A DNA stretch of 64,000 bases, from NCBI GenBank assembly GCA_963764165.1, contig CAVXRD010000002.1, forward strand, positions 3,232,001 to 3,296,000. The letters run 5' to 3'. Source of the DNA: an uncultured Verrucomicrobiae bacterium (GTDB lineage Bacteria; Verrucomicrobiota; Verrucomicrobiia; Limisphaerales; Palsa-1400). The position numbers were made by a program, and so were the translations under genes. A model generated the notes under the pieces. It was not told the DNA's origin. It saw only the letters and a list, made by a program, of their open reading frames with translations, and made no database searches. Numbering within the stretch: position 1 is the first letter of the stretch; every line of letters begins with the position of its first letter. Below, in pieces: positions 1-64,000 of this stretch.

Positions 1-805
1 GATGACTTTTTCTCCGTCCATGCGATAAATCCCAGCCAAACAGCCATTTTCCTCAATCGGGCCGACGTGCAACACCCCGGCCACGGTGATGGGTTGATCC
101 ATCACAGGTTTGACTCCCTTCCCGTTGAGTTCAACGGTAATCCACTCGTTGACTTTGGGAGGCACGCCATAGCAGCACATGGATTGATTGCGCATGAGCA
201 AAAATTCGACCGCCAGGCTCCCATTCATTCGGTACTGGCAGGAGAAATCCCCGGATGACGACCTTTTTATCGCTGAGGGCCGACACTTTCGCCGGGATCT
301 GCGCATTTGCTTGCCTGTAGAGGGCCGCCGGGTCACCGGTTCCATCCGTCATCCCTTTGGTCATCACAAAACCGAAGCAGGCCAGGGTGTCAAAGGTCAC
401 ATCCATGTATCCCGGAACTTCCTGCACAGCGCTGGAAAGGCTGCTCACCGAAGGCAAATTTGTCTTGGCGAGATCGGCAGCCGATCCCTTCGTTCCCGAT
501 GGCATGGGGCCGGTCCAGTCGTTGGTCTGCGTCGACTCGATGAACTCGACCGCCACCATCCTTCTTTGGGTCGATGCGGGCTTTGGATGTTTTCGTTTCG
601 TTTGATTATCGGCGGCCTTATTGGATGGCGAAACGTTTTCATCAACAACGGGTGATTCAATCGGCTCGCCGCGAATTACTGATGCAGAGGCAGTTTCGGG
701 CGACTGCGGATTCCTCCCGCAGGATGTCACGGCGATCAGAGCCAGCACGGGCCAAAAATTGCGAAACGTCATCAACATCTCAGCAGTTTGACTATGCATT
801 CGCAA
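1..805 (-). pseudogene. DUF3299-like lipoprotein, +1 frameshift near 231; runs off window edge
   Basis: ORF 131-805 ends ...IRGFLLPV. The shifted frame continues RMNGSLAVEFLLMRNQSMCCYGVPPKVNEWI...GVLHVG...GIYRMDG, matching the paralogs at 7846 and 8431. Confidence 0.75.
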
Positions 806-945
806 CGGGTATTCACCTGGCCCTCACGGGCACAAGTTCCTCAAGACAGGCTCTACCGGGGGCTCTCGATCACCGTGCCGGGGACCGTCTGCCAATTGCG
901 AAGGAACTAATGGACCTGGCGGAGGATGGCGCAGCGGCTGCCTTT

Positions 946-988
946 AATGGAAATGATTTGCATTTCTTTATTGCAAACGGTTTGCGTT
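946..988. promoter_or_regulatory. Two tandem 9-1-9 Fur/Zur-type boxes
   Basis: AATGGAAAT-G-ATTTGCATT (946-964) and ATTGCAAAC-G-GTTTGCGTT (970-988) lie between divergent metal-related genes. Confidence 0.55.
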
Positions 989-1183
989 TATGAGAATCGT
1001 TGGCGCGTGAATTTGACTCGCGTTTCATTTTTGCAGGCACTGGTGGCATTCAGCGCTTTCCATGCCGGCTTTTTTGGCCCCGTCGCGGTGGGACACCGGA
1101 GGCGGGTGCTCTTGGGATTTGAGCTTGCCTGCCTGCGGCGCAACCGAAGGCAATTCATCGACGCTTAAGCGGAAAAAACCAAT

Positions 1184-2239
1184 TTGAATTCTGTGTCAAC
1201 ATCCAAGGGAATCGTGCCGACGAGGATTCTAGTGCTTTTGACCGGCTTTCTCGGCGCTGGCAAGACCACTTTTCTGAAGAATTTGACCGTCGAATTGCAG
1301 CGCCGCGGGCTTTTGCCGCATGTCATTTTGAACGATTACGAAAACGCAAGTGTGGACGCGACTTCTGTCCGGCAGGTTACCCGCGATGTGAAAACCGTTG
1401 GCGGCACTTGCGTCTGCTGCGAATCGCGGGATGCGCTTTTTGACAGTTTGGAAGGGCAGCCTGCCGGGATGCGTGACGTCGTCCTGGTGGAAACCAACGG
1501 CACCACCGATCCGCTGGCCTTGTTGGATAATCTGGCGTGTGACCCGCGCACCCGTTCTTTTCGCGTGAAGCAAATCGCGCTGGCCAATGCGCAACGCTGG
1601 GGCAAACGGAGGAGCCACCAGTCGCTGGAACGGCAGCAAGTGCTCACGGCAAGCCATCTTTTTATTTCGTATCGCGACGTTGCGCAGCCAGGAGATTTTG
1701 AGGAAACTCTGGCCGCCATTCAGAAAATAAATCCGCGCGTGGCACTCACGGATCCAACGGCCTTTGCCGCTGAAATTGAAAGAGCGTTAAGCTGCCAGGA
1801 GACTCAAATATCGCCGACTCTGGGTCCGTCCGCCTCGAACCGCAATTCCGCGCCACCCATATTCGGATTCAAAATGATTCCGTTCGCAAAATTTTCACAT
1901 AATCAGGCGCACGCATTTTGCTCGGCGCAAGTTGACATTCCGCCGCTGGTTGAAGAAGCGGCCGTGGCTGCCTGGCTGGATTCGCTGCCGCCAGAAGTAT
2001 TGCGCGTCAAGGGTGTGACGCAACTTCCGTCAGCGCCCGGCCAGGTTTTATGTTTTCAAAAAGTCGAGGACAAGGCCCAGATGAAGCTGTTTCCGCTGCC
2101 GGAAGGTTTTGAGTGGAGTCCCAGGGCAGTGTTGATCGGCTCCTGGCTGCCGACGGAAGATTTTCAAGCTCATGCGGACACACATTTGCCCCTGGCGCTG
2201 CGAACGGGCAACGCGTTGACCTCCTTCATGCCTAACTAA
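1184..2239 (+). CDS. COG0523/CobW-family metallochaperone GTPase
   Basis: GFLGAGKTT Walker A, CVCC (CxCC) metal motif, ETNG Walker B region, C-terminal LRVKG. Confidence 0.9.
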   Translation: MNSVSTSKGIVPTRILVLLTGFLGAGKTTFLKNLTVELQRRGLLPHVILNDYENASVDATSVRQVTRDVKTVGGTCVCCESRDALFDSLEGQPAGMRDVVLVETNGTTDPLALLDNLACDPRTRSFRVKQIALANAQRWGKRRSHQSLERQQVLTASHLFISYRDVAQPGDFEETLAAIQKINPRVALTDPTAFAAEIERALSCQETQISPTLGPSASNRNSAPPIFGFKMIPFAKFSHNQAHAFCSAQVDIPPLVEEAAVAAWLDSLPPEVLRVKGVTQLPSAPGQVLCFQKVEDKAQMKLFPLPEGFEWSPRAVLIGSWLPTEDFQAHADTHLPLALRTGNALTSFMPN

Positions 2240-2257
2240 TGATGTCCGGCGCATAAT

Positions 2258-2710
2258 TTGAACCCACTTCGACAAATCAATGTCATGATGGCTGTCTCCT
2301 GGGTCAGCTTGATCGTGTGCTTGCCGGTGTATCTTTATATCTCTCACTCGGCCTTGGGCACCGTTCTCATCGGCGACGAGAAAACCGATGCCCAAAACGT
2401 CCGCGAGATTGCGCTCAATGTCGACGTGCACGCCCTGCAGGAGCAAGCCGCCTTTCTGGTCCGGGAGGGGCACGCCAAAAGCAAATTGTCCATGTTTTTG
2501 TGCAATCTTGCGCTGATCGGGTTATTCGTCGCCATGGCTTGCTCCACCGTCGTCATCCTTCAAATTCGCAAATTAAAGAAGCATACGAATTCCGCCCAAG
2601 CCATTCCGACAGCCTGCCCTATCACGTTGCTCCAATTTGAAACGAAGCGCTCCATGAACGATGCAAGCTCGTTAAACTCAGGTGTATTGCCCGGCGCGGA
2701 ACAGAAATGA
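2258..2710 (+). CDS. Hypothetical membrane protein
   Basis: Two hydrophobic segments; operonic, overlaps the next start. Confidence 0.5.
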   Translation: MNPLRQINVMMAVSWVSLIVCLPVYLYISHSALGTVLIGDEKTDAQNVREIALNVDVHALQEQAAFLVREGHAKSKLSMFLCNLALIGLFVAMACSTVVILQIRKLKKHTNSAQAIPTACPITLLQFETKRSMNDASSLNSGVLPGAEQK

Positions 2711-3159
2711 AATTTGATGCTTCTGACTCGAGCGCCCCATCGCTGCTGAACCGCGCCGACCGAATCGGCTCAGTGCTGTCATCGGCGTGCGCGATCCATT
2801 GCATGTGCATGCCCGCGCTCATAGGTTTGCTGCCGGTGATTGGATTATCCTTTCTCGGCAGCCATAAGTTCGAGCAGCTTGCGTGCGTCTCCATGGTCTT
2901 GCTCGCCGCTGCGTGTGTATGGTCAGGCTGCCGCGTCCATCGGCGCTGGGGACTGCTCGTGCTTTTGTGCGCGGGCGCGGCGGTCGTGCTTTACACTCAG
3001 TTTGGCGGACCTTTGGAAGAAACTGAATCCCGGACCGATTGGCACGAAGCCATAGCGATGTTCGTTGGCGGCGCGCTGATTGCCACATCTCATTTGATAA
3101 ACCTTAAGTTGCGCGCCCGCTGCCACTGCGCACATTGTGAAGAGACTTTCAAACAATAA
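2707..3159 (+). CDS. MerC-domain membrane protein
   Basis: DRIG..LS..CAIHC..P motif, four TM segments, C-terminal CHCAHC. Confidence 0.85.
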   Translation: MKFDASDSSAPSLLNRADRIGSVLSSACAIHCMCMPALIGLLPVIGLSFLGSHKFEQLACVSMVLLAAACVWSGCRVHRRWGLLVLLCAGAAVVLYTQFGGPLEETESRTDWHEAIAMFVGGALIATSHLINLKLRARCHCAHCEETFKQ

Positions 3160-3241
3160 AATTCGCGGGCGCGCGAAGGTGTTGAAGCGCGCATTCATTT
3201 AGATGTTCTGGGAGGCTTCCAAGCAACCCACACCCACCCCT

Positions 3242-4675
3242 TTAATGTCCGGTGTTCCAGTCCGTGAACGGGTCCCAAGGTGGCAGCAATAATGTTTTCT
3301 GCTTGCTTGCCGCCAGCAGTCCCTCCGGCACAAAGCGGCGGTCGATGATGACTTGAAAGACGTGCCGGTCAAACCAGCCGCTGTCGATGGTGAACCACCC
3401 CTTGTCGCCAGCCTTTTCCCCCCAGGAATTTTCCACCTTCCACTTGACAGGCCTGCCCTTCTGCACGTCCACCCCCGTAATGACCATGGCGTGGTCGGGA
3501 GTGCCGTCGTCGTATGCCAGCGTGTCCGACTTGCTCATCGTAAAATCCATGCCGAACAGATCCTGCTTGTCCTGGATGCCCTGGAGCCAAAGGCCCTTCT
3601 TTTTGTCGCCTTCCGCGCCGGAGTTGGCCCCAAACCAAACCGGCTGATCGGCCAGAATGGATTTGAGTGTCATGTCCACCATTTCCTCCATGGAAATATT
3701 GACTGCCTCCATATTTGTCTGGTCGGCCATGTTCCGTTCCCAAGCCCATTCCAGGTGGGCATGCAAGGGCTGGCTTGGGTAATTCACAAAGCTCGCGTAG
3801 CGGCTCAAATCGGTGTCCAGGAATTTCCGGCGGAACGATTGCGGCGTGTAGCTCTCGAGCTCGGTAACTTTGCCGTCCTTGTTTTCGTAGCGCCATTCGA
3901 AGCTTTCCGGCGGTTGTCCCAGGCAGAGCACCAGGATTTTGTAAACATCCTTTAGCGCCCCCATTTTCCAATCACGCAGATCGTGTTCCTGGGCGCCCGC
4001 GAATCTCGGCTGGCGAAGCTCAACCACCGCCTTGCGCAGGCGAGTGGACAGCAGCGCGACCATCTCGTCTGTGTGAGACGCCGCGTAGTCGTCCGGCATG
4101 ATAGATTCGGGCACCGCTCCATATTTCCCGATCAAAGCTCGCACGTAGTTCCAATTGCCGCCATCACTGATCAGGTGCTGAAGAAACGTGTCCATGCGGC
4201 GGCTGTGAATTTCCTCATGACGCAAGGCAATCGCTAGATCAAGCGAGCGGTTGGCTGATTCCAGCTTTTGATAAAATTGCTCATAAGCCTGCGAGAGCAT
4301 GAAATCCTTCATCTTCTCTTTGGCGATCACTCCCGGCCGCAGCATGTTCAACCCGGCGAACAGCCAGCAGCGCCCCGATTTGTCCTGGTCCGCGATCGAC
4401 CCGGCCTCCTTGATTTCGTGGTTGAACAGAGAGTCGGTCCGATTTTCCACGTCTGGATTGACAACAAGGGAATAGACGCTATTGCTCGCCAGCGCATCCC
4501 GGACGGCCCGCATTTGAGGTGTCATGGGAACCGCGTCTGCGAGTGTCTTCAGCATCTCGGGCGAGAGCGCCGCCGCGGCTGACGGGGCGTCCCCGGTTGC
4601 AGGTTCGTATTGCGCCAGCACGGGAATGGAGGCCAAAAATCCGCAAACCAAAAGAGACTTAACAAGTGTTTTCAT
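3242..4675 (-). CDS. Secreted C1B cysteine aminopeptidase (PepC/bleomycin hydrolase family)
   Basis: QDKSGRCWLFA, HAMVITG and WKVENSWG catalytic motifs; signal peptide. Confidence 0.92.
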   Translation of the reverse strand: MKTLVKSLLVCGFLASIPVLAQYEPATGDAPSAAAALSPEMLKTLADAVPMTPQMRAVRDALASNSVYSLVVNPDVENRTDSLFNHEIKEAGSIADQDKSGRCWLFAGLNMLRPGVIAKEKMKDFMLSQAYEQFYQKLESANRSLDLAIALRHEEIHSRRMDTFLQHLISDGGNWNYVRALIGKYGAVPESIMPDDYAASHTDEMVALLSTRLRKAVVELRQPRFAGAQEHDLRDWKMGALKDVYKILVLCLGQPPESFEWRYENKDGKVTELESYTPQSFRRKFLDTDLSRYASFVNYPSQPLHAHLEWAWERNMADQTNMEAVNISMEEMVDMTLKSILADQPVWFGANSGAEGDKKKGLWLQGIQDKQDLFGMDFTMSKSDTLAYDDGTPDHAMVITGVDVQKGRPVKWKVENSWGEKAGDKGWFTIDSGWFDRHVFQVIIDRRFVPEGLLAASKQKTLLLPPWDPFTDWNTGH

Positions 4676-4931
4676 CGCTTATCAAACGCGTCGGCAAACT
4701 TGCGCCATAGATTACTCTGTGTCAATTCTGGCCTAAAAGGCGAAGACTAACACCTTGGCATTCCGCTCCCGGTCTGCGCGCGAAGTCGCGGGCTGTCAAC
4801 AAGACGGACTTGAGGTTTGCTGTTTCAAGCGAAACGGGGCGCCCTTGGAAAAGTATCCGTAACTCCGCCTGTGCGAGGTCAATTTTTCAAAATTGAATTT
4901 ACTCGTTGCATTTCAAAGCGCGTTCTTGTTA

Positions 4932-4950
4932 AATGCAAATGGATTGTGAT
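4932..4950. promoter_or_regulatory. Candidate Fur/Zur-type box
   Basis: AATGCAAATGGATTGTGAT, 14/19 identical to the box at 970-988; heads the ABC/DUF3299 operon. Confidence 0.4.
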
Positions 4951-5275
4951 AGCCACGACGATTCAAGCTCTGCGAAAGCCGGTAGCGAGGTGGATATGTT
5001 CCACCATGATGCTGGTCGTTGTTGTGTTCTGCGGCATCGCTTCGAGCAGCCAATCTCTGCACCGGTTTATTCACCCCGATGCCAACTCCCCGGTTCATGA
5101 GTGCGGCATCACACTGTTCAGTCACGGCATGGTCGACGCCACGGCAGGAACGCCGGAGCTTGCGGTGCCCATCTTTCAGCAGTTCACTCTCTGCACTTTC
5201 TTTAGCGAGATCGCTTTCTACCCAGCGGACTATGTCTTGCTGCCCGGTCGCGCCCCTCCCATAGCTGCTGCCTAA
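4946..5275 (+). CDS. DUF2946-like leader protein ending in RAPP
   Basis: N-terminal TM segment, LHRFIH...HEC His/Cys cluster, PGRAPP (RAPP codons 5249-5260) five codons before the stop. Start uncertain. Confidence 0.65.
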   Translation: MIATTIQALRKPVARWICSTMMLVVVVFCGIASSSQSLHRFIHPDANSPVHECGITLFSHGMVDATAGTPELAVPIFQQFTLCTFFSEIAFYPADYVLLPGRAPPIAAA

Positions 5276-5428
5276 TCCCGGATTTCTCCGGGTTCATTCC
5301 GTTGGTTTCAATTCGCCATCGCGCATCGCTCTGGCCCTTTGATTCCGGTTATTCCCTGTAGATCATTTTTCGTAGAGCCGTACTTGGCTGCTCTTGAGGC
5401 AGCGGGAGCACGGCCGGGCAGCAATTAA

Positions 5429-6136
5429 ATGAAAGAATCACAAGAAACGCTCCTGCAAATAGCGGGATTGCAGAAAACGTTTGCGGCGCCTGACGGCGAA
5501 CGGCACCGCATTGTCGACATCGAGGAATTCTCTCTTGGCAATGGCGAGCAAGTAGCGCTTGCGGGAGAAAGCGGCTCGGGCAAGACGACATTTCTGCATT
5601 TGATAGCCGGGATACTAAAGCCAGACTCCGGAAGTATTCGACTGGCTGGCCGAGAGATGTCGACATTAAGCGAGGCGCAGCGAGATCGGCTTCGGGCCAC
5701 GACCATCGGTTACATATTTCAAACATTCAACTTGCTCCAAGGCTATACGTGTTTGGAAAATGTTTTGCTGGGTATGTCATTCGGACCTGGCGCGGACCGC
5801 GCCTTCGCGGCAGAACTGCTGAATCGCGTGGGTCTGGGAAATCGGCTTCGCCATTATCCCCGGCAGTTGTCCACAGGGCAGCAGCAAAGGGTCGCTGTGG
5901 CGCGAGCGCTGGCCAATCGCCCCAAACTCGCGCTGGCCGACGAACCCACGGGCAATCTCGATCACAAGAATGCGCGCGAGGCCCTGGCTCTGATCCGGGC
6001 CGTTTGCAAGGAAAATGGGGCCGCCCTTCTTTTGGTAAGCCACGACCGCGACGTCTTGAGCCAATTCGAGACCGTCAAATCACTGGAACAAATCAATCGC
6101 GCCGCACAAACGAAGGGGGGGGGACAAAAAGTATGA
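5429..6136 (+). CDS. ABC transporter ATP-binding protein (LolD/ZrgB-like)
   Basis: GESGSGKT, LSTGQQQRVA, LADEPTGNLD, SHD switch. Confidence 0.93.
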   Translation: MKESQETLLQIAGLQKTFAAPDGERHRIVDIEEFSLGNGEQVALAGESGSGKTTFLHLIAGILKPDSGSIRLAGREMSTLSEAQRDRLRATTIGYIFQTFNLLQGYTCLENVLLGMSFGPGADRAFAAELLNRVGLGNRLRHYPRQLSTGQQQRVAVARALANRPKLALADEPTGNLDHKNAREALALIRAVCKENGAALLLVSHDRDVLSQFETVKSLEQINRAAQTKGGGQKV

Positions 6137-7341
6137 CACTTTGGCTCATTGTTTTTCGCAGTTTGCGCCAGCACGCGCTGTCCACCTTGATTACGGCGTT
6201 CTCGATATCGCTGGCCGGAGGACTGCTCATGTCGGTATGGACGGTGAAGGACCAGGCGCGCGCCACTTTTACAGGGATTAACGGCGGTTTCGACGCCGTT
6301 TTGGGAGCGCGCGGGTCAAAATTACAGCTTGTTTTGAACTCGATATTTCATTTGGAAGCTTCGCCCGGAAACGTGACCGCGCCGGATTATTTGGACATTA
6401 AGAAAAATCCGAATGTGGCCTTGGCGATACCCATTGCCGTGGGTGACAACTACAAAGGCTATCGGCTGGTTGGGACTATACCGGAGATGTTCGAGAAAGT
6501 GGAATACGCTCCCGGCAGGCATTATGAAGTCGAACCGGGGGGGCATCTGTTTGATCCGACGCGGCGAGAAGCGGTGGCCGGAAGTTTTGTGGCGCAGAAA
6601 ATGGGCCTGAAAGTGGGTGACACATTTCATCCCTACCACGGCCTGATATTCAACGAGCGCGACCAGCACGCGGAAACATACGTGGTCGTGGGCATCTTGA
6701 AGCCATCGAATACGCCAAGCGACCGTGTGATTTGGATTCCGCTCGAAGGAATTCAAAAAATGAAGGGCCACGATCCAAAAGCTGCAACGGACGTAAGCGC
6801 GGAATTGGTGAAGCTCAAGGGCGAAGGCGCAGTCGGTTTTCGAATGGATATGATGTACAACAAGCAGGGCAATCGTTTAACTTTCGCATGGCCGATTGCC
6901 AGCACCATTGCGGAATTGTTCGATAAAATCGGATGGTTTGACAAAGTGCTGCAAATCGTAGCCTACCTAGTCGCCCTGGTTGCCACCGCGTCAATTCTAG
7001 CCAGCATCTACAATTCAATGAACGAACGTCGCCGCGAAATTGCCATTCTTCGCGCCTTGGGAGCGCGGCGGCACACGATTTTTAGCGCCATTCTGCTGGA
7101 ATCGGCCGCTATTTCTACTTTGGGAATGGCCGTGGGCTTTGTGGTTTATCTGGGCATCATGTCGGCAGCGGCCAAAATCATTCGCACGCAAACCGGCATT
7201 GTTCTGGACCCTTGGCAATTCAATACCGTGATGCTGTGGGCTCCCGCGGTTCTTATCGGCCTTGGGGCACTGGCGGGAATCGTTCCGGCCACAAAAGCGT
7301 ATCAAACCGATGTAGCCACTCACCTCGCGCCAACGTCATGA
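6133..7341 (+). CDS. ABC transporter permease (FtsX/MacB-like, ZrgC-like)
   Basis: ERRREIAILRALGA motif; DAVLGARGSKLQLVLNSIFH; ATG overlaps the ATPase stop. Confidence 0.9.
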   Translation: MTLWLIVFRSLRQHALSTLITAFSISLAGGLLMSVWTVKDQARATFTGINGGFDAVLGARGSKLQLVLNSIFHLEASPGNVTAPDYLDIKKNPNVALAIPIAVGDNYKGYRLVGTIPEMFEKVEYAPGRHYEVEPGGHLFDPTRREAVAGSFVAQKMGLKVGDTFHPYHGLIFNERDQHAETYVVVGILKPSNTPSDRVIWIPLEGIQKMKGHDPKAATDVSAELVKLKGEGAVGFRMDMMYNKQGNRLTFAWPIASTIAELFDKIGWFDKVLQIVAYLVALVATASILASIYNSMNERRREIAILRALGARRHTIFSAILLESAAISTLGMAVGFVVYLGIMSAAAKIIRTQTGIVLDPWQFNTVMLWAPAVLIGLGALAGIVPATKAYQTDVATHLAPTS

Positions 7342-7823
7342 AAGCGCTTTTATCCATTATTGCTTTGGGAGCCGCAGCATTCATTGCCGGGTGCGGCGAA
7401 CATAAAGAAGCGACCTCCGCCAACGCCGCGCCGCATCTGCATGTGGACGTGCCGCCTCATGGTGGGACGCCTGTGCCGCTGGAAGACGATTATCAGATCG
7501 AATTGGTCTTGGACCCGTCGCTCCGGACGCTCAATGCCTACTTTCTGGATGGCGAGATGGAGAATTTCGTGCGCATAGCCCCGCCTTCCTTTGATCTCAA
7601 AGTGACGCTGACAAATCGGCAGGAAGTTCTTCATTTCTCGGCTGTTCCCAATTCCGCCACTGGGGAAAAGGTGGGTAGCACATCGTTGTTTGAGGCCAAA
7701 GCCGACTGGTTGACAACCAATGTGACCTTTAACGCCGTTTTGCCGGAAATAAATGTGGAGGGGACTGTCTATACCAACGTTGCCTTCAATTTTCCCAAAG
7801 GGGTCGAGGAACAAACAAAATAG
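7338..7823 (+). CDS. Lipoprotein with His motifs, probable metal binding
   Basis: IAGC lipobox; HLH..PPHGG. Confidence 0.7.
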   Translation: MKALLSIIALGAAAFIAGCGEHKEATSANAAPHLHVDVPPHGGTPVPLEDDYQIELVLDPSLRTLNAYFLDGEMENFVRIAPPSFDLKVTLTNRQEVLHFSAVPNSATGEKVGSTSLFEAKADWLTTNVTFNAVLPEINVEGTVYTNVAFNFPKGVEEQTK

Positions 7824-7845
7824 AAACTAACAAAAGGATATCAAA

Positions 7846-8424
7846 ATGATACGAATGCGAACTGCGATAGTTCTGGCGGCTGCAACGGCGCTCGGCGCTT
7901 GGAATGCGTCAACCGGATTGGCTCAGGCTGTCAAAGGAGAAGCGGGCCTTCCGGCGTCGAGTCAGGGTGTTTCGCCGCCAGGCTTGACCAACCCGCCGTC
8001 CGCCAAAGCTGAAAAAACGATCGACGCCGATTTTGATTTGCTCGCCGCGTTTTCCTTTGACCTGCCCGACAGTCCGATCACCAATGACGTCTTAAAGGCG
8101 AGCATCGAAAAACATATCCCGGACTCCATCAAAAAACTGGACGGCAAGATGGTTAAGGTGACTGGGTTTATGATGGCTACCAAAGAGGACGCTGGAAGGG
8201 TCACCCAGTTTTTGGTCACGCGCAACCAGCCTTCTTGCTGCTACAGCGGCGCCACCGCGCTTAACGAGTTTGTTGACGTCAAGATGGCCGGAAAAGGAGT
8301 CCATGAATCCAGGGACGAGCCAATCGCCGTTGAAGGGAAATTGCACGTTGGACTTGTCATCGACGGGGGCTATGTCTCCGGCGTGTATACCATGGAAGGA
8401 CTGAGGCTGGTGCCGGTGCAGTAA
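7846..8424 (+). CDS. DUF3299-like exported protein
   Basis: KLDGKMVKVTGFM, SCCY, GKLHVG, GVYTM. Confidence 0.8.
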   Translation: MIRMRTAIVLAAATALGAWNASTGLAQAVKGEAGLPASSQGVSPPGLTNPPSAKAEKTIDADFDLLAAFSFDLPDSPITNDVLKASIEKHIPDSIKKLDGKMVKVTGFMMATKEDAGRVTQFLVTRNQPSCCYSGATALNEFVDVKMAGKGVHESRDEPIAVEGKLHVGLVIDGGYVSGVYTMEGLRLVPVQ

Positions 8425-8430
8425 ATTGGG

Positions 8431-9105
8431 TTGCGTGGAAAAGGCACGATGAAAGGCCAGAGAAAAATGCGCCTGCGCCAGTTGGAGTCGCGCGAGAATT
8501 GTTTCGGCGTCGCGAAGGTAATTCTAATTGTCGCCGGTGTTTCTGCGTTTGCTTGGTGCATAGTTACAACCCCCATGCCGGTGTCTCCTGCGCGAATGGT
8601 GGCGGCCCAACGCGCCAGAACATGCACCCGTTCGGTTGGCAAGGTTTCAGAAGCGGGAAAAGAACCGAAAACCCGAGTCGTCTATCCGCCATACCTCACG
8701 GTGTCCTTTTCCGAACTCTCGTCGTATCCGTTCACAGTCACCGATATGATGACAAATTCAAACCCGGCGTCTGCGGCGGTGCTGGACCAGATTCCAGAAC
8801 GAATCCGCGGCATGTCGCGCCAAAAGGTGGCGGTCACAGGGTTCATGCTGCCAGTGCAATTAAAGGGAAACCTCGCAACAGAATTTCTAATACTGGCGAA
8901 CCGCTCCGCCTGCTGTTACGGCATTGCGCCCGACATCAATCAATGGATCATCGCCCGCGCAAAAAACGGAGGCGTCCAACCTTTGATGGATGTGCCGGTC
9001 ACGGCGTTGGGAACATTTCACGTCGGCGAGCAGCGTGAGAATGGGGAGTTGGCTGGGATATATGAACTTGACTGCGACAAAATCATCGCCGGCGATCAAT
9101 TCTAA
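8431..9105 (+). CDS. DUF3299-like protein
   Basis: KVAVTGFMLP, ACCYG..P..NQWI, GTFHVG, GIYEL. Start uncertain. Confidence 0.8.
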   Translation: MRGKGTMKGQRKMRLRQLESRENCFGVAKVILIVAGVSAFAWCIVTTPMPVSPARMVAAQRARTCTRSVGKVSEAGKEPKTRVVYPPYLTVSFSELSSYPFTVTDMMTNSNPASAAVLDQIPERIRGMSRQKVAVTGFMLPVQLKGNLATEFLILANRSACCYGIAPDINQWIIARAKNGGVQPLMDVPVTALGTFHVGEQRENGELAGIYELDCDKIIAGDQF

Positions 9106-9292
9106 TGGCTGCCCAAACTCGAGCAAGAATCCAGTATCCGACCGCCGTCTGGTTCGAGGTCGGGTCTGCGGGACTGTTCGGAAGCCGTGGATGCGGGGGC
9201 TTCCCAACCGTCGCATCAATGAGACGCAATTCAAGCTGCCGGAAACCAAAGCTCTGCGCGTCCGCGCGAAGCGAATGAATCAGGAACCAACA

Positions 9293-9751
9293 TCAACTGC
9301 ACTTGGCGCAGCGGCCTTCGATTTGCAAAAAATGGCTCTCCACGCTTGCATTGAGGTGCTTTCTGACAAATTTGGCCACCTCTTCAATCAAACACAACTT
9401 GACCTCGTCGACCTTGCCGCATTGCCGGCAAATGAAATGGTGATGATGGCCCGCTTCGATGTCGCGGCAGATGAAGTACCTCAACTCCCGCTCGTCATTT
9501 GCGGCAGTCAAGAGGATCCCGCAATGGGCCAGATTCTCAAGGATTCTATAAACTGTGGGGAGCCCGAGGCCCTTGAATTTCCGCTGCAACTTGGCCTGAA
9601 CCTCAAACGGGTCGAGAATAGTTCCGCGCTCGAGAAACAATTCGAGCACGGCCCGCACTTTGGGAGTGACCCGGTTGCCCCGCCTCTTCAGGCGGGCGAG
9701 ATAAATGTCGATGCTCAGATGGATCTTTTTCACGCTGTTCCCATGGTGCAT
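9293..9751 (-). CDS. Fur-family regulator (Zur-like)
   Basis: RVTPKVRAVL, TVYRIL, HHHHFICRQCG, C-terminal CAKC. Confidence 0.9.
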   Translation of the reverse strand: MHHGNSVKKIHLSIDIYLARLKRRGNRVTPKVRAVLELFLERGTILDPFEVQAKLQRKFKGLGLPTVYRILENLAHCGILLTAANDERELRYFICRDIEAGHHHHFICRQCGKVDEVKLCLIEEVAKFVRKHLNASVESHFLQIEGRCAKCS

Positions 9752-10028
9752 TCGGCTGCCGGCGAAGGCAAACCTGATCTCCCCGCCACCCCGTCGATGG
9801 ATTCTGCCGCCATTTGGCCGAACGAGACAGTGCATCGAAGCGTTGGCGCTGTTGCCCTTTTTACCGCTGATGTTCAATTGCTGGCCGTCCGCGGACCTCC
9901 GCTATTCCGCTCCGCTAGCCGAATATTCGATTGACCTTTGGTTGGCCCGACGCGGTGTCGCGGTCAACGGACCGAAGAAAAAAACGTTTGTTCCAGAGAA
10001 ATTCACTTAGAAATCCGAATTGTAATTT

Positions 10029-12242
10029 ATGAATTTAACAAAAAAGCTAGAACAGAAAGTCTCCCGGCGGTTGTTGAGCCTGACCTTGGCAGGCGGCTCA
10101 ATGGTTTCCAATGCTGTGTTGGGCCAAACCAACACCGCTCCCTCAGCCACCAATGTTTTGGATACGGTTGTGGTGGAAGGGCAGCTCAACCAGGCGCGCA
10201 GTGGCATACTCACGTCCGTCGGAGCGACGTCCTACAACATCAGCAGCGAAGCAATTTTGAATGAGGCGCAGGGCAACAACGCGTCATTTAACCAGCTTTT
10301 GCTGCGAGCGCCCGGGGTGGCGGAGGACTCGCTTGGGCAGGTTCACGTCCGTGGGGAGCACGCCAATTTGCAGTATCGAATTAATGATGTGCTGCTTCCA
10401 GAAGGCATTACAGGCTTCGGGCAGGAACCGGACCCGCGGTTCGTCCAGGATATGCAGTTGATCAACGGTTCTTTGCCGGCGGAGTATGGCTTCCGAACGG
10501 CAGGTATCGTGGATATTCAGACCAAGAGCGGAGCCGCGTTGAACGGGGGTTCGGCGGAAGTCTTCGGAGGCAGCTACGACACAATCCGCCCGAGCTTCGA
10601 GTATGGGAGCACCGTCGGCAAATCGAGTTTTTTCATCGATGGGAGTTATACCCATGATAATATCGGCATTGAGAATCCGACCCCGTCTTCCGTGCCAATT
10701 CACGATTACACGGATCAGTATAAGACGTTCTTGTACTATTCGTACATCATGGACCCGACCAGCCGGATTATTGCAATGGGCAGCATTTCCTACAGCCAAT
10801 TTGAAATCCCCATCGACCCCGGACTGGCAGCCACCCCGCAACCGAATGGAAGCCCATGGGTGGGGGCCGCGAGTCCCTCGCCGTTCGCCCTCAATGACAC
10901 CCAGAATGAGATCAATGACTATGGAGTTCTAGCCTATCAGAAATCCGCAGGCGATTTGAACTACCAATTGTCAGCCTATGGACGAAACAGCGGGGCACAC
11001 TATGTTCCAAACAATCTTCCGGCGACGCTCGACTACAATAACGGCATTGCGACCGACGAGAATCGGGCCATCTATTCGGGTGGCGCACAGTTGGATCTCA
11101 GTTACGCGTTGGGAGATTCACATACACTGCGCGGTGGATTAACATATCTCCATGAATATGTGGTTTCCGATACTTCGACTACGGTTTTTGATGTCGACGG
11201 AAATGGGAATGCCATGGGCGGGCCGTTCTCCATCAACCAAAACAACACTCCTCACGCGGATTTTGGCGGGGCATACCTGCAAGATGAGTGGAAAATAATT
11301 CCGCAACTGACGCTTAACGCCGGTGTGCGCTTTGACGCCTATACGTCGGATTCGGATTCCGAGAATCAAGTCAGCCCGCGCGCCAATCTTGTCTATAAAC
11401 CGATCGATTCCACGACGCTGCACGGCGGCTATTCCAGGTATTTTACGCCGCCGCCTTTGGAAACGGTGCCATCTGGAGATATCACGGCGTTCAACGGCAC
11501 GTCCGACGCACCCGGATTGGCGGGCCCTTATGACACAGTTAAAGCTGAGCGCGCGAACTACTATGACTTGGGCGTCAGCCAGAAAATTCCATTCGTTCCG
11601 GGATTGACGCTCGGGGTAGACGGGTATTACAAGACCGCGCAACAGCAGCTTGACGATGGATTCTTCGGCCAATCGCTGATCCTCTCCTCCTTTAATTACG
11701 AGCGGGGGCGCGTTCGCGGAATTGAATTCACAACCAGCTATGAAACGAACGGACTGTCGTTGTACGCCAACGTGGCATACTCGGTAGCCCAAGGCGAAGG
11801 CGCCTCCTCAGCGCAGTACCTCTGGGGAGATCCGGCTACCGTCAATTACGTCAATCATAATTGGATTTATCTTGATCATGACCAACGGCTGACCGGTTCC
11901 TTCGGCGCAGCTTACACATTAAACGAACCCGGCCGCTGGAGCACGCGGCTGCTCGTCGATGCCATTTATGGCAGCGGCCTCCGGCAGGACGCTGGCTTTA
12001 TTGCCGGGTCGGACGGCGAAGCCGTTCCTAACGCCGCAAGCGTCGGAGCCTACTATTCGCTCAATTTCGGCGTCGCCGAAAGATTGCGCCTGTCTCATAA
12101 GCAAGCGCTGGTGGCTCGGTTGGATATTGTCAATATCACCGACAACGTTTATCCGCTTCGCACAGGAAGCGGCGTGGGAGTCAATGCCGCTCAATACGGA
12201 GAACGTCGAGGCATCTTCGGCTCGTTGAGCTACGAATTCTGA
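10029..12242 (+). CDS. TonB-dependent receptor
   Basis: Signal peptide, LDTVVVEG TonB box, plug HVRGEH, LQDEWK, C-terminal Phe. Confidence 0.92.
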   Translation: MNLTKKLEQKVSRRLLSLTLAGGSMVSNAVLGQTNTAPSATNVLDTVVVEGQLNQARSGILTSVGATSYNISSEAILNEAQGNNASFNQLLLRAPGVAEDSLGQVHVRGEHANLQYRINDVLLPEGITGFGQEPDPRFVQDMQLINGSLPAEYGFRTAGIVDIQTKSGAALNGGSAEVFGGSYDTIRPSFEYGSTVGKSSFFIDGSYTHDNIGIENPTPSSVPIHDYTDQYKTFLYYSYIMDPTSRIIAMGSISYSQFEIPIDPGLAATPQPNGSPWVGAASPSPFALNDTQNEINDYGVLAYQKSAGDLNYQLSAYGRNSGAHYVPNNLPATLDYNNGIATDENRAIYSGGAQLDLSYALGDSHTLRGGLTYLHEYVVSDTSTTVFDVDGNGNAMGGPFSINQNNTPHADFGGAYLQDEWKIIPQLTLNAGVRFDAYTSDSDSENQVSPRANLVYKPIDSTTLHGGYSRYFTPPPLETVPSGDITAFNGTSDAPGLAGPYDTVKAERANYYDLGVSQKIPFVPGLTLGVDGYYKTAQQQLDDGFFGQSLILSSFNYERGRVRGIEFTTSYETNGLSLYANVAYSVAQGEGASSAQYLWGDPATVNYVNHNWIYLDHDQRLTGSFGAAYTLNEPGRWSTRLLVDAIYGSGLRQDAGFIAGSDGEAVPNAASVGAYYSLNFGVAERLRLSHKQALVARLDIVNITDNVYPLRTGSGVGVNAAQYGERRGIFGSLSYEF

Positions 12243-12388
12243 GGCCCAAACGAGTTTGGCCTGATTCAGAGCAGACAGTTCTTGGACGGCCATGGGATTC
12301 GGTTCATCTTACAATCTGGCACGGGTTCTACCCCCGCGTCAGAAATCAACAGCCTGTTAGACAGCGGAACGAATGACCTTTCGGCCGC

Positions 12389-14668
12389 CTAAAAAAACGC
12401 CGTCAGACCGCCATAAAATGCGCGACGCGGCCCGTAGGCCGGCGCGGCGACACCAAGCCCGCTGCCGTCGCGAAGTTTGACAATCTCATCGAACAGATTG
12501 AGGCAGTCAAAACGCAGCTTCAGTTCGCTAATGCCCGCCAAGTGCGGGCGCCAGACATGTTCCACGCCGAGATTCACCGTCACATAGGAGGGATTTTTTC
12601 CAAGATTGGCAAAGCCTCTGCGCAGCCCGTCCCCATAGAGGAAATCAGTATGCAGCAGGGTGTCTGTCAGAAGAGTATAAGATAGGCCGCCCGAACCGGT
12701 GAACTGGCCCTGGTGATCGAGTTGAATGTAGTTGTTGGCGATGTAGTTGAATTCGTTGTCGGGGAATTCATTTTGCACGGAGTTGATGTCCGAGGCCTCG
12801 GCCTGGACATACGAGAAATTTCCATACAGCGAAAGCGGCCCGTGCTTGTAGATGCTGCTCAATTCCGCGCCGTAAACGCGGGCTTTGGCGTAATTGAAAT
12901 TATCCAGAATGACGGCGGTGCCAAATTGCCCATCGTCAATGAGATTCCTGGCCTGCTTGTAATAGCCGTCCAGTGTCACCTGCCAGGCGGGCGTAATCTG
13001 CCGGGAAATGCCGGCGTCATAATAATTATCGCGTTCGCATTTTTGCGGACCATCCTGGCCATTGAACGGCGCGTCGGTTGTGTATTCAAATTGTTTGACA
13101 ACGGACGGTGGAATGTATTGCAGCGTCGGCGTCTGAAAATAACGCGCGTAGCCGATGTGCGCGGTGGTGGCCTCGTCCATTTGCCAGACCAGATTCGCGC
13201 GCGGACTCACCTGGCCTTCGTGATCGGATTGGACATCGAAGCGGTCATAGCGAAGGCCGTAATTTAATGTCAGCCGGTCCGTCAACTGCCATTGGCCCTG
13301 CAAATAAACGCCGGACTTGATGCCGCTGTTCCGCCCCCTGGCGTTGATCGTCTCCGGCGTTGACGACGATTGCGGCGTGGGAGTTGGTTCGTCCTGGCCC
13401 ATCCCGCTGGGCGCGAATTGCGAGGCGGATGGAAAAACCGAGGCCGTGTTTTCAAGCTGCTCGGCATCGAAAGTCGCCACAAAACCGCCGCGCAGCGTGT
13501 GATGCTCACCCAGTGTGTAATCTCCATCCGCCTGCACGCCATTGGCCAAATCCGTGTTTTTCACTTTCGACGCGTTGCCGTTGAACAGCAGGTCTCGCAC
13601 TTCGTCCGGGCTGAAATCCAAGTCCAAGTAACGACTGAACACCGACATTTGTCCGGAAAAATTACGAGCAAACTTTTGGTAAGACAGCACGGCGTAATAA
13701 TTCTGCTCGTTCTGATTCTCGTTGATGATGGAGGAATTTGCGGTCGGACCGCCATTCAATGTGTAGCTCGGTGTCAGCCCCGGCGTGTTCGGAATCTGAA
13801 AATCTGAATACGACGCGCTCAACAGCAACGTCGCTCGGCTCGTCTTGTCGAACCGGTCGGCGAAATAACCAAAGAGTTTTTCCTGATCTGTGAGGTCGTG
13901 AAGCGGGTTCCGGTCGGCTGTCGTGTTGTCAATACCAAGGTTGTTGTGCAGGTATGACGCCGTGATAAAATAATCGATATTGCTCTTCGTGCCGCCAAAT
14001 GAGCCGGAGGGATGGATGGTGTCGTAACTGCCTCCGTAAACGGAAACGTCATTGCCGTTAAGCTGGCTGCCCGACTTGGTCGTGATGTCAAAAATTCCCG
14101 CTATGCGGTCGCCATACTGCGCGGGCAGCGTCCCGGTCAGAAGGGTGACCGAATGGATCAGATGGGGATCGACCGCCTGCGCGAAGCCGTTCAGGCCCTC
14201 TGGAAGCGAAACGCCATTGAGACGGTATTGCACATTGCCGTGATCGCCGCGTACATGAACCTCGCCGAATTCATCCTGCACCACGCCCGGTTCTTGCAGG
14301 AGTATCTCCTGAAATGAGGCATTCTCGCCCTGTCCCATTGCCTGAATCTGGCTGGAGCCGATCGTATAGGCCACCGCTCCGAGACTCGGCGCAATTTCGT
14401 CAGGCGATTTGTCCGGATCCGCCGTGACCGTCACCGTTGGCAGCGTGGTGGTGGAGTTGGTCCCGGGGGGCGAGGCGCTTTTTGGTTCCTGCCCGGCCAC
14501 AGTCGTCTCGGGTCCGCTCCGGGAGTTGGTGGGGCCGGAGTGTCCTTCCGTCGTTCCGGGTTGAATGTTTTGCGCGTCCGACGTGGCGCAACACGAGCAG
14601 AACAGCGCGAACGACGCCACGCCTTGGGCCGCGCACCATCTCATCGTGTGTAGCCGAATAGTTATCAT
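12389..14668 (-). CDS. TonB-dependent receptor, paralog of 10029-12242
   Basis: LPTVTVTA TonB box, HVRGDH plug, YIQLDHQ, terminal FF; collinear with the upstream paralog. Confidence 0.92.
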   Translation of the reverse strand: MITIRLHTMRWCAAQGVASFALFCSCCATSDAQNIQPGTTEGHSGPTNSRSGPETTVAGQEPKSASPPGTNSTTTLPTVTVTADPDKSPDEIAPSLGAVAYTIGSSQIQAMGQGENASFQEILLQEPGVVQDEFGEVHVRGDHGNVQYRLNGVSLPEGLNGFAQAVDPHLIHSVTLLTGTLPAQYGDRIAGIFDITTKSGSQLNGNDVSVYGGSYDTIHPSGSFGGTKSNIDYFITASYLHNNLGIDNTTADRNPLHDLTDQEKLFGYFADRFDKTSRATLLLSASYSDFQIPNTPGLTPSYTLNGGPTANSSIINENQNEQNYYAVLSYQKFARNFSGQMSVFSRYLDLDFSPDEVRDLLFNGNASKVKNTDLANGVQADGDYTLGEHHTLRGGFVATFDAEQLENTASVFPSASQFAPSGMGQDEPTPTPQSSSTPETINARGRNSGIKSGVYLQGQWQLTDRLTLNYGLRYDRFDVQSDHEGQVSPRANLVWQMDEATTAHIGYARYFQTPTLQYIPPSVVKQFEYTTDAPFNGQDGPQKCERDNYYDAGISRQITPAWQVTLDGYYKQARNLIDDGQFGTAVILDNFNYAKARVYGAELSSIYKHGPLSLYGNFSYVQAEASDINSVQNEFPDNEFNYIANNYIQLDHQGQFTGSGGLSYTLLTDTLLHTDFLYGDGLRRGFANLGKNPSYVTVNLGVEHVWRPHLAGISELKLRFDCLNLFDEIVKLRDGSGLGVAAPAYGPRRAFYGGLTAFF

Positions 14669-14684
14669 GTAGCTACAGCTACAT
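14667..14684. promoter_or_regulatory. MntR-type operator
   Basis: Perfect 7-4-7 palindrome ATGTAGC-TACA-GCTACAT with the TAGC-N4-GCTA core of the E. coli MntR box; sits between the receptor and mntR. Confidence 0.75.
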
Positions 14685-14732
14685 CATATGGCCTCGACTC
14701 GTCAATCCATTTTGCGCAGGATAAAATAAAAT

Positions 14733-15209
14733 ATGACCAGACCGTCCAAAGTCTCGCCTGGCCGGGAACAAAGTCGCGGCACGCCTCGCTCGGCGGAAAC
14801 CCAGGCGGCCGCCCTGCGCCGGACCCGTCTCGAACACGCCGCTGAAACGGCGCAGGATTACGCCGAGGCAATCGCCGATCTTTGCGCCCTTCAGGGGGAG
14901 GCCCGAGCCGTGGATTTGGCCCGACGCCTCGGCGTGTCTCATGTGACGGTCATTCGAACCATCGCCCGCCTGCAACGGGATGGGTACGTCTCCACACGTC
15001 CGTATCGTTCCATATTTCTGACACAGAAGGGATCCACCCTGGCGGAGGAATCCCGGCGCCGCCACGACATTGTGCTGGCGTTTCTGCGTTCACTCGGCGT
15101 CCCGGAGGAAGTCGCCCAAACTGACGCGGAGGGCATTGAACACCACGTAAGCCCGGCGACTCTCGCCGCGTTCAAACACCATGCCGCGTCGATGGAGAAG
15201 CGGCGCTAA
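14733..15209 (+). CDS. mntR: Manganese-binding transcriptional regulator (DtxR family)
   Basis: QDYAEAIADL, DLARRLGVSHVTV HTH, RRRH, DAEGIEHHVS. Confidence 0.9.
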   Translation: MTRPSKVSPGREQSRGTPRSAETQAAALRRTRLEHAAETAQDYAEAIADLCALQGEARAVDLARRLGVSHVTVIRTIARLQRDGYVSTRPYRSIFLTQKGSTLAEESRRRHDIVLAFLRSLGVPEEVAQTDAEGIEHHVSPATLAAFKHHAASMEKRR

Positions 15210-15245
15210 TCTTCAAAATGGGCAGATCCTTCGAAAGATCGAACG

Positions 15246-16364
15246 TCAAGATTTACCCGCCGATTTTAGAACCGGATAATCCGTGTAGCCTTTTTCCGTG
15301 CCGCCGTAAAACGTCTGGCGGTCGGAGGGATTGAGCGGCGCGTTCTGCGCAAAACGTTCGACCAAATCGGGATTGGCGATGAACTGGCTTCCCCAGGCGA
15401 TGGCATCGGCTTCGCCCCTTTGCACCGCTTCCACTCCGCTGGCCAACGTGTGGCCGCCTGCGGAAATCAACTTCGTGTCGCCGGTGATCAACGGTTTGAA
15501 ATGGCGCGAAGCAAGCGCCGCGTCAAATTGCCCGGCTTCCACGTTGCCCGCGACGCGCGGTTCAATCAGGTGAATATACGCGAGCTGAAACCGATTCAAT
15601 TCGCTGATGACATGCGCGTAGGTGCCGAAACGATCGGTATGCGCAATGCCGTCGTGGGCGTTCGCGGGCGAAAAGCGAATGCCGACGCGGCTTCCTTGCC
15701 AAACGGAGGCCACCGCTTCGGTGACTTCGAGGACCAGCCGCGCACGATTCGCCACGTTGCCGCCGTATCTATCCGTCCGCACATTCGCATGGTCGGATAG
15801 GAATTGTTCAAGTAGATAGCCGTTGGCCGCGTGGATTTCCACACCGTCAAAGCCGGCCCGCTTGGCCAGTTCCGCCGCGCGCCTGTGTTCCTCGACGACA
15901 CCGGCAATCTCGTTCGTTTCCAATGCGCGCGGCACGGGACAATCTTTCAACACGCCGGGCGAGACCGGCGACTTCCCTTGGCTGGGAATGGCGCTGGGCG
16001 CCACCGGTGATTCGCCATTTGGTTGAAAATCGTTGTGCGACATCCGTCCAGCGTGGAAGAGTTGCAGGAACATTTTTCCACCCGCTTCATGGACGGCGCC
16101 CGTCACGAGTTTCCAAGCCTCGGCCTGTGCATTCGTATGAATGCAAGGCATGTGAAAATAGCCGTGCCCTCGCGGCGAAACCGGCGTTGCCTCGCTGATG
16201 ATCAATCCGGCGGACGCACGCTGGCGATAATACGTCGCATTGAGTTCCCACGGCATGTTGCCGGGCATTCTCGCCCGCATCCGCGTGGTCGGGGCCATGA
16301 GAATGCGATTGCGCAAGCTAACGGAGCCAAGCTCCAGCGGGGTGAAGAGTGTGATTGGTTTCAT
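15246..16364 (-). CDS. Alkene reductase (old yellow enzyme, NemA-like)
   Basis: NRILMAP.TR, GFDGVEIHAANGYL, TFYGG..KGYTDYP. Confidence 0.93.
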   Translation of the reverse strand: MKPITLFTPLELGSVSLRNRILMAPTTRMRARMPGNMPWELNATYYRQRASAGLIISEATPVSPRGHGYFHMPCIHTNAQAEAWKLVTGAVHEAGGKMFLQLFHAGRMSHNDFQPNGESPVAPSAIPSQGKSPVSPGVLKDCPVPRALETNEIAGVVEEHRRAAELAKRAGFDGVEIHAANGYLLEQFLSDHANVRTDRYGGNVANRARLVLEVTEAVASVWQGSRVGIRFSPANAHDGIAHTDRFGTYAHVISELNRFQLAYIHLIEPRVAGNVEAGQFDAALASRHFKPLITGDTKLISAGGHTLASGVEAVQRGEADAIAWGSQFIANPDLVERFAQNAPLNPSDRQTFYGGTEKGYTDYPVLKSAGKS

Positions 16365-16366
16365 AT

Positions 16367-17056
16367 TCAGGCCGTGACCGTGTTGAGATTGAGGACCAGG
16401 TTCAAAACTTCCAGCGGTTCCGAGCGCCGCGTGTAATCGGCATCCACGCGCGCATACGCAATCGTGCGGTCGCCACGAATGACAAACGTCGCCGGCATGG
16501 GCAATTCCTTGGCTCCTTCCGCGCCATTGGATTTTTCCAGCGAAACATCGAAGTCCGCGTAGACGTTGAGCAACGCCTTCGGCAGTTCAAAGGCCACGCC
16601 GAACGCGCGCGCGGCGCCGAGGCCGACATCGCTCAATACGGGGAAGGCGAGTTCCGCCTTCTCCTGCGTGGACAACGATTGGTCCGGCAGTTGCGGTGAA
16701 ATGGCCACCACCTGCGCGCCAGCCGCTGTGAACGCCGTGAGCGACTTTTGGAAGCCGCGCAGATGGATGTTGCAATACGGACACCAGCCGCCGCGGTAAA
16801 ACACCAGCACCACCGGCCCCCGTTCCAGTTCCGTATAAAGCCGCACGCTACGGCCGTCCACGTTGGGCAGGATAAAATCCGGCGCGATGTCGCCGGGCTC
16901 GAGCGCATGGCCCGCGGCGGCGTTGTTCTCGAGTTCCGCCGTGGCGGCGTCCATGATCTTCAACGCGGGCTTCGGAATTCTTTGGTCGCGGTAAAGGCTG
17001 CGGGCCGAGTCCAGTTCCTGGGTGGTTGTTAGAGTGTCCATAGTGGTTCTTGTCAA
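16367..17056 (-). CDS. Peroxiredoxin-like AhpC/TSA protein
   Basis: FYRGGWCPYCN, LPMPATFVI. Confidence 0.9.
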   Translation of the reverse strand: MTRTTMDTLTTTQELDSARSLYRDQRIPKPALKIMDAATAELENNAAAGHALEPGDIAPDFILPNVDGRSVRLYTELERGPVVLVFYRGGWCPYCNIHLRGFQKSLTAFTAAGAQVVAISPQLPDQSLSTQEKAELAFPVLSDVGLGAARAFGVAFELPKALLNVYADFDVSLEKSNGAEGAKELPMPATFVIRGDRTIAYARVDADYTRRSEPLEVLNLVLNLNTVTA

Positions 17057-17070
17057 AGTTGTGGCAAGGG

Positions 17071-17623
17071 TTATTTCTCGGGCGCAAACGCGGCATCGAG
17101 CGGGGCGGGATTGATGTGATCGAGGTAGTTGCTGATCGTCTTAAGCGCGACCGCCATCAAGACTTCCATCACCTGTGTCTTGGTGAAGCCCGCGGCAAGG
17201 AAGTCATCGATTGTCCCGCGAGCCGCATGACCGCGCTTCGAAACAAGCTCCCGGACAAGCGTCATCAGCGCATCCGTCTTCTTGTCGCCGGTGGGTTTGC
17301 CTGCACGAATGGCGGCCACAGTCTCGGCGGGCACTTTTTGGAAGGCCTTCAACCGTGCTGTGGGCGGCGACGCAATAGCCGCATTCGTTCTCCAGGCTCG
17401 CAGCGAGCAGGGCGAGCGTGCGCTGTTGCGGGGTGAACGACGTTTTATTCCATTCGGCGTCCAACGCCAGGTAGCCTTTCAGCATCTCGGGCGAATTGGC
17501 AAAGGTTGCCATCAGGTTGGGGACGAAGCCGAAGCTTTTCTGGATGCCTTCCATGACGGGCTTGGATGCCGCAGGGGCATCGGCGATGGTCAGCGGTTGC
17601 AGGAGGTTTGCGGTGGTATTCAT
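17071..17623 (-). pseudogene. Carboxymuconolactone decarboxylase/AhpD-like protein, frameshift near 17352
   Basis: FGFVPNL...ECGYCVAAHST in one frame; KAFQKVP...KTISNY in another. Confidence 0.8.
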
Positions 17624-17756
17624 ATTATTTCCTTGGATTTATCGTTTTAGTGTTAGTTCTGTTTGCCGCACCGATCTTCGGGCGACAGGATGAGGTTAGT
17701 GTGTCGTCAGTTATTGTTGAAATAGGGCTTTCTTTTCTCAGTAATAAGTTGGAACG
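17621..17756 (-). repeat. Triplicated promoter/leader, copy 1
   Basis: ~135 bp similar to 18535-18678 and 20229-20362. Confidence 0.85.
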
Positions 17757-17778
17757 CTTACTCTTCAAAACGCCGCGG

Positions 17779-18537
17779 TTATTTCGTGGTGGCGCGGGCC
17801 GCTTGTTTGATCACGTCGACCACGACCTCCGGGAAAGTGACGGGGATGGCATGCGAAGATTTCAGTTCAATAACGGTAGAGTGGGCGCGTTCGGCTTCGA
17901 ATTTGAATTCTTCCACGGGGATGACGGGATCCAGCAGGGGCCTGATTTGCCAACTCGGCTTGCTCGACCACGCCGCCGAGGTCAGTTTCTCGTTGAGGGC
18001 TGCCAAGGCGATGGGGCGTTGGGTGGCGATCATCAGGGCGACCACGTTCTCAGGCACGTCGGCGGCGACGAGGTTGCGGTATTTGTCCGCTTTGACGTGG
18101 ACATTTGTGCCGGTGGTTCCGTCGGGCAAAGTGAACGGGGTCAGCTCGACCGACGAGGCAAAGTCGCCGCCCGGAAACCGGACGAGACAATCGTTGGCGG
18201 ATTCCCCCGCCCCAGGCATGGGAGAGCCCGCGTAAACAAGGGCCTTGACCTTTGGATCGTCCCCCGCCTGGGTGATGACGGCCCCGCCATAGGCGTGGGA
18301 AACCAGGATCACGGGGCCGACAATCGTGTCAAGCAGGCTGCGGAGGTAGGCGGCATCGTGCGCCACGCCCCGCAAGGGGTTCGAAAAGACCCTGACGGGG
18401 TAGCCGTCCCGTTGGAGCCCTTGGATCACCCCATGAGTCCAGAGCGCCGAGTCTTCGAGGGCCCCATGCACGAGCACGATGGTGGGCTTGGACAAGTCGC
18501 CACTTCCCGAGGCGTTTGTATTGTCGATGGTATTCAT
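17779..18537 (-). CDS. Alpha/beta hydrolase
   Basis: IVLVHGA, SHAYGG at the nucleophile elbow, SSH. Confidence 0.85.
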   Translation of the reverse strand: MNTIDNTNASGSGDLSKPTIVLVHGALEDSALWTHGVIQGLQRDGYPVRVFSNPLRGVAHDAAYLRSLLDTIVGPVILVSHAYGGAVITQAGDDPKVKALVYAGSPMPGAGESANDCLVRFPGGDFASSVELTPFTLPDGTTGTNVHVKADKYRNLVAADVPENVVALMIATQRPIALAALNEKLTSAAWSSKPSWQIRPLLDPVIPVEEFKFEAERAHSTVIELKSSHAIPVTFPEVVVDVIKQAARATTK

Positions 18538-18678
18538 ATTATTTCCTTGGGTCTGTTGTTTTAGTGTTTAGTTCTGTTTGCCGCGCCGTTCTTTGGGCGA
18601 CACGATGAGATTAGCGAGGGCTCTGTTATTGTGGAAATAGTGGTTTATTCTGGCAGTAATAAGAGATAACGATTATTA
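18535..18678 (-). repeat. Triplicated promoter/leader, copy 2, with LysR-like palindrome
   Basis: Contains TAATAA-N10-TTATTA (18657-18678) just before the lysR start. Confidence 0.85.
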
Positions 18679-18686
18679 TTTTCAGC

Positions 18687-19601
18687 GTGGAACTACGCTA
18701 TCTCAGATACTTCGTCACCGTCGCCGAGCGGCAGAACTTCACCCGCGCGGCGGAGCAACTGCACGTGGCGCAACCGGCCATCAGCCAGCAGATCAAAGCC
18801 TTGGAGGAAGAGCTTGGCGTCTCGCTGCTGCACCGCAACAAGCGCAGCGTCAAGCTCACGGCGGCGGGCCACGCTTTTCTGTCCGAAGCCAGGGAAATAC
18901 TCGCCCACGCGGAACTTTCCAAACAAGTCGCGCGCCGCGCCGCGCGGGGCGAAACCGGGTCGCTCGCCATCGGCTGCGTCGGGGCGGGGGCGTCCGCCTT
19001 TCTGCCGGAAGTGATCCGGTCCTATCGCAAGAAGTATCCCGCCGTTCGCGTGCATTTGTTTGAGCTGACGCCGGAACAGCAATTGCAGGCTTTCGCCCGG
19101 GAGGGAATCGACGTCGGTTTCACGCGCCCGCTGGCCTCGTCGGACGAGAAGAATTTTACTCAAGAACGGATTTACCGCGACCGCTTGATGCTGGCGGTGC
19201 CGGAAAACCATGCGCTCGCCAAGGCTGAACACGTGCGCTTGGACAAATTCGCCAATGAGGATTTCGTGATGTTCAAACGGAGCGAAGCGCCCAGATTGGC
19301 TGACGCGATGACACAACTTTGCGCCAAGGCCGGCTTCACCCCGCAAGTTGTCAGCGTATTGCCCATGATTCAAACCATGTTGATGGCCGTGGCCTCCGGC
19401 ATTGGCGTGGCGCTCGCGCCGGGATGTGTCCGCACCTTTCGTCAACCCGGCGTGGCGATTCTGTCCGTGCGCCCCGTTTCGCCGCCGATCGATCTTGTGC
19501 TTGTACGACCCAAAGGCGAGCCTTCTCCAACCGTCTCCGCCTGGTTGGATCTGGTGCGGGAACGCCTGCCGACCATTCGCCTGCGAATGGAAAAGGAATG
19601 A
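18687..19601 (+). CDS. LysR-family regulator
   Basis: LRYFVTVAE..NFTRAAEQLHVAQPAISQQIK HTH. Confidence 0.95.
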   Translation: MELRYLRYFVTVAERQNFTRAAEQLHVAQPAISQQIKALEEELGVSLLHRNKRSVKLTAAGHAFLSEAREILAHAELSKQVARRAARGETGSLAIGCVGAGASAFLPEVIRSYRKKYPAVRVHLFELTPEQQLQAFAREGIDVGFTRPLASSDEKNFTQERIYRDRLMLAVPENHALAKAEHVRLDKFANEDFVMFKRSEAPRLADAMTQLCAKAGFTPQVVSVLPMIQTMLMAVASGIGVALAPGCVRTFRQPGVAILSVRPVSPPIDLVLVRPKGEPSPTVSAWLDLVRERLPTIRLRMEKE

Positions 19602-19931
19602 CCGTATTCACTTTCTCGCACCACTCCGTGAGTGCGTTCTGAAACCGTTGGTCCGTCCGGCCGGAAGGGAGAGCACGGCCCGGCCCGCGCCCAAGGCGGT
19701 TCCGAGTCAACCGCACCGCGACACTCACGGAACCCGGTCGGCTGTGCCTCTTTATTTGATTGTATAGCGCCGCTGGTTGAACAAACGGGCCGGTTGCATA
19801 ATGCGGCAGGCAGCCCGTTTTGAACAGGCCGCCTGCCGCACTAGATGCCGCTCCACCGTTGTAACCTGGAGCGAATCCAGATTTGCGATTCAAAGGCGGG
19901 TTTCCCGCCGCGAAGCGCCGTCCCCATGAAC

Positions 19932-20231
19932 TTATTTCTGGGCAACCAACTGGAGCCGATGAATCTTGGCGTCGGAGAAGAGGCGCTCCGCATTTGCCAC
20001 AAACTCCTTTCCAGCCTCGCCGTTCAAATGAGCCTCGCGGGCGGCTTCATCATTGAAGGTGTCGAAGATTCGATATACTCCGGGTTCGCCTTCGATTTTC
20101 GCCGCGTGCCACGTCACTGTTCCGGATTCGCCACTTACCAGCCTGGCCTCTTCCTTGAGAAAGGCTTCGACTTCCGATTCCTTGCCGGGTTTGGCCTTCA
20201 ATTCCACCAGAAACGCGAATTTAGTGTTCAT
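19932..20231 (-). CDS. Antibiotic biosynthesis monooxygenase-family protein
   Basis: LKAKPGKE, IFDTFNDEAAREAHL. Confidence 0.85.
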   Translation of the reverse strand: MNTKFAFLVELKAKPGKESEVEAFLKEEARLVSGESGTVTWHAAKIEGEPGVYRIFDTFNDEAAREAHLNGEAGKEFVANAERLFSDAKIHRLQLVAQK

Positions 20232-20362
20232 ATTATTTCCTATGCTTTGTGGTTTAGTTCGTTCTGCCGCGCCGTTTCTCGGGCGACGTGATGAGATTAG
20301 CGGGTGTGCTGTTATTGTGGAAATAGTGCTTTATTCTCGCAGTAATAAGATATAACGATTAC
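20229..20362 (-). repeat. Triplicated promoter/leader, copy 3
   Basis: Same blocks as copies 1 and 2. Confidence 0.85.
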
Positions 20363-21093
20363 TGCTTCGGCATGCGTTGTCCGGGATCGACCGTGGGCAG
20401 GTAAGCCATGCCGACTTCCCGCGAGACCACTGGCTTCGAGGACAAACAAACCCACCGAAAAGATCTGCCCTCCATACCCGCGACCGGCAGCAAGCCGAGC
20501 GCCTAATTCACGCGCGCAACGAGTCGTCCCGTGGGTTGTTTTAGTGTGTTGACACAATGATTCAGCACCAATGTGTTGGGAGAAACTTGCAACACAGTGC
20601 GACATAAGTGGACAAACCGCGATTTTCCCGAACCGCGTGACTCCTGCTGTGGCTATTCGGCCCAACTCGAAAATACGAGATTCTTACTTCCCGCCGGAAG
20701 AAACCCGTTCGGTCATCTGTTCTCTTCACAATTTTCAAATCTCGACCAGCAGGCCCGGATTAAAAACTCTGCAGCTCTGAGACGGATATTCGAATCGTTA
20801 TGCCGCGCACTTTCTGCGGCAGCACCAATCAATGCCCTCTGCGCCCTGCAACGTTGGAAGAACAAACTTCGGTTGATGGTCGATGATGAATATCCGCCCG
20901 CGACCTTGAGCATTGGGCTATTGACGTTCCCAATTCCCGAGTGTTCAGGCGTTGTTTCACAGGTTTGTTTCTTGCGACCGGGATGTTTTTCTTCTCTCCG
21001 ACCTCCCCAATCAATTTGGCAAAGAAATTTTAATGTGGGCTAGGCCAAAACTTTATCTTCGTGCCGTCTACTATTGGCGTAATTTGTGGGGTT

Positions 21094-21312
21094 ATGCGCC
21101 TCTTCATTGTTGAAGATGAAGTAAAGGGGGCGGAATTCGTAGCTCGCGGATTGCGCGACGAACTCTATGAGGTTGACATAGCCCATGACGGAGAAACGGC
21201 TTGGCGCATGGTTTCCACCACCGATTACGACCTAGTCGTTTCTCGATCCCATGTTGCCGAGATTTATGTGCTGGATTTGAGCTGGGAACGCATGATTAAC
21301 CGGACCTCATAA
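21094..21312 (+). pseudogene. Truncated OmpR-family response regulator receiver domain
   Basis: MRLFIVEDE...GL....YEVDIAHDG...DYDLVV, then similarity is lost before the phospho-Asp. Confidence 0.7.
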
Positions 21313-21404
21313 CCAATGACTTCGGTTGGTTGGTTTTCATTACAGGATCTCCTCGTGCCTTCGTTCTGAAAAAAACATCGACTTCACAGCCGCGGTTCCG
21401 GCTT

Positions 21405-22163
21405 TCATCCGCGCCTGGCTCTGGCATGAGATCCCTGTACCGCACAGAATTGATCCAAATCCCTTCTCACGCTGACGTAATGTCGAACCCACCGTCCCAC
21501 GTCCACGCCCAATCGCTTGGCAAGGTTGATCATGGTGTCATTTCCACTCGCATACTCCAAAATTGCGGTGATGCGCAGCGCTGGGTTTTCCAGGAAAGGT
21601 CCGCCAAAGCCGGCGGGGTCTTCGATCTTGTCCGCTTCGATTTCCTTCGCTCGTCTGGCTTTAAGTTCTTCGATCTCTGCTGGCGAGAGCGTCAGCGCTT
21701 TCCTGGCCGGCGTCGATTTGGGGAGCTTTGGAAGCGACCGGAAGGGCCTGGAGTTTCTCGAGGCTGCTTGGCACCACTTATAAACTGCGGAAAGACTGGC
21801 CGTCTTGCCGCTCCAACTTTCGTACCAGACAAGAACGTCCTTCGCGTTGGTAAACTCGTTCCCGAGCTTTCTCTTGAGCTCGCCCAAGCGGTTCGAATTT
21901 AGAAGAGCGTCCCTTCGGAATGTGAAGCCCACCAGTTGGTTATAAAGGCGCGCTCGCACAATCTTGAGGAGGGCAAATACATGCTTGCGCCCACAGCCAG
22001 CCTGGCGCGCGAGGACTTCGGCGCTTAAGCCATGGCCGTTTAGAATCGCGTTGAGAATCGCCTTGCTGGCATTGGTGCGTTCCCCAGCAGGCGTCCCCTG
22101 CTTTTGGCAGAATGACAATGCCTCCTTCACCGAAACCTCTGATATGGAAATCCGACGCGCCAT
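21405..22163 (-). CDS. Hypothetical protein, possible HTH DNA-binding
   Basis: 252-aa ORF with HTH-like SAEVLARQAGCGRKHVF. Confidence 0.5.
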   Translation of the reverse strand: MARRISISEVSVKEALSFCQKQGTPAGERTNASKAILNAILNGHGLSAEVLARQAGCGRKHVFALLKIVRARLYNQLVGFTFRRDALLNSNRLGELKRKLGNEFTNAKDVLVWYESWSGKTASLSAVYKWCQAASRNSRPFRSLPKLPKSTPARKALTLSPAEIEELKARRAKEIEADKIEDPAGFGGPFLENPALRITAILEYASGNDTMINLAKRLGVDVGRWVRHYVSVRRDLDQFCAVQGSHARARRG

Positions 22164-22539
22164 GGGAAGATTATAAGTCCCCTGTTTATAATTTTCAATG
22201 TCTCAAACAGCCGCAACAAGGGGGTCGCAAACGATAAAACGAGCTATGAACGATCAGGTTCAGTGGGGAAAGCAAACGAAACGGCTCCGCGAAATGCCGC
22301 GAGGACGGATTGCCGCCTCGTTGTCGATAATTGATGCGGCGGCCCTCCTGGGTTTGCTGACGCCTCGTGAAAAAGACGGAAAGGAAGGGTCATGAGCGCC
22401 GTCCGTGGCAATTACCCAGCTTCATTGGATTCCGCGAGCAACGCAGAGTTTCTGAAATTGCCACGCCTGCCGGGCCGCGTGAACTCGTGGCAAACAGCGG
22501 CCCTTTTTGGTTTCGACCCATCGCACATTCCCATCCTAG

Positions 22540-23360
22540 GGCCTGTTAACACTAACGTAACGCCTCCACGATGAGCGCGAGGACGACGAATCCGGAGTAC
22601 AACGCATCCAATTTGTCGAAGCGACTGAAGACTCGGCGGTAGCTTTTGAGTCGGCGAAAAAGCCGTTCAATCTCATTGCGGCGTCGGTAAAGGGTTTGGT
22701 CATACTCCCACGGATTTAAGCGTCGGGGGTTAGGAGGAACCACTGGAGCGTAGCCCAATTCCCGCGCCTGTTGCAGAGTCTCGTCCCCTTCATAGGCGCT
22801 GTCCATGATGAGTGGAAGCCCTGCCGGAACCGGCCCGCCCGCCTGCAAAAGCTCGCGTCCTTGCGGCGCGTCCCCCGCCTGGCCGGGGGAAAGCTTGAGC
22901 ATTAAGGCGCACTGGGCATTCGCGGCAACCAGATGAATTTTGGTGGTGCAACCGCCTCGGGAGCGCCCGATGGCCTGTGGGCCGTTTTTTTTAGCGCCCC
23001 GGTGCCGTCGGGGTGAACCTTGATCGTCGTGCTGTCCAAGCAGACTTGCTCGATCCGGATCGCCAGGATTTGCTCCTGCTGGAGCCGGGCGAAGACTCGA
23101 TCCAGCACGCCCGCTTTGCTCCAGCGGTTCATGCGGGTGTAGATCGTATGCCAGTTGCCAAAATGTTTTGGCAGGCCGCGCCATTTGCACCCATGCTCCA
23201 CCACATAGAGCAGGGCGTTGAGAAGTTGCAGATTGGTCATGCTCACGTTGCCGCGCTGCCGCGGCAGACAATCAGCAACCCGCTGATATTGACTCTCTGT
23301 AAGCTCCACCCAGCCATTTTGCCTTGTCGCCTATAAAATGTCAATTAGTGTTAACAGGCC
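22540..23360 (-). mobile_element. IS5-family insertion sequence (two-ORF, IS427-like)
   Basis: 16-bp perfect TIR GGCCTGTTAACACTAA; CTAG on both flanks (22536-22539, 23361-23364); orfA/orfB joined at an A8 slippery run near 22985-22992. Confidence 0.93.
22552..23309 (-). CDS. IS5 transposase (probable programmed -1 frameshift)
   Basis: GCKWRGLP..FGNWHTIY.R, LDST, GRSRGG.TTKIH, DSAYE, YRRRNEIERLF. Confidence 0.9.
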
Positions 23361-23573
23361 CTAGTCCAGGCCAAGCTCCTGAAGCCGATCGGCAGTCCCC
23401 CGACAAACGCGCCCAAATACTTCTTCACCGCTTACGTTCTTCGACTCGCTGCGGATGAACGCTGGATGACGCGCGCCAGCGAAGCGCTCGTGAGTCATTG
23501 GTCCGTCCGAAACCATAATAAGTCAAACAAAAGGAATACGCCTTAACCACCAACTTCCAGCCAGGAAAACCAT

Positions 23574-24662
23574 ATGATCCAAGATTTATCTCAACCCGCC
23601 GCGAACAATAAACCGGTGATTTCACCGGTGCGGCTCTCTGAACTCGTGCTTGATCCAACGATTCAAGCCCGCGTTGAAATCCGCGACGACATCGTCCGCC
23701 AATACGTCGACCGTTTGCAAGCGGGCGATACATTCCCACCACTTGCAGTGTTTCACGTTAGCGCCGAATTCATCCTCGTCGACGGGTATCACCGCTACAG
23801 CGCCGCACTTAAAATCGCTCTTACCACCTTTCCCGCAGAAATCCACGTCGGCAATCGCCACGACGCTCTGATTTTCGGATTAGGCGCCAATGCCGCCCAC
23901 GGCTTGCCACTTTCGGCCGCCGACAAACGGCACGCGGTCCAGATTGCATTGGCACAGTTGCCTGACTGGAGCGATCGTTCCGTTGCTGACATTGTAAAGG
24001 TCAGCCCCGCATTCGTTGGAAAGGTACGAAAACAACTGTTTACGGTAAACAGTTCGCGGCGTATCGGCGCGGATGGCAAGGTTCGGAATCTCCCGGCGAA
24101 AACCAAGAGCAATCGAGCCGACTCGGCGGGATCTGGTGATGCCCTCAAATTTGCAGACGCCAAGACAGATTTAACCACTCGTCTCGAACGGTTCAAATCT
24201 CTCCTTAGCAAAGAGACCTCGTCGCTGGCCCCGCGCGCCGCCATGGACGTCATCCAGCAACTGCGCGGTTTCCTGGAAGAACTCGCTTCCCGTTTGGAGA
24301 GCGCTTCTCCGTCTGAAAATCCCCCAGCGACCCAGAACGACTCCCATCATTCCGAAATGACGGATGGATCTCAGCCGGTTCGTACCAGTTTTACCGGCAT
24401 TGCGATGAAGATTCTCAGCGCCTGCGGAAAACCGATTTCGATGAATGAACTCTGCCTGGCCGCCGAGCCACTTCTCTCGCAAACCGGAACCGCAGGCAAA
24501 ACGCCGATGCAGAGCTTTAAATCCAAAGTCTACGCCGCTGCGAAAGCTGATCCTCGACATGGCGAGTTGGGTAGCCGTCGAACTTCCGCCAAAAGTGTCC
24601 GACTTCCCAGGGCTTGTCGGGATTTTCATCCTGGTCCCAATTCAGAGTGCGAAAAATGGTGA
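23574..24662 (+). CDS. ParB/Srx-like N-terminal domain protein with HTH and a HARE-HTH-like tail
   Basis: LVDGYHRY, NAAHGLPLS.ADKR, WSDRSVA, C-terminal GKTP. Confidence 0.75.
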   Translation: MIQDLSQPAANNKPVISPVRLSELVLDPTIQARVEIRDDIVRQYVDRLQAGDTFPPLAVFHVSAEFILVDGYHRYSAALKIALTTFPAEIHVGNRHDALIFGLGANAAHGLPLSAADKRHAVQIALAQLPDWSDRSVADIVKVSPAFVGKVRKQLFTVNSSRRIGADGKVRNLPAKTKSNRADSAGSGDALKFADAKTDLTTRLERFKSLLSKETSSLAPRAAMDVIQQLRGFLEELASRLESASPSENPPATQNDSHHSEMTDGSQPVRTSFTGIAMKILSACGKPISMNELCLAAEPLLSQTGTAGKTPMQSFKSKVYAAAKADPRHGELGSRRTSAKSVRLPRACRDFHPGPNSECEKW

Positions 24663-25759
24663 GTGCTGGAGTGCTCATAGATCTGTCCTTTCGTGATGAT
24701 GTTATGTTTGCGGGTCTCAAAGTCTTGGAATGCCGCCGGGATTTCGCGAGTTCTCCACTCCGTCGGCCACTCGTCCCAGTCGCCGCCGTGTCGGTTACCC
24801 AAATGCAGTGGTTGTTCTTTGAAGCAGGGATATTTCCCGAGCTGTTTCAGAAAAAATGCCACGCCCTGGTCGTGGCACTGCTCTCGCAACTGCAACGCCC
24901 ATTCGACCTGAAATGGCGCGGCCAGGACGTCGCTGCCGCCGCCGGTGATCAACCAGTCGATTCCGGCCAGGTCGAGGCGGACCGGGCCAAAGAGCGGTTC
25001 CAACGACAATCCTCGCAGCTTCGCAGGAACGCGGCGAAGTTGATCCACGCGCGCTGCGAACTGTTGGCTGGTGACAGTCGTCATTGCCATCAGATTGTCG
25101 GGCCAGGGGATTCTCTGTTTTGCCAACCATTCGCCAAAGTTCGCCATGCAGGCCGGACGCTTTGTCAACCACAACCAGACGTGCCGGCTCCCGGCCGCTG
25201 AATGGACGTTAGCGATGATTTCGTCGCGAAGAAATTCGAACGCGATGTCATGTGACAACGCATCCCCCATATCCGAAATGAAAATCAGCCGACGCAGTCC
25301 TTGCAGCCAAGGTTTCGCGCTGACTTCCGTCTCTTTGGGCGGCCCCCACGCAGCAGCATCGGCCACGCGTCCCGCATAACGTTTCGGCTGTTCGAAACGG
25401 TCGGCATAACCCTTGTGTCCGGCGCGAGCCGTCCCCAACAAACCCGCGTAACATTTGCATTCGCGTCGGACAGTGTCCACCAGCGCATCGTACAAGTGCG
25501 CGGGTGAATCTGCCCCGGCCCCGCCGCAAAGCGCCTCAGCGACTCCATCGCGATTCTCGTAAATTTCCGAAGTGCTGGACACACCGACAGCCGACAAAGT
25601 CGACATCACATCCTTCGTGTTCGAGATGCACCCCGCGGCTTGAAGCGTTTTATGCAATTTTGCTGCGAGGCTGAATGGCGACGGCCACAGTTCGCAGCCG
25701 TCGCAGCCCATCACGGGATTCACCGTGGAATGGCACCATTGAATTTTTGTTGTCTTCAT
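24626..25759 (-). CDS. DUF5131 (phage Gp37/Gp68-like) protein
   Basis: TKIQW...TVNPVMGC, CYA, IFISDMGD, LTKRP, SLEPL, FFLKQLG. Confidence 0.88.
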   Translation of the reverse strand: MKTTKIQWCHSTVNPVMGCDGCELWPSPFSLAAKLHKTLQAAGCISNTKDVMSTLSAVGVSSTSEIYENRDGVAEALCGGAGADSPAHLYDALVDTVRRECKCYAGLLGTARAGHKGYADRFEQPKRYAGRVADAAAWGPPKETEVSAKPWLQGLRRLIFISDMGDALSHDIAFEFLRDEIIANVHSAAGSRHVWLWLTKRPACMANFGEWLAKQRIPWPDNLMAMTTVTSQQFAARVDQLRRVPAKLRGLSLEPLFGPVRLDLAGIDWLITGGGSDVLAAPFQVEWALQLREQCHDQGVAFFLKQLGKYPCFKEQPLHLGNRHGGDWDEWPTEWRTREIPAAFQDFETRKHNIITKGQIYEHSSTHHFSHSELGPG

Positions 25760-25779
25760 GAATTCTGTATTGTTATTGA

Positions 25780-26847
25780 CTATGCAACTTTTGGCACCTC
25801 GGCCTCGGGTTGCAGGGTTACGATTTTGCCTTCAGCGACAGCCTTGCGCCGGGCCTCTTCATACACTTCAAGCGAGCGGATTTCGCCCTGCGCTTTCTTG
25901 GCGTAGGCGCGGTGAACAATTTTTGAACTATGCCCGAGGGCGCGTTGCGCGTAGCGCTCGGGATAGCCGTTGTCGGCCGCGCGTTCGGCCCAGGCGTAAC
26001 GATATGAGTGCAGCGTGATGCCCTCGATGCCGAGGCCATCGCATCGCTGGCCAAACTCGGTGGCGCGATCCGCTTCGCGCACGGTGATCAGGTAGGGGAA
26101 GAGCGGGCCCTGACGCGGTCGGTGCATAATCACTTCCCAGGCCTTGCCGCCAATTTGCGTGCCGCCGAGATGTTTTGTTTTCAACCGATCATAAGCGAAG
26201 CAGCGTTTGCCATAATTGATATCCTCGGCCAGGCGTTGGGCCAGGTCCGATTGGGAAGCGCCGAAGTGCCAGCAGAGTTCGTAAAAGTTACGGCGTTCAG
26301 GATTCTTTTCGCGTTCGATAATGCGCAGGTGTTCCTCCCAAAGGATGGCGCGAGCTTCCTTGTGAACAATCTTCGGGAATTTCTTTTTGGGCAGAATGCG
26401 CGTCGGCAGCCAGCCCATGTCACAGCAGTGATTCTGGAGACGGCGGAGGTAAACATTGGTGCTGACGGTGCCCAGACGCAGCACGGCCAGGAACTCGTCG
26501 GACGTCGTTGAAACGACCACTTTGGGCCGGATCAAATTGAAGGCTTCGTCCTTCATTGCGGTGTTCCATCGGTGCAGGGTGGGGCCGTGTTTGTCTTTCA
26601 CGATGTCCACCATGACGTCATTCCAGGTGCGGGTGCAGAACAGTGGATCGGCAGCCGACAAATACGTCATCCCCATTTGGCGGTTCATGTGGGGATTTCG
26701 AAACGCTTCGTTCCTGGCGTGGACCAGACGCTCGGCTTCCTCTTCATCCTTGGTGCGAAGGCTGGTGCGGACGCCGGTTTCTGTGTCTTCGCAATAAAAG
26801 GTGCCGCCCCGGCTGCCCACCTTCACGGTTCTGAATCTGTTTTTCAC
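25780..26847 (-). CDS. Tyrosine integrase of element 3
   Basis: HSYRYAWA, LGHSS..VHRAY. GTG start chosen by homology to the other two integrases. Confidence 0.9.
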   Translation of the reverse strand: MKNRFRTVKVGSRGGTFYCEDTETGVRTSLRTKDEEEAERLVHARNEAFRNPHMNRQMGMTYLSAADPLFCTRTWNDVMVDIVKDKHGPTLHRWNTAMKDEAFNLIRPKVVVSTTSDEFLAVLRLGTVSTNVYLRRLQNHCCDMGWLPTRILPKKKFPKIVHKEARAILWEEHLRIIEREKNPERRNFYELCWHFGASQSDLAQRLAEDINYGKRCFAYDRLKTKHLGGTQIGGKAWEVIMHRPRQGPLFPYLITVREADRATEFGQRCDGLGIEGITLHSYRYAWAERAADNGYPERYAQRALGHSSKIVHRAYAKKAQGEIRSLEVYEEARRKAVAEGKIVTLQPEAEVPKVA

Positions 26848-26949
26848 AACTGTCACGCTTTCAACATAACAGCCCTGATTCCGAACACTTAACGAGCAGT
26901 GGGCGCCTACGCGCCGAGACGTCAAGCCTACGCCCTGGCTAACGCGCCA

Positions 26950-26972
26950 GGTGTGCGTTTTGGTGTGCGTTT
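26950..26972 (+). repeat. Arm-like direct repeats of element 3
   Basis: GGTGTGCGTTT x2, 12-bp period, between the integrase and att. Confidence 0.6.
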
Positions 26973-27029
26973 GGCCATTTTGGCCCCCTTTTTGGCCTTT
27001 TCCGGGGAAAACTCCGAAGGAGTTCCGAG

Positions 27030-27054
27030 TTGGAGGCGAGGGTCGGAATCGAAC
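27030..27054 (-). repeat. att core (copy of the tRNA-Cys 3' end)
   Basis: TTGGAGGCGAGGGTCGGAATCGAAC, identical to 46004-46028. Confidence 0.95.
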
Positions 27055-27304
27055 GAGGAACCCAAACCGTTCCGAGCCTAACACACTCTGTTTCAAGGCA
27101 TACTGTAGGTGATTTTCATAGGTGAGTCAAACAACTTTTCTTTGCTCTTTCATAGCCCGCCATTGCTCGCTTACCGCTTATAAATTGCTCCGCAGGTGAA
27201 GATTTAGGTGAAGAATCCGGTGAAACTTTTCCCAACCGCTCTCCAGAATTCCGTCGCTAATCAAACTTTTTGGTTGCAACTGTGGCGAACTTGATTTAGA
27301 AAAT

Positions 27305-27385
27305 CCGCCGAAAGCCACCTGTGGCAGCGATGGCGGGAGTATAATCCCGTAGCTGTTGAACGCAGGCGGCTTTTTTGCTGCCTGC
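27305..27385 (+). promoter_or_regulatory. Structured leader, candidate cis-regulatory RNA
   Basis: CCGCC/GGCGG stem enclosing a GCCA-CCTG-TGGC hairpin; competing GCGGGA/TCCCGT pairing; downstream GCAGGCGGC/GCTGCCTGC hairpin. Confidence 0.45.
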
Positions 27386-27418
27386 ATCCAGACGAAATGA
27401 TTAACCGAAAGGTTCGTT

Positions 27419-30082
27419 ATGCGAATGCACTTAAAGGCAGTATTCTGTTTGCTTTTCCTCCTTCCTACATTAGCTCACGCGCACGCCGCTGGCGGCGCAG
27501 TTAGCGGCTTGCGCGATGGTTTCAATCATCCGCTTCATGGATGGGACCACCTTATTGTCATGATTGGCGTCGGATGGTGGGCGGCTCAACAACGGGGCCG
27601 CGCCGTGTGGTTGATTCCGTTGGTCTTCGTCGGCGTAATGATCGTCGGCAGAGTGGTCGGAGCAAGTGGGCTAACACTGCCAGGAGCCGAGTTGGCGATC
27701 TTATTGTCCGTGGCTGTGTTTACCGCTCTTGTCGTGCGAAAATCCAAAATGGAGCTGACCGCCAGCGTGCCGCTCGTTGGATTTTTCGCATTTTTCCACG
27801 GGTTCGCCCACGGCGAAGAAATGCCCCCGTCGGTAGGCGTTATCATGTTCGCCACCGGCTTTGTGCTGGCGACAGTCCTGTTGCATGCCATTGGGCTGGC
27901 GACGGGACGATTCATCGCCTTTTTGACGGCATTTGCCGTAGGCGGTTCCGCCGTCGCCCAAACAACAAATGCTTCCACCCATGTGCAAAATCCGTCGGCC
28001 ACAAACCAGCCTACTGTGCTTCCCGAAGTCGTGGTCACGGGCCGTCAAGACAGCATGATCGGCATTGCCAGTTCCGCATCGCAAGGAACCGTGGGCGCCA
28101 CTGAGATTCAGGACCGGCCAATCCTTCGTGCAGGGGAAATTCTGGAAACGGTGCCTGGGGTCATCATCACCCAGCACGCCGGGGGCGGCAAAGCCAACCA
28201 ATATTTTTTGCGCGGGTTCAATCTTGATCACGGCACCGACTTCGCCATTTTCCTGGACGACATGCCGTTGAACCTGCCATCCCACGCGCACGGGGAAGGG
28301 TATTCAGACATGAACACAGTCATCCCGGAGTTCGTGCAAAGGTTGAACTACGAAAAAGGACCGTATGACGCGGACGTGGGTAACTACGGTTCAGCCGGCT
28401 CCGCCCACCTAGAGTTTTACAAAACGCTGCCGCAGAATTTCATCACCGTGGAAGGCGGCACGTTTGGATTTGAGCGGGGTGTCTTTGGAGTTTCGGAAAA
28501 AGTCGGTTCGGGCAATTTGCTTTATGGCGGCGAAGCTTACCACGATGACGGCCCCTGGGTGCATCCTGACGATTATTCAAAGTTCAATGGCATTGTAACC
28601 TACAGCCAAGGCGACAACCACACCGGATTCAGCATCACTGGAAAGGCTTATCACGGAAAATGGAATTCAAGCGACCAGCTTCCAGACAGCGCAATTCCGC
28701 TGGTCGGTTATTTCGGAACGCTTAACCTCTCTGACGGTGGCAACTCAAGCCGGTATAGTTTGCAGGCTGAATGGCATCGGCAGGACGAGAATTCCGAAAC
28801 CAAAATCACGGCCTACGGCTTTTATTATGACCTCGATTTGTTTTCTGACTTTACCTATTACTTGACAGACCCTGCGCTCGGCGATCAATTCGAGCAGCAA
28901 GATCGCCGCTGGGTCGGCGGACTGGACGCGCGACATACCATTTTCAGCCAACTGTTCGGACATGAATCGGAGGCTTCCTTTGGTTTGCAAGCCCGCAATG
29001 ATTGGATTAATAATGGTCTTTACCAAACAGAAGACCGGAATCGCGTTAACAAAACGGATATTGACACCGGAACTATTCTGCCCGCCACAACCCAAGCAGA
29101 CCGATTCACCGACACAGAAGTAGGAATCTACGCTGAAGGCAAGGTCCAATGGTCGGAGAGATTCAGATCCGTTTTGGCTCTTCGCGGCGATCTGGATTAT
29201 TTTGATGTGACCAGCCTGAGCAATCCGGCTAATTCCGGGACATCCGCCACATTGCTTCCCAGCCCAAAGTTGAGTTTGATTTTTGGTCCTTGGGATAAAA
29301 CCGAGCTTTATGCCGAAGGCGGATTTAGTTTTCACAGCAACGACGGTCGCGGCGCGACGCAGACAGTCGAGCCGATCTCAGCCGACAACCCCAATCCCAA
29401 TACGCAGGCAACGAAGATCCCGGGCCTAATTCAAACCAAAGGCGCTGAAATTGGAGTTCGTACACTGGCAGTGCCGCATCTTCAAAGCACACTTTCGCTT
29501 TGGTATCTTTACAGCGATTCGGAGTTGCAGCAGGACGGAGACACGGGCGGAACTATTGCGTCAAAGCAACCAAGCAATCGGTATGGCGTGGAATGGGCCA
29601 ACTATTTCACGCCGCTGGAACACCTCACTCTGGATTTTGATGCGGCTGAATCAGTGGCGCGATTTACCTCCGCTGACAGTGACGACGCGGCCCCCGTTGC
29701 CCCCGGAAGCGTCACGCTGGGTTCCGGCGGCACACGTGTGCCCGAAGCAGTGGGAGCCGTGCTTGCGGCAGGCGTTACTCTGCACGACTGGCACCGGTTC
29801 TCCGCCAGTCTGCGCCTGCGCTACTTTGGCCCTCGTGATTTAACTTCAGACGGCATTTACCGTTCGAGTGCTACCATGCTGCTGAACGCCGAAGTCGGGT
29901 ATCAATTCAACAAGACCTGGCGCGTCTCAGCAGAATTATTGAATCTTCTTGACAGTCGCGATCATGATATTGATTACGCTTATGTTTCTCGGGTGTCGCC
30001 AGCATTACGGCCAGCATTTAGTGATGTCTTTCATCCGGTAGAGCCGTTTCAACTGCGGATTGGAGTAACGGCAAAATTTTGA
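27419..30082 (+). CDS. HupE/UreJ Ni/Co permease fused to a TonB-dependent receptor
   Basis: HPLHGWDHL and FHGFAHG (HupE/UreJ), then LPEVVVTG, QHAGGGKANQYFLRGFNLDHGTDF, FHPVEP and terminal F, all in one frame. Confidence 0.88.
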   Translation: MRMHLKAVFCLLFLLPTLAHAHAAGGAVSGLRDGFNHPLHGWDHLIVMIGVGWWAAQQRGRAVWLIPLVFVGVMIVGRVVGASGLTLPGAELAILLSVAVFTALVVRKSKMELTASVPLVGFFAFFHGFAHGEEMPPSVGVIMFATGFVLATVLLHAIGLATGRFIAFLTAFAVGGSAVAQTTNASTHVQNPSATNQPTVLPEVVVTGRQDSMIGIASSASQGTVGATEIQDRPILRAGEILETVPGVIITQHAGGGKANQYFLRGFNLDHGTDFAIFLDDMPLNLPSHAHGEGYSDMNTVIPEFVQRLNYEKGPYDADVGNYGSAGSAHLEFYKTLPQNFITVEGGTFGFERGVFGVSEKVGSGNLLYGGEAYHDDGPWVHPDDYSKFNGIVTYSQGDNHTGFSITGKAYHGKWNSSDQLPDSAIPLVGYFGTLNLSDGGNSSRYSLQAEWHRQDENSETKITAYGFYYDLDLFSDFTYYLTDPALGDQFEQQDRRWVGGLDARHTIFSQLFGHESEASFGLQARNDWINNGLYQTEDRNRVNKTDIDTGTILPATTQADRFTDTEVGIYAEGKVQWSERFRSVLALRGDLDYFDVTSLSNPANSGTSATLLPSPKLSLIFGPWDKTELYAEGGFSFHSNDGRGATQTVEPISADNPNPNTQATKIPGLIQTKGAEIGVRTLAVPHLQSTLSLWYLYSDSELQQDGDTGGTIASKQPSNRYGVEWANYFTPLEHLTLDFDAAESVARFTSADSDDAAPVAPGSVTLGSGGTRVPEAVGAVLAAGVTLHDWHRFSASLRLRYFGPRDLTSDGIYRSSATMLLNAEVGYQFNKTWRVSAELLNLLDSRDHDIDYAYVSRVSPALRPAFSDVFHPVEPFQLRIGVTAKF

Positions 30083-30151
30083 AGGAGCGCGGCATGCCCT
30101 CGGCTTCTCATCTGCGAGATTTCCGGCTGCTCGGCAACAAGATAGATCACA

Positions 30152-30478
30152 TTAAGTGACGCTTTCTGAATGGGGAGGTTCGGGCGGGGACTGTTGTCGC
30201 CGCTCCCGCTTAAGCCTCCAGTATTTGGAAAGTTCTTTCGTGGCCTTATGAAGCCAGTCGCGGTCCGTGGCCAGTCGAAGGATTTCCACTGCAGCAAACC
30301 ATTTGGGAGCGTTGGGCGCGGGGTCCCCGAGCGGTTCGAGTTTTCCAGTTGCGATCAAGAGTGGAATATCGTGCTCCGCAAAGCCGAGCAACCGGGCCGT
30401 TGCGCCGACGTCGAGACGGGCGGGCAAGTCTTTTGCCGCCCATGTCGAAATTGCCGTTTTTGTCAATTCATCGACCAT
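30152..30478 (-). CDS. Excisionase-like HTH protein of element 2
   Basis: ARLLGF..HDIPLL...GKLEPLGDPAPNAPKWF; paralogs in the other two elements. Confidence 0.75.
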   Translation of the reverse strand: MVDELTKTAISTWAAKDLPARLDVGATARLLGFAEHDIPLLIATGKLEPLGDPAPNAPKWFAAVEILRLATDRDWLHKATKELSKYWRLKRERRQQSPPEPPHSESVT

Positions 30479-30509
30479 CTTTCATTGCGGGTATGAATTA
30501 TTATTGCGG

Positions 30510-31385
30510 TTAAATCGCCCCTGCGTCGCTTTGGATGGCCACGAGGAAAGGAACTAGCAAGATTAAACGCCAATCCCACCCTTTGACCTTGGAACCGACA
30601 TCCGCTTTCGCCGCTTCAATTCCAATGCCCGCCGCCGTATTGTAGGTTGCGGCCAGCTCGTAATCCATGCGGAAGTAACCGGAATACTGGCAAATCTGTC
30701 CCGGTTGTCCCGAGAACGGTTCAGGATACGCCGCAAACCGAAAGATCTTGGGCGCAGCAAATGGGCCCACCCGTTTCTTTCCGATGTTGACCACGTAAAT
30801 AAATTCCTGGGTGAACGAGCGAAACATCTTGTCGACGTTCTGCGGTTGTTGCGTATAAACATAAATGTCGTCCCCCAATTTCCTATGCTGAGAGAGATAG
30901 AAAGGAAACTCATCCGGGGCATCCGCGTATTTTCGGACGTTGTAAAACAATTGCAGTTCGTCGAGGTGATAAATAACGCCCTGCCCTGAGAATCTTCCGC
31001 CCTTGAGCCATTGCGAGAAATCGAGGCAAACCGGATTGCGGCTCCCTTTTTCGCGTTCCAGCCGAGGCACATTGTTTGCCTCCTGATGGCGCACGCGATA
31101 AAATTCCGCCAATTCTCCCTCATCCAAAATCCGAATCCGCGAAGGCTGAAACACCATCCCATCGGCATCCGCCTCTTCTCCCGGCAAAGCGGGCCGACGA
31201 TGATCGACCAGGCAGATGTCTTGTGCCGGAAAGCGCTTCGACAGAAAGTCCTGCAAGGCCGCTAGATTCACGGGCAGATTTGTCACGATAAGCCTGTCAT
31301 CGTGAAGCAGTTGGTCCAGAATGGACACCATGCCCCGGTAAGACTTGCCCGCTCCCACTTTCCCGCAGATGAAGTAAAGGCTCAT
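30510..31385 (-). CDS. Zot/inovirus pI-like ATPase, C-terminally short
   Basis: N-terminal GKVGAGKS, IVTNLP, YHLDELQ, QHRKLG.DI...TQ, followed by a TM start. Confidence 0.85.
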   Translation of the reverse strand: MSLYFICGKVGAGKSYRGMVSILDQLLHDDRLIVTNLPVNLAALQDFLSKRFPAQDICLVDHRRPALPGEEADADGMVFQPSRIRILDEGELAEFYRVRHQEANNVPRLEREKGSRNPVCLDFSQWLKGGRFSGQGVIYHLDELQLFYNVRKYADAPDEFPFYLSQHRKLGDDIYVYTQQPQNVDKMFRSFTQEFIYVVNIGKKRVGPFAAPKIFRFAAYPEPFSGQPGQICQYSGYFRMDYELAATYNTAAGIGIEAAKADVGSKVKGWDWRLILLVPFLVAIQSDAGAI

Positions 31386-31684
31386 GGCTCGGGGTTATTG
31401 CCTATATTCCCGTCATCACATTCTGGGCTTTGGATGGCTTTTTCCTCTCGCAGGAAAAGCAATATCGACGGCTCTACTCTGACGTTGCTGCCAAGAAAGA
31501 GGCGGATATTGACTTCAACATGGACGCTTCGAAGTTCGAAAGCGAAGTCGGTGGTTGGTTTTATTGCGCCTTCACCAAGACACTCGCTCCGTTTCACGGC
31601 GCGCTATTATCTACCGTTGGTCTGGTCACGTTCGGTCTATTAATGAGGATTGTTTTACAACTTCTTCCGGGTTATGCCAAATAA
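31382..31684 (+). pseudogene. 5'-truncated membrane protein of a type found beside TIR genes
   Basis: In-frame WLGVIAYIPVITFWALDGFFLSQEKQYRRLY; N-terminus cut at the Zot start. Confidence 0.55.
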
Positions 31685-31698
31685 CCAAAACACTTGAT

Positions 31699-31968
31699 AT
31701 GGCAAAACAAGTATTTTTCAGTTTTCATTACGACGATGTAAAGACGTTTCGCGCGAACGTCGTTAGAAATCACGGCTTTACAAAAGAAAACGGACAAGAG
31801 GCAGGCTTTTTTGATGCATCTATTTGGGAAGATGCGAAGTTGCATGGTGCCGATTCGGTAAAGCGGCTAATAAACGCAAACCTGGATGGATCAACCGTAA
31901 CCTGTGTTTTAATTGGCACAGGAACCTGGAGTAGGCGTTGGGTGCGGTATGAAATCCTAAAGAGCTAG
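31699..31968 (+). pseudogene. ThsB-like TIR (DUF1863) domain, truncated
   Basis: VFFSFHY, TCVLIG..TWSRRWVRYEI, then an immediate stop. Confidence 0.8.
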
Positions 31969-32068
31969 AAGGCACATAATTGTATGTCATTCATTATAAG
32001 ATCGCGGTTTAACAGTTACAATCAAGGGTTTGCTATCGATAATCTGACTGATTGGCTTCGCCGTTAAA

Positions 32069-32893
32069 ATGAACTCGCAAGAACACAATTTGGCCGGGGA
32101 AGGTCCGCTTTTGACAATCCGTTTTACGGGGCCGACTCTCAATGAGCAGTCGGTGCCGATTTACGATCTTGCTGAAACCCTACTTGCAATCCAAGGAATC
32201 ATCAACAAAGCTGCCTTGCACAAAGACGGGCGGCTTGAAAAGGGAGCGCGACTCCGCGCGGCGGAACGCGAAAGAATTGCGCTCCGCATTGTAAGCCATC
32301 GCAAGAGTTCGGATGTGTGGCTATTGGGATCCGCTTTAACAGATCCGTCCTTTGGACCAATTCTTCAAGGGCTGATTGTGGTTGGACTCGCGGCTGTAGG
32401 CTCCTATGTGGGTAAGAAGGTTTTTGGCACGGGCGAGCAAGCCAAGCATCAGGCGCGCGAACCGCAAACAATACAGGTTTTGGTCGTGAATATTTTCCCT
32501 GAAATACGAACGCTCACACATCGTATTCGAGATGATGGTGAGATTGATGGAATAGAATTGCTTGATGCGAAAAGCACGAGTGAAAAAAGTCTCGTAATCA
32601 CGCGTGAAACTCAACATTATGTAAAGGAGATTGAGAACCAAAAAGTACCGGGCAACAGATGCAAGATTGTCGGGCACATTATGAGACTTCACTTGCAGTC
32701 CTGTCATTTAGATTTAGAGGAGAGATCAGGACACAAGCTTCGAATAAATATGCCCAGCGAGCTTTTCGAGCAGGTGCGGCGACTGGCCAGTCTCCGTGTT
32801 GACGTTGTCTTCGAAGGCGTGCCTCTTTACAAGCTAGGCAACCTCAGTAGTAAGTTTGATGAATTTAACGCGGAGCGGCTTCTTTTACCGTGA
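32069..32893 (+). CDS. Hypothetical protein
   Basis: 274-aa ORF, lower GC than its flanks. Confidence 0.65.
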   Translation: MNSQEHNLAGEGPLLTIRFTGPTLNEQSVPIYDLAETLLAIQGIINKAALHKDGRLEKGARLRAAERERIALRIVSHRKSSDVWLLGSALTDPSFGPILQGLIVVGLAAVGSYVGKKVFGTGEQAKHQAREPQTIQVLVVNIFPEIRTLTHRIRDDGEIDGIELLDAKSTSEKSLVITRETQHYVKEIENQKVPGNRCKIVGHIMRLHLQSCHLDLEERSGHKLRINMPSELFEQVRRLASLRVDVVFEGVPLYKLGNLSSKFDEFNAERLLLP

Positions 32894-32954
32894 AAATTCC
32901 GCAACATTGTCCAGCCCTGAATGGTTCCCGAGGCCACCACCGTGCGCAAGAAGG

Positions 32955-33514
32955 ATGACTTTCTCTGACCAAAATCACGACGAAATTGTCTTCCGCGTTC
33001 TCTTGCAACGGGAAGAGAACCGGCCAACCCTGACATTCAAGCTGTTGGAACGCTCACTGCCCACCGACCTATTCAGGCAGATCGAATTCGATTGGCGAAA
33101 TTACATCCGCATGGAGGAACTCGAATTCGACTCCGCATTCCAAAAAGCCGTTCGCAAGCACCTCCCAGGCGTTTACTACGTCCTAATGGCTGCGGAATTT
33201 CTGCACAAAATTCCATTTCACTCAGCGCTAGCCCATTTTCTCCAAATCCAGCAAATCCCAGGCCCGCTGCGCGAGGATGAAATCTTCTCCCTTGCCGAAT
33301 TCTTCGCCGACCACGTCCGAAGTACCCGCATTCTCACGCCAGCCGCACCGACAACCCCTCGAACACCACATCACCACGGACGTGTTGCCGCGCCAGATCA
33401 CCAAGAGCCAGTTACAGCGCCACAGAAACCAAGAGGCCCGGTCCGCCGTTGCGCCTTCTGCAAAGAGTTCATAACCGTAAGCGAACTGCAGGGTCATGTT
33501 GACTCCCACCTTAA
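32955..33514 (+). pseudogene. Hypothetical protein with CxxC-x11-HxxxH finger, 3' end lost at a junction
   Basis: CAFCKEFITVSELQGHVDSH, then reads into the integrase antisense strand. Confidence 0.5.
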
Positions 33515-34103
33515 GATGCCACGCCAATCGATAGAACGCATTGCGTTCGGGATTTTGCTCGCGGGCGACAATGGCCAGATGTTCTTCGATGGTAATCGCC
33601 CGCTTTTCCTTGAACTTCAATTTTGGCCATTGCAGACGCGGGACGACCGATTTAAGAAGCCAATCCATGCCAATGGCGTGGTTATGTATCCTGCGCAAAT
33701 AAACGTTCGTCGAGACTTTCCCGTCTGCAAGAGCGCGGTCGAAATGTTCGGCGCGAGTTTCCGCGACCACCAACTTGCGGATGCAATCAAAATTCTTGTC
33801 CTTGATTGCGACCTCCCAGCGGCGGCGCGTCTCATCCGTTTTCTTGGCGACAATATGCTCCATGACCTCTTGCCAGGTGCGCGTCGCCAGCTTTGGGTCA
33901 GCGCCGTTCAGATACACTCGCGCCAAAGACAGATTGAAATGCGGTTGCGACTCCGATTCATTGCGCGCCTGCAAGAGCCGTTGCGCTTCCGCTTTGTCGC
34001 TTGTCTTTAGGGTGGTTTGCTCCCCGGTGATCTTGTTCTTGAGGTAATAAACTCCCCACGGACGCCGTATTAGTCCGAATGTCTGTTTCATTGCTTCACT
34101 CAT
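33513..34103 (-). pseudogene. Tyrosine integrase of element 2, catalytic half deleted
   Basis: Collinear with the other integrases (VSTNVYLRR, NPER..FY.L.WHL), then similarity stops abruptly. Confidence 0.88.
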
Positions 34104-34250
34104 TCGTTATGAGTGTGCCGCATTCGGCGTCCTTCGCGTTAACGAGCAGTGGACGAGCTATATCCGAGCAGAGACAGATTTCTGAACGGGCAGCTAATTT
34201 GGTGAAGATTCCGGTGAAGATTCGGCCCTTTGCTCCAAGTAACCCCTGAT

Positions 34251-34263
34251 AATCAAGGGCTTA
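34251..34263 (+). promoter_or_regulatory. IHF-consensus site beside the att core
   Basis: AATCAAGGGCTTA matches WATCAANNNNTTR. Confidence 0.5.
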
Positions 34264-34266
34264 AAC

Positions 34267-34289
34267 TTGGAGGCGAGGGTCGGAATCGA
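34267..34289 (-). repeat. att core (copy of the tRNA-Cys 3' end)
   Basis: TTGGAGGCGAGGGTCGGAATCGA, 23 bp identical to 46004-46026. Confidence 0.95.
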
Positions 34290-34437
34290 GCGCCTTCGGT
34301 GGCGGACGACAGGGTTATTTTGCCTTATTTCATGGGTGATTCAAGCGGATTGTGTCACTATTTGAACTGCCGGTTTCCACTTGGTTTATTAGCCATTTTG
34401 TTAGCCATTCTGTTAACCATTTTTGATCGTATTTGGT

Positions 34438-34806
34438 TCAAGCGGGCAAATGATCTGCCGGAAAATAGGAGCGATATTTCGCGCGGGGGTCGGTCGGATG
34501 GCTGCCAAACGGATTGAAGTTGCCGCAAGGGTGTTGCCAGACACTGCGCCTCTGATTCCAATGGAATCCCATCGCCCAGAGCAACGCCGCAAGATTCGGC
34601 TTTCGCGACGGTGAAACGTCGAGCCAAACCCATTTGCCGACTACTTCTGCCAATTCATAGTGCCTCGGCAGTCTGGTTCTCAAGGAATTCAAAACCGCCT
34701 CCGTGGAAAGTCCACGATTAGCGCAGTGCGCGGCAAATGTTTTTGAAACCGACGATGGCCGGACATTCGCCGGAGCTGACGCTTCATTATGTTTTGTTGT
34801 TTTCAT
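34438..34806 (-). CDS. Hypothetical protein
   Basis: Protein-like AEVVGKWVWL...GFHWNQRRSVWQHPCG. Confidence 0.65.
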   Translation of the reverse strand: MKTTKHNEASAPANVRPSSVSKTFAAHCANRGLSTEAVLNSLRTRLPRHYELAEVVGKWVWLDVSPSRKPNLAALLWAMGFHWNQRRSVWQHPCGNFNPFGSHPTDPRAKYRSYFPADHLPA

Positions 34807-35459
34807 AGCTTTTTTTTGAAACCGCTGTCCGTCACCCTGCCGTTTGCTGCTCGCTTCACAAACGGGGAGACACCGAGCCGGGGCGCGGAAGCGCATTCAA
34901 AACTCAGCGAAAGCTAAAACCGTGACAGTGGCGAAGTGGGAGAAGTGGCGACGCTGGCGCGGTTTTTGATCTCGCTCCTAACTTTCGGCTCGGTGTCGGA
35001 CCAGCGAGCAGCAAACGGTGGGGTGACGGCGGGCGTAAAAAAGGCGAAGACAAACAACCTGACCTGTCCCCGCTCGTTTGGAAATTTCTGAAGCCGTGAG
35101 AGTAAAGGAGCGTTTGGGCTGGCCGCCCGCGTGGGGGAAATGGGGCGCGGATCAGCGGACGGACCAAAAAGCGGAATGGAGCGGCGGATTTAGAAATTTG
35201 CCAAGGGAGCGCCGATTGGGCGAGCGCAAGTCTGTGAGCTTTCGAGGCGTAGTCTTTCAAGGGGAATCGAAAGCTGACAGTCTTGCGCGACAGGGCGGGC
35301 GATCGGGGCATGCACATTGACTTTTTGCGCTGCATGATTAGTTTTAGCCGTGAAAATAACCATTAAAGTTGTTACGGTCGCGCATGGAGGTTGGACCAAA
35401 CCAGACTTGCGGGGAGATGCCATTCAGCAATTTCCGCCGACTTTCAAGAAACTTGATTT

Positions 35460-36236
35460 ATGAAGCCTGGCGATGAGCTTGATAATCTCTATGCCCGACT
35501 GAAAGGCATTCACCAATTGCAAGGCGCGATGACGTCGCAAACACCCAAGGATGTTAATTGGATTGTCGCAAGACTCTGTAACCTTCGCGTTCTCACTCAG
35601 TCGGAAGGCTTTTCGCTTCGGGTTAATGAATTTGTAGGAATAGAACGAGCCGAGTTTTCAGGAATACCAGAAAGGGCTGCCCAGGTAATGGCAATTTTAG
35701 AGAGTCGGCGTTCGAAAGCGCTTTTGATCTGGGCTATGCAAAAGCCGATTGCGTTGGCTGTAGTCTTTAGCGATGTGACCGACAGTGTGGTGCTCAACAA
35801 ACGACTCGGGGAAGTCAAGTGGCAGGAGATTTTGGAGGCGCATTTTGCAAGCGCCCGTATTCTCGTAGAGAAGAATGGCGGCTTTTTCGTAAAGGATATT
35901 GGCGACGCATTGATGGCGCTTTTCCATGACGCGGCTTCTGCACTGGATTTCACAATTGAACTCCGCAAGAATCCAGTCGATTCACAAATTGCGGTCCGCC
36001 AAGGCGCTCATATCGGAGAGGTGATCGTGAAGCTAAACGACGCTGTGGGACAGAACGTCAATAAGGCGAGTCGCATTGCAGCAAAAGCGAAGCGCGGCGC
36101 AATAGTAATGTCAGAGGAATTTTTCAATGATGTTCAACGGATAAATTCGCCCGCACATGCTCGCTTGCCGTGGCAAAAATCGCCAAATAATCGCATGAAA
36201 GGTTTCGATGGAACATTTGTGCTTTGGAAGGTCTAG
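35460..36236 (+). CDS. Class III nucleotide (adenylate/guanylate) cyclase
   Basis: VVFSDVTDS, VKDIGDALM, GAHIGEV, GQNVNKASRI. Confidence 0.88.
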   Translation: MKPGDELDNLYARLKGIHQLQGAMTSQTPKDVNWIVARLCNLRVLTQSEGFSLRVNEFVGIERAEFSGIPERAAQVMAILESRRSKALLIWAMQKPIALAVVFSDVTDSVVLNKRLGEVKWQEILEAHFASARILVEKNGGFFVKDIGDALMALFHDAASALDFTIELRKNPVDSQIAVRQGAHIGEVIVKLNDAVGQNVNKASRIAAKAKRGAIVMSEEFFNDVQRINSPAHARLPWQKSPNNRMKGFDGTFVLWKV

Positions 36237-36253
36237 CGCAGACCTCGGGCGGC

Positions 36254-37150
36254 TCAAACCGGACGCCTATTACGCCGAATCAATGCTTCCAAAGCTGCAA
36301 TCGTCATTATCTTGGTCCCATTGTGAATCATCGCGTGGCAGTTTGGACAGATCGGGCGCAAGTCTGCAATCGGGTCAATCACATATTCCTTCCGAATTTC
36401 AGATAACGGCTTGAGGTGGTGAACGTGGATAAAACCGCTGCCTACCTCACCATAAACTTTCTCAAAGTCGAAGCCGCAGACTGAACAACGACAGCCGTAG
36501 TGTTCAATGCACCGCTGGCGAGCGTACGGGTTGCGCTCGTAGATGCTGAGAAACATGTGCCGCATCGCGCCTTCTTTATACTGTGATTTCAAAAGGATTG
36601 ATGGAGAGGCATTCGTGGGAATGTCACCACTGGCGATGGTAGCCAGGTCAGGACCGGGTACCGGCGGAACCGGCGCGTGAGCCTTGGGAAAGCTTGGTTC
36701 TTGCGATTCCTTCGGTGCGATAACTCCCGGTAAAGAAAATGAAGCGAACTTGCCCCTTGCTAATTCCTCAGCAAGCGTTGGTGGCGCAGGTTGTGGAGGT
36801 GGATTTGTCAGCCGATTCTGCATTTCCTGATGGCTCTTGTGGATAAGCTGGCGTCTGAGTCTATCAGGGGGAATCGGGGTTTCGCCCCTCATGTCCACAA
36901 CCACATGAGGCCGCAATTCAGTGGGGCAGGGGCGGATCGTTGTAAAATAACGTCCAAGACGCGTATGGATGACCCTCAATTGGCTGTATAATTTTCGATG
37001 TTTGGCTCCTATTGGTGGCTCCAGAATTATCCCGTCTTTGATTTGGGCGTACCAAAGTCCCTTTCGTTCTTCCGAAACTCGGGCGCACCATTCATCTTCT
37101 CTGACTTTGGCGTCCCATGCTTCCTGAGCTTGCCTTCTCTTTTTTAAAGT
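36254..37150 (-). CDS. HNH endonuclease (McrA-like C-terminal domain); start uncertain
   Basis: YERNP..R..C, CSVCGFDF...YG, IHVHHL.PL, CPNCHAMIH. Confidence 0.8.
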   Translation of the reverse strand, partial: TLKKRRQAQEAWDAKVREDEWCARVSEERKGLWYAQIKDGIILEPPIGAKHRKLYSQLRVIHTRLGRYFTTIRPCPTELRPHVVVDMRGETPIPPDRLRRQLIHKSHQEMQNRLTNPPPQPAPPTLAEELARGKFASFSLPGVIAPKESQEPSFPKAHAPVPPVPGPDLATIASGDIPTNASPSILLKSQYKEGAMRHMFLSIYERNPYARQRCIEHYGCRCSVCGFDFEKVYGEVGSGFIHVHHLKPLSEIRKEYVIDPIADLRPICPNCHAMIHNGTKIMTIAALEALIRRNRRPV

Positions 37151-37152
37151 GG

Positions 37153-39978
37153 TCACGGCGATTGCACAACCCGATAAAACCGTTGAGCGTCGGGGCCAAT
37201 GGCGGCCGACAAGGTAACGACGCCGTTGGTTGCAACCAGGGGATACCCCAGCGCGTTCCAATTCGGCTGTGTCAGGCTGGTCTTGAATTGGAGTTGATAT
37301 GTTTGTCCCGCGACAGCGCTCCAAGTCAGCGTCAAGGCATTGTTCGCTTGGGTCACTGTTTGAAACACGGGCGGCGGGCTGAAACTGAAAACGGTTCCAA
37401 CGCCACCGCTGCCGCCACTGTCAGTTACGCCGTAGAAGTTGCCGTCGCGGCCTTGAAGCAGGCCGGATAAAGGGGTTTCGCCATTCGCACCGTTGAACGC
37501 GAGCAATGTTGTCAATGCGCCTGATGGGGTCATTGTGAACACGGTGCCGTCGTTGTACGCGCCGCCCCCGGACGTTGTGCCGTAGAAATTCCCGTCGGTT
37601 CCTTGGACAAGACGGCAGTAAGGATAAGAGCCGTTCGTTTGATTGAATGAAACCAGAACGGCAAATGATCCGGCAGGCGTGATTTTGAAAATTGTGCCAT
37701 ATCCGATGCCGCCGTTGACGGCTGACCCGTAAAAATTCCCGTCGGTGCCAAGAGCCAATTCGGCATGAGGATAAGCACCGTCAAACCCATTGGTAAACGC
37801 ATAGAGCGCTCTCAACACGCCATTCGTCGTGACCGCAAAGATCGTGCCCCATCCAGTATAAGCCGAACCATTGAAGCCAACCCCGCCGGAAACCGCGGTG
37901 CCGTAAAGATTCCCGTCGTTTCCAAGCGTCAAGCCTGCCCAGGGATTTGCTCCGTTGGTTCCGGTGAAGGACAGGAGAGGGGCAACTGAGCCGGATGCGG
38001 TCATTCTAAAAATCGCGCCGTAACCATAGCCAGCCGGGTCTTGGGAGAAATAGGCCCCGCCGTTGGCAGTTGTGCCGTACAGGTTGCCGTCAGCGCCGTA
38101 AGCCAAGCCGGAGTGGGGATTTGCCCCATCGGTGGCGGCGGAGAACGAATGGACAGGCGACAGCGCATTAGGTGGAGTCAACTTGAAAACAACGCCATTT
38201 CCATTTTGGCCTCCGTACGCGGTTGTGCCGTAGAAGTTCCCATTGCTCAATTGAATGAGGTTTGCATAATTGTACGGAGTGCGTCCGTCCGTTCCATTGA
38301 ATGATGCCAGATTCGTCAGCGTCCCATTTGGCGCAATCTGAAAAACCGTTCCGTAGTTCGCCGCTCCGGCTTGCAGCGTAGTGCCATAGAAGTTTCCGTC
38401 AGTCCCTTGCACGAGTCCAGTTTGAGGGTTTTCGCCATTCGCGCCAGAGGATGGAAATGAATAAAGCTGGTGAAATATAATCTTCTGCGCGGCGTATAAG
38501 CCTGTGGCCGTTGTTGTCTGATTGGAATTCACTGCGACGGTTTGGCTGGGGGGCGTGGTCCAATCCGCTACTGGGGAGAATCCCACCGCATGGCTGCCCA
38601 CCGTCAAACTGGCGACAGTTGATCCGTTGGTTTGCCAAGCACCTCCGTCCACCTCCCACCGCGCTCCGTCAGTCACGGCCCCGCCTGGACTGAGCGTTAC
38701 CTGTAAGGAACCAACGGCCGGACGAACAAAGGTCAGGCTGAAAACGGTTCCACCAGTTACCGAAGCAGCACCACCCTCCAATGTTGTTCCGTACAAATTC
38801 CCGTCGTTGCCTTGAGCCAGGCCGGTGGAAGGGTAACTGCCATTTGTACCACTGAACGCAAGCAATGTCGTCAACGCGCCGGAGGGAGCCACTTGGAATA
38901 TGGTGCCGGCGTTATCCAAGCCTCCATAAACAGTAGCGCCGTAAAAGTTGCCGTCAGCGCCTTGGATCAGACCTCCAACCGGGGCGGAACCGTCGCTCCC
39001 ACCCGTGAAGGAATATAATGTGCTCAAGGCACCTTGGGAGTTTATTTTGAATACGGTCCCATTACCGCTTGGCCCATAGCCATTGTAGCCCGGGCCGCCC
39101 TGCCGTGTTGTGCCGTAAAAGTTGCCGTCGCTTCCCTGCACTAATGCGCCTGTTGGATATTCACCGTCGGGGCCGGTGAACGAATAAAGAGATGTCAAAA
39201 TTCCCGATGTAGTAATTTTGAATACCGTGCCCTCAGAACTTAGTGTGCCGCCATATTCGGTCGTGCCATAAAAATTACCATCCGCTCCTTGTAATAGCTC
39301 CGCGTGAGGAACGTCGCCATTATCGAAATTCTGAGCCGTCCCTCCTGTCAGTGCCCCGAACGAAACGAGCGTCGTTAGCGTACCGTTCGTGGTTAGGCTG
39401 AACACCGTTCCATTGTTCATGTGATATCCACTAGTCCCGCCGTAACTGGTGGTGCCGTAAAAAGGGCCATCCGCGCCCCGCACCAGGCCCGCCAAAGGAT
39501 ACCCGCCGTCATTACCTCCTGAAAAAGTGTAGAGCGTTTTGAAAATGCCCGCCGGGCTGATCTGGAAAACCGTGCCGGGAATGGCCGGGTTGCCATTTGG
39601 ACTGGTGCCGGAAGTAACGCCGTAGAAATTGCCGTCACCGCCACTCGCTAAAGCACCTAATGGCGTTTCGCCATCGCCGTACGGCCCCGTGAATGAGTGC
39701 AAAGATGTCAAAGCACCGGATGGAGTCATTTTGAACGCCGTTCCGTAACCATTCGTTCCTCCTCCGGAAGTTGTGCCATAAAATGTCCCGTCAGGGCCTT
39801 GGATCAAGACTCCAAGGGGTCCTTCGCCATCGTTTCCGCCGGTAAACGAATAAATTACTTGAAAGCTGACGGCTCCGCGTGCGTGAGAAAACGGAAAGGC
39901 AACGGCAAGAATCCAGACAATGCCGAGGCACCGTCGTGCGCATCGTGTCGCGGTGGAGATTTTTGATTGGTTGCTCAT
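37153..39978 (-). CDS. Secreted Gloeo/Verruco (GloVer) tandem-repeat protein
   Basis: About 14 repeats of DG..P...L.QG.DGNFYGTT..GG...GTVF; C-terminal YQLQ...W...RFYRV tail. Confidence 0.9.
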   Translation of the reverse strand: MSNQSKISTATRCARRCLGIVWILAVAFPFSHARGAVSFQVIYSFTGGNDGEGPLGVLIQGPDGTFYGTTSGGGTNGYGTAFKMTPSGALTSLHSFTGPYGDGETPLGALASGGDGNFYGVTSGTSPNGNPAIPGTVFQISPAGIFKTLYTFSGGNDGGYPLAGLVRGADGPFYGTTSYGGTSGYHMNNGTVFSLTTNGTLTTLVSFGALTGGTAQNFDNGDVPHAELLQGADGNFYGTTEYGGTLSSEGTVFKITTSGILTSLYSFTGPDGEYPTGALVQGSDGNFYGTTRQGGPGYNGYGPSGNGTVFKINSQGALSTLYSFTGGSDGSAPVGGLIQGADGNFYGATVYGGLDNAGTIFQVAPSGALTTLLAFSGTNGSYPSTGLAQGNDGNLYGTTLEGGAASVTGGTVFSLTFVRPAVGSLQVTLSPGGAVTDGARWEVDGGAWQTNGSTVASLTVGSHAVGFSPVADWTTPPSQTVAVNSNQTTTATGLYAAQKIIFHQLYSFPSSGANGENPQTGLVQGTDGNFYGTTLQAGAANYGTVFQIAPNGTLTNLASFNGTDGRTPYNYANLIQLSNGNFYGTTAYGGQNGNGVVFKLTPPNALSPVHSFSAATDGANPHSGLAYGADGNLYGTTANGGAYFSQDPAGYGYGAIFRMTASGSVAPLLSFTGTNGANPWAGLTLGNDGNLYGTAVSGGVGFNGSAYTGWGTIFAVTTNGVLRALYAFTNGFDGAYPHAELALGTDGNFYGSAVNGGIGYGTIFKITPAGSFAVLVSFNQTNGSYPYCRLVQGTDGNFYGTTSGGGAYNDGTVFTMTPSGALTTLLAFNGANGETPLSGLLQGRDGNFYGVTDSGGSGGVGTVFSFSPPPVFQTVTQANNALTLTWSAVAGQTYQLQFKTSLTQPNWNALGYPLVATNGVVTLSAAIGPDAQRFYRVVQSP

Positions 39979-40171
39979 ATTCTTATCTCGTTGCCGGCCC
40001 GCGCTTCCCGTTGGCGGACCTCGGCCAGGGCGATAAAGCACAATTGCGAGACTCGGAATAAAAAGACATACCTTCAAGAATCCGCTTCATGGCCACCCTG
40101 GGCAAGAAGATTGTGAGTTGGGTGGGTGGGTGGATTGTCGGCCCAGAATGGTATTCATTCCGAAATGCAGA

Positions 40172-40753
40172 TCAACTCGGAATGAGTGCGGACAAGTGTA
40201 ATCGCGACAATAGACTCGATAAACCATGCCGCGCCTTCGCCAACAACTTAAATGCGGTTGCAATGGGCTTCTTTAGGTCGGTATAGGCTGTGCTACTTGC
40301 GGCCAACCTATAAATCCACTTTTTTTCAGGGTGGCGCTTAAGAAAGGCCGTTAAGTCATTGCCGGCACCAAACTTTTTGAGATAAACAAACCCACACATT
40401 GCCCAAACGTCTGCCTCCCACTCTTTGCCCTTTTCAGAGTGAAAAACGAGTCGGACGCCGCGCCTCACTTTAGCGGCAAAATCAGCAATCGCATCTACTT
40501 TCCAATTAATGTTCAGATACCAAGGAGAATGCCTGCGCGGCTTGATTCTCTTAAAGTGCAACAGATAATGCGCAAACTCATGGAGCAGAGTAAAAACATG
40601 CTCGCACCGGGGTTTGTTGGCGTTGATCAAAATACGGCGCTCGCGTGGCAGAAGTTTGCCGTAAACGTTCTCGGGTAAATGATCGACAAACCTGACCTTC
40701 AAGCAAAGCTGCTTGGCCGTTTCTCGAAGGATGTTTTTAGTCTTGAATTTCAT
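40172..40753 (-). CDS. ImmA/IrrE-family metallopeptidase
   Basis: ILINAN...FTLLHEFAH...EWEAD; overlaps the repressor stop. Confidence 0.8.
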   Translation of the reverse strand: MKFKTKNILRETAKQLCLKVRFVDHLPENVYGKLLPRERRILINANKPRCEHVFTLLHEFAHYLLHFKRIKPRRHSPWYLNINWKVDAIADFAAKVRRGVRLVFHSEKGKEWEADVWAMCGFVYLKKFGAGNDLTAFLKRHPEKKWIYRLAASSTAYTDLKKPIATAFKLLAKARHGLSSLLSRLHLSALIPS

Positions 40754-41139
40754 TTGCTTGCCGGGCGTTGCTTGTTTTTCACAAAGCGTTTGATCATTTT
40801 AAGAACGTCGGGAAGCTGACTTTTCGGTATTGCTGCCAGTTCCCGCACGATTGGGCCAGCTTCCTCCATTCGGAAAAACTCCAATGCTTGATCGTTGGGC
40901 CGTCCGGCGGATTTGAAAAGCTCGCCGTCGGGAATATTCAAAACTCGTTCAAGTCGGTCAATGGCGTCAGTGGATGGCACGCCGCGCTCGCCGTTCAGCA
41001 ATAGCGACAGATACGCGGGCGAAATATCGGCGTTCCTGGCCACCTGGCGCAGAGACAATCCGTCCTTGTGCTCATCCATCGCTTTCTTGAGCAGCCGGAT
41101 GAACCGTTCTGGCGCTTTCGCTGGCTTGTTTTCGGTCAT
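40750..41139 (-). CDS. XRE-family HTH repressor
   Basis: LSLRQVARNADISPAYLSLLLNGER. Confidence 0.88.
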   Translation of the reverse strand: MTENKPAKAPERFIRLLKKAMDEHKDGLSLRQVARNADISPAYLSLLLNGERGVPSTDAIDRLERVLNIPDGELFKSAGRPNDQALEFFRMEEAGPIVRELAAIPKSQLPDVLKMIKRFVKNKQRPASK

Positions 41140-41160
41140 TTCGCGGCCAATTTAGCGCAA

Positions 41161-41234
41161 TGTTTACTGATTGTCAACGGTAATTGCGATTTTCGAGGTC
41201 TGTTTGCGTTTTCTGTGTTTACACCGTGTGAACA
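41161..41234. promoter_or_regulatory. Two operator-like palindromes between divergent HTH genes
   Basis: TGTTTAC-N5-GTCAACG (41161-41179) and TGTTTAC-N5-GTGAACA (41216-41234). Confidence 0.6.
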
Positions 41235-41257
41235 TGTGCCACATTCACCATGAAAGT

Positions 41258-41578
41258 ATGAGTTGCGTGTTTAAGAATCGACTGGCCGAATGCCGTGCCG
41301 CCAAAGGGATCAAAAAATCTCAGCTGGCGTATTACATCGGCAAGAGCCGGGGGTATGTGACGCGCCTGGAGGATGGCGACATTTCCCCAAGTGCCGAGGC
41401 CATGGTGCGCATTGCCCGTTATTTCGGCAAGCCGGTCGAGGACATTTTCCAACTGGTCGAGGAGGGCAAGCAAATGAAGGCGGGCGAATCGACATTAGCC
41501 AATTTCAGCAAAGAACAATTTCCCGTTCGTGTCGGCAACGCGCGGGACTCAGTAACCACGCCGATTAACAGTAAATAA
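41258..41578 (+). CDS. Cro-like XRE HTH protein
   Basis: KNRLAECR...SQLAYYIGKSRGYVTRLE.G...PS...IARYFGKPVEDIF. Confidence 0.85.
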   Translation: MSCVFKNRLAECRAAKGIKKSQLAYYIGKSRGYVTRLEDGDISPSAEAMVRIARYFGKPVEDIFQLVEEGKQMKAGESTLANFSKEQFPVRVGNARDSVTTPINSK

Positions 41579-41586
41579 GAAAGCCT

Positions 41587-41853
41587 ATGCAGATCAAAGT
41601 ACTAGTTATTGACAAGGTGACGGAGACCTTCGACACAAAGAAGGGGGCCAAGACGCTCCACTTGTTGGTGTGTCAGGATCAATCCCGCCCGCCGCTGCGA
41701 AATTCGTTCGATTATGAGATGACGGCGGATGAATTCACCAAGCACGGCGCGGGCCTCGTGGACAAGCTCGTCGAACTCAACATCCGGGATATGACCCAGA
41801 ATTTCGCTGGGCGCATTCGGATGTCGGGGGCCATCCTGAAAGCTGCCGCATAA
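41587..41853 (+). CDS. Small beta-rich protein, probable ssDNA-binding (inovirus pV-like)
   Basis: 88 aa, OB-fold-like strand pattern, coupled to Rep by a TAATG overlap. Confidence 0.5.
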   Translation: MQIKVLVIDKVTETFDTKKGAKTLHLLVCQDQSRPPLRNSFDYEMTADEFTKHGAGLVDKLVELNIRDMTQNFAGRIRMSGAILKAAA

Positions 41854-42353
41854 TGGAAACGGCACTGACATATACGCTGCAACGCGTTTGCTGGCAGTTT
41901 TTCGGCTCTCTGACATTCAAGAGTGCCAAACTGCCGGAACGCGTGCGGCTGACGATGTTCTTTGCCCTCGTCCGCTGCCTGTGCCGCTGGCACAAAGTCC
42001 CCTTTCGCAAATGCGTCTGGGCTTTGCGCCAGGAGCCGGGGGAAATCAGCGGACGACTTCACTTTCATTTCCTGATCGCGGGTTTGCCGCCGTATGCCGT
42101 CCAGGTCGCCACATGCATGAGTATCAAGGCGCAATGGGAAGAACTCGGCGGCGGCATGGCTCGCGTCAGGAAATACGATTCGAGAAAACAAGGTCTCGAA
42201 TACACGTTAAAATGTCTCAGCGTCACGAATGGGGGAGCGAATCTCTATGAAGTGGGGAAGTTTTCCTATTCGGCGGATGAGGTGATGTTGGCGAATGCAA
42301 TCTGGGACCGGGCTAATATTGCACGGGTTTCAGATACCCTTGGCACTGCCTAG
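41853..42353 (+). CDS. Minimal HUH rolling-circle initiator/endonuclease
   Basis: Motif 1 GSLTF, motif 2 RLHFHFLI, motif 3 LEYTLK. Confidence 0.75.
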   Translation: METALTYTLQRVCWQFFGSLTFKSAKLPERVRLTMFFALVRCLCRWHKVPFRKCVWALRQEPGEISGRLHFHFLIAGLPPYAVQVATCMSIKAQWEELGGGMARVRKYDSRKQGLEYTLKCLSVTNGGANLYEVGKFSYSADEVMLANAIWDRANIARVSDTLGTA

Positions 42354-42563
42354 TCGAACGCTCGGCGGCAGTAAATTCGTCAACCGATTCGGGCGGGGGG
42401 TGGAGCGCGCGCGGAGCGCGCGCCCACCCCCTGCCCGATGGCTTGAAGATGAACTCTGTCCAAATGAAATCAACCGAAATGAAAATGCTCTGGAAACTGG
42501 TGAAGCCCAGCGAGCCAGTCCTAGCTGAGAGATGATAAAAACACCGTAATATCATAATACGAT

Positions 42564-43226
42564 ATGAAGCAGATCATTACTAAAGTGGATGTATGCAAGG
42601 CCATTGGCGATTTGGCGGGCCAAGCCAAGAAACCCACGCTGGCCGCCATTCACGCAGCGTTGAATAACCGAGGCTCGATGTCCACGTTGGTGCGTCTAAA
42701 GGCGGAAATTGATGCCGAAGCGCAACCGGTGACAGACTCCCTTGACGGGCTGAAGGCGTTTCGCGAAGTGTGGGCATTGGCTGTCGAGGAAGGCCGTCAA
42801 CAGCAGGAGGGCGCGCTCGTGGAGGCTCGCGAGAGTGTCAAAGCATTGGCTGCTGAAAATGATCGCTTGGAAGGGGTGGCGGTAGCCGCGCACAATCGCG
42901 CCGCCGAGTCGGATATTGCGAGGGCACGCGCCGAAACAGAGTTAATGCAATTTAGAGGCCAGGTGGAAACGGAACTTAAGCAAGCCAGAACCAGCCAAGC
43001 AGAGGCCGCAGCACAAGCAGCCGATGCCTTGCACAAGCTGGCTGCGGATCGCGCAGCACATGCGAATCAAATCGCATTACTCCAGGACAGTGTGGCTGCA
43101 GCGACACGCAAAGCCCATGATCTTGAATTGAATTTGGTCCGTGCTGAAACACTGGTGCAGAAAGAGCAACGTCGAGTTACGACGCGGAAGTCGGCTCGGA
43201 CGGGAGGACAAGAAATTGCGTCATAA
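42564..43226 (+). CDS. KfrA-like DNA-binding coiled-coil protein
   Basis: KKPTLAAIHAALNNRGSMSTL N-terminus plus an Ala/Glu coiled coil. Confidence 0.75.
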   Translation: MKQIITKVDVCKAIGDLAGQAKKPTLAAIHAALNNRGSMSTLVRLKAEIDAEAQPVTDSLDGLKAFREVWALAVEEGRQQQEGALVEARESVKALAAENDRLEGVAVAAHNRAAESDIARARAETELMQFRGQVETELKQARTSQAEAAAQAADALHKLAADRAAHANQIALLQDSVAAATRKAHDLELNLVRAETLVQKEQRRVTTRKSARTGGQEIAS

Positions 43227-43242
43227 CCGGGGACTTCTTGAA

Positions 43243-43572
43243 ATGAACACGGATAAACAAGTTCAAGGAAATCGACCTGCCTGCGTGGGAATGGAAGAGG
43301 CGGCGGCGATTTTCGGATGGCCAAATTATTACCTGCCGTTTCTCATGAGGGCGGGGCATCTAAAGCCGCTGGGCAAGCCAGCGCAGAACGCTCGCAAATG
43401 GTTCGCAAGGATTGAAATCGAGCGGATGAGCGCCGATCCTGTTTGGCTCGACAAGGCTATTCGCATCGTGGAAAGGCAGATTCAGGAGATGAACAAAAAA
43501 GCAAAGGGACAAACAACCATCCTTGACAACAAATTAGGCCCGAATAACGATACAGGGAACGGCCACGAATGA
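43243..43572 (+). CDS. Excisionase-like HTH protein of element 1
   Basis: EAAAIFGW...LPFLMRAGHLKPLGKPAQNARKWF. Confidence 0.75.
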   Translation: MNTDKQVQGNRPACVGMEEAAAIFGWPNYYLPFLMRAGHLKPLGKPAQNARKWFARIEIERMSADPVWLDKAIRIVERQIQEMNKKAKGQTTILDNKLGPNNDTGNGHE

Positions 43573-43606
43573 CCCGTCAATAAATTTGCAAGCTTCTCTG
43601 TTTTTC

Positions 43607-44173
43607 ATGCCATCGAATGCTTACACAAATCACCTCACCGTCCTGTTAAGTGACGTCAGAGAGTTGCAGACCGCCCACAGTCAACTAAGAACGGGTGCGG
43701 TGGGGCGTCAGTGGGGCTTGGGCGCGTTAAGCCGTGCCGCAGTCGTTCTGGCCGTCTCTTCGTGGGAGGCATACTTGGAAGAAGTTGTCCGGGAGTGCCT
43801 TGAGGCTATTCGTCCGGGAGTGCCGCCTCTTGGCATTTGGCCAGCACTCAACGCTTCGATTCGCGGCGACCTTGGACGCTTCAATACACCAAATGCGGAG
43901 AATACTCGCAAACTGTTCTTGGACAGTTTTGGGATCCCCAATATCACTGGTGAATGGCATTGGCGCAATTGCACGCAGGAACAGGCATGTATCGCACTAA
44001 ATGATGCGCTCACCAAGCGTCATCATATTGCGCATGGCGTCAATCCGAGACCAACTATTCACAATGCTTACGCGAAATGGTTGCCGGGATTTATCGGCAG
44101 GTTGGCGCAGCACACCGATGCAGGACTCCAGCAACACTTTCAAACCACGTTCCACATCAACTTGGCATGGTAA
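43607..44173 (+). CDS. HEPN-domain protein
   Basis: AAVVLAVSSWEAYLE, FNTPN, Rx4H motif RHHIAHG. Confidence 0.8.
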   Translation: MPSNAYTNHLTVLLSDVRELQTAHSQLRTGAVGRQWGLGALSRAAVVLAVSSWEAYLEEVVRECLEAIRPGVPPLGIWPALNASIRGDLGRFNTPNAENTRKLFLDSFGIPNITGEWHWRNCTQEQACIALNDALTKRHHIAHGVNPRPTIHNAYAKWLPGFIGRLAQHTDAGLQQHFQTTFHINLAW

Positions 44174-44814
44174 GATTCTCGAAACATATGGTTTGCGTGG
44201 GTTGAAATGTCCAATGACAGGCGCGGCATTTATTCCGTCGGTTCAGGCTTCGCGCGGCAATGAAAAAGTTTGATTGTTAAGCTGCCGTGTGGAATTGATT
44301 TTGTGTTGAACAAACGTTCAACGGCTGAAAGTAAAAGTGCGTCTGAAACCTGCGATGACGAGTAAAATTTCACCTAAACCCAAAAGAAAAGTGAAAAATT
44401 ATGCCCGATCCCAAAGAAGCCGGTATGGACAAGCAAGCGAATCAGCCCGAACCGAAGATGCGCGAATACATACCGTATAAAGGAATGGTATTCCTGTGCA
44501 GGGCGACGCTGACGCGCCATGCGACGGTGAATTCGAGTGGATGCCAGACAACGGTGATTAGACGAAATTAAACAAGTCGGCCAGTGAGTGTAAGCTTGCT
44601 GGCCGATATTGTTTGGCAGCTTAAACACTCTCCTTTCCCGTCGGAAAGGGCGCGGAGCGGGGAGGCCAGCGCAGCGGTGGGCAGAGTCCAGAGGCAATGC
44701 CTCTGGCGGCGGGGTTTGGGGACGGCAGGGGAGTCCCCAACGAACCAAAACCGGTTTGGCCGTCACCGGCCTAGCTGGGGCGTTGGGGCCGTGTCGCAAA
44801 AATTGGCGGGTGCC

Positions 44815-45840
44815 TTACGTCGCCGGGGCAACTTTCACGGAAGCCCGCTGTTCGTAATCCTCCAAGGATGGAATTTTCATCAAGGCCCGTTTCGCGTAGG
44901 CGCGATGGACGGCCTTGCTATTGTGCCCTAATGCCTCCTGCGCGAATCGTTCGGGATAGCCGACCGTCTTGGCGCGTTCCGCCCAAGCATAGCGGTAACT
45001 GTGCAACGTGACGCCGACAATGCCAAGCTGACGGCAACGCGAAGCAAATTCCGTGGCGCGGTCGCCAGCGCGGACGCCGGACAAATAGGGGAAAAGTGGG
45101 CCTTCGCCGGGCAAGTCCTTGAGCAGATTCAACGCCTCACCGCCCAAATGCACTAGTACCGGCACGCCGGTTTTCTTCCGTGTAAAACTCACCGTGCCAT
45201 TTGTCCAGTCCACGTCTTGCCCCTTCAAGTTAGCGATGTCGCCTTGGCTCGCGCCAAGGTGCCAGCACAATTGATACAGCGTCTTGCGTTCGGGGTTCCC
45301 TTCGGCGGCAATGATTCGCTGGTGTTCCGCAAGGGTGATGGCGCGTTTCTCCTTGTAGTGAATGGCGGGCCATTGTCGGCGCGGAATGACCGTGGCGGGG
45401 AGCCAGTTCATATCAACAGCGAAATTGTGAACCTTCCGCAAAAACGCGTTGGTTGAAACCGTGCCGGAACGCAACACGGCCAGCAAGTGCTCAGCTTGCG
45501 TTTCGATCAAGACACGGTCGAGGATCGAGGTGAACGCTTTGTCCTTGGCGGCGGATTTCCATCGCGTTTGCGTGGGGCCGGTTTTGAAGGCGATAATTTC
45601 TTCCAGCACGTTTCCCCAAGTGCGAGTGCTCACGAGTGGGTCACTGTGGCGGAGATAAACGCGGGCCAGGCTCAAGTTCATGGCGGGCTGTTTGCCTGCC
45701 TCGTTCATGGCCATCAGCAGCCGATTTGCCTCGGCTTTGTCCTTGGTCTTGAGGCTGGTAAATGTTTTGGTGGTGTCGTCGAAGGCGTAATAGACGCTCT
45801 TGCGGCGAAGGAATAAACGATAACGCAGTTTCATGTTCAT
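44815..45840 (-). CDS. Tyrosine integrase of element 1
   Basis: HSYRYAWA, LGHNS.AVHRAY; adjacent to the tRNA att. Confidence 0.92.
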   Translation of the reverse strand: MNMKLRYRLFLRRKSVYYAFDDTTKTFTSLKTKDKAEANRLLMAMNEAGKQPAMNLSLARVYLRHSDPLVSTRTWGNVLEEIIAFKTGPTQTRWKSAAKDKAFTSILDRVLIETQAEHLLAVLRSGTVSTNAFLRKVHNFAVDMNWLPATVIPRRQWPAIHYKEKRAITLAEHQRIIAAEGNPERKTLYQLCWHLGASQGDIANLKGQDVDWTNGTVSFTRKKTGVPVLVHLGGEALNLLKDLPGEGPLFPYLSGVRAGDRATEFASRCRQLGIVGVTLHSYRYAWAERAKTVGYPERFAQEALGHNSKAVHRAYAKRALMKIPSLEDYEQRASVKVAPAT

Positions 45841-46004
45841 GCGTCATCCAGCCTACCGGGGCGAAGATTCCGTTAGTCAGGCAATAGCGGGAGAATCCTC
45901 CCGAATTGTGGCGCAATTCTGGCGCAATCCGAAAATTGTTAGCCAAACTGTTAGCCATTGACTTTCCGTGTCTCCTAACTCCTTGCCGCGCACGCGGTTA
46001 GAAT

Positions 46005-46079
46005 TGGAGGCGAGGGTCGGAATCGAACCGACGGATACAGCTTTTGCAGAGCCGTGCCTTACCACTTGGCGACCCCGCC
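46005..46079 (-). tRNA. tRNA-Cys (GCA)
   Basis: GGCGGGGTCGCCAAGTGGTAAGGCACGGCTCTGCAAAAGCTGTATCCGTCGGTTCGATTCCGACCCTCGCCTCCA: cloverleaf, GCA anticodon, encoded CCA. Confidence 0.97.
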
Positions 46080-46327
46080 TTCCAGTTCTCCATCCTATTG
46101 TCCTTTTTCGCTAAATCAAGTTATGTTTTTCGCCGCGCTTTTTGAGGGTTGGTGTTTGAAAGAGGTCGTCGCAATTGAATTTGCCGTCGATTAGAGCGTC
46201 ATGCGGTCAATATGCCGCGACTGTTCTGCGACACAGCCGCTCTCCGTCAAACGGCACTGCGTCCGTGTCACTCCATCTGCAGAGTTCTTCCTTCCAGCGC
46301 GATCGGGCGCGCGGTATTCTCCGGGCA

Positions 46328-46759
46328 GTGAGTGATAAAGCAGAACGCATCGCCCGCATGATCGGGACCGGAGCCTGGGTCGGCGACGGAATCAACCCCT
46401 ATTACCTGGGGTTTATAGAACGCTTTAATAACGGAGAATTTTATGAAGCGCACGACGTCCTCGAGCAACTGTGGCTCGCCGACCGGCAGGGGCCGAACGG
46501 AGCATTTTACAAAGGGCTGATTCAGTTGGCCGGAGCCTTTGTGCATCTCCAAAAGGGCCGGCTGCGCCCTTCATCTGCGCTTTTCAAACTGGCTAACGCG
46601 AACCTGGTGCAGTACCGGGGCACCCATGAAAAATTGGACATTTCAACTGTGCGGGCATTGATTGAATCGTGGGACGGGCGGCTGCGCGTGGGTGACTTCC
46701 AAGTGAACCCACTGCCGACCGGCCCTGCGCCTCGTCTGGATCTCGTTCAATGCACATAA
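46328..46759 (+). CDS. DUF309 domain protein
   Basis: FN.GEFYEAHDVLEQLW...YKGLIQLA. Confidence 0.88.
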   Translation: MSDKAERIARMIGTGAWVGDGINPYYLGFIERFNNGEFYEAHDVLEQLWLADRQGPNGAFYKGLIQLAGAFVHLQKGRLRPSSALFKLANANLVQYRGTHEKLDISTVRALIESWDGRLRVGDFQVNPLPTGPAPRLDLVQCT

Positions 46760-47042
46760 TCTCGGAAAATCGATAATGGTGAGCCCGCGACACTGCGAGC
46801 TTGCGGGTGACGGCCAACGATGAAGCCAAATGAGATCGCCGCACCGATCGTCGATGCGGCCGCTTACCTCGTCTTGGTGTGAAGCAAATCAAGGATGGCA
46901 TAACGTGCGTCGTCAACGGCCTGGCAAATGGAAAAGGACTTTCGCGCTGAGAAGATGAGTGCGCTGAGGAACACAAAATCAAATCCGTCCGAGGCCGCTC
47001 AAAAAACATCGCAATCCGTTCCGCGGGCCGTATTGTCCTGCT

Positions 47043-47279
47043 ATGAAGCTGCAGCAAGGCCAGGTCTGGAAACAGGGCAAGGAATACATTCGCATCGTCA
47101 GACTGGAGCGCCTCGAAGTGGAATATAAATGCCTGGCCAGCCTCGCCAGCAAAGCGGGAACCCGGCACGTTACCAGCAAAAAGGATTTCTGCCGTCTCTT
47201 AAAACAAGCCCGCCTTCTGGAACTCAAAAAGCCCGAGGCTGTTGAGAGCGACGAAACGCTGCCTCAGGCAATTTTATGA
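47043..47279 (+). CDS. Small hypothetical protein
   Basis: MKLQQGQVWK...YIRIV.LERL.VEYK. Confidence 0.6.
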   Translation: MKLQQGQVWKQGKEYIRIVRLERLEVEYKCLASLASKAGTRHVTSKKDFCRLLKQARLLELKKPEAVESDETLPQAIL

Positions 47280-47540
47280 CAACCATCGCCAGCCGATATC
47301 TCGACACGACTGTGTTCGCAAAAGCAAAATTGGCCCTTGGTCTCGGTGCGATGATCGTGCTGGTGAGCAGCGCGACAACGATCGCTCGTGCGGATGACGC
47401 ATCCAGCAATCAACTTTCCACAAGCGACATTTTCAAAAAGGCTCAAGAGAAATATGTGAACCTAAAGCTTTCGCCAGGGTGAGTTTACCCGCTGGAACAG
47501 CAGCGCGGATCCATCGCTCTGAGCCTGAATAACGAGAGCT

Positions 47541-49298
47541 TCAAAGCCGCCGGGCGTTGCGCATAACGGATGAGATAATTGCAATCATTTTGTCATTGGT
47601 CGCCGCATCTTTGACCGCAATGCGGATCGTTCGCGGTCCAAAGCGGGCGCCCATTGATGATGCGTCGCGCAAAAACAATCCCTGTTTTTGACACGCGAGC
47701 GCCAATTCCTTCGCGGCGGGCGAATGCTCCGGCAGCTGGGCAAGCAGGAAATTGGCGGTTCCCGGAATGACTTGCCACTCCAGCGCTTCGAGTCCTTCGC
47801 GCAGGCTTTCGCGCAAGAGATGTGTCTCGGCGTAGCGCTCCGAATAGTATCCAGGGTCTTGCAGCGCCCGCGTGACCGCAACTTGAGCCAGCAGGCCTAC
47901 AACCCAAGGCGGCGTGATGGCCCGCAGTGCCTCCAATTGATGCGGCCCCGCGCAAAGATACGCCGCCCGCGCGCCGCTCAAGGCGTAGACTTTGGACATC
48001 GATTTGCAGACGATGACGTTTTCGGTCCGCGCCGCGAAACGCTCCAGAGATTCGTCTCGACCGGCGTATTCGATATATGTTTCGTCCACCCAAACTCGCG
48101 TGCGTTCGGGAACTTGCCGCAGAATTCCTTCGAGGATGGGGCGTGAAATGTGCCTGCCGGTTGGGCTGTTTGGATTTACCAGCACCACGAGATCATACCC
48201 GTGCTGGCACGCCGTTCGCAGCAGATCAAGATCAACTCCAAAACCGTTTTCTCGCGCAAGCGGCAACCGGTCGACGGTGCAGCCAATCACTTGTTCGAGG
48301 ACATGCGCGTATTCGCCATAAGTCGGATCCAAAATCAAGACGTGGGACTCCGGCGTGAGCCAACTTCGCAACGCCCGGAAAATCAGATCCGAAGAACCGG
48401 CGCCCGGCAATATGCTTTTGGCCTCCACGCCGCGCGCTTCCGCAATCGCTTCCATCATGCCTTCGCATCCAGTAGGTGGAGAAGTCTTGACCAGCCATCC
48501 CAGATGTTCTTGCAAGGCGGCGGTGACTTGTGGTGACGGCGGAAACCACGCATCCAGCACATCCGCATTGATGATCTTCGAACTGCGTTCCAGCGTTTCG
48601 AATCGTTCGCCGATCCCCTTGAAGAACGCGCCGCCGTGAAAACATTCGGCTGGCTTGTAATAGCCGAAATTCAATTGCCAACGCACCTTGCCTTGGAGCC
48701 GCGCAAGTCTTCCTCGAAATGGCGCAAGAGCCGCCCTGATTTCAGCCACGGCGGCATGCAGCAAAACGTAGTCGACTAAACCGCATCGCGCCGATTTCCC
48801 GACTGGCTGCAGCCCAACCTTCAAATAGAGATCCAGGATTTCCCGACGCCCAATGGCCACGATATGCGAGCCGCCGTGGGATTCGACCCATCGGAAGGCC
48901 GCATACATTAATGGAAACGCGACTTCACTTCCCCGGAAGCCTTTGATCACGGTGAGGAGCCGGATTTCGTGAAGGTCATCATCGACCGCAAACGGCAGCG
49001 ACTTGCGCTCAAAATATTTGTCGATGGAATACCGATGCGCGCCCGGCGGAGTGACGCTGATGAATCCGGCAATGTTGCCGCCGACCCTCGCGATGATGTA
49101 GACGTTGGCAGCATCCAGCGAATCTTGAAGGCGCGCATCGGCGCTGGCCGGATGCTGTCCCAATTCGCAGGCATATACTTCATGACGAATGCGGTAAATT
49201 TCCTCCCGATCCTTGTCATCCGCCACGGAAACAGAGAAGCACCCCGTCGGCGCGCAATTGGGAGCCCGCCCACTCCGGCGCAATAGCGTAGTAGTCAT
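47541..49298 (-). CDS. GNAT-like acyltransferase fused to a HisC/CobD-like PLP aminotransferase
   Basis: IYRIRHEVYA.ELG N-terminal domain; NPNSPTG, DETY, KSMSKVYALSGAR. Confidence 0.85.
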   Translation of the reverse strand: MTTTLLRRSGRAPNCAPTGCFSVSVADDKDREEIYRIRHEVYACELGQHPASADARLQDSLDAANVYIIARVGGNIAGFISVTPPGAHRYSIDKYFERKSLPFAVDDDLHEIRLLTVIKGFRGSEVAFPLMYAAFRWVESHGGSHIVAIGRREILDLYLKVGLQPVGKSARCGLVDYVLLHAAVAEIRAALAPFRGRLARLQGKVRWQLNFGYYKPAECFHGGAFFKGIGERFETLERSSKIINADVLDAWFPPSPQVTAALQEHLGWLVKTSPPTGCEGMMEAIAEARGVEAKSILPGAGSSDLIFRALRSWLTPESHVLILDPTYGEYAHVLEQVIGCTVDRLPLARENGFGVDLDLLRTACQHGYDLVVLVNPNSPTGRHISRPILEGILRQVPERTRVWVDETYIEYAGRDESLERFAARTENVIVCKSMSKVYALSGARAAYLCAGPHQLEALRAITPPWVVGLLAQVAVTRALQDPGYYSERYAETHLLRESLREGLEALEWQVIPGTANFLLAQLPEHSPAAKELALACQKQGLFLRDASSMGARFGPRTIRIAVKDAATNDKMIAIISSVMRNARRL

Positions 49299-49370
49299 GG
49301 CGCAACATTAATGTCGTGACTTAAACAACCGTTAATCGAAAAACTTGCGCTGCCATCGAAATAATCAATA

Positions 49371-49736
49371 ATGAAGCGCCGAACCCTCAAGCGACATCGT
49401 CCTGGCTGCAAGTCCGGGCTTCATCACAATGTCTATGTCGTCCTTCTGGACCCAGCCGTCAGCAAGCTGCGAAAGGTCCGGGCGGAAAACCCCAAGCGAG
49501 ATCCAAAAAAACAGTGCATTTATGTTGGAATGACCGGCCTCACTCCCAAAGAGCGGTTCGCCAACCACAAAGCAGGCATCAAAGCAGCCGCGGTTGTCAA
49601 ACGCTACGGGATTCGCCTTCTGCCCGAGTTGTTCGAGCACTTGAATCCGATGCCGTACGACGTCGCCGTTGAGATGGAAGCGGGTTTGGCCGAGGATTTG
49701 CGCAGAGTGGGCTACACGGTGACGGGTGGGCATTAA
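49371..49736 (+). CDS. GIY-YIG-like small protein
   Basis: VYVVLL...IYVGMTG...ERFANH...E. Confidence 0.7.
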   Translation: MKRRTLKRHRPGCKSGLHHNVYVVLLDPAVSKLRKVRAENPKRDPKKQCIYVGMTGLTPKERFANHKAGIKAAAVVKRYGIRLLPELFEHLNPMPYDVAVEMEAGLAEDLRRVGYTVTGGH

Positions 49737-49790
49737 CCGACGTATATTTTTTGTATAGTCTTTATTCCGAAGAGAGTATTTCATTTTGCC

Positions 49791-50730
49791 ATGTTGAGAA
49801 AAATTGAATTTGGCTGGCGTGCGGTTTTTAGCCGTTCGACAGGGCTCTTGATTGTCTTGGCGGGCATGGCTCTAGGCTGGCAATTGCCGCTGCCGGCGGT
49901 GGCCGAGGAATCGCCCCCGGCGGACTGGATTGAGTGGCAGCACCAGCGGCACGAGTCCATCGCCGGGCCCAACGGTTGGACTACGCTGATTTCGCTGCAC
50001 TGGCTGCCGGAAGGCAAGACGTCCGTCGGATCGGATCCGACGAATCAGTTCGTGCTCCCGGCGGATCGCGTCACGGGTTTCGTGGGCGTGTTTTCCAGAA
50101 CAGGGGATTCTGTTCAATTCGAGGCCGCGCCGGGAGTCACCGCGCATTCGGGTGGCGCGCCCGTCCATGTGTTGGAAATGAAGAGCGACGCCTCCGATAA
50201 ACCATCGAAGCTGATGGTAGGGTCGCTGTCCTTTGTGATCATCAAACGAGGAGAACGATTTGGCGTTCGGGTGCGGGATCCGGAGTCTCCGGCGCGCCAT
50301 CACTTCGCGGGCTTGCATTATTTTCCGTACCGATTCCTCCTGGCGCCTTCAGGGACGATTCGAAGCATTCCCGTCTCCGCATTCATTGCACGTTCCGGAT
50401 GCGACCGGCGGCATCCAGGAACTGTCTTCGCCCGGCTCTCTGGTGTTTTCGCATGACGGAAAGGAATACCGACTGGACGCCGTTGAAGAAGGCGGGAACG
50501 AGTATTTCATGATTTTCACAGATTCCAGCGCGGGTAATTCAACCTACGCCGCGGGCCGGTTCATGTATGTCCCCAAGCAGGATGCCGAGGGCCATGTCAC
50601 CATCGATTTTAACCGGGCATTTACGCCGCCGTGCGGGTTCACGCCCTTCGCCACTTGCCCGAGGCCGCCCGAACAGAATTCACTTCCATTCGCGATTGAA
50701 GCTGGCGAGCGAAAACCGGAAGGCCACTAA
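49791..50730 (+). pseudogene. DUF1684 protein, +1 frameshift near 50330
   Basis: ...RVRDP...LHYFPY in one frame; DSSWR...TYAAGRF...DFNRAFTPPCGFTPFATCP in the next. Confidence 0.82.
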
Positions 50731-50790
50731 CTTGGGGCGGCGAACTCATTTCGAAATTGCGAAAAAATTCATTCTGTGGAGAATGTTGAA

Positions 50791-51939
50791 ATGCACCCCG
50801 TAATTCGCACCGACGATCCCACGATTGAAGTTGCCTGGTTTTCCGCGCTTTGCAGTGATGATTTCGAGTATTTGGGTGTGCCGGATGGGCGCTATCGCAG
50901 CAGCTTCGAGCATTGCGCGGGCATCATGACGACGGCGGACCGGCTGGGTTATCAGAACATCCTCCTGCCGTCGTCGTTTCAACCGGGGCAGGAGCCTTTC
51001 GTCTTTGCCGCTGCCACCGCTGGGATGACACGGCAGATCCAGCAACTGGTGGCGGTGCGCATGGGCGAAATCCACCCGCCCATGCTGGCGCGGCATATCT
51101 CGACGCTTGACCACATTTTGCGAGGGCGTCTGACCATCAACATCATTTCTTCCGATCTGCCAGGGCAAGTCGAGAGCAACGAGATTCGATATGGGCGCTC
51201 TGCCGAGGTCATCGAAATCCTCAAGCTGCTTTGGACACAGAATGAGCTGAAGTTCAAAGGGAAATATTACGATTTGAACCTGCCAGCGACAGATCCCGTC
51301 AAGCCTTACCAGCAAAACGGCGGTCCGCTTCTCTATTTTGGCGGCATGTCTGATCTGGCCAAGGATTTGTGCGCGCGGCATTGCGACGTTTTTTTGATGT
51401 GGCCAGAGACCGAAGACCGATTGGCCGCGACGATGGCTGAAATGAGCCAGCGAGCCGCGGCTTACGGTCGGAAAATTGACTTCGGCCTGCGCATCCATGT
51501 CATCGTTCGCGAGACGGAAAACGAAGCGCGGGAATATGCCAAGCGCCTTATTTCCAAGCTTGATCCGGAAAAGGGGGCCGCCATCAAAGCGCGCTCCCAG
51601 GACAGCCGTTCTCTTGGAGTGACCCGCCAGGACGAATTGCGGGCCCAATCCAAGGACGACTATATCGAAGAAAACATCTGGTCTGGCATCGGCCGCGCCC
51701 GCTCGGGATGCGGAAGCGCGATCGTCGGCTCTCCCGATCAGGTGCTCAAGAAATTGCAGCGCTATATTTCCATGGGGATGCGCGCATTTATCCTTTCGGG
51801 ATATCCGCATCAGCAAGAATGCGAGTTATTCGCGAAGCATGTGCTGCCCCAATTGAAGACTGGCAAATTGCCGGTCTTGCAGGGACGCGTCCCGTCGCAA
51901 ACCCCAGAAACCCCGCTGACCACCGCGCCCAGAAAATGA
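50791..51939 (+). CDS. LLM-class flavin monooxygenase (SsuD-like)
   Basis: [33 protein letters not shown]. Confidence 0.9.
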
Positions 51940-52477
51940 GAAACGCCGCGCTGCGGACTGCGCTGGGTCCTCCACCATCACGATCCCGCCGTCAAAATCC
52001 TGCTTTGGAAAATAAATAATCGGGAACGCCCCGAACTCAGGAAAGAGGTTCCTCGCGGTTTTCAGTGGATAGCCGCGTGGTATTCCAGCTCGCGGCCGGC
52101 CTAACAATCCCTTCGAGATTTGCGGATAGGCTTTCAGAGCAAGCATCGCATTCCATTGAAAAACAGCGAGGCACCCAATTCCGCTCCCGCCTCTTTTCGG
52201 GTGCGCCAAAGTCTGTTCCGTGCCTATCAGGAACGGAGGCTTGAGTTGCTTATGCAGAGAGCGGGTTGCAAAGTGTCTCGGCCATCCCGTGCCGACAGAA
52301 GCCAAAAATTGGCATATTCGCCTCGTTTCCTGACGTTCCTGCGGTCCGGATTAAATACCCGAGGTTCGGGGCTTGTAACACGATTTTAACATGGTGAGCG
52401 AAACTTTTCTTCCCCGCAAACTTGACCTTTGGCTGGAATCAGGCATAATACCCGGCTCGGTAGAATTCCAAGACCAA

Positions 52478-54313
52478 ATGGACCATATAAGAAATATAGC
52501 AATTATCGCCCACGTCGATCACGGCAAAACCACGCTGGTGGACTGCCTGCTCAAACAGTCGGGCACCTTTCGCGCCAATCAAGCCATCTCCACTGAGGAA
52601 CGAATCATGGATTCGATGGACCTCGAACGCGAGAAAGGCATCACGATCCGCGCCAAGAACGCCGCTTTCAAATACAAGGATTACAACATCAACATCGTGG
52701 ACACCCCGGGCCACGCCGATTTCGGCGGCGAGGTGGAGCGCATCATGAACATGATCGACGGCGTGCTGCTGGTGGTGGATGCCGCGGACGGGCCACAGGC
52801 CCAAACGCGGTTTGTCTTGCGCAAGGCGCTGGAAGCCGGCGCCAAGCCGATTGTGGTCATCAACAAAATTGACCGAGACAACGTCAACCCGCACAAGGTG
52901 CTCGACCAGGTGTTTGAATTGTTCATGTCGCTCCACGCGACCGACGAGCAATTGGATTTCCCGACCGTTTACACCAGCGCCAAGAACGGTTACGCCAAAA
53001 TTCATTTGACGGACGAAAGCACCACGATGGAGCCGCTCTTCGCCGCCATCATCAAGCATATTCCTCCGCCCCGCGCCCAGGCCGGCACCGAGTTCAAAAT
53101 GCTGGTGGCAAACCTCGATTACTCCGATTACCTCGGCCGTATCGCGTTTGGAAAAATTTACAGCGGCCACGCGAAGGTTGGCGATCCCGCTGTTTGCATT
53201 CACGGCGATGGTCGCAAGACCGAGGGGAAAATCACGCAAATTTTCCATTTCGAGGGCTTGAAGCGCATCGAGATCACCGAGGCGCATGCCGGCGACGTCA
53301 TTGGCGTGGCGGGTTTTGAGGAAGTGTTTATCGGCGAAACGATCACCGATAACGCCTCACGCACGCCTTTGCCCTTCGTGCCGATTGACCCGCCCACCAT
53401 TCAAATGCAGTTCGCCGTCAACGACGGACCGCTGGCGGGCAATGATGGGAAACTGGTCACGGCCCGCCATATTTGGGAGCGTTTGACCAAGGAAGTCCGC
53501 ACGAATGTGGCCTTGCGCATTTCGCCGTCGGAAGTTCCGAATATTTTCAACGTCGCGGGACGCGGCGAAATGCAGATCGCCATTCTGGTCGAGCAGATGC
53601 GCCGCGAAGGTTACGAGGTTTTGGTCTCGCGCCCCGAGGTCATTTACAAGAAGGATGCCGAAGGCAAGCTCTTGGAGCCATTCGAAAAATTGTTCCTGGA
53701 AATTCCCAAGGAATCCATGGGGCCGATCATGGAGAACCTCGCCAACCGCAAGGCGGACATTGTGCAGATGGATCACCACGGCGCGGAAATCACGATCGAA
53801 GCGCTCATCCCGATGCGCGGCCTGATTGGTTTTGAGACCGACGTGGTCAACATCACCCGCGGAATGGGCACGATGAGCCATCTGTTCCACGAATACGGCC
53901 CGGACCGCGGAGACATCGCCGCGCGCAAGAATGGATCGCTGGTCAGCATGGAGGACGGCGAAGCAATGGCTTACGCGTTGAACATGGTGCAGGAGCGCGG
54001 CCGCCTCATGGTTGAGCCGGGCGACAATATTTACAAGGGCATGATCGTTGGCGAAAACGCCCGCGAAAACGACATCCCGGTGAACCCGTGCAAGGCCAAA
54101 CGCCTTACCAACATGCGTTCGCAAGGCGACGGCAAAGGCATCCAATTGGATCCGCCGCTGAAGATGTCACTGGAGCGCGCCTTGGAATACATCGGGCCGG
54201 ACGAATACGTTGAGGCGACGCCGAAGAATCTGCGCCTGCGCAAAAAAATTCTCGACGAGAACATGCGCAAACGCGCCGCCCAAAGCCGCGCCCCCAAAGT
54301 CGTCGCTGAGTAA
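52478..54313 (+). CDS. typA: Translational GTPase TypA/BipA
   Basis: [40 protein letters not shown]. Confidence 0.97.
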
Positions 54314-54319
54314 ATCTGT

Positions 54320-54390
54320 GAGGCTTGGCGGGGCGAGGCTGCCCGCCGAGCCGCGAAGGTGGCTCGGCAGAAGGCTCGCCTGCCGACCTC
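54320..54390. repeat. REP-like imperfect palindrome between convergent genes
   Basis: GGCGGGGCGAGG...GCCGAGCCGC/GTGGCTCGGC...CTCGCCTGCC. Confidence 0.6.
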
Positions 54391-54392
54391 AA

Positions 54393-54926
54393 TTAGAGAA
54401 ATGCGCCCAACCTTTCTATCAATTCTTCAGTCGTGCCGCTGTTATCTACAGTGAAATCGGCCATGGCGGCGACTTTGTCGACCTCTTGGGCTCCCGAAGC
54501 GGCGGAGCGCTCGTGGTTTTCGATGGCCTGGAATTCCTCGAAGGAAATATTATCACCGGGCCGGTTGCGTTTTCGGGCGCGTTCATAGCGAATCTGGAGC
54601 GGAGCGTCTACAAAGAGAAGAATGAACTCCGTCCCGAATTGACCGCGGAAAAGCTCGACTTCCGCCGTGCCGCGAATGCCCGAAATGATCGCGTTTCCTG
54701 TGATCCGGCTAATGGCCAATTCGGCCAGGTATCCCATGCCGCGAGTTTTTTTGGCGTCGGCGGCGAATTGGCTCATGGTGGCGCGATCCACCGGCAAGCC
54801 GCGGCCGCGCATTTCCTCCCGCAGGGTGTCGCCCAGGGAAATGTGCTTGCAGCCTTTGCCGACGAAGAAATCGGCCACTGTATCCTTTCCCGACGCGGGC
54901 TGCCCGCAAATGCCGATGATCTTCAT
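54393..54926 (-). CDS. P-loop kinase (dephospho-CoA/nucleotide kinase-like)
   Basis: IIGICGQPASGKDT, GIR...E, RYERARKRNRPGD. Confidence 0.8.
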   Translation of the reverse strand: MKIIGICGQPASGKDTVADFFVGKGCKHISLGDTLREEMRGRGLPVDRATMSQFAADAKKTRGMGYLAELAISRITGNAIISGIRGTAEVELFRGQFGTEFILLFVDAPLQIRYERARKRNRPGDNISFEEFQAIENHERSAASGAQEVDKVAAMADFTVDNSGTTEELIERLGAFL

Positions 54927-55038
54927 CCGGCTTTAATACGCCATGAAGCGCCTCCTCTCAAGTTCGGAGAAAAGTCCGCCTCTTTTGCGAGGGTAAAAGT
55001 TAGACTGATTTTTCGAAATGGCATAGTGTGGGATTGAA

Positions 55039-56130
55039 TTGAAAATATGTGTCTCAATGGCGGATCAGTCATTTCAGCGGACAAAATCCATCGGCATTCT
55101 CAATGTTTCGCTCGGGCTGCTCGAAGGATTGGCCAGGCATCCCGCGGTTGAAAAACTGAACGTCCTGAGCAATTCGTCGCTCATTCTGCCAAATGGCGGC
55201 GGCCAGAAGCCGGCCATCAGGAATTATGACGCGCCGGCGCGCGGCAGGCTGTCCCGCATGATTTGGGATCAGTGGTATGTTTATCGGGCGGCGGCCATGA
55301 CCGGCTGCGACTGGCTCTTGCTGCCCAAGGGATACACCTCCTTCTTGGCCGCGCCACCCATCAAACTGGCCGCTTACGTTCACGATGCCATGCAGGATTT
55401 CTATCGGACAAAGCATCCGGGCACAGTCTCGCGGACCGAAGAATGGTACTTTGACCGCAGCTTTGCTGCCACGCTTCGGCAGGCGTCCGTGATCTTCACG
55501 AATTCTGATTTTTCCCGGGGAGAAGTCATGCGAATGGCCCAAAAACTCCATATTGCGGCTCCGCCGGTCTTGACCGCCGGCATCGGATTCTCCCGGCCAG
55601 CTCCGCGGCCTTCGGCCGGGAAAGAAGACTATATCGTGGTGCTGGTGAGCAAATGGCCCCATAAATTGACCGGCGTGGCGTTGGAATATGTGCGTCGCTG
55701 GCAGGAACAGGCGCTTTATCCGGGCGCCATCCACCTTGTCGGCCAGTTGCCGGACGGTTTGCCAGCCCCTGTTCTTCCAAAATGGAGGCATTTTCCACGA
55801 ATGCCGGACGCCGATTACCTTTCCATGCTGAACCAGGCGCGTATTCTTGTTTACTTTTCCGAATACGAAGGTTTTGGCATGCCTCCCATCGAAGCTATCC
55901 TCCAGGGAACGCCGCCCGTTTATTCGCGCATTCCAGCCATGCAGGAAAGCTCCCAAGGCTGCGGTTTTTTATTTGACAATGATTCGGAGCAAGGTTTCCG
56001 AGCGGCGATGGCAAGCGCGCTGGCGTGCGAGGAGGGGACGGTCGAACAGTGGGCCAAACTTCTTCAAGGGAGCCATGATTGGCAGGCCGTCACCGAACGG
56101 GTGGTGGCCGGCCTGACCCGGCAGCGCTAG
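55039..56130 (+). CDS. Glycosyltransferase family 4
   Basis: SEYEGFGMPPIEA. Confidence 0.88.
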   Translation: MKICVSMADQSFQRTKSIGILNVSLGLLEGLARHPAVEKLNVLSNSSLILPNGGGQKPAIRNYDAPARGRLSRMIWDQWYVYRAAAMTGCDWLLLPKGYTSFLAAPPIKLAAYVHDAMQDFYRTKHPGTVSRTEEWYFDRSFAATLRQASVIFTNSDFSRGEVMRMAQKLHIAAPPVLTAGIGFSRPAPRPSAGKEDYIVVLVSKWPHKLTGVALEYVRRWQEQALYPGAIHLVGQLPDGLPAPVLPKWRHFPRMPDADYLSMLNQARILVYFSEYEGFGMPPIEAILQGTPPVYSRIPAMQESSQGCGFLFDNDSEQGFRAAMASALACEEGTVEQWAKLLQGSHDWQAVTERVVAGLTRQR

Positions 56131-56264
56131 ATTCCAAAGATTCAAATTGCCGTCAACAGGGTTTGGCGAGCTTCGTAGTATACCGGATAGCGGCTGGGGA
56201 GTTGTTTGATGCATCCTCTTGCTTGAAAGTTATCAATTCCTTTTCAACCACAGGGTGACCCATC

Positions 56265-57227
56265 ATGAAACAAGAAGCTATTTTCGGCCGTGCCAGTGTC
56301 GAAGTGAGTAACGGAACAAGGCTGCTCGCGGGGCTTGTCCTTGTCGCGGCAATTCTATGCCCGCGATGGACGTTTGCGGCGGGGCCTCCGCCTGTTAATC
56401 TAAATTCCGCCGCCCATTTCACCGTTCTGGGCGAAAGCACGGTCACGACGACAGGCGGTGGCATCATCAATGGCGACGTCGGACTGTATCCCGCCGGCTC
56501 GCAGGGCATTCCGCCCGGACAGATTAATGGCACCATCTACAACGGCGGCCCGATTGCGGAGCAGGCGGAGGCTGACTTAAACACGGCGTTTATCAACTCC
56601 AGCCCCGCGAAACTTCCCGGAGGCATCAACGTCGGCGCCGAGCTTGGCGGCCTGACGCTGGCTCCCGGCGTCTATCAATCCCCGTCGGGCGCGTATGGAA
56701 TTACACTGGTGGATCTCACGCTCGCCGGCGGTCCCAACGATGTCTGGGTTTTCCAGATGGCTTCCACTCTGACCGTCGAAGTCGGGCGCCAAGTCATCTT
56801 GACTGGCGGCGCGCAGGCCAGAAATATCTTCTGGCAGGTCGGCAGTTCTGCAACGCTGAATACAGGCTCCGTCTTCGCGGGAACCATCATGGCGTCCGCC
56901 TCAGTCACAATGAACGCCGAGACAACATTGAACGGCAGGGCTATGGCCCAGTATGGAGCGGTGACATTCAATGGGTCTCAAGGAAGTTTGCCCACGCCGG
57001 CGCCTCCCATTTTTACGTCCATAACCGTTGCACCCACCAACTCCGCCATCATGACTTTGAGCACGACGCCTTACTTTCCGCTGACATTGCAATCGAGCAC
57101 AGACCTTCTGAATTGGACCATCGTTTCCACGGACACGCCGGCTACCAACATCTGGTCATGCACCAACACCGTGGGACCGGAGGCAGTGCGGCGGTATTAC
57201 AGGGCGTTTCTCTACCCTTACCCATAA
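56265..57227 (+). CDS. DUF3494 ice-binding-family secreted protein
   Basis: ELGGLTLAPGVY, VWVFQ, NIFWQVGSSATL, GRAMA. Confidence 0.9.
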   Translation: MKQEAIFGRASVEVSNGTRLLAGLVLVAAILCPRWTFAAGPPPVNLNSAAHFTVLGESTVTTTGGGIINGDVGLYPAGSQGIPPGQINGTIYNGGPIAEQAEADLNTAFINSSPAKLPGGINVGAELGGLTLAPGVYQSPSGAYGITLVDLTLAGGPNDVWVFQMASTLTVEVGRQVILTGGAQARNIFWQVGSSATLNTGSVFAGTIMASASVTMNAETTLNGRAMAQYGAVTFNGSQGSLPTPAPPIFTSITVAPTNSAIMTLSTTPYFPLTLQSSTDLLNWTIVSTDTPATNIWSCTNTVGPEAVRRYYRAFLYPYP

Positions 57228-57328
57228 CCATTGGAGAGTGCGTAGAACACCGAATATCTCCCAAAGAGCTATTCGCGGCATTCTTCATTGAAGCTAACCG
57301 ATTCATTGTCAATACCAGAAATTATTTT

Positions 57329-58300
57329 ATGAAACACAAAACTATTATCGGCTCAAACATTGCCGGAGGGCAAAACGGAACAACCCTGCTTGCCGGGCTT
57401 GTCCTTATCGCGGCGATTGTTTGTCCGCAGCGGGCGCTCGCGGAGGGCCCGGCCCCGGTCAATCTGGGATCAGCCTCCCATTTCGCCATTTTGGCTGGCA
57501 GCACAATCACCTCAACCGGCGGAGGCTTGGTTAACGGTGATGTCGGGCTGTTTCCGGCCGGTTCAGAGGGCATCCCGCAGGCGCAAATTAACGGGACGAT
57601 TTACAATGGCGGCGCGATTGCTGAAGCAGCCCAAGGCGATTTGACCGCCGCAGTGCTCGCCTCCAGCCCCCCTGCGCTTACCGGCGGCGCCAATGTAGGC
57701 AATGAACTGGGCGGGCTAACGCTGGCCCCTGGTGTGTATCTATCACCGTCCGGAGCCTACGGAATCACCGCGGTGGACCTCACGCTGGCCGGCGGCTCCA
57801 ACGATGTGTGGGTTTTCCAGATGTCAACAACGCTTACGGTGGCCGCCGGGCGGCAGGTAGTCTTGACAGGCGGGGCGCAGGCCAGAAACGTTTTCTGGCA
57901 GGTCGGCACCTCGGCAACGCTTGGGGCGTCCTCGGTAATTGAAGGAACCATCATGGCCTCCGCCTCCATCACCATGAACGCCCTCGCGACATTGGACGGC
58001 AGGGCGCTCGCGCAAAGTGGAGCGGTCACCTACAACGGCTCCCAAGGCAATCTGCCCTTGCCCGCGCCGCCCATCTTCACGTCGATAACCAATGTGACCA
58101 CCAATTCCACAACGTCCTCAACCATGGTTCTGAGCACAACCGCTTACCTGCCCCTGACATTGCAATCCAGCTCGAATCTTTTGACCTGGACGCCAATTGT
58201 TACCAACACGCCTGCTACAAACGTCTGGATCTACACTAACACTGTATCGACCAATGCATCCCAGCAGTATTACCGGGCGTCCCTCAGCCGTTATCCGTAA
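57329..58300 (+). CDS. DUF3494 ice-binding-family secreted protein (tandem paralog)
   Basis: Same motifs, collinear with 56265-57227. Confidence 0.9.
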   Translation: MKHKTIIGSNIAGGQNGTTLLAGLVLIAAIVCPQRALAEGPAPVNLGSASHFAILAGSTITSTGGGLVNGDVGLFPAGSEGIPQAQINGTIYNGGAIAEAAQGDLTAAVLASSPPALTGGANVGNELGGLTLAPGVYLSPSGAYGITAVDLTLAGGSNDVWVFQMSTTLTVAAGRQVVLTGGAQARNVFWQVGTSATLGASSVIEGTIMASASITMNALATLDGRALAQSGAVTYNGSQGNLPLPAPPIFTSITNVTTNSTTSSTMVLSTTAYLPLTLQSSSNLLTWTPIVTNTPATNVWIYTNTVSTNASQQYYRASLSRYP

Positions 58301-58336
58301 CTCCAGGTGGGAAACCTGCCTTTTCCATTTGCTCCT

Positions 58337-58714
58337 CTATTTGGAACCCATATTAATCCACCACTCGTGATCGGGGTGGCCCGATTTGGGGCGGTATCTT
58401 GCTCGCTGGTAAATTGTCGCCAGAACGCCTTTTAAATCATTGTTCGAGATGGCGCGCTTGGTTTGCCAAAGTTTGAGAAGAGAACAGGTCGACCATAATT
58501 CGATTTTTAATCCCTCGCTTTGGATTAGATTCCGCCCCTTTCGATCGTCTGTGGCTAGCGCGAAATTCCGGGCTTCGGCAATGGCGATGGATTCAGCTTC
58601 TCCGTCGTCGAGTTTGGAGGCCAATTCGATGTAACGGAGCTTTTCATGATCACCTTGCGCGGCGACAGTCTCCAAAAGCCCCTTGTTGGCGAGGGGTTTT
58701 AGGTCAATAAGCAT
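58337..58714 (-). pseudogene. PIN-domain protein fragment (N-terminus missing)
   Basis: LDDGEAESIAIA...LATDDRKG; the N-terminal Asp strand is absent. Confidence 0.65.
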
Positions 58715-58755
58715 CAGTTCTCCGGTTTCATCGTTACATGAGTGACCGTGTCCTT

Positions 58756-59076
58756 TTACAAGCTGAATAAGCGGACGAGCCCGGCATCAATGGCCTCCAA
58801 GCCGCCAGCCGGGAGAGAACCGAGCAGTCTGCCGATCTTGGCATGATCGACTCCCACCATCCCAATGAGGTTGATTACGGATTCTTCCGCCAGCCATCTG
58901 GGTTTTGGAAAGGGGATCTCGCATTCGCCTCCACGAATCTCCGTGGTTAGAGGGGCCACCACCGACATATTGCGGCACCCATCGGCATTGGGGATGGAAA
59001 TGACCACGCAAGGTCGCACTTTCCCGACGTAACCCAAGTCCACCAGAACGACGTCGCCGCGTCTAAAGCTGGTCAT
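58756..59076 (-). CDS. MazF/PemK-family toxin
   Basis: RRGDVVLVDL...KVRPCVVIS...VAPLTT. Confidence 0.88.
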   Translation of the reverse strand: MTSFRRGDVVLVDLGYVGKVRPCVVISIPNADGCRNMSVVAPLTTEIRGGECEIPFPKPRWLAEESVINLIGMVGVDHAKIGRLLGSLPAGGLEAIDAGLVRLFSL

Positions 59077-59293
59077 ACAAGACTGTTGGAGCCGGGCCGA
59101 GCTTATCCCATGTCTCCGCTGCCGCCGCCGAAAGGTCAGACTCGCCGGGGGCCAACTCGCGAACGTGGGGCAACCCGAATTTAATCGCCTGAAGCATCGC
59201 TTCCTCGGTCGAAAGATGGGTGTCCGCTGCCTTGCGTTTGACCTCTTCCATGAGTTCCTCGGGCAACCCGAGCGCATAAGTCGTCATGCTCAT
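59063..59293 (-). CDS. Putative antitoxin (RHH-like)
   Basis: Small acidic ORF overlapping the toxin start. Confidence 0.7.
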   Translation of the reverse strand: MSMTTYALGLPEELMEEVKRKAADTHLSTEEAMLQAIKFGLPHVRELAPGESDLSAAAAETWDKLGPAPTVLYDQL

Positions 59294-59480
59294 GTGAAAA
59301 TGATACCAGCTTAGGGCGATAATTCAAGATTGTTCCAGTTGGACACTGACGCCTGATAGTATGTCAATAATGTCAATACATGTGATTTTGTGGTTCGACC
59401 CAAAATTCACGGGATGCCAAAGCCGTCGAAAATTATACATTTTACTCGATCATTTGGACGAGAGTTCGAATGTTAAGCTG

Positions 59481-60020
59481 CTATTTATCAAGTTGGGTTT
59501 GGTTTACTTGACTGGTTCTGCCAGCGATTGCGTACGCCCCCGCACTGAGCCCAATGATCGGAATTCCCAGCGCGCCCGACACGACGGAGGCGGTATTTGC
59601 GTCCACTACCTCAAACTGAAACATCATCCGACCGGGTTGTGTGTTGCGTTCGATACCCTTGACGCGAGAATTTCTAATTCTTCGTCTCCCGGAACCAGAA
59701 ATAGATTCTCTGGTACGCGAGGATTCCGGTCGGCGGCCCGAATGATGTGGCTCGCCCCGCTTTTTGGATCCTGGTAAGGGCTCGCAATTCTGCCTCGTAT
59801 GTAACCGGCAATGGTCTGCCTTGGATTGGAAGCCCCCCGCCTCGCCGGTGACCATCCCACCCAAAAGCATGCTCGACGAATTGGCTTGCGGGCCCATATC
59901 GATCACCAAAATATTTTCACTTGCGTGAGTTCGCGCGTATTCGGATGCGATTTGGAAGGTGAGGTAGCTTTTTCCGACCCCGCCTTTGTTGTTCCACAAA
60001 GCGTATGTAGGGATATATTG
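59481..60020 (-). pseudogene. ParA-family ATPase remnant
   Basis: YALWNNKGGVGKS, VIDMGPQANSS; frameshifts and deletions; IS inserted at the 5' end. Confidence 0.8.
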
Positions 60021-60295
60021 GGGAATTATATACATTGTTACCCTGACGGGTAAGGCGGGTCGGTTCGGCTTGCGCTTCAAAAGTCACGGTTTCTTCGCTG
60101 TCGGTTTCGCGGCCACTGGCGGCGCGGGATTCATTGGCGCGGCTTGCAACGCTTTCGCGGTTTGCTTGCCTTTGCCGCTGCCCATCGCGACAGCGGCTAA
60201 AGCGCGGGCGAACGACACCTTTAGCGGTGGATGTATTTTTTGCGGTCTGCTCATAAATTACTTGCTGTGCAAAATGCACTTAATAACATAACCAA

Positions 60296-60667
60296 ATGAC
60301 ATGGAGTGAGATTGCGGAAGAACTATCGGCTGAGGTTGAGAGACTGCAACCCCTGCTAAAAGCTCAGAAAGAGAATATTTGTCAAGGTGCTGATTTGATT
60401 GAACTGGAGAAACGCTGCTTTTGTGAAATTGACGACGCTTGCCAAAAGTTTGCAGAGTCCGGCAAATGGCCAGCACTAGACCAAAGCAAAGCCGTCTTAG
60501 CCTACTCCAGACTTGTTCATGCGGCTCTCTTTGTTGATTTTCTTTCCGAAGCGCCGGATTCAATTTCGATGCTTCCAATAGAGGATATGCGTAAAGCCAC
60601 CGTCCTAAATTTTTTACTCTTGGATTATTGGCGTTTTGCAGGTTGTGCGCGTTGGCGAACTTCATAA
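60296..60667 (+). CDS. Hypothetical passenger protein
   Basis: 123-aa ORF inside the TIRs. Confidence 0.55.
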   Translation: MTWSEIAEELSAEVERLQPLLKAQKENICQGADLIELEKRCFCEIDDACQKFAESGKWPALDQSKAVLAYSRLVHAALFVDFLSEAPDSISMLPIEDMRKATVLNFLLLDYWRFAGCARWRTS

Positions 60668-60700
60668 ATTGTTTTCAATGTAGGATGCGAGTCAAAACAT

Positions 60701-61618
60701 TCATGCAGTCAACCTTTTATACGGCAGTTGCGGGTTGTCCGTGGTGCCAGTCACAACGCTTGAGAAAACTTCCGTCATCGGCTGTCCCTTGCAGTTCAAG
60801 CGATAGGCGAACTCGTCAACGTAACGCGGCAGGTGCTTCTTGCTCATCTGGTGGTAAACACCGTGATACCCGCGCTTGAACAAGGCCCAGAACGATTCGA
60901 TGCCGTTCGTGTGCGCCTGACCGACTACGTACTGCTGCTGACCGTGTTTGACCGGCGTGCGGATGTAGCCGACAAGACCGTTGTAGCCGCGATGTTCATC
61001 CGTGTAAATCGTGGAGCCGTGAACGATGGCCGCTCTGATCTGCGGGTGCAACTGCTCTGCGCCAGTGTTCTCAATCACTTTGGCCTTCACTTCGCCGCCG
61101 CGCTGGCGCATGCCCATCACGACCGCTTTGCCCTTGCCGCCAGTGCCGACACTTGCTGGGCGTTTCGTGGCGTGCATGTTGCGCACCAGACCGCCGACAT
61201 ACGTTTCATCGACTTCAATCGTGCCGAAAAGCTGCCCCTCGTTCTGTTGCATTGCAGAGCGCAAGCGGTGGTCCATGAACCACGCCGTTTTTTGCGTCAC
61301 GCCGACGTGCTTCGCAAGCTGCACACTGGAAATGCCCTTGCTCGTGGTAGAGAGCAGGTAAATCGCGATGAACCACTTGCGAAGGGAAACTTTCGTTGCG
61401 CCGAACACCGTCCCGGTGACAATGGTGAAATCTTCTTTGCACGAGGCGCAGCGGTAACGCTTGCCGCCTTTGAACGAGTAAATTTCCTTGTGGCCGCAGT
61501 GCGGGCAATACTCGCCGTTGCGGAACCGGATGCCCGCGAAATACGCCCGGCAAGTTTCCTCGTCGTGGAAGTGTTCCAGAAACTCGGCCAGCGTTTCAAA
61601 ATCCAGTATGTCTTTCAT
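60701..61618 (-). CDS. IS1595-family transposase
   Basis: CPHCG...CASC zinc ribbon, EVDETYVGG, YTDE, HTNGIESFW. Confidence 0.95.
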   Translation of the reverse strand: MKDILDFETLAEFLEHFHDEETCRAYFAGIRFRNGEYCPHCGHKEIYSFKGGKRYRCASCKEDFTIVTGTVFGATKVSLRKWFIAIYLLSTTSKGISSVQLAKHVGVTQKTAWFMDHRLRSAMQQNEGQLFGTIEVDETYVGGLVRNMHATKRPASVGTGGKGKAVVMGMRQRGGEVKAKVIENTGAEQLHPQIRAAIVHGSTIYTDEHRGYNGLVGYIRTPVKHGQQQYVVGQAHTNGIESFWALFKRGYHGVYHQMSKKHLPRYVDEFAYRLNCKGQPMTEVFSSVVTGTTDNPQLPYKRLTA

Positions 61619-61670
61619 TCTGGTAGCAAGTTACCCTAAAAGTTTAGGGTAGTCAAGTGGCAAAATGGAT

Positions 61671-62165
61671 TTATTTCGGCATGAACTCCTCAATCGTTTT
61701 ATTGCGTGCTTTTGATTTCAAATCCTTGTGCTCTGGAATGAGCGGACCTGTTTTTTCAAAATCATTGTCGCGCTTTCTTAGTTTCTTAAAATCCTTTGCA
61801 GCGCCATCCCAATCGCCGTTCACCTTGGTGTCACTCCACAAATTTTGATACTCAATTCGTAGCTGCACCCACCGCGCCCTCTCGGATTCAATTGCGCCAA
61901 TTAGCTTGGGCCACCTAAACAGCGGCAGCACCGTTGTTGAAATAAGTGTGATCGCGCCTGCTGCGGTAGGCCAAATGTCAGACTTCGGAACCAGCTTAAT
62001 ACAGGCAAACACAACCACCCCGGCAAACGCCAGCAGAAGTCGTGCTGTTAGATCGCACCGAACGAAACGTCTTTCAAGATAATCATGGTATCGCGCATTG
62101 AAGCTCGCTGTGAATAAATTTTCTTGCAGGTCGTGGTAAAGCTGATTTAATTGAGTGTCGTTCAT
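61671..62165 (-). CDS. Two-TM passenger protein, SLATT-like
   Basis: RYH helix, two TM segments, helical tail. Confidence 0.55.
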   Translation of the reverse strand: MNDTQLNQLYHDLQENLFTASFNARYHDYLERRFVRCDLTARLLLAFAGVVVFACIKLVPKSDIWPTAAGAITLISTTVLPLFRWPKLIGAIESERARWVQLRIEYQNLWSDTKVNGDWDGAAKDFKKLRKRDNDFEKTGPLIPEHKDLKSKARNKTIEEFMPK

Positions 62166-62396
62166 AAATATGAAAAATAAAAGTTCAGGCGAGTTTGGAG
62201 ACATGGAATCAATAAAGGGAAGAAAGTTTTACCCTGATCAGCCTTTTCCTGAAAAGATGTACGAACAGCCGCCGGTAAAGCCATCGACGCCAGAATCTGG
62301 AAGCGACTCATCGAAACAGTCGGGTTCAGGCTCTGACAAAAGCGATTAGTTTTCATAGTTCACCCCAATTGACTTCTTTGCGCCGCGACGGATCGC

Positions 62397-62726
62397 ATGG
62401 ACTTGCCGCAGGAATTTCAGTTTGCTCAGGCTGCCCGCTTCGCGCTGGTGGTTGCGGAACCGCCGAAGAACCCGCCCGCATACCCGCCATTTCCTTGGCA
62501 ACAATTTGTAGGTAGCCTGCTAAACATTGAACCGCCAAGCGCAAATACCAAAAAGATTCACGACAATTTCTGGCTGATACACCTAAATGACGACATGCTC
62601 TTTCTAGCAGAGATATTCGTCCTGGCGAAAAAGAACTCCATCGTCCTGCGTATCCTTTTCCTGCATGAAGAGCCAGCGTGGATAAAATACCCGCCAGACG
62701 CCGCAACCGCTCCAGAGTCCGCTTAA
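62397..62726 (+). CDS. Hypothetical passenger protein
   Basis: 109-aa ORF inside the TIRs. Confidence 0.5.
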   Translation: MDLPQEFQFAQAARFALVVAEPPKNPPAYPPFPWQQFVGSLLNIEPPSANTKKIHDNFWLIHLNDDMLFLAEIFVLAKKNSIVLRILFLHEEPAWIKYPPDAATAPESA

Positions 62727-63078
62727 TCACGCGCATTCCTCACCATTCCGAGCGGGTTTATGTGGTTTGTGGCTTGGGTAACAATGTATATAATTCCCAT
62801 ATATTGGCTTAAACAAACGACATTTTATGCGGCACTGCCAGCGTTTTGTAATAATAAATAATCAACCCAGAATTTCAGATCTCAACGAAATTGAAGCCGC
62901 AAGAACTTGTTTCCTCCAAATCGCAGAGTTTCGCGCAATATGCTTTCAGTCAAATAAATTACTTTTGTGAACATCAAATTTCCTCGAACCACACAGAACG
63001 ACAATTTCCGTAATGGTTAGCGCTCCCAATCTGCCCCCTTGCCACCAACCCCAATTGGGTCTTTAATCGATTATCACG

Positions 63079-64000
63079 ATGAAAACGAAAATGAAGAAAA
63101 ATGCCGTCCCCGCGGGCGGTGGCATGCGGCATCACTCAAGCGAGGTTTTGGATGGGGCGCATCGGGCGGCCAGCCGGGCCATGCTTTATGCGGTCGGGTT
63201 CAAGCAGGAGGATTTTAAGAAGCCCCTCATCGGCATCGCTTCCACTTGGAGCAATGTCACGCCTTGCAACGCCCATATCGACAAGCTCGCCATTGAGGCT
63301 GAGATCGGGGCGAATCGCGCGGGGGGGAAGGCCATTATTTTCAATACCATTACGGTTTCGGACGGGATTTCCATGGGATCCGAGGGGATGAAGTATTCTC
63401 TGGTCTCGCGCGAAGTTATTGCGGACTCGATTGAAACCGTCGTGGCATGCGAGGCGATGGACGGTGTCGTGGCCATCGGCGGCTGCGATAAGAATATGCC
63501 GGGCGCGCTCATGGCGCTGGCGCGGTTGAACCGTCCGGCGGTGTTTGTTTACGGCGGCACGATTTTGCCGGGCTGCATCACGGGCGATCCGCGCAAGCTG
63601 GACATCGTTTCGGTTTTTGAAGCAATCGGCGCGCACGCGAACAAGAAAATCGACGATGCGCAATTGCATAAAATCGAGTCGTGCGCCATTCCTGGCCCAG
63701 GTTCGTGCGGCGGCATGTATACGGCGAACACGATGGCCAGCGCGATTGAGGCGATGGGCATGAGCCTGCCGGGAAGTTCCGCCCAGAACGCCATTTCCAA
63801 GGCGAAAAAGGAAGATTGCCAGCGCGCGGGCGCGGCCGTGTTCGAATTGCTCAAGGCGGGCATCCGTCCGCTCGACATCATGACGCGCAAGGCGTTCGAA
63901 AACGCCATCACGGTGGTGATTGCGCTCGGCGGATCGACCAACGCGGTGTTGCACCTGCTCGGCATCGCCCATGCGGCGGGCGTGAAATTAACTTTGGACG
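63079..64000 (+). CDS. ilvD: Dihydroxy-acid dehydratase (partial, runs off window)
   Basis: [49 protein letters not shown]. Confidence 0.95.

Follow-up and report, generated by a model that had tools for sequence, protein, structure and literature searches.

What kind of mobile DNA has accumulated at a single tRNA-Cys gene of an uncultured Verrucomicrobiae bacterium, and how could such DNA pass between cells? The window, by which we mean the whole 64,000-nucleotide stretch analyzed here, sits within a 3.6-Mb contig and holds a tandem stack that the first-pass annotation read as at least three sibling elements of one replicon family.

Three unequal elements at one tRNA gene

46005–46079, minus strand: tRNA-Cys(GCA), the gene targeted for integration, whose 3' end forms the att core at 46004–46026
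34267–34289: att core separating elements 1 and 2 (sequence match)
27030–27052: att core separating elements 2 and 3 (sequence match)

The recurrence of the tRNA 3' end at 27030 and 34267 was confirmed: the 23-bp sequence is present at 27030, 34267, and 46004 with no mismatches, and no match occurred in 100 shuffles. Each core is followed, as also described earlier, by a related integrase on the minus strand, with pairwise identities of 45 to 53%. The stack itself is therefore real, but it comprises exactly three att-led integrases heading unequal units, and the small HTH gene ascribed to every unit is present in all three but is split by an IS5 element in the third. The view of the units as one kind is not supported, as a particle-less replicon, a ruined inovirus, and an integrase/HTH island are involved; of the three, one island is intact, one filamentous prophage is broken, and one island has decayed.

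Shared att cores and homologous integrases in all three units could also arise from misassembly. However, the integrases differ too much from one another and the contig is long, and the element-1/element-2 junction was found again in another genome (G205, locus L037; 95% nucleotide identity), with further tandem arrangements in loci L099 and L115. Because that junction occurs independently, an assembly artefact is refuted and has next to no chance of being the explanation.

Elements 2 and 3 are remnants

33228–34103, minus strand: truncated integrase 2, with homology extending to 33513
31555–32893, plus strand: cargo of element 2, a truncated ThsB-like TIR domain and a 274-aa gene (profile match)
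30510–31385, minus strand: pI/Zot ATPase of inovirus type, cut short at the membrane anchor (PF05707, E = 1e-12; PHROG M13 protein I)
30152–30478, minus strand: small Xis-like HTH gene of element 2, frame intact
27419–30082, plus strand: HupE/UreJ-TonB receptor fusion, between the HTH gene and the right att arm

None of the structural, Rep, and integrase genes of element 2 is intact, all being deleted or truncated. Homology of integrase 2 to its siblings stops at residue ~195 of 341, and the catalytic H-x-x-R, H, and Y are therefore gone. The Zot/pI-like ATPase noted earlier does belong to that family, but the gene is truncated, encoding 291 aa versus 422 to 436 aa in most of its 85 to 89% identical relatives. 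Over 270 codons it is 86 to 89% identical to its counterparts in L135 to L138, and intact relatives sit in SSB-coat-pIII-pVI-pI operons, of which coat, pIII, pVI, and SSB are deleted upstream of pI in element 2. The TIR domain covers profile positions 1 to 88 of 162, the 274-aa gene has no assigned function, and the HupE/UreJ-TonB insertion is missing from the relatives L035 and L115. Element 2 is, by these comparisons, the deleted remnant of a complete inovirus prophage at the same att site.

25780–27096, minus strand: integrase 3, its catalytic domain complete and its homology beginning near 26811
24626–25759, minus strand: DUF5131 gene, cargo (profile match)
23574–24662, plus strand: ParB-like protein, cargo (profile match)
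22392–23561, plus strand: HTH gene of element 3, split by an IS5-family element (22536–23364) with 20-bp inverted repeats

No Rep, SSB, or pI was found in element 3. Since contig C2 contains no fourth att core with up to four mismatches, the left end of this element is not fixed, and position 21405, previously taken as the stack boundary, is not upheld by a distal core; two att-like cores on contig C1 are unlinked to element 3. This element is an older integrase/HTH island whose ssDNA module was lost or was never present.

Element 1 is an intact island with an inovirus-type replication module

45936–45959: arm-type repeats, TTGTTAGCCA-like, with matching copies at the opposite end (34386–34421)
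44815–45840, minus strand: integrase 1, a full-length tyrosine recombinase of 341 aa
43586–44173, plus strand: RiboL-PSP-type HEPN cargo gene (family profile match)
43243–43572, plus strand: small HTH gene (LxPLGxP..NA.KWF), without a Pfam match
42564–43226, plus strand: KfrA_N-like coiled-coil accessory gene (weak profile match, E = 0.0085)
42389–42449, plus strand: predicted double-strand origin, a GC hairpin (42389–42438) with a C-GGA-G loop, followed by GGCTTGAAGA
41853–42353, plus strand: HUH rolling-circle initiator Rep, 166 aa, PF23343-like (profile, motifs, and fold)
41587–41853, plus strand: OB-fold ssDNA-binding protein (SSB), 88 aa; its stop overlaps the Rep start
41171–41578, plus strand: Cro-like regulator of the HTH_3 family, oriented divergently to the repressor
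40750–41139, minus strand: cI-like repressor (profile match)
40172–40753, minus strand: ImmA/IrrE-type metalloprotease (profile match)
37153–40077, minus strand: GloVer-repeat surface protein (profile match), in the cargo block 35460–40077
36254–37324, minus strand: HNH nuclease, cargo (profile match)
35460–36236, plus strand: adenylate/guanylate cyclase domain, cargo (profile match)
34438–34896, minus strand: small conserved gene at the far end, recurring in related islands

Element 1 is att-bounded, intact, and 11.7 kb long. The repressor and ImmA, the divergent Cro-like gene, the SSB-like gene, and the HUH Rep first assigned to it were all borne out by profiles or folds; the true start of the Cro-like gene is probably further in. 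The arm-type repeats are likely the arm sites of integrase 1, which is 65% identical to the integrase of the complete inovirus L140. Box-I Arg is absent from integrase 1, while R221, K223, H280, R283, H306, and Y315 are invariant, and R221 may substitute for the missing residue; in residue pattern only, this resembles the IntCTnDOT subgroup, described as lacking the box-I arginine and having a conserved arginine further downstream (PMC8138268). Size and position suggest that the small HTH protein is Xis/RDF-like. The HEPN gene is absent from a related strain variant (joint 43499>44850 in sequencing reads), and the KfrA_N-like gene is scarce among relatives, with a variant lacking it (joint 42471>43250).

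Rep carries motifs I to III as FGSLTF, HFHFL, and YTLK, with H70/H72, Y117, and Y132 invariant, and scores 20.2 against PF23343, below the Pfam cutoff of 27.8. Its fold best matches SIRV1 ORF119 in the PDB (Z = 8.1, rmsd = 3.2, 107 aligned residues), ahead of parvovirus and geminivirus Reps, and matches in BFVD include microvirus replication initiators; by these matches, Rep is an HUH nickase. The SSB is homologous to that of complete inoviruses, has an OB fold (Z = 8.7, rmsd = 2.7, 81 residues aligned to SSBb), and weakly matches the SSBs of inoviruses OH3 and B5, while classical filamentous-phage gene V structures are absent among its best 50 PDB matches, a result still compatible with a relation to them. 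Initiator and SSB are both of inovirus type, and SSB lies next to Rep in 82 of 100 loci. A 276-aa gene upstream of SSB was rejected as an alternative initiator, having no Pfam match and no HUH motif.

The origin hairpin stands out from shuffled sequence (z = −5.0; 0 of 200 shuffles). By analogy with the CTTGATA site of pC194-type origins, the nick is predicted between 42445 and 42446 (GCTTG/AA). Of 54 distinct loci, 51 have GCTTGAA after Rep; the stem reaches at least 9 bp in 38 of the 54 versus 0.1% of shuffles, and its outer positions show alternative pair types across loci. The same hairpin and motif lie 3' of Rep in the complete inoviruses L004, L046, and L141.

Particle genes are lacking. 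No pI-like ATPase lies between the att sites of element 1, the truncated copy in element 2 being the genome's sole pI of this type, and profiles built from related prophages detected no major coat, pIII, or pVI gene in the whole genome, which therefore appears to have no intact resident helper inovirus. The ORFs of element 1 are all accounted for by other assignments. Among the element ORFs, Pfam and PHROGs gave no primase-helicase replicon, terminase, or capsid-size control gene; no MOB relaxase family matched, and the elements contain no coupling protein. No packaging signal apart from the origin hairpin was identified in element 1.

Relatives with and without a morphogenesis block

Complete inoviruses are built on the same chassis, with a coat-pIII-pVI-pI block placed behind Rep, and element 1 shares with them only int, the HTH gene, and the origin at the DNA level. 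In the complete prophages L046, L140, and L135+L242, genes for Rep, SSB, pI, and small TM coat proteins accompany a homologous integrase, so the outcome that the first-pass annotation had named as fatal to its reading, integrases never accompanied by Rep/Zot, was not what we found. The family of small, inovirus-derived integrating replicons that it proposed does exist, but forms with and without the morphogenesis block are different entities.

None of 80 close-Rep metagenome loci carries pI, coat, pIII, or pVI. Xis/Int genes lie within 1.5 kb after Rep in 50 of these loci and within 8 kb in 4; 2 extend at least 6 kb with no Xis/Int, and 24 end too soon. In the host order, the SSB profile had 53 matches, distributed over 41 of the 401 genomes searched. 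Of these matches, 23 lie in closed, particle-less loci, another 8 have no morphogenesis match within 7 kb, 5 have Rep and morphogenesis genes, 2 have coat next, 2 have SSB only, and 13 fall at contig ends. This ratio favors particle-less forms, since most of the sequences behind the profile came from them. Complete units bounded by att sites and devoid of particle genes, 4.3 to 10.3 kb long, occupy tRNA-Cys, -Pro, and -Val genes. Terminal repeats indicative of circular contigs were absent among the loci retrieved.

The suggestion that these elements shuttle defense and metal cargo holds in part: cargo in the family is mostly defense related and varies among relatives, where it includes AbiG, AbiL, and PD-Lambda-1, but metal cargo rests on a single case, the HupE-TonB insertion of element 2.

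We also considered a "split inovirus," in which Rep-less morphogenesis elements complement Rep-only elements, and rejected it for L135. In L135, L137, and L138, coat directly follows SSB, with no Rep or origin there; L135 is a 19.2-kb att-bounded prophage and is not Rep-less, because a 459-aa PF23343 Rep lies at its far end. L137, L138, and L231 begin inside the element and were left out of this judgment.

Descent and selection

Across 51 usable sequences per gene, Rep had a median dN/dS of 0.10 and a median dS of 0.44, and SSB had medians of 0.08 and 0.97, respectively; both genes are under purifying selection. The closest Rep, SSB, and origin relatives of element 1 are inoviruses, and by these comparisons its chassis descends from them. 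A first Rep tree (57 of 94 Rep rows after thinning) contained a 99/99-supported clade of 29 rows with no pI-bearing member. In a 26-row tree that excluded open and unclosed loci and L165, L153, L156, and L142 (long or duplicate), a single origin of the particle-less state was rejected (p-AU = 0.0004, for a grouping chosen after the first tree was seen), and the state arose at least three times.

These data bear on whether element 1 and its kin are simply recently decayed inovirus prophages, as decay of elements 2 and 3 in the same stack and close kin of Rep and integrase in complete prophages might lead one to think. This is largely refuted and very improbable, given the pI-free clade, the synonymous divergence with dN/dS of about 0.1, and a slot after Rep whose closure varies in spacing and comes with fresh cargo.

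How element 1 may move

We favor, with a probability of about 0.55, the reading that element 1 is a satellite that excises, forms ssDNA circles, and is extruded by a helper inovirus, packaging being a prediction. ImmA would cleave the cI-like repressor and de-repress cro-ssb-rep-xis, a step that cannot be general because many family members lack cI/ImmA (matches in 16 to 20 of 100 loci). Int and the small HTH protein would then excise the 11.7-kb circle; Rep would nick beside the hairpin, and rolling-circle synthesis would free the coding strand, coated by SSB. Coat, pIII, pVI, and pI would come from a co-infecting complete inovirus, and candidates for this role are present in the host order, where 19 of 401 genomes carry pI. 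In the recipient, Int would insert the circle into the tRNA 3' end and restore it, and later arrivals would therefore stack in tandem. Counting against this reading are the missing coat, pIII, and pVI genes of the source genome, the lack of close matches in IMG/VR, and the finding of no packaging signal beyond the origin hairpin and no RstC-like helper-control gene.

Alternatively, these may be inovirus-derived integrative rolling-circle replicons that never enter particles, are kept for defense cargo or inovirus interference, and pass between cells through generalized transduction, vesicles, or transformation, with Rep and SSB only stabilizing the excised circle. All the facts presented fit this alternative, including purifying selection on Rep and SSB, the defense cargo, the lack of a helper in the source genome, and the lack of any trace in IMG/VR, where the close Rep clade, the SSB, and the origin pattern had no match and one distant complete inovirus carries the Rep. 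However, it leaves unexplained why a filamentous-phage SSB is coupled to Rep and how relatives with 75 to 97% Rep identity came to occupy several tRNAs, carry integrases of several families, and live in several host families, and we consider it unlikely. Rep had no match in GenBank phages or PLSDB plasmids, none of 91 CRISPR spacers matched any retrieved locus, and no attP joint was present among the 15 listed of 57 joints from two DNA runs (share, 0.08 and 0.05) of other strains.

A still less probable alternative is an integrative mobilizable element, with Rep doubling as relaxase, the origin as oriT, and a conjugative element acting in trans. Other islands of the genome (C2:505442 and C2:3567004) carry what we take to be relaxase-like genes, and ICEBs1 mobilizes the rolling-circle plasmids pC194 and pUB110 through their Reps (PMC5714925). 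Against this, the conjugative ATPase PF19044 (TraG/VirB4) was found in 0 of 401 genomes (E ≤ 1e-10, four candidates scored per genome), PF03135 was not found in the source genome, coupling proteins are lacking, and the nearest relatives of the replication module are inoviruses.

Comparison with known systems

By sequence, element 1 has its own rolling-circle replicon and no morphogenesis genes, as in satellites of the RS1/TLC/pDolos kind. The rstB gene of RS1 is SSB-like. We read these islands as probable satellites of the RS1/TLC sort that bring a tRNA-directed integrase of their own, and packaging is again a prediction. RS1-phi and TLC-phi are satellites of Vibrio cholerae filamentous phages that likewise have a repressor and a rolling-circle initiator without morphogenesis genes, are related to a complete inovirus through its replication region, and form tandem arrays with a prophage (PMC3545932). 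In contrast, they use host XerCD at dif, whereas element 1 has a tyrosine integrase and Xis of its own at tRNA 3' ends; a 166-aa HUH Rep and kilobases of variable defense cargo in the family also set it apart. Scans of Pfam, PHROGs, and NCBIfam gave no match to an RstC-type antirepressor, with two small genes remaining without a family.

P4-like satellites and PICIs are tRNA-integrated elements with an integrase, cI/Cro, AlpA/Xis, their own replicon, and a defense hotspot, and their transfer is helper dependent. Element 1 resembles them in its tRNA site, integrase, cI/Cro, Xis-like HTH, and own replicon, but they have primase-helicase theta replication and tailed dsDNA helpers, and element 1 has no primase, terminase, or capsid-size genes. 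Pf4-type phages are integrase-encoding inovirus prophages, a group that includes the intact relatives of element 2 and L046/L140/L135, with SSB, Rep, coat, pIII, pVI, pI, Xis, and Int at a tRNA att site and known tandem insertions. Such prophages were surveyed with pI as the marker (Roux et al. 2019, PMC6813254), so that element 1, without pI, would be invisible there; the words "satellite" and "Verrucomicrobia" are absent from the main text of that article.

pDolos, a rolling-circle plasmid satellite of the Shewanella inovirus Dolos, is similar in its Rep, repressor, putative SSB, and autonomous replicon without particle genes, and constructs of up to 9.85 kb were packaged (10.1101/2023.11.28.569023); it is non-integrating with genes lacking phage homologs, whereas element 1 is integrative with a chassis homologous to complete inoviruses. 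A literature search found no paper on PF23343, and no title dealt with these elements; a search for inovirus satellites also found nothing, a weak test that missed the pDolos title too.

Implications for gene flow in Verrucomicrobia

Tentatively, we propose that self-integrating filamentous-phage satellites are a widespread ssDNA counterpart of P4/PICI, which arose at least three times through loss of coat-pIII-pVI-pI from integrase-bearing inoviruses, now outnumber their helpers in Verrucomicrobia of peat and soil, and may be the main shuttle of anti-phage systems there. Filamentous-phage satellites known so far are few (RS1, TLC, and pDolos), none of these known to carry its own integrase, and surveys relying on pI, the sole marker of inoviruses, would overlook particle-less satellites, which have no such gene. 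If inoviruses package them, non-lytic transduction of 4- to 12-kb defense islands would be a common route of gene flow in a major soil phylum, in which a search of 401 genomes gave no conjugation genes. The family signature of SSB, 166-aa Rep, hairpin-GCTTGAA, and Xis/Int permits a survey beyond pI-based searches, and a first small vector for Verrucomicrobia could come from the minimal replicon together with its predicted nick site.

Tandem stack at tRNA-Cys

In the source genome (7.0 Mb, five contigs, 97% complete), the last 23 bases of a tRNA-Cys gene recur as exact copies at window positions 34267 and 27030 (0 matches in 100 shuffles), and each of the three att cores is followed by an integrase homolog on the minus strand, as the first-pass annotation had described.

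46005 to 46079, minus strand: tRNA-Cys, the sole one at the stack
34290 to 46026, 11.7 kb: element 1, bounded by att cores
27053 to 34289, 7.2 kb: element 2, bounded by att cores

Element 3 is open-ended, and no fourth att core was found on contig C2 with up to 4 mismatches allowed. The junction of elements 1 and 2 recurs at 95% identity in L037, a locus from another genome, and further tandem arrangements occur in two related loci (L099 and L115); therefore, the stack is real and biological. Its units, however, are not the three equal siblings first proposed.

Element 2 is a deleted inovirus. The Zot/pI-like ATPase annotated there is present but truncated (291 versus ~430 amino acids [aa] in relatives at 85 to 89% identity). 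Homology to intact prophages runs from 11 bases before the pI start to codon ~275 to 285; pVI, pIII, coat, and SSB genes are all gone, integrase 2 ends at residue ~195, and the TIR gene is truncated. Its intact relatives (L135 to L138) carry SSB, a classic signal-peptide/TM coat, a small TM gene, pIII, pVI, pI, and HTH or integrase; their pI is under strong selection (dN 0.03 to 0.10, dS at least 1.2), and L138 terminates in the same tRNA-Cys core as the window stack. Intact siblings uniting Rep, SSB, Zot, and small TM coat open reading frames (ORFs), which had been proposed as a check, were found in L135, a 19.2-kb att-bounded unit. Among these relatives, a Rep-less status was rejected for L135, since its unit has a 459-aa PF23343 Rep at the opposite end.

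Element 3 has a complete integrase domain, DUF5131, a ParB-like gene, and an HTH gene cut by IS5; Rep, SSB, pI, and a distal att were not found in it, and it is related to the others by integrase and HTH only. Elsewhere in the genome, one spacer of a 92-repeat CRISPR array (C1:185956-192543) matches C4:327232-327264 (33/37 bases), beside a DUF5131 homolog.

A 394-aa gene lies between two tRNA-Cys-like att cores (C1:1390075 and C1:1392099; 2 kb apart) that have no tRNA near them, possibly a secondary-site insertion or remnant. Left of element 3, TonB receptor genes and metal-uptake-like genes are clustered (window 1184 to 14668) and may belong to a larger island that has decayed. Three related 119-bp blocks (D6/D8) at gene starts in a redox/LysR cluster (17611 to 20361) suggest duplicated promoter-start regions, and 29-bp inverted repeats (I2) 2.7 kb apart (60015 to 62804) probably bound an insertion sequence.

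Element 1 and its predicted origin

Element 1 is intact, comprising a full-length integrase (341 aa), a HEPN gene, a small HTH, a KfrA-like gene, Rep, SSB, Cro, cI, ImmA, and cargo, with arm-like repeats (D14) at both ends. The repressor, ImmA, Cro, SSB-like, and HUH Rep assignments made earlier agree with this content, with the structural model of the SSB, and with the HUH motifs of Rep, in which H70, H72, Y117, and Y132 are invariant in 25 sequences. The Rep model (pLDDT 75; residues 113 to 135 poorly modeled) best matches SIRV1 ORF119 (Z 8.1, rmsd 3.2, 107 aligned), with many ferredoxin-like folds at similar Z; its BFVD matches include microvirus initiators. The model of the 88-aa SSB (pLDDT 90) shows an OB domain that matches SSBb with Z 8.7, and the protein is 30 to 33% identical to the gene preceding coat or Rep in complete inoviruses.

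Immediately 3' of Rep, a GC hairpin (z -5.0) whose loop reads C-GGA-G precedes GGCTTGAAGA. Among 54 distinct loci having 130 bases beyond Rep, the motif GCTTGAA occurs in 51 and a stem of at least 9 bp, reached by 0.1% of shuffles, in 38; in most exceptions a bulge interrupts the stem after 8 bp, or the loop has 4 bases. Outer stem positions alternate between C-G, G-C, and A-T pairs across loci. Hairpin and motif also lie 3' of Rep in the complete inoviruses L004, L046, and L141, and the element 1 site is the single occurrence in the genome. Since the motif resembles CTTGATA, given as the nick site of pC194-type origins (PMC10378824), we predict a double-strand origin that would be cut at G|A.

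The non-coding block at 44600 to 44760 is conserved across 13 related loci and that at 34904 to 35063 across 5; both are candidates for a single-strand origin or packaging signal. The integrases (44815 to 45840, 25780 to 27096, and relatives) lack the box-I catalytic arginine (G-A/G/S-S/A-Q-x-D) in 29/29 distinct full-length members, and R221 is invariant in all, two residues ahead of K223; IntDOT-type enzymes likewise lack the former and have a downstream arginine.

A particle-less family derived from inoviruses

A metagenome scan recovered 135 Rep relatives, and in the best 80 (75 to 97% identity) pI, coat, pIII, and pVI were found in 0/80. Among these 80, HTH or integrase is reached no more than 1.5 kb after Rep in 50 and no more than 8 kb after it in 4 (54 loci, 42 distinct), 2 have at least 6 kb free of either, and 24 end too early. 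Complete, att-bounded units have the following sizes.

L120: 4.3 kb, tRNA-Val
L059: 7.8 kb, tRNA-Pro
L121: 8.1 kb
L062: 8.6 kb, tRNA-Cys
L038: 10.3 kb

At least three integrase families are used. Rep was found in 35/301 genomes of the host order and 7/401 of the phylum. Anchoring on SSB, with a profile that favors particle-less forms and biases the count accordingly, gave 53 matches in 41/401 genomes: 23 in closed loci of the particle-less kind, 8 that show no morphogenesis match over 7 kb, 5 with Rep plus morphogenesis genes, 2 with coat next, 2 with SSB only, and 13 at contig ends. Against the window sequence, Rep has a median dN/dS of 0.10 (dS 0.44) and SSB one of 0.08 (dS 0.97), from 51 usable sequences each. 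These elements are maintained and are not fresh ruins.

The element 1 chassis is derived from inoviruses. Two inovirus loci, L046 and L140, have the order SSB-Rep-(origin)-structural genes-pI-HTH-integrase, and the L140 integrase, at tRNA-Thr, is 65% identical to integrase 1. On the Rep tree, the window Rep is placed in a clade of 29 rows supported at 99/99, in which no row bears pI. In a second tree of 26 rows, restricted to closed or pI-bearing loci, the starred branches require three or more changes of state, and a single particle-less clade is rejected (p-AU 0.0004). Under midpoint rooting of this unrooted tree, the deepest rows are all complete inoviruses, which points to loss rather than gain of the morphogenesis block. 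At the level of sequence comparison, the family, its origin, and repeated derivation of particle-less elements are well supported.

Complete inoviruses and particle-less elements alike encode, upstream of SSB, a helical protein of 270 to 310 aa that belongs to no known family (L135:5799-6629 and homologs; 15 loci). Two more pI-less islands of the source genome (C2:469475-472117 and C4:26950-30388), in which the PF23343 Rep is of the long type and is accompanied by a small HTH and an integrase, form a second branch of the same element kind. At C1:194000-210500, beside the CRISPR array, the small Rep of element 1 recurs (39 to 46% identical), once with an SSB-like stretch, within tandem elements that also have CHC2-type primase, XerD-like recombinase, and Rhs-like genes, as labeled by reading the sequences.

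Cargo

We scanned 101 non-core or flanking ORFs of related loci with Pfam and 33 of these with PADLOC; ~60 of the 101 had no match. Matches inside elements included type I, II, and IIG restriction-modification, AbiGi, AbiLi/Lii, PD-Lambda-1, a PIN toxin, and a double-GTPase system. The defense half of the earlier cargo claim is supported. Metal cargo is one case, the HupE-TonB gene of element 2, inserted once between its HTH and att arm; no metal-uptake cargo was found among the scanned ORFs of att-bounded relatives. Variants skipping the KfrA-like and HEPN genes in a related strain (sequencing run X2) are in line with swappable slots. Inside or beside elements in L059/L067 (3700 to 7200) and L039 (1000 to 6900), cargo carries repeats ending GTTAGGC, which we take to be attC-like, i.e., integron-like cassette arrays.

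Proposed mobilization and comparison with known systems

Element 1 most likely works like RS1 or pDolos, with all steps beyond gene content conjectural. De-repression would be followed by Int/Xis excision and by rolling-circle replication to single-stranded DNA (ssDNA), which a visiting inovirus would extrude; re-integration at the tRNA end would regenerate the site, and stacks would accumulate. Coat, pIII, and pVI genes were found nowhere in the source genome, so element 1 is without a resident helper today. A phage helper is favored over a conjugative one, since pI-type helpers occur in 19/401 genomes of the host order, versus 0/401 for a conjugative ATPase under limited scoring. It counts against the satellite proposal that the listed joints of two read runs of other strains, IMG/VR, and DNA comparison with complete inoviruses yielded neither an excised circle nor ssDNA, particles, or a packaging signal. 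An integrative replicon that is never packaged is a fair alternative.

RS1 and TLC are described as lacking morphogenesis genes, using helper filaments, and forming tandem arrays but integrating through host XerCD (PMC3545932), whereas element 1 has its own integrase; pDolos is described as a non-integrating plasmid satellite (10.1101/2023.11.28.569023), whereas element 1 is integrated. Dehalococcoides IME1, as described, is 21 to 28 kb and pI bearing, unlike pI-less element 1. Defense hotspots and tandem arrays are reported for Vibrio inoviruses (PMC12715192), and the survey of Roux et al. uses pI as a marker, its main text being silent on satellites and Verrucomicrobia (PMC6813254). In the literature covered, which leaves out most subscription journals, we came across no account of pI-less inovirus derivatives that carry an integrase and target tRNA genes. 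The satellite step, if true, is what would make this particle-less family striking.
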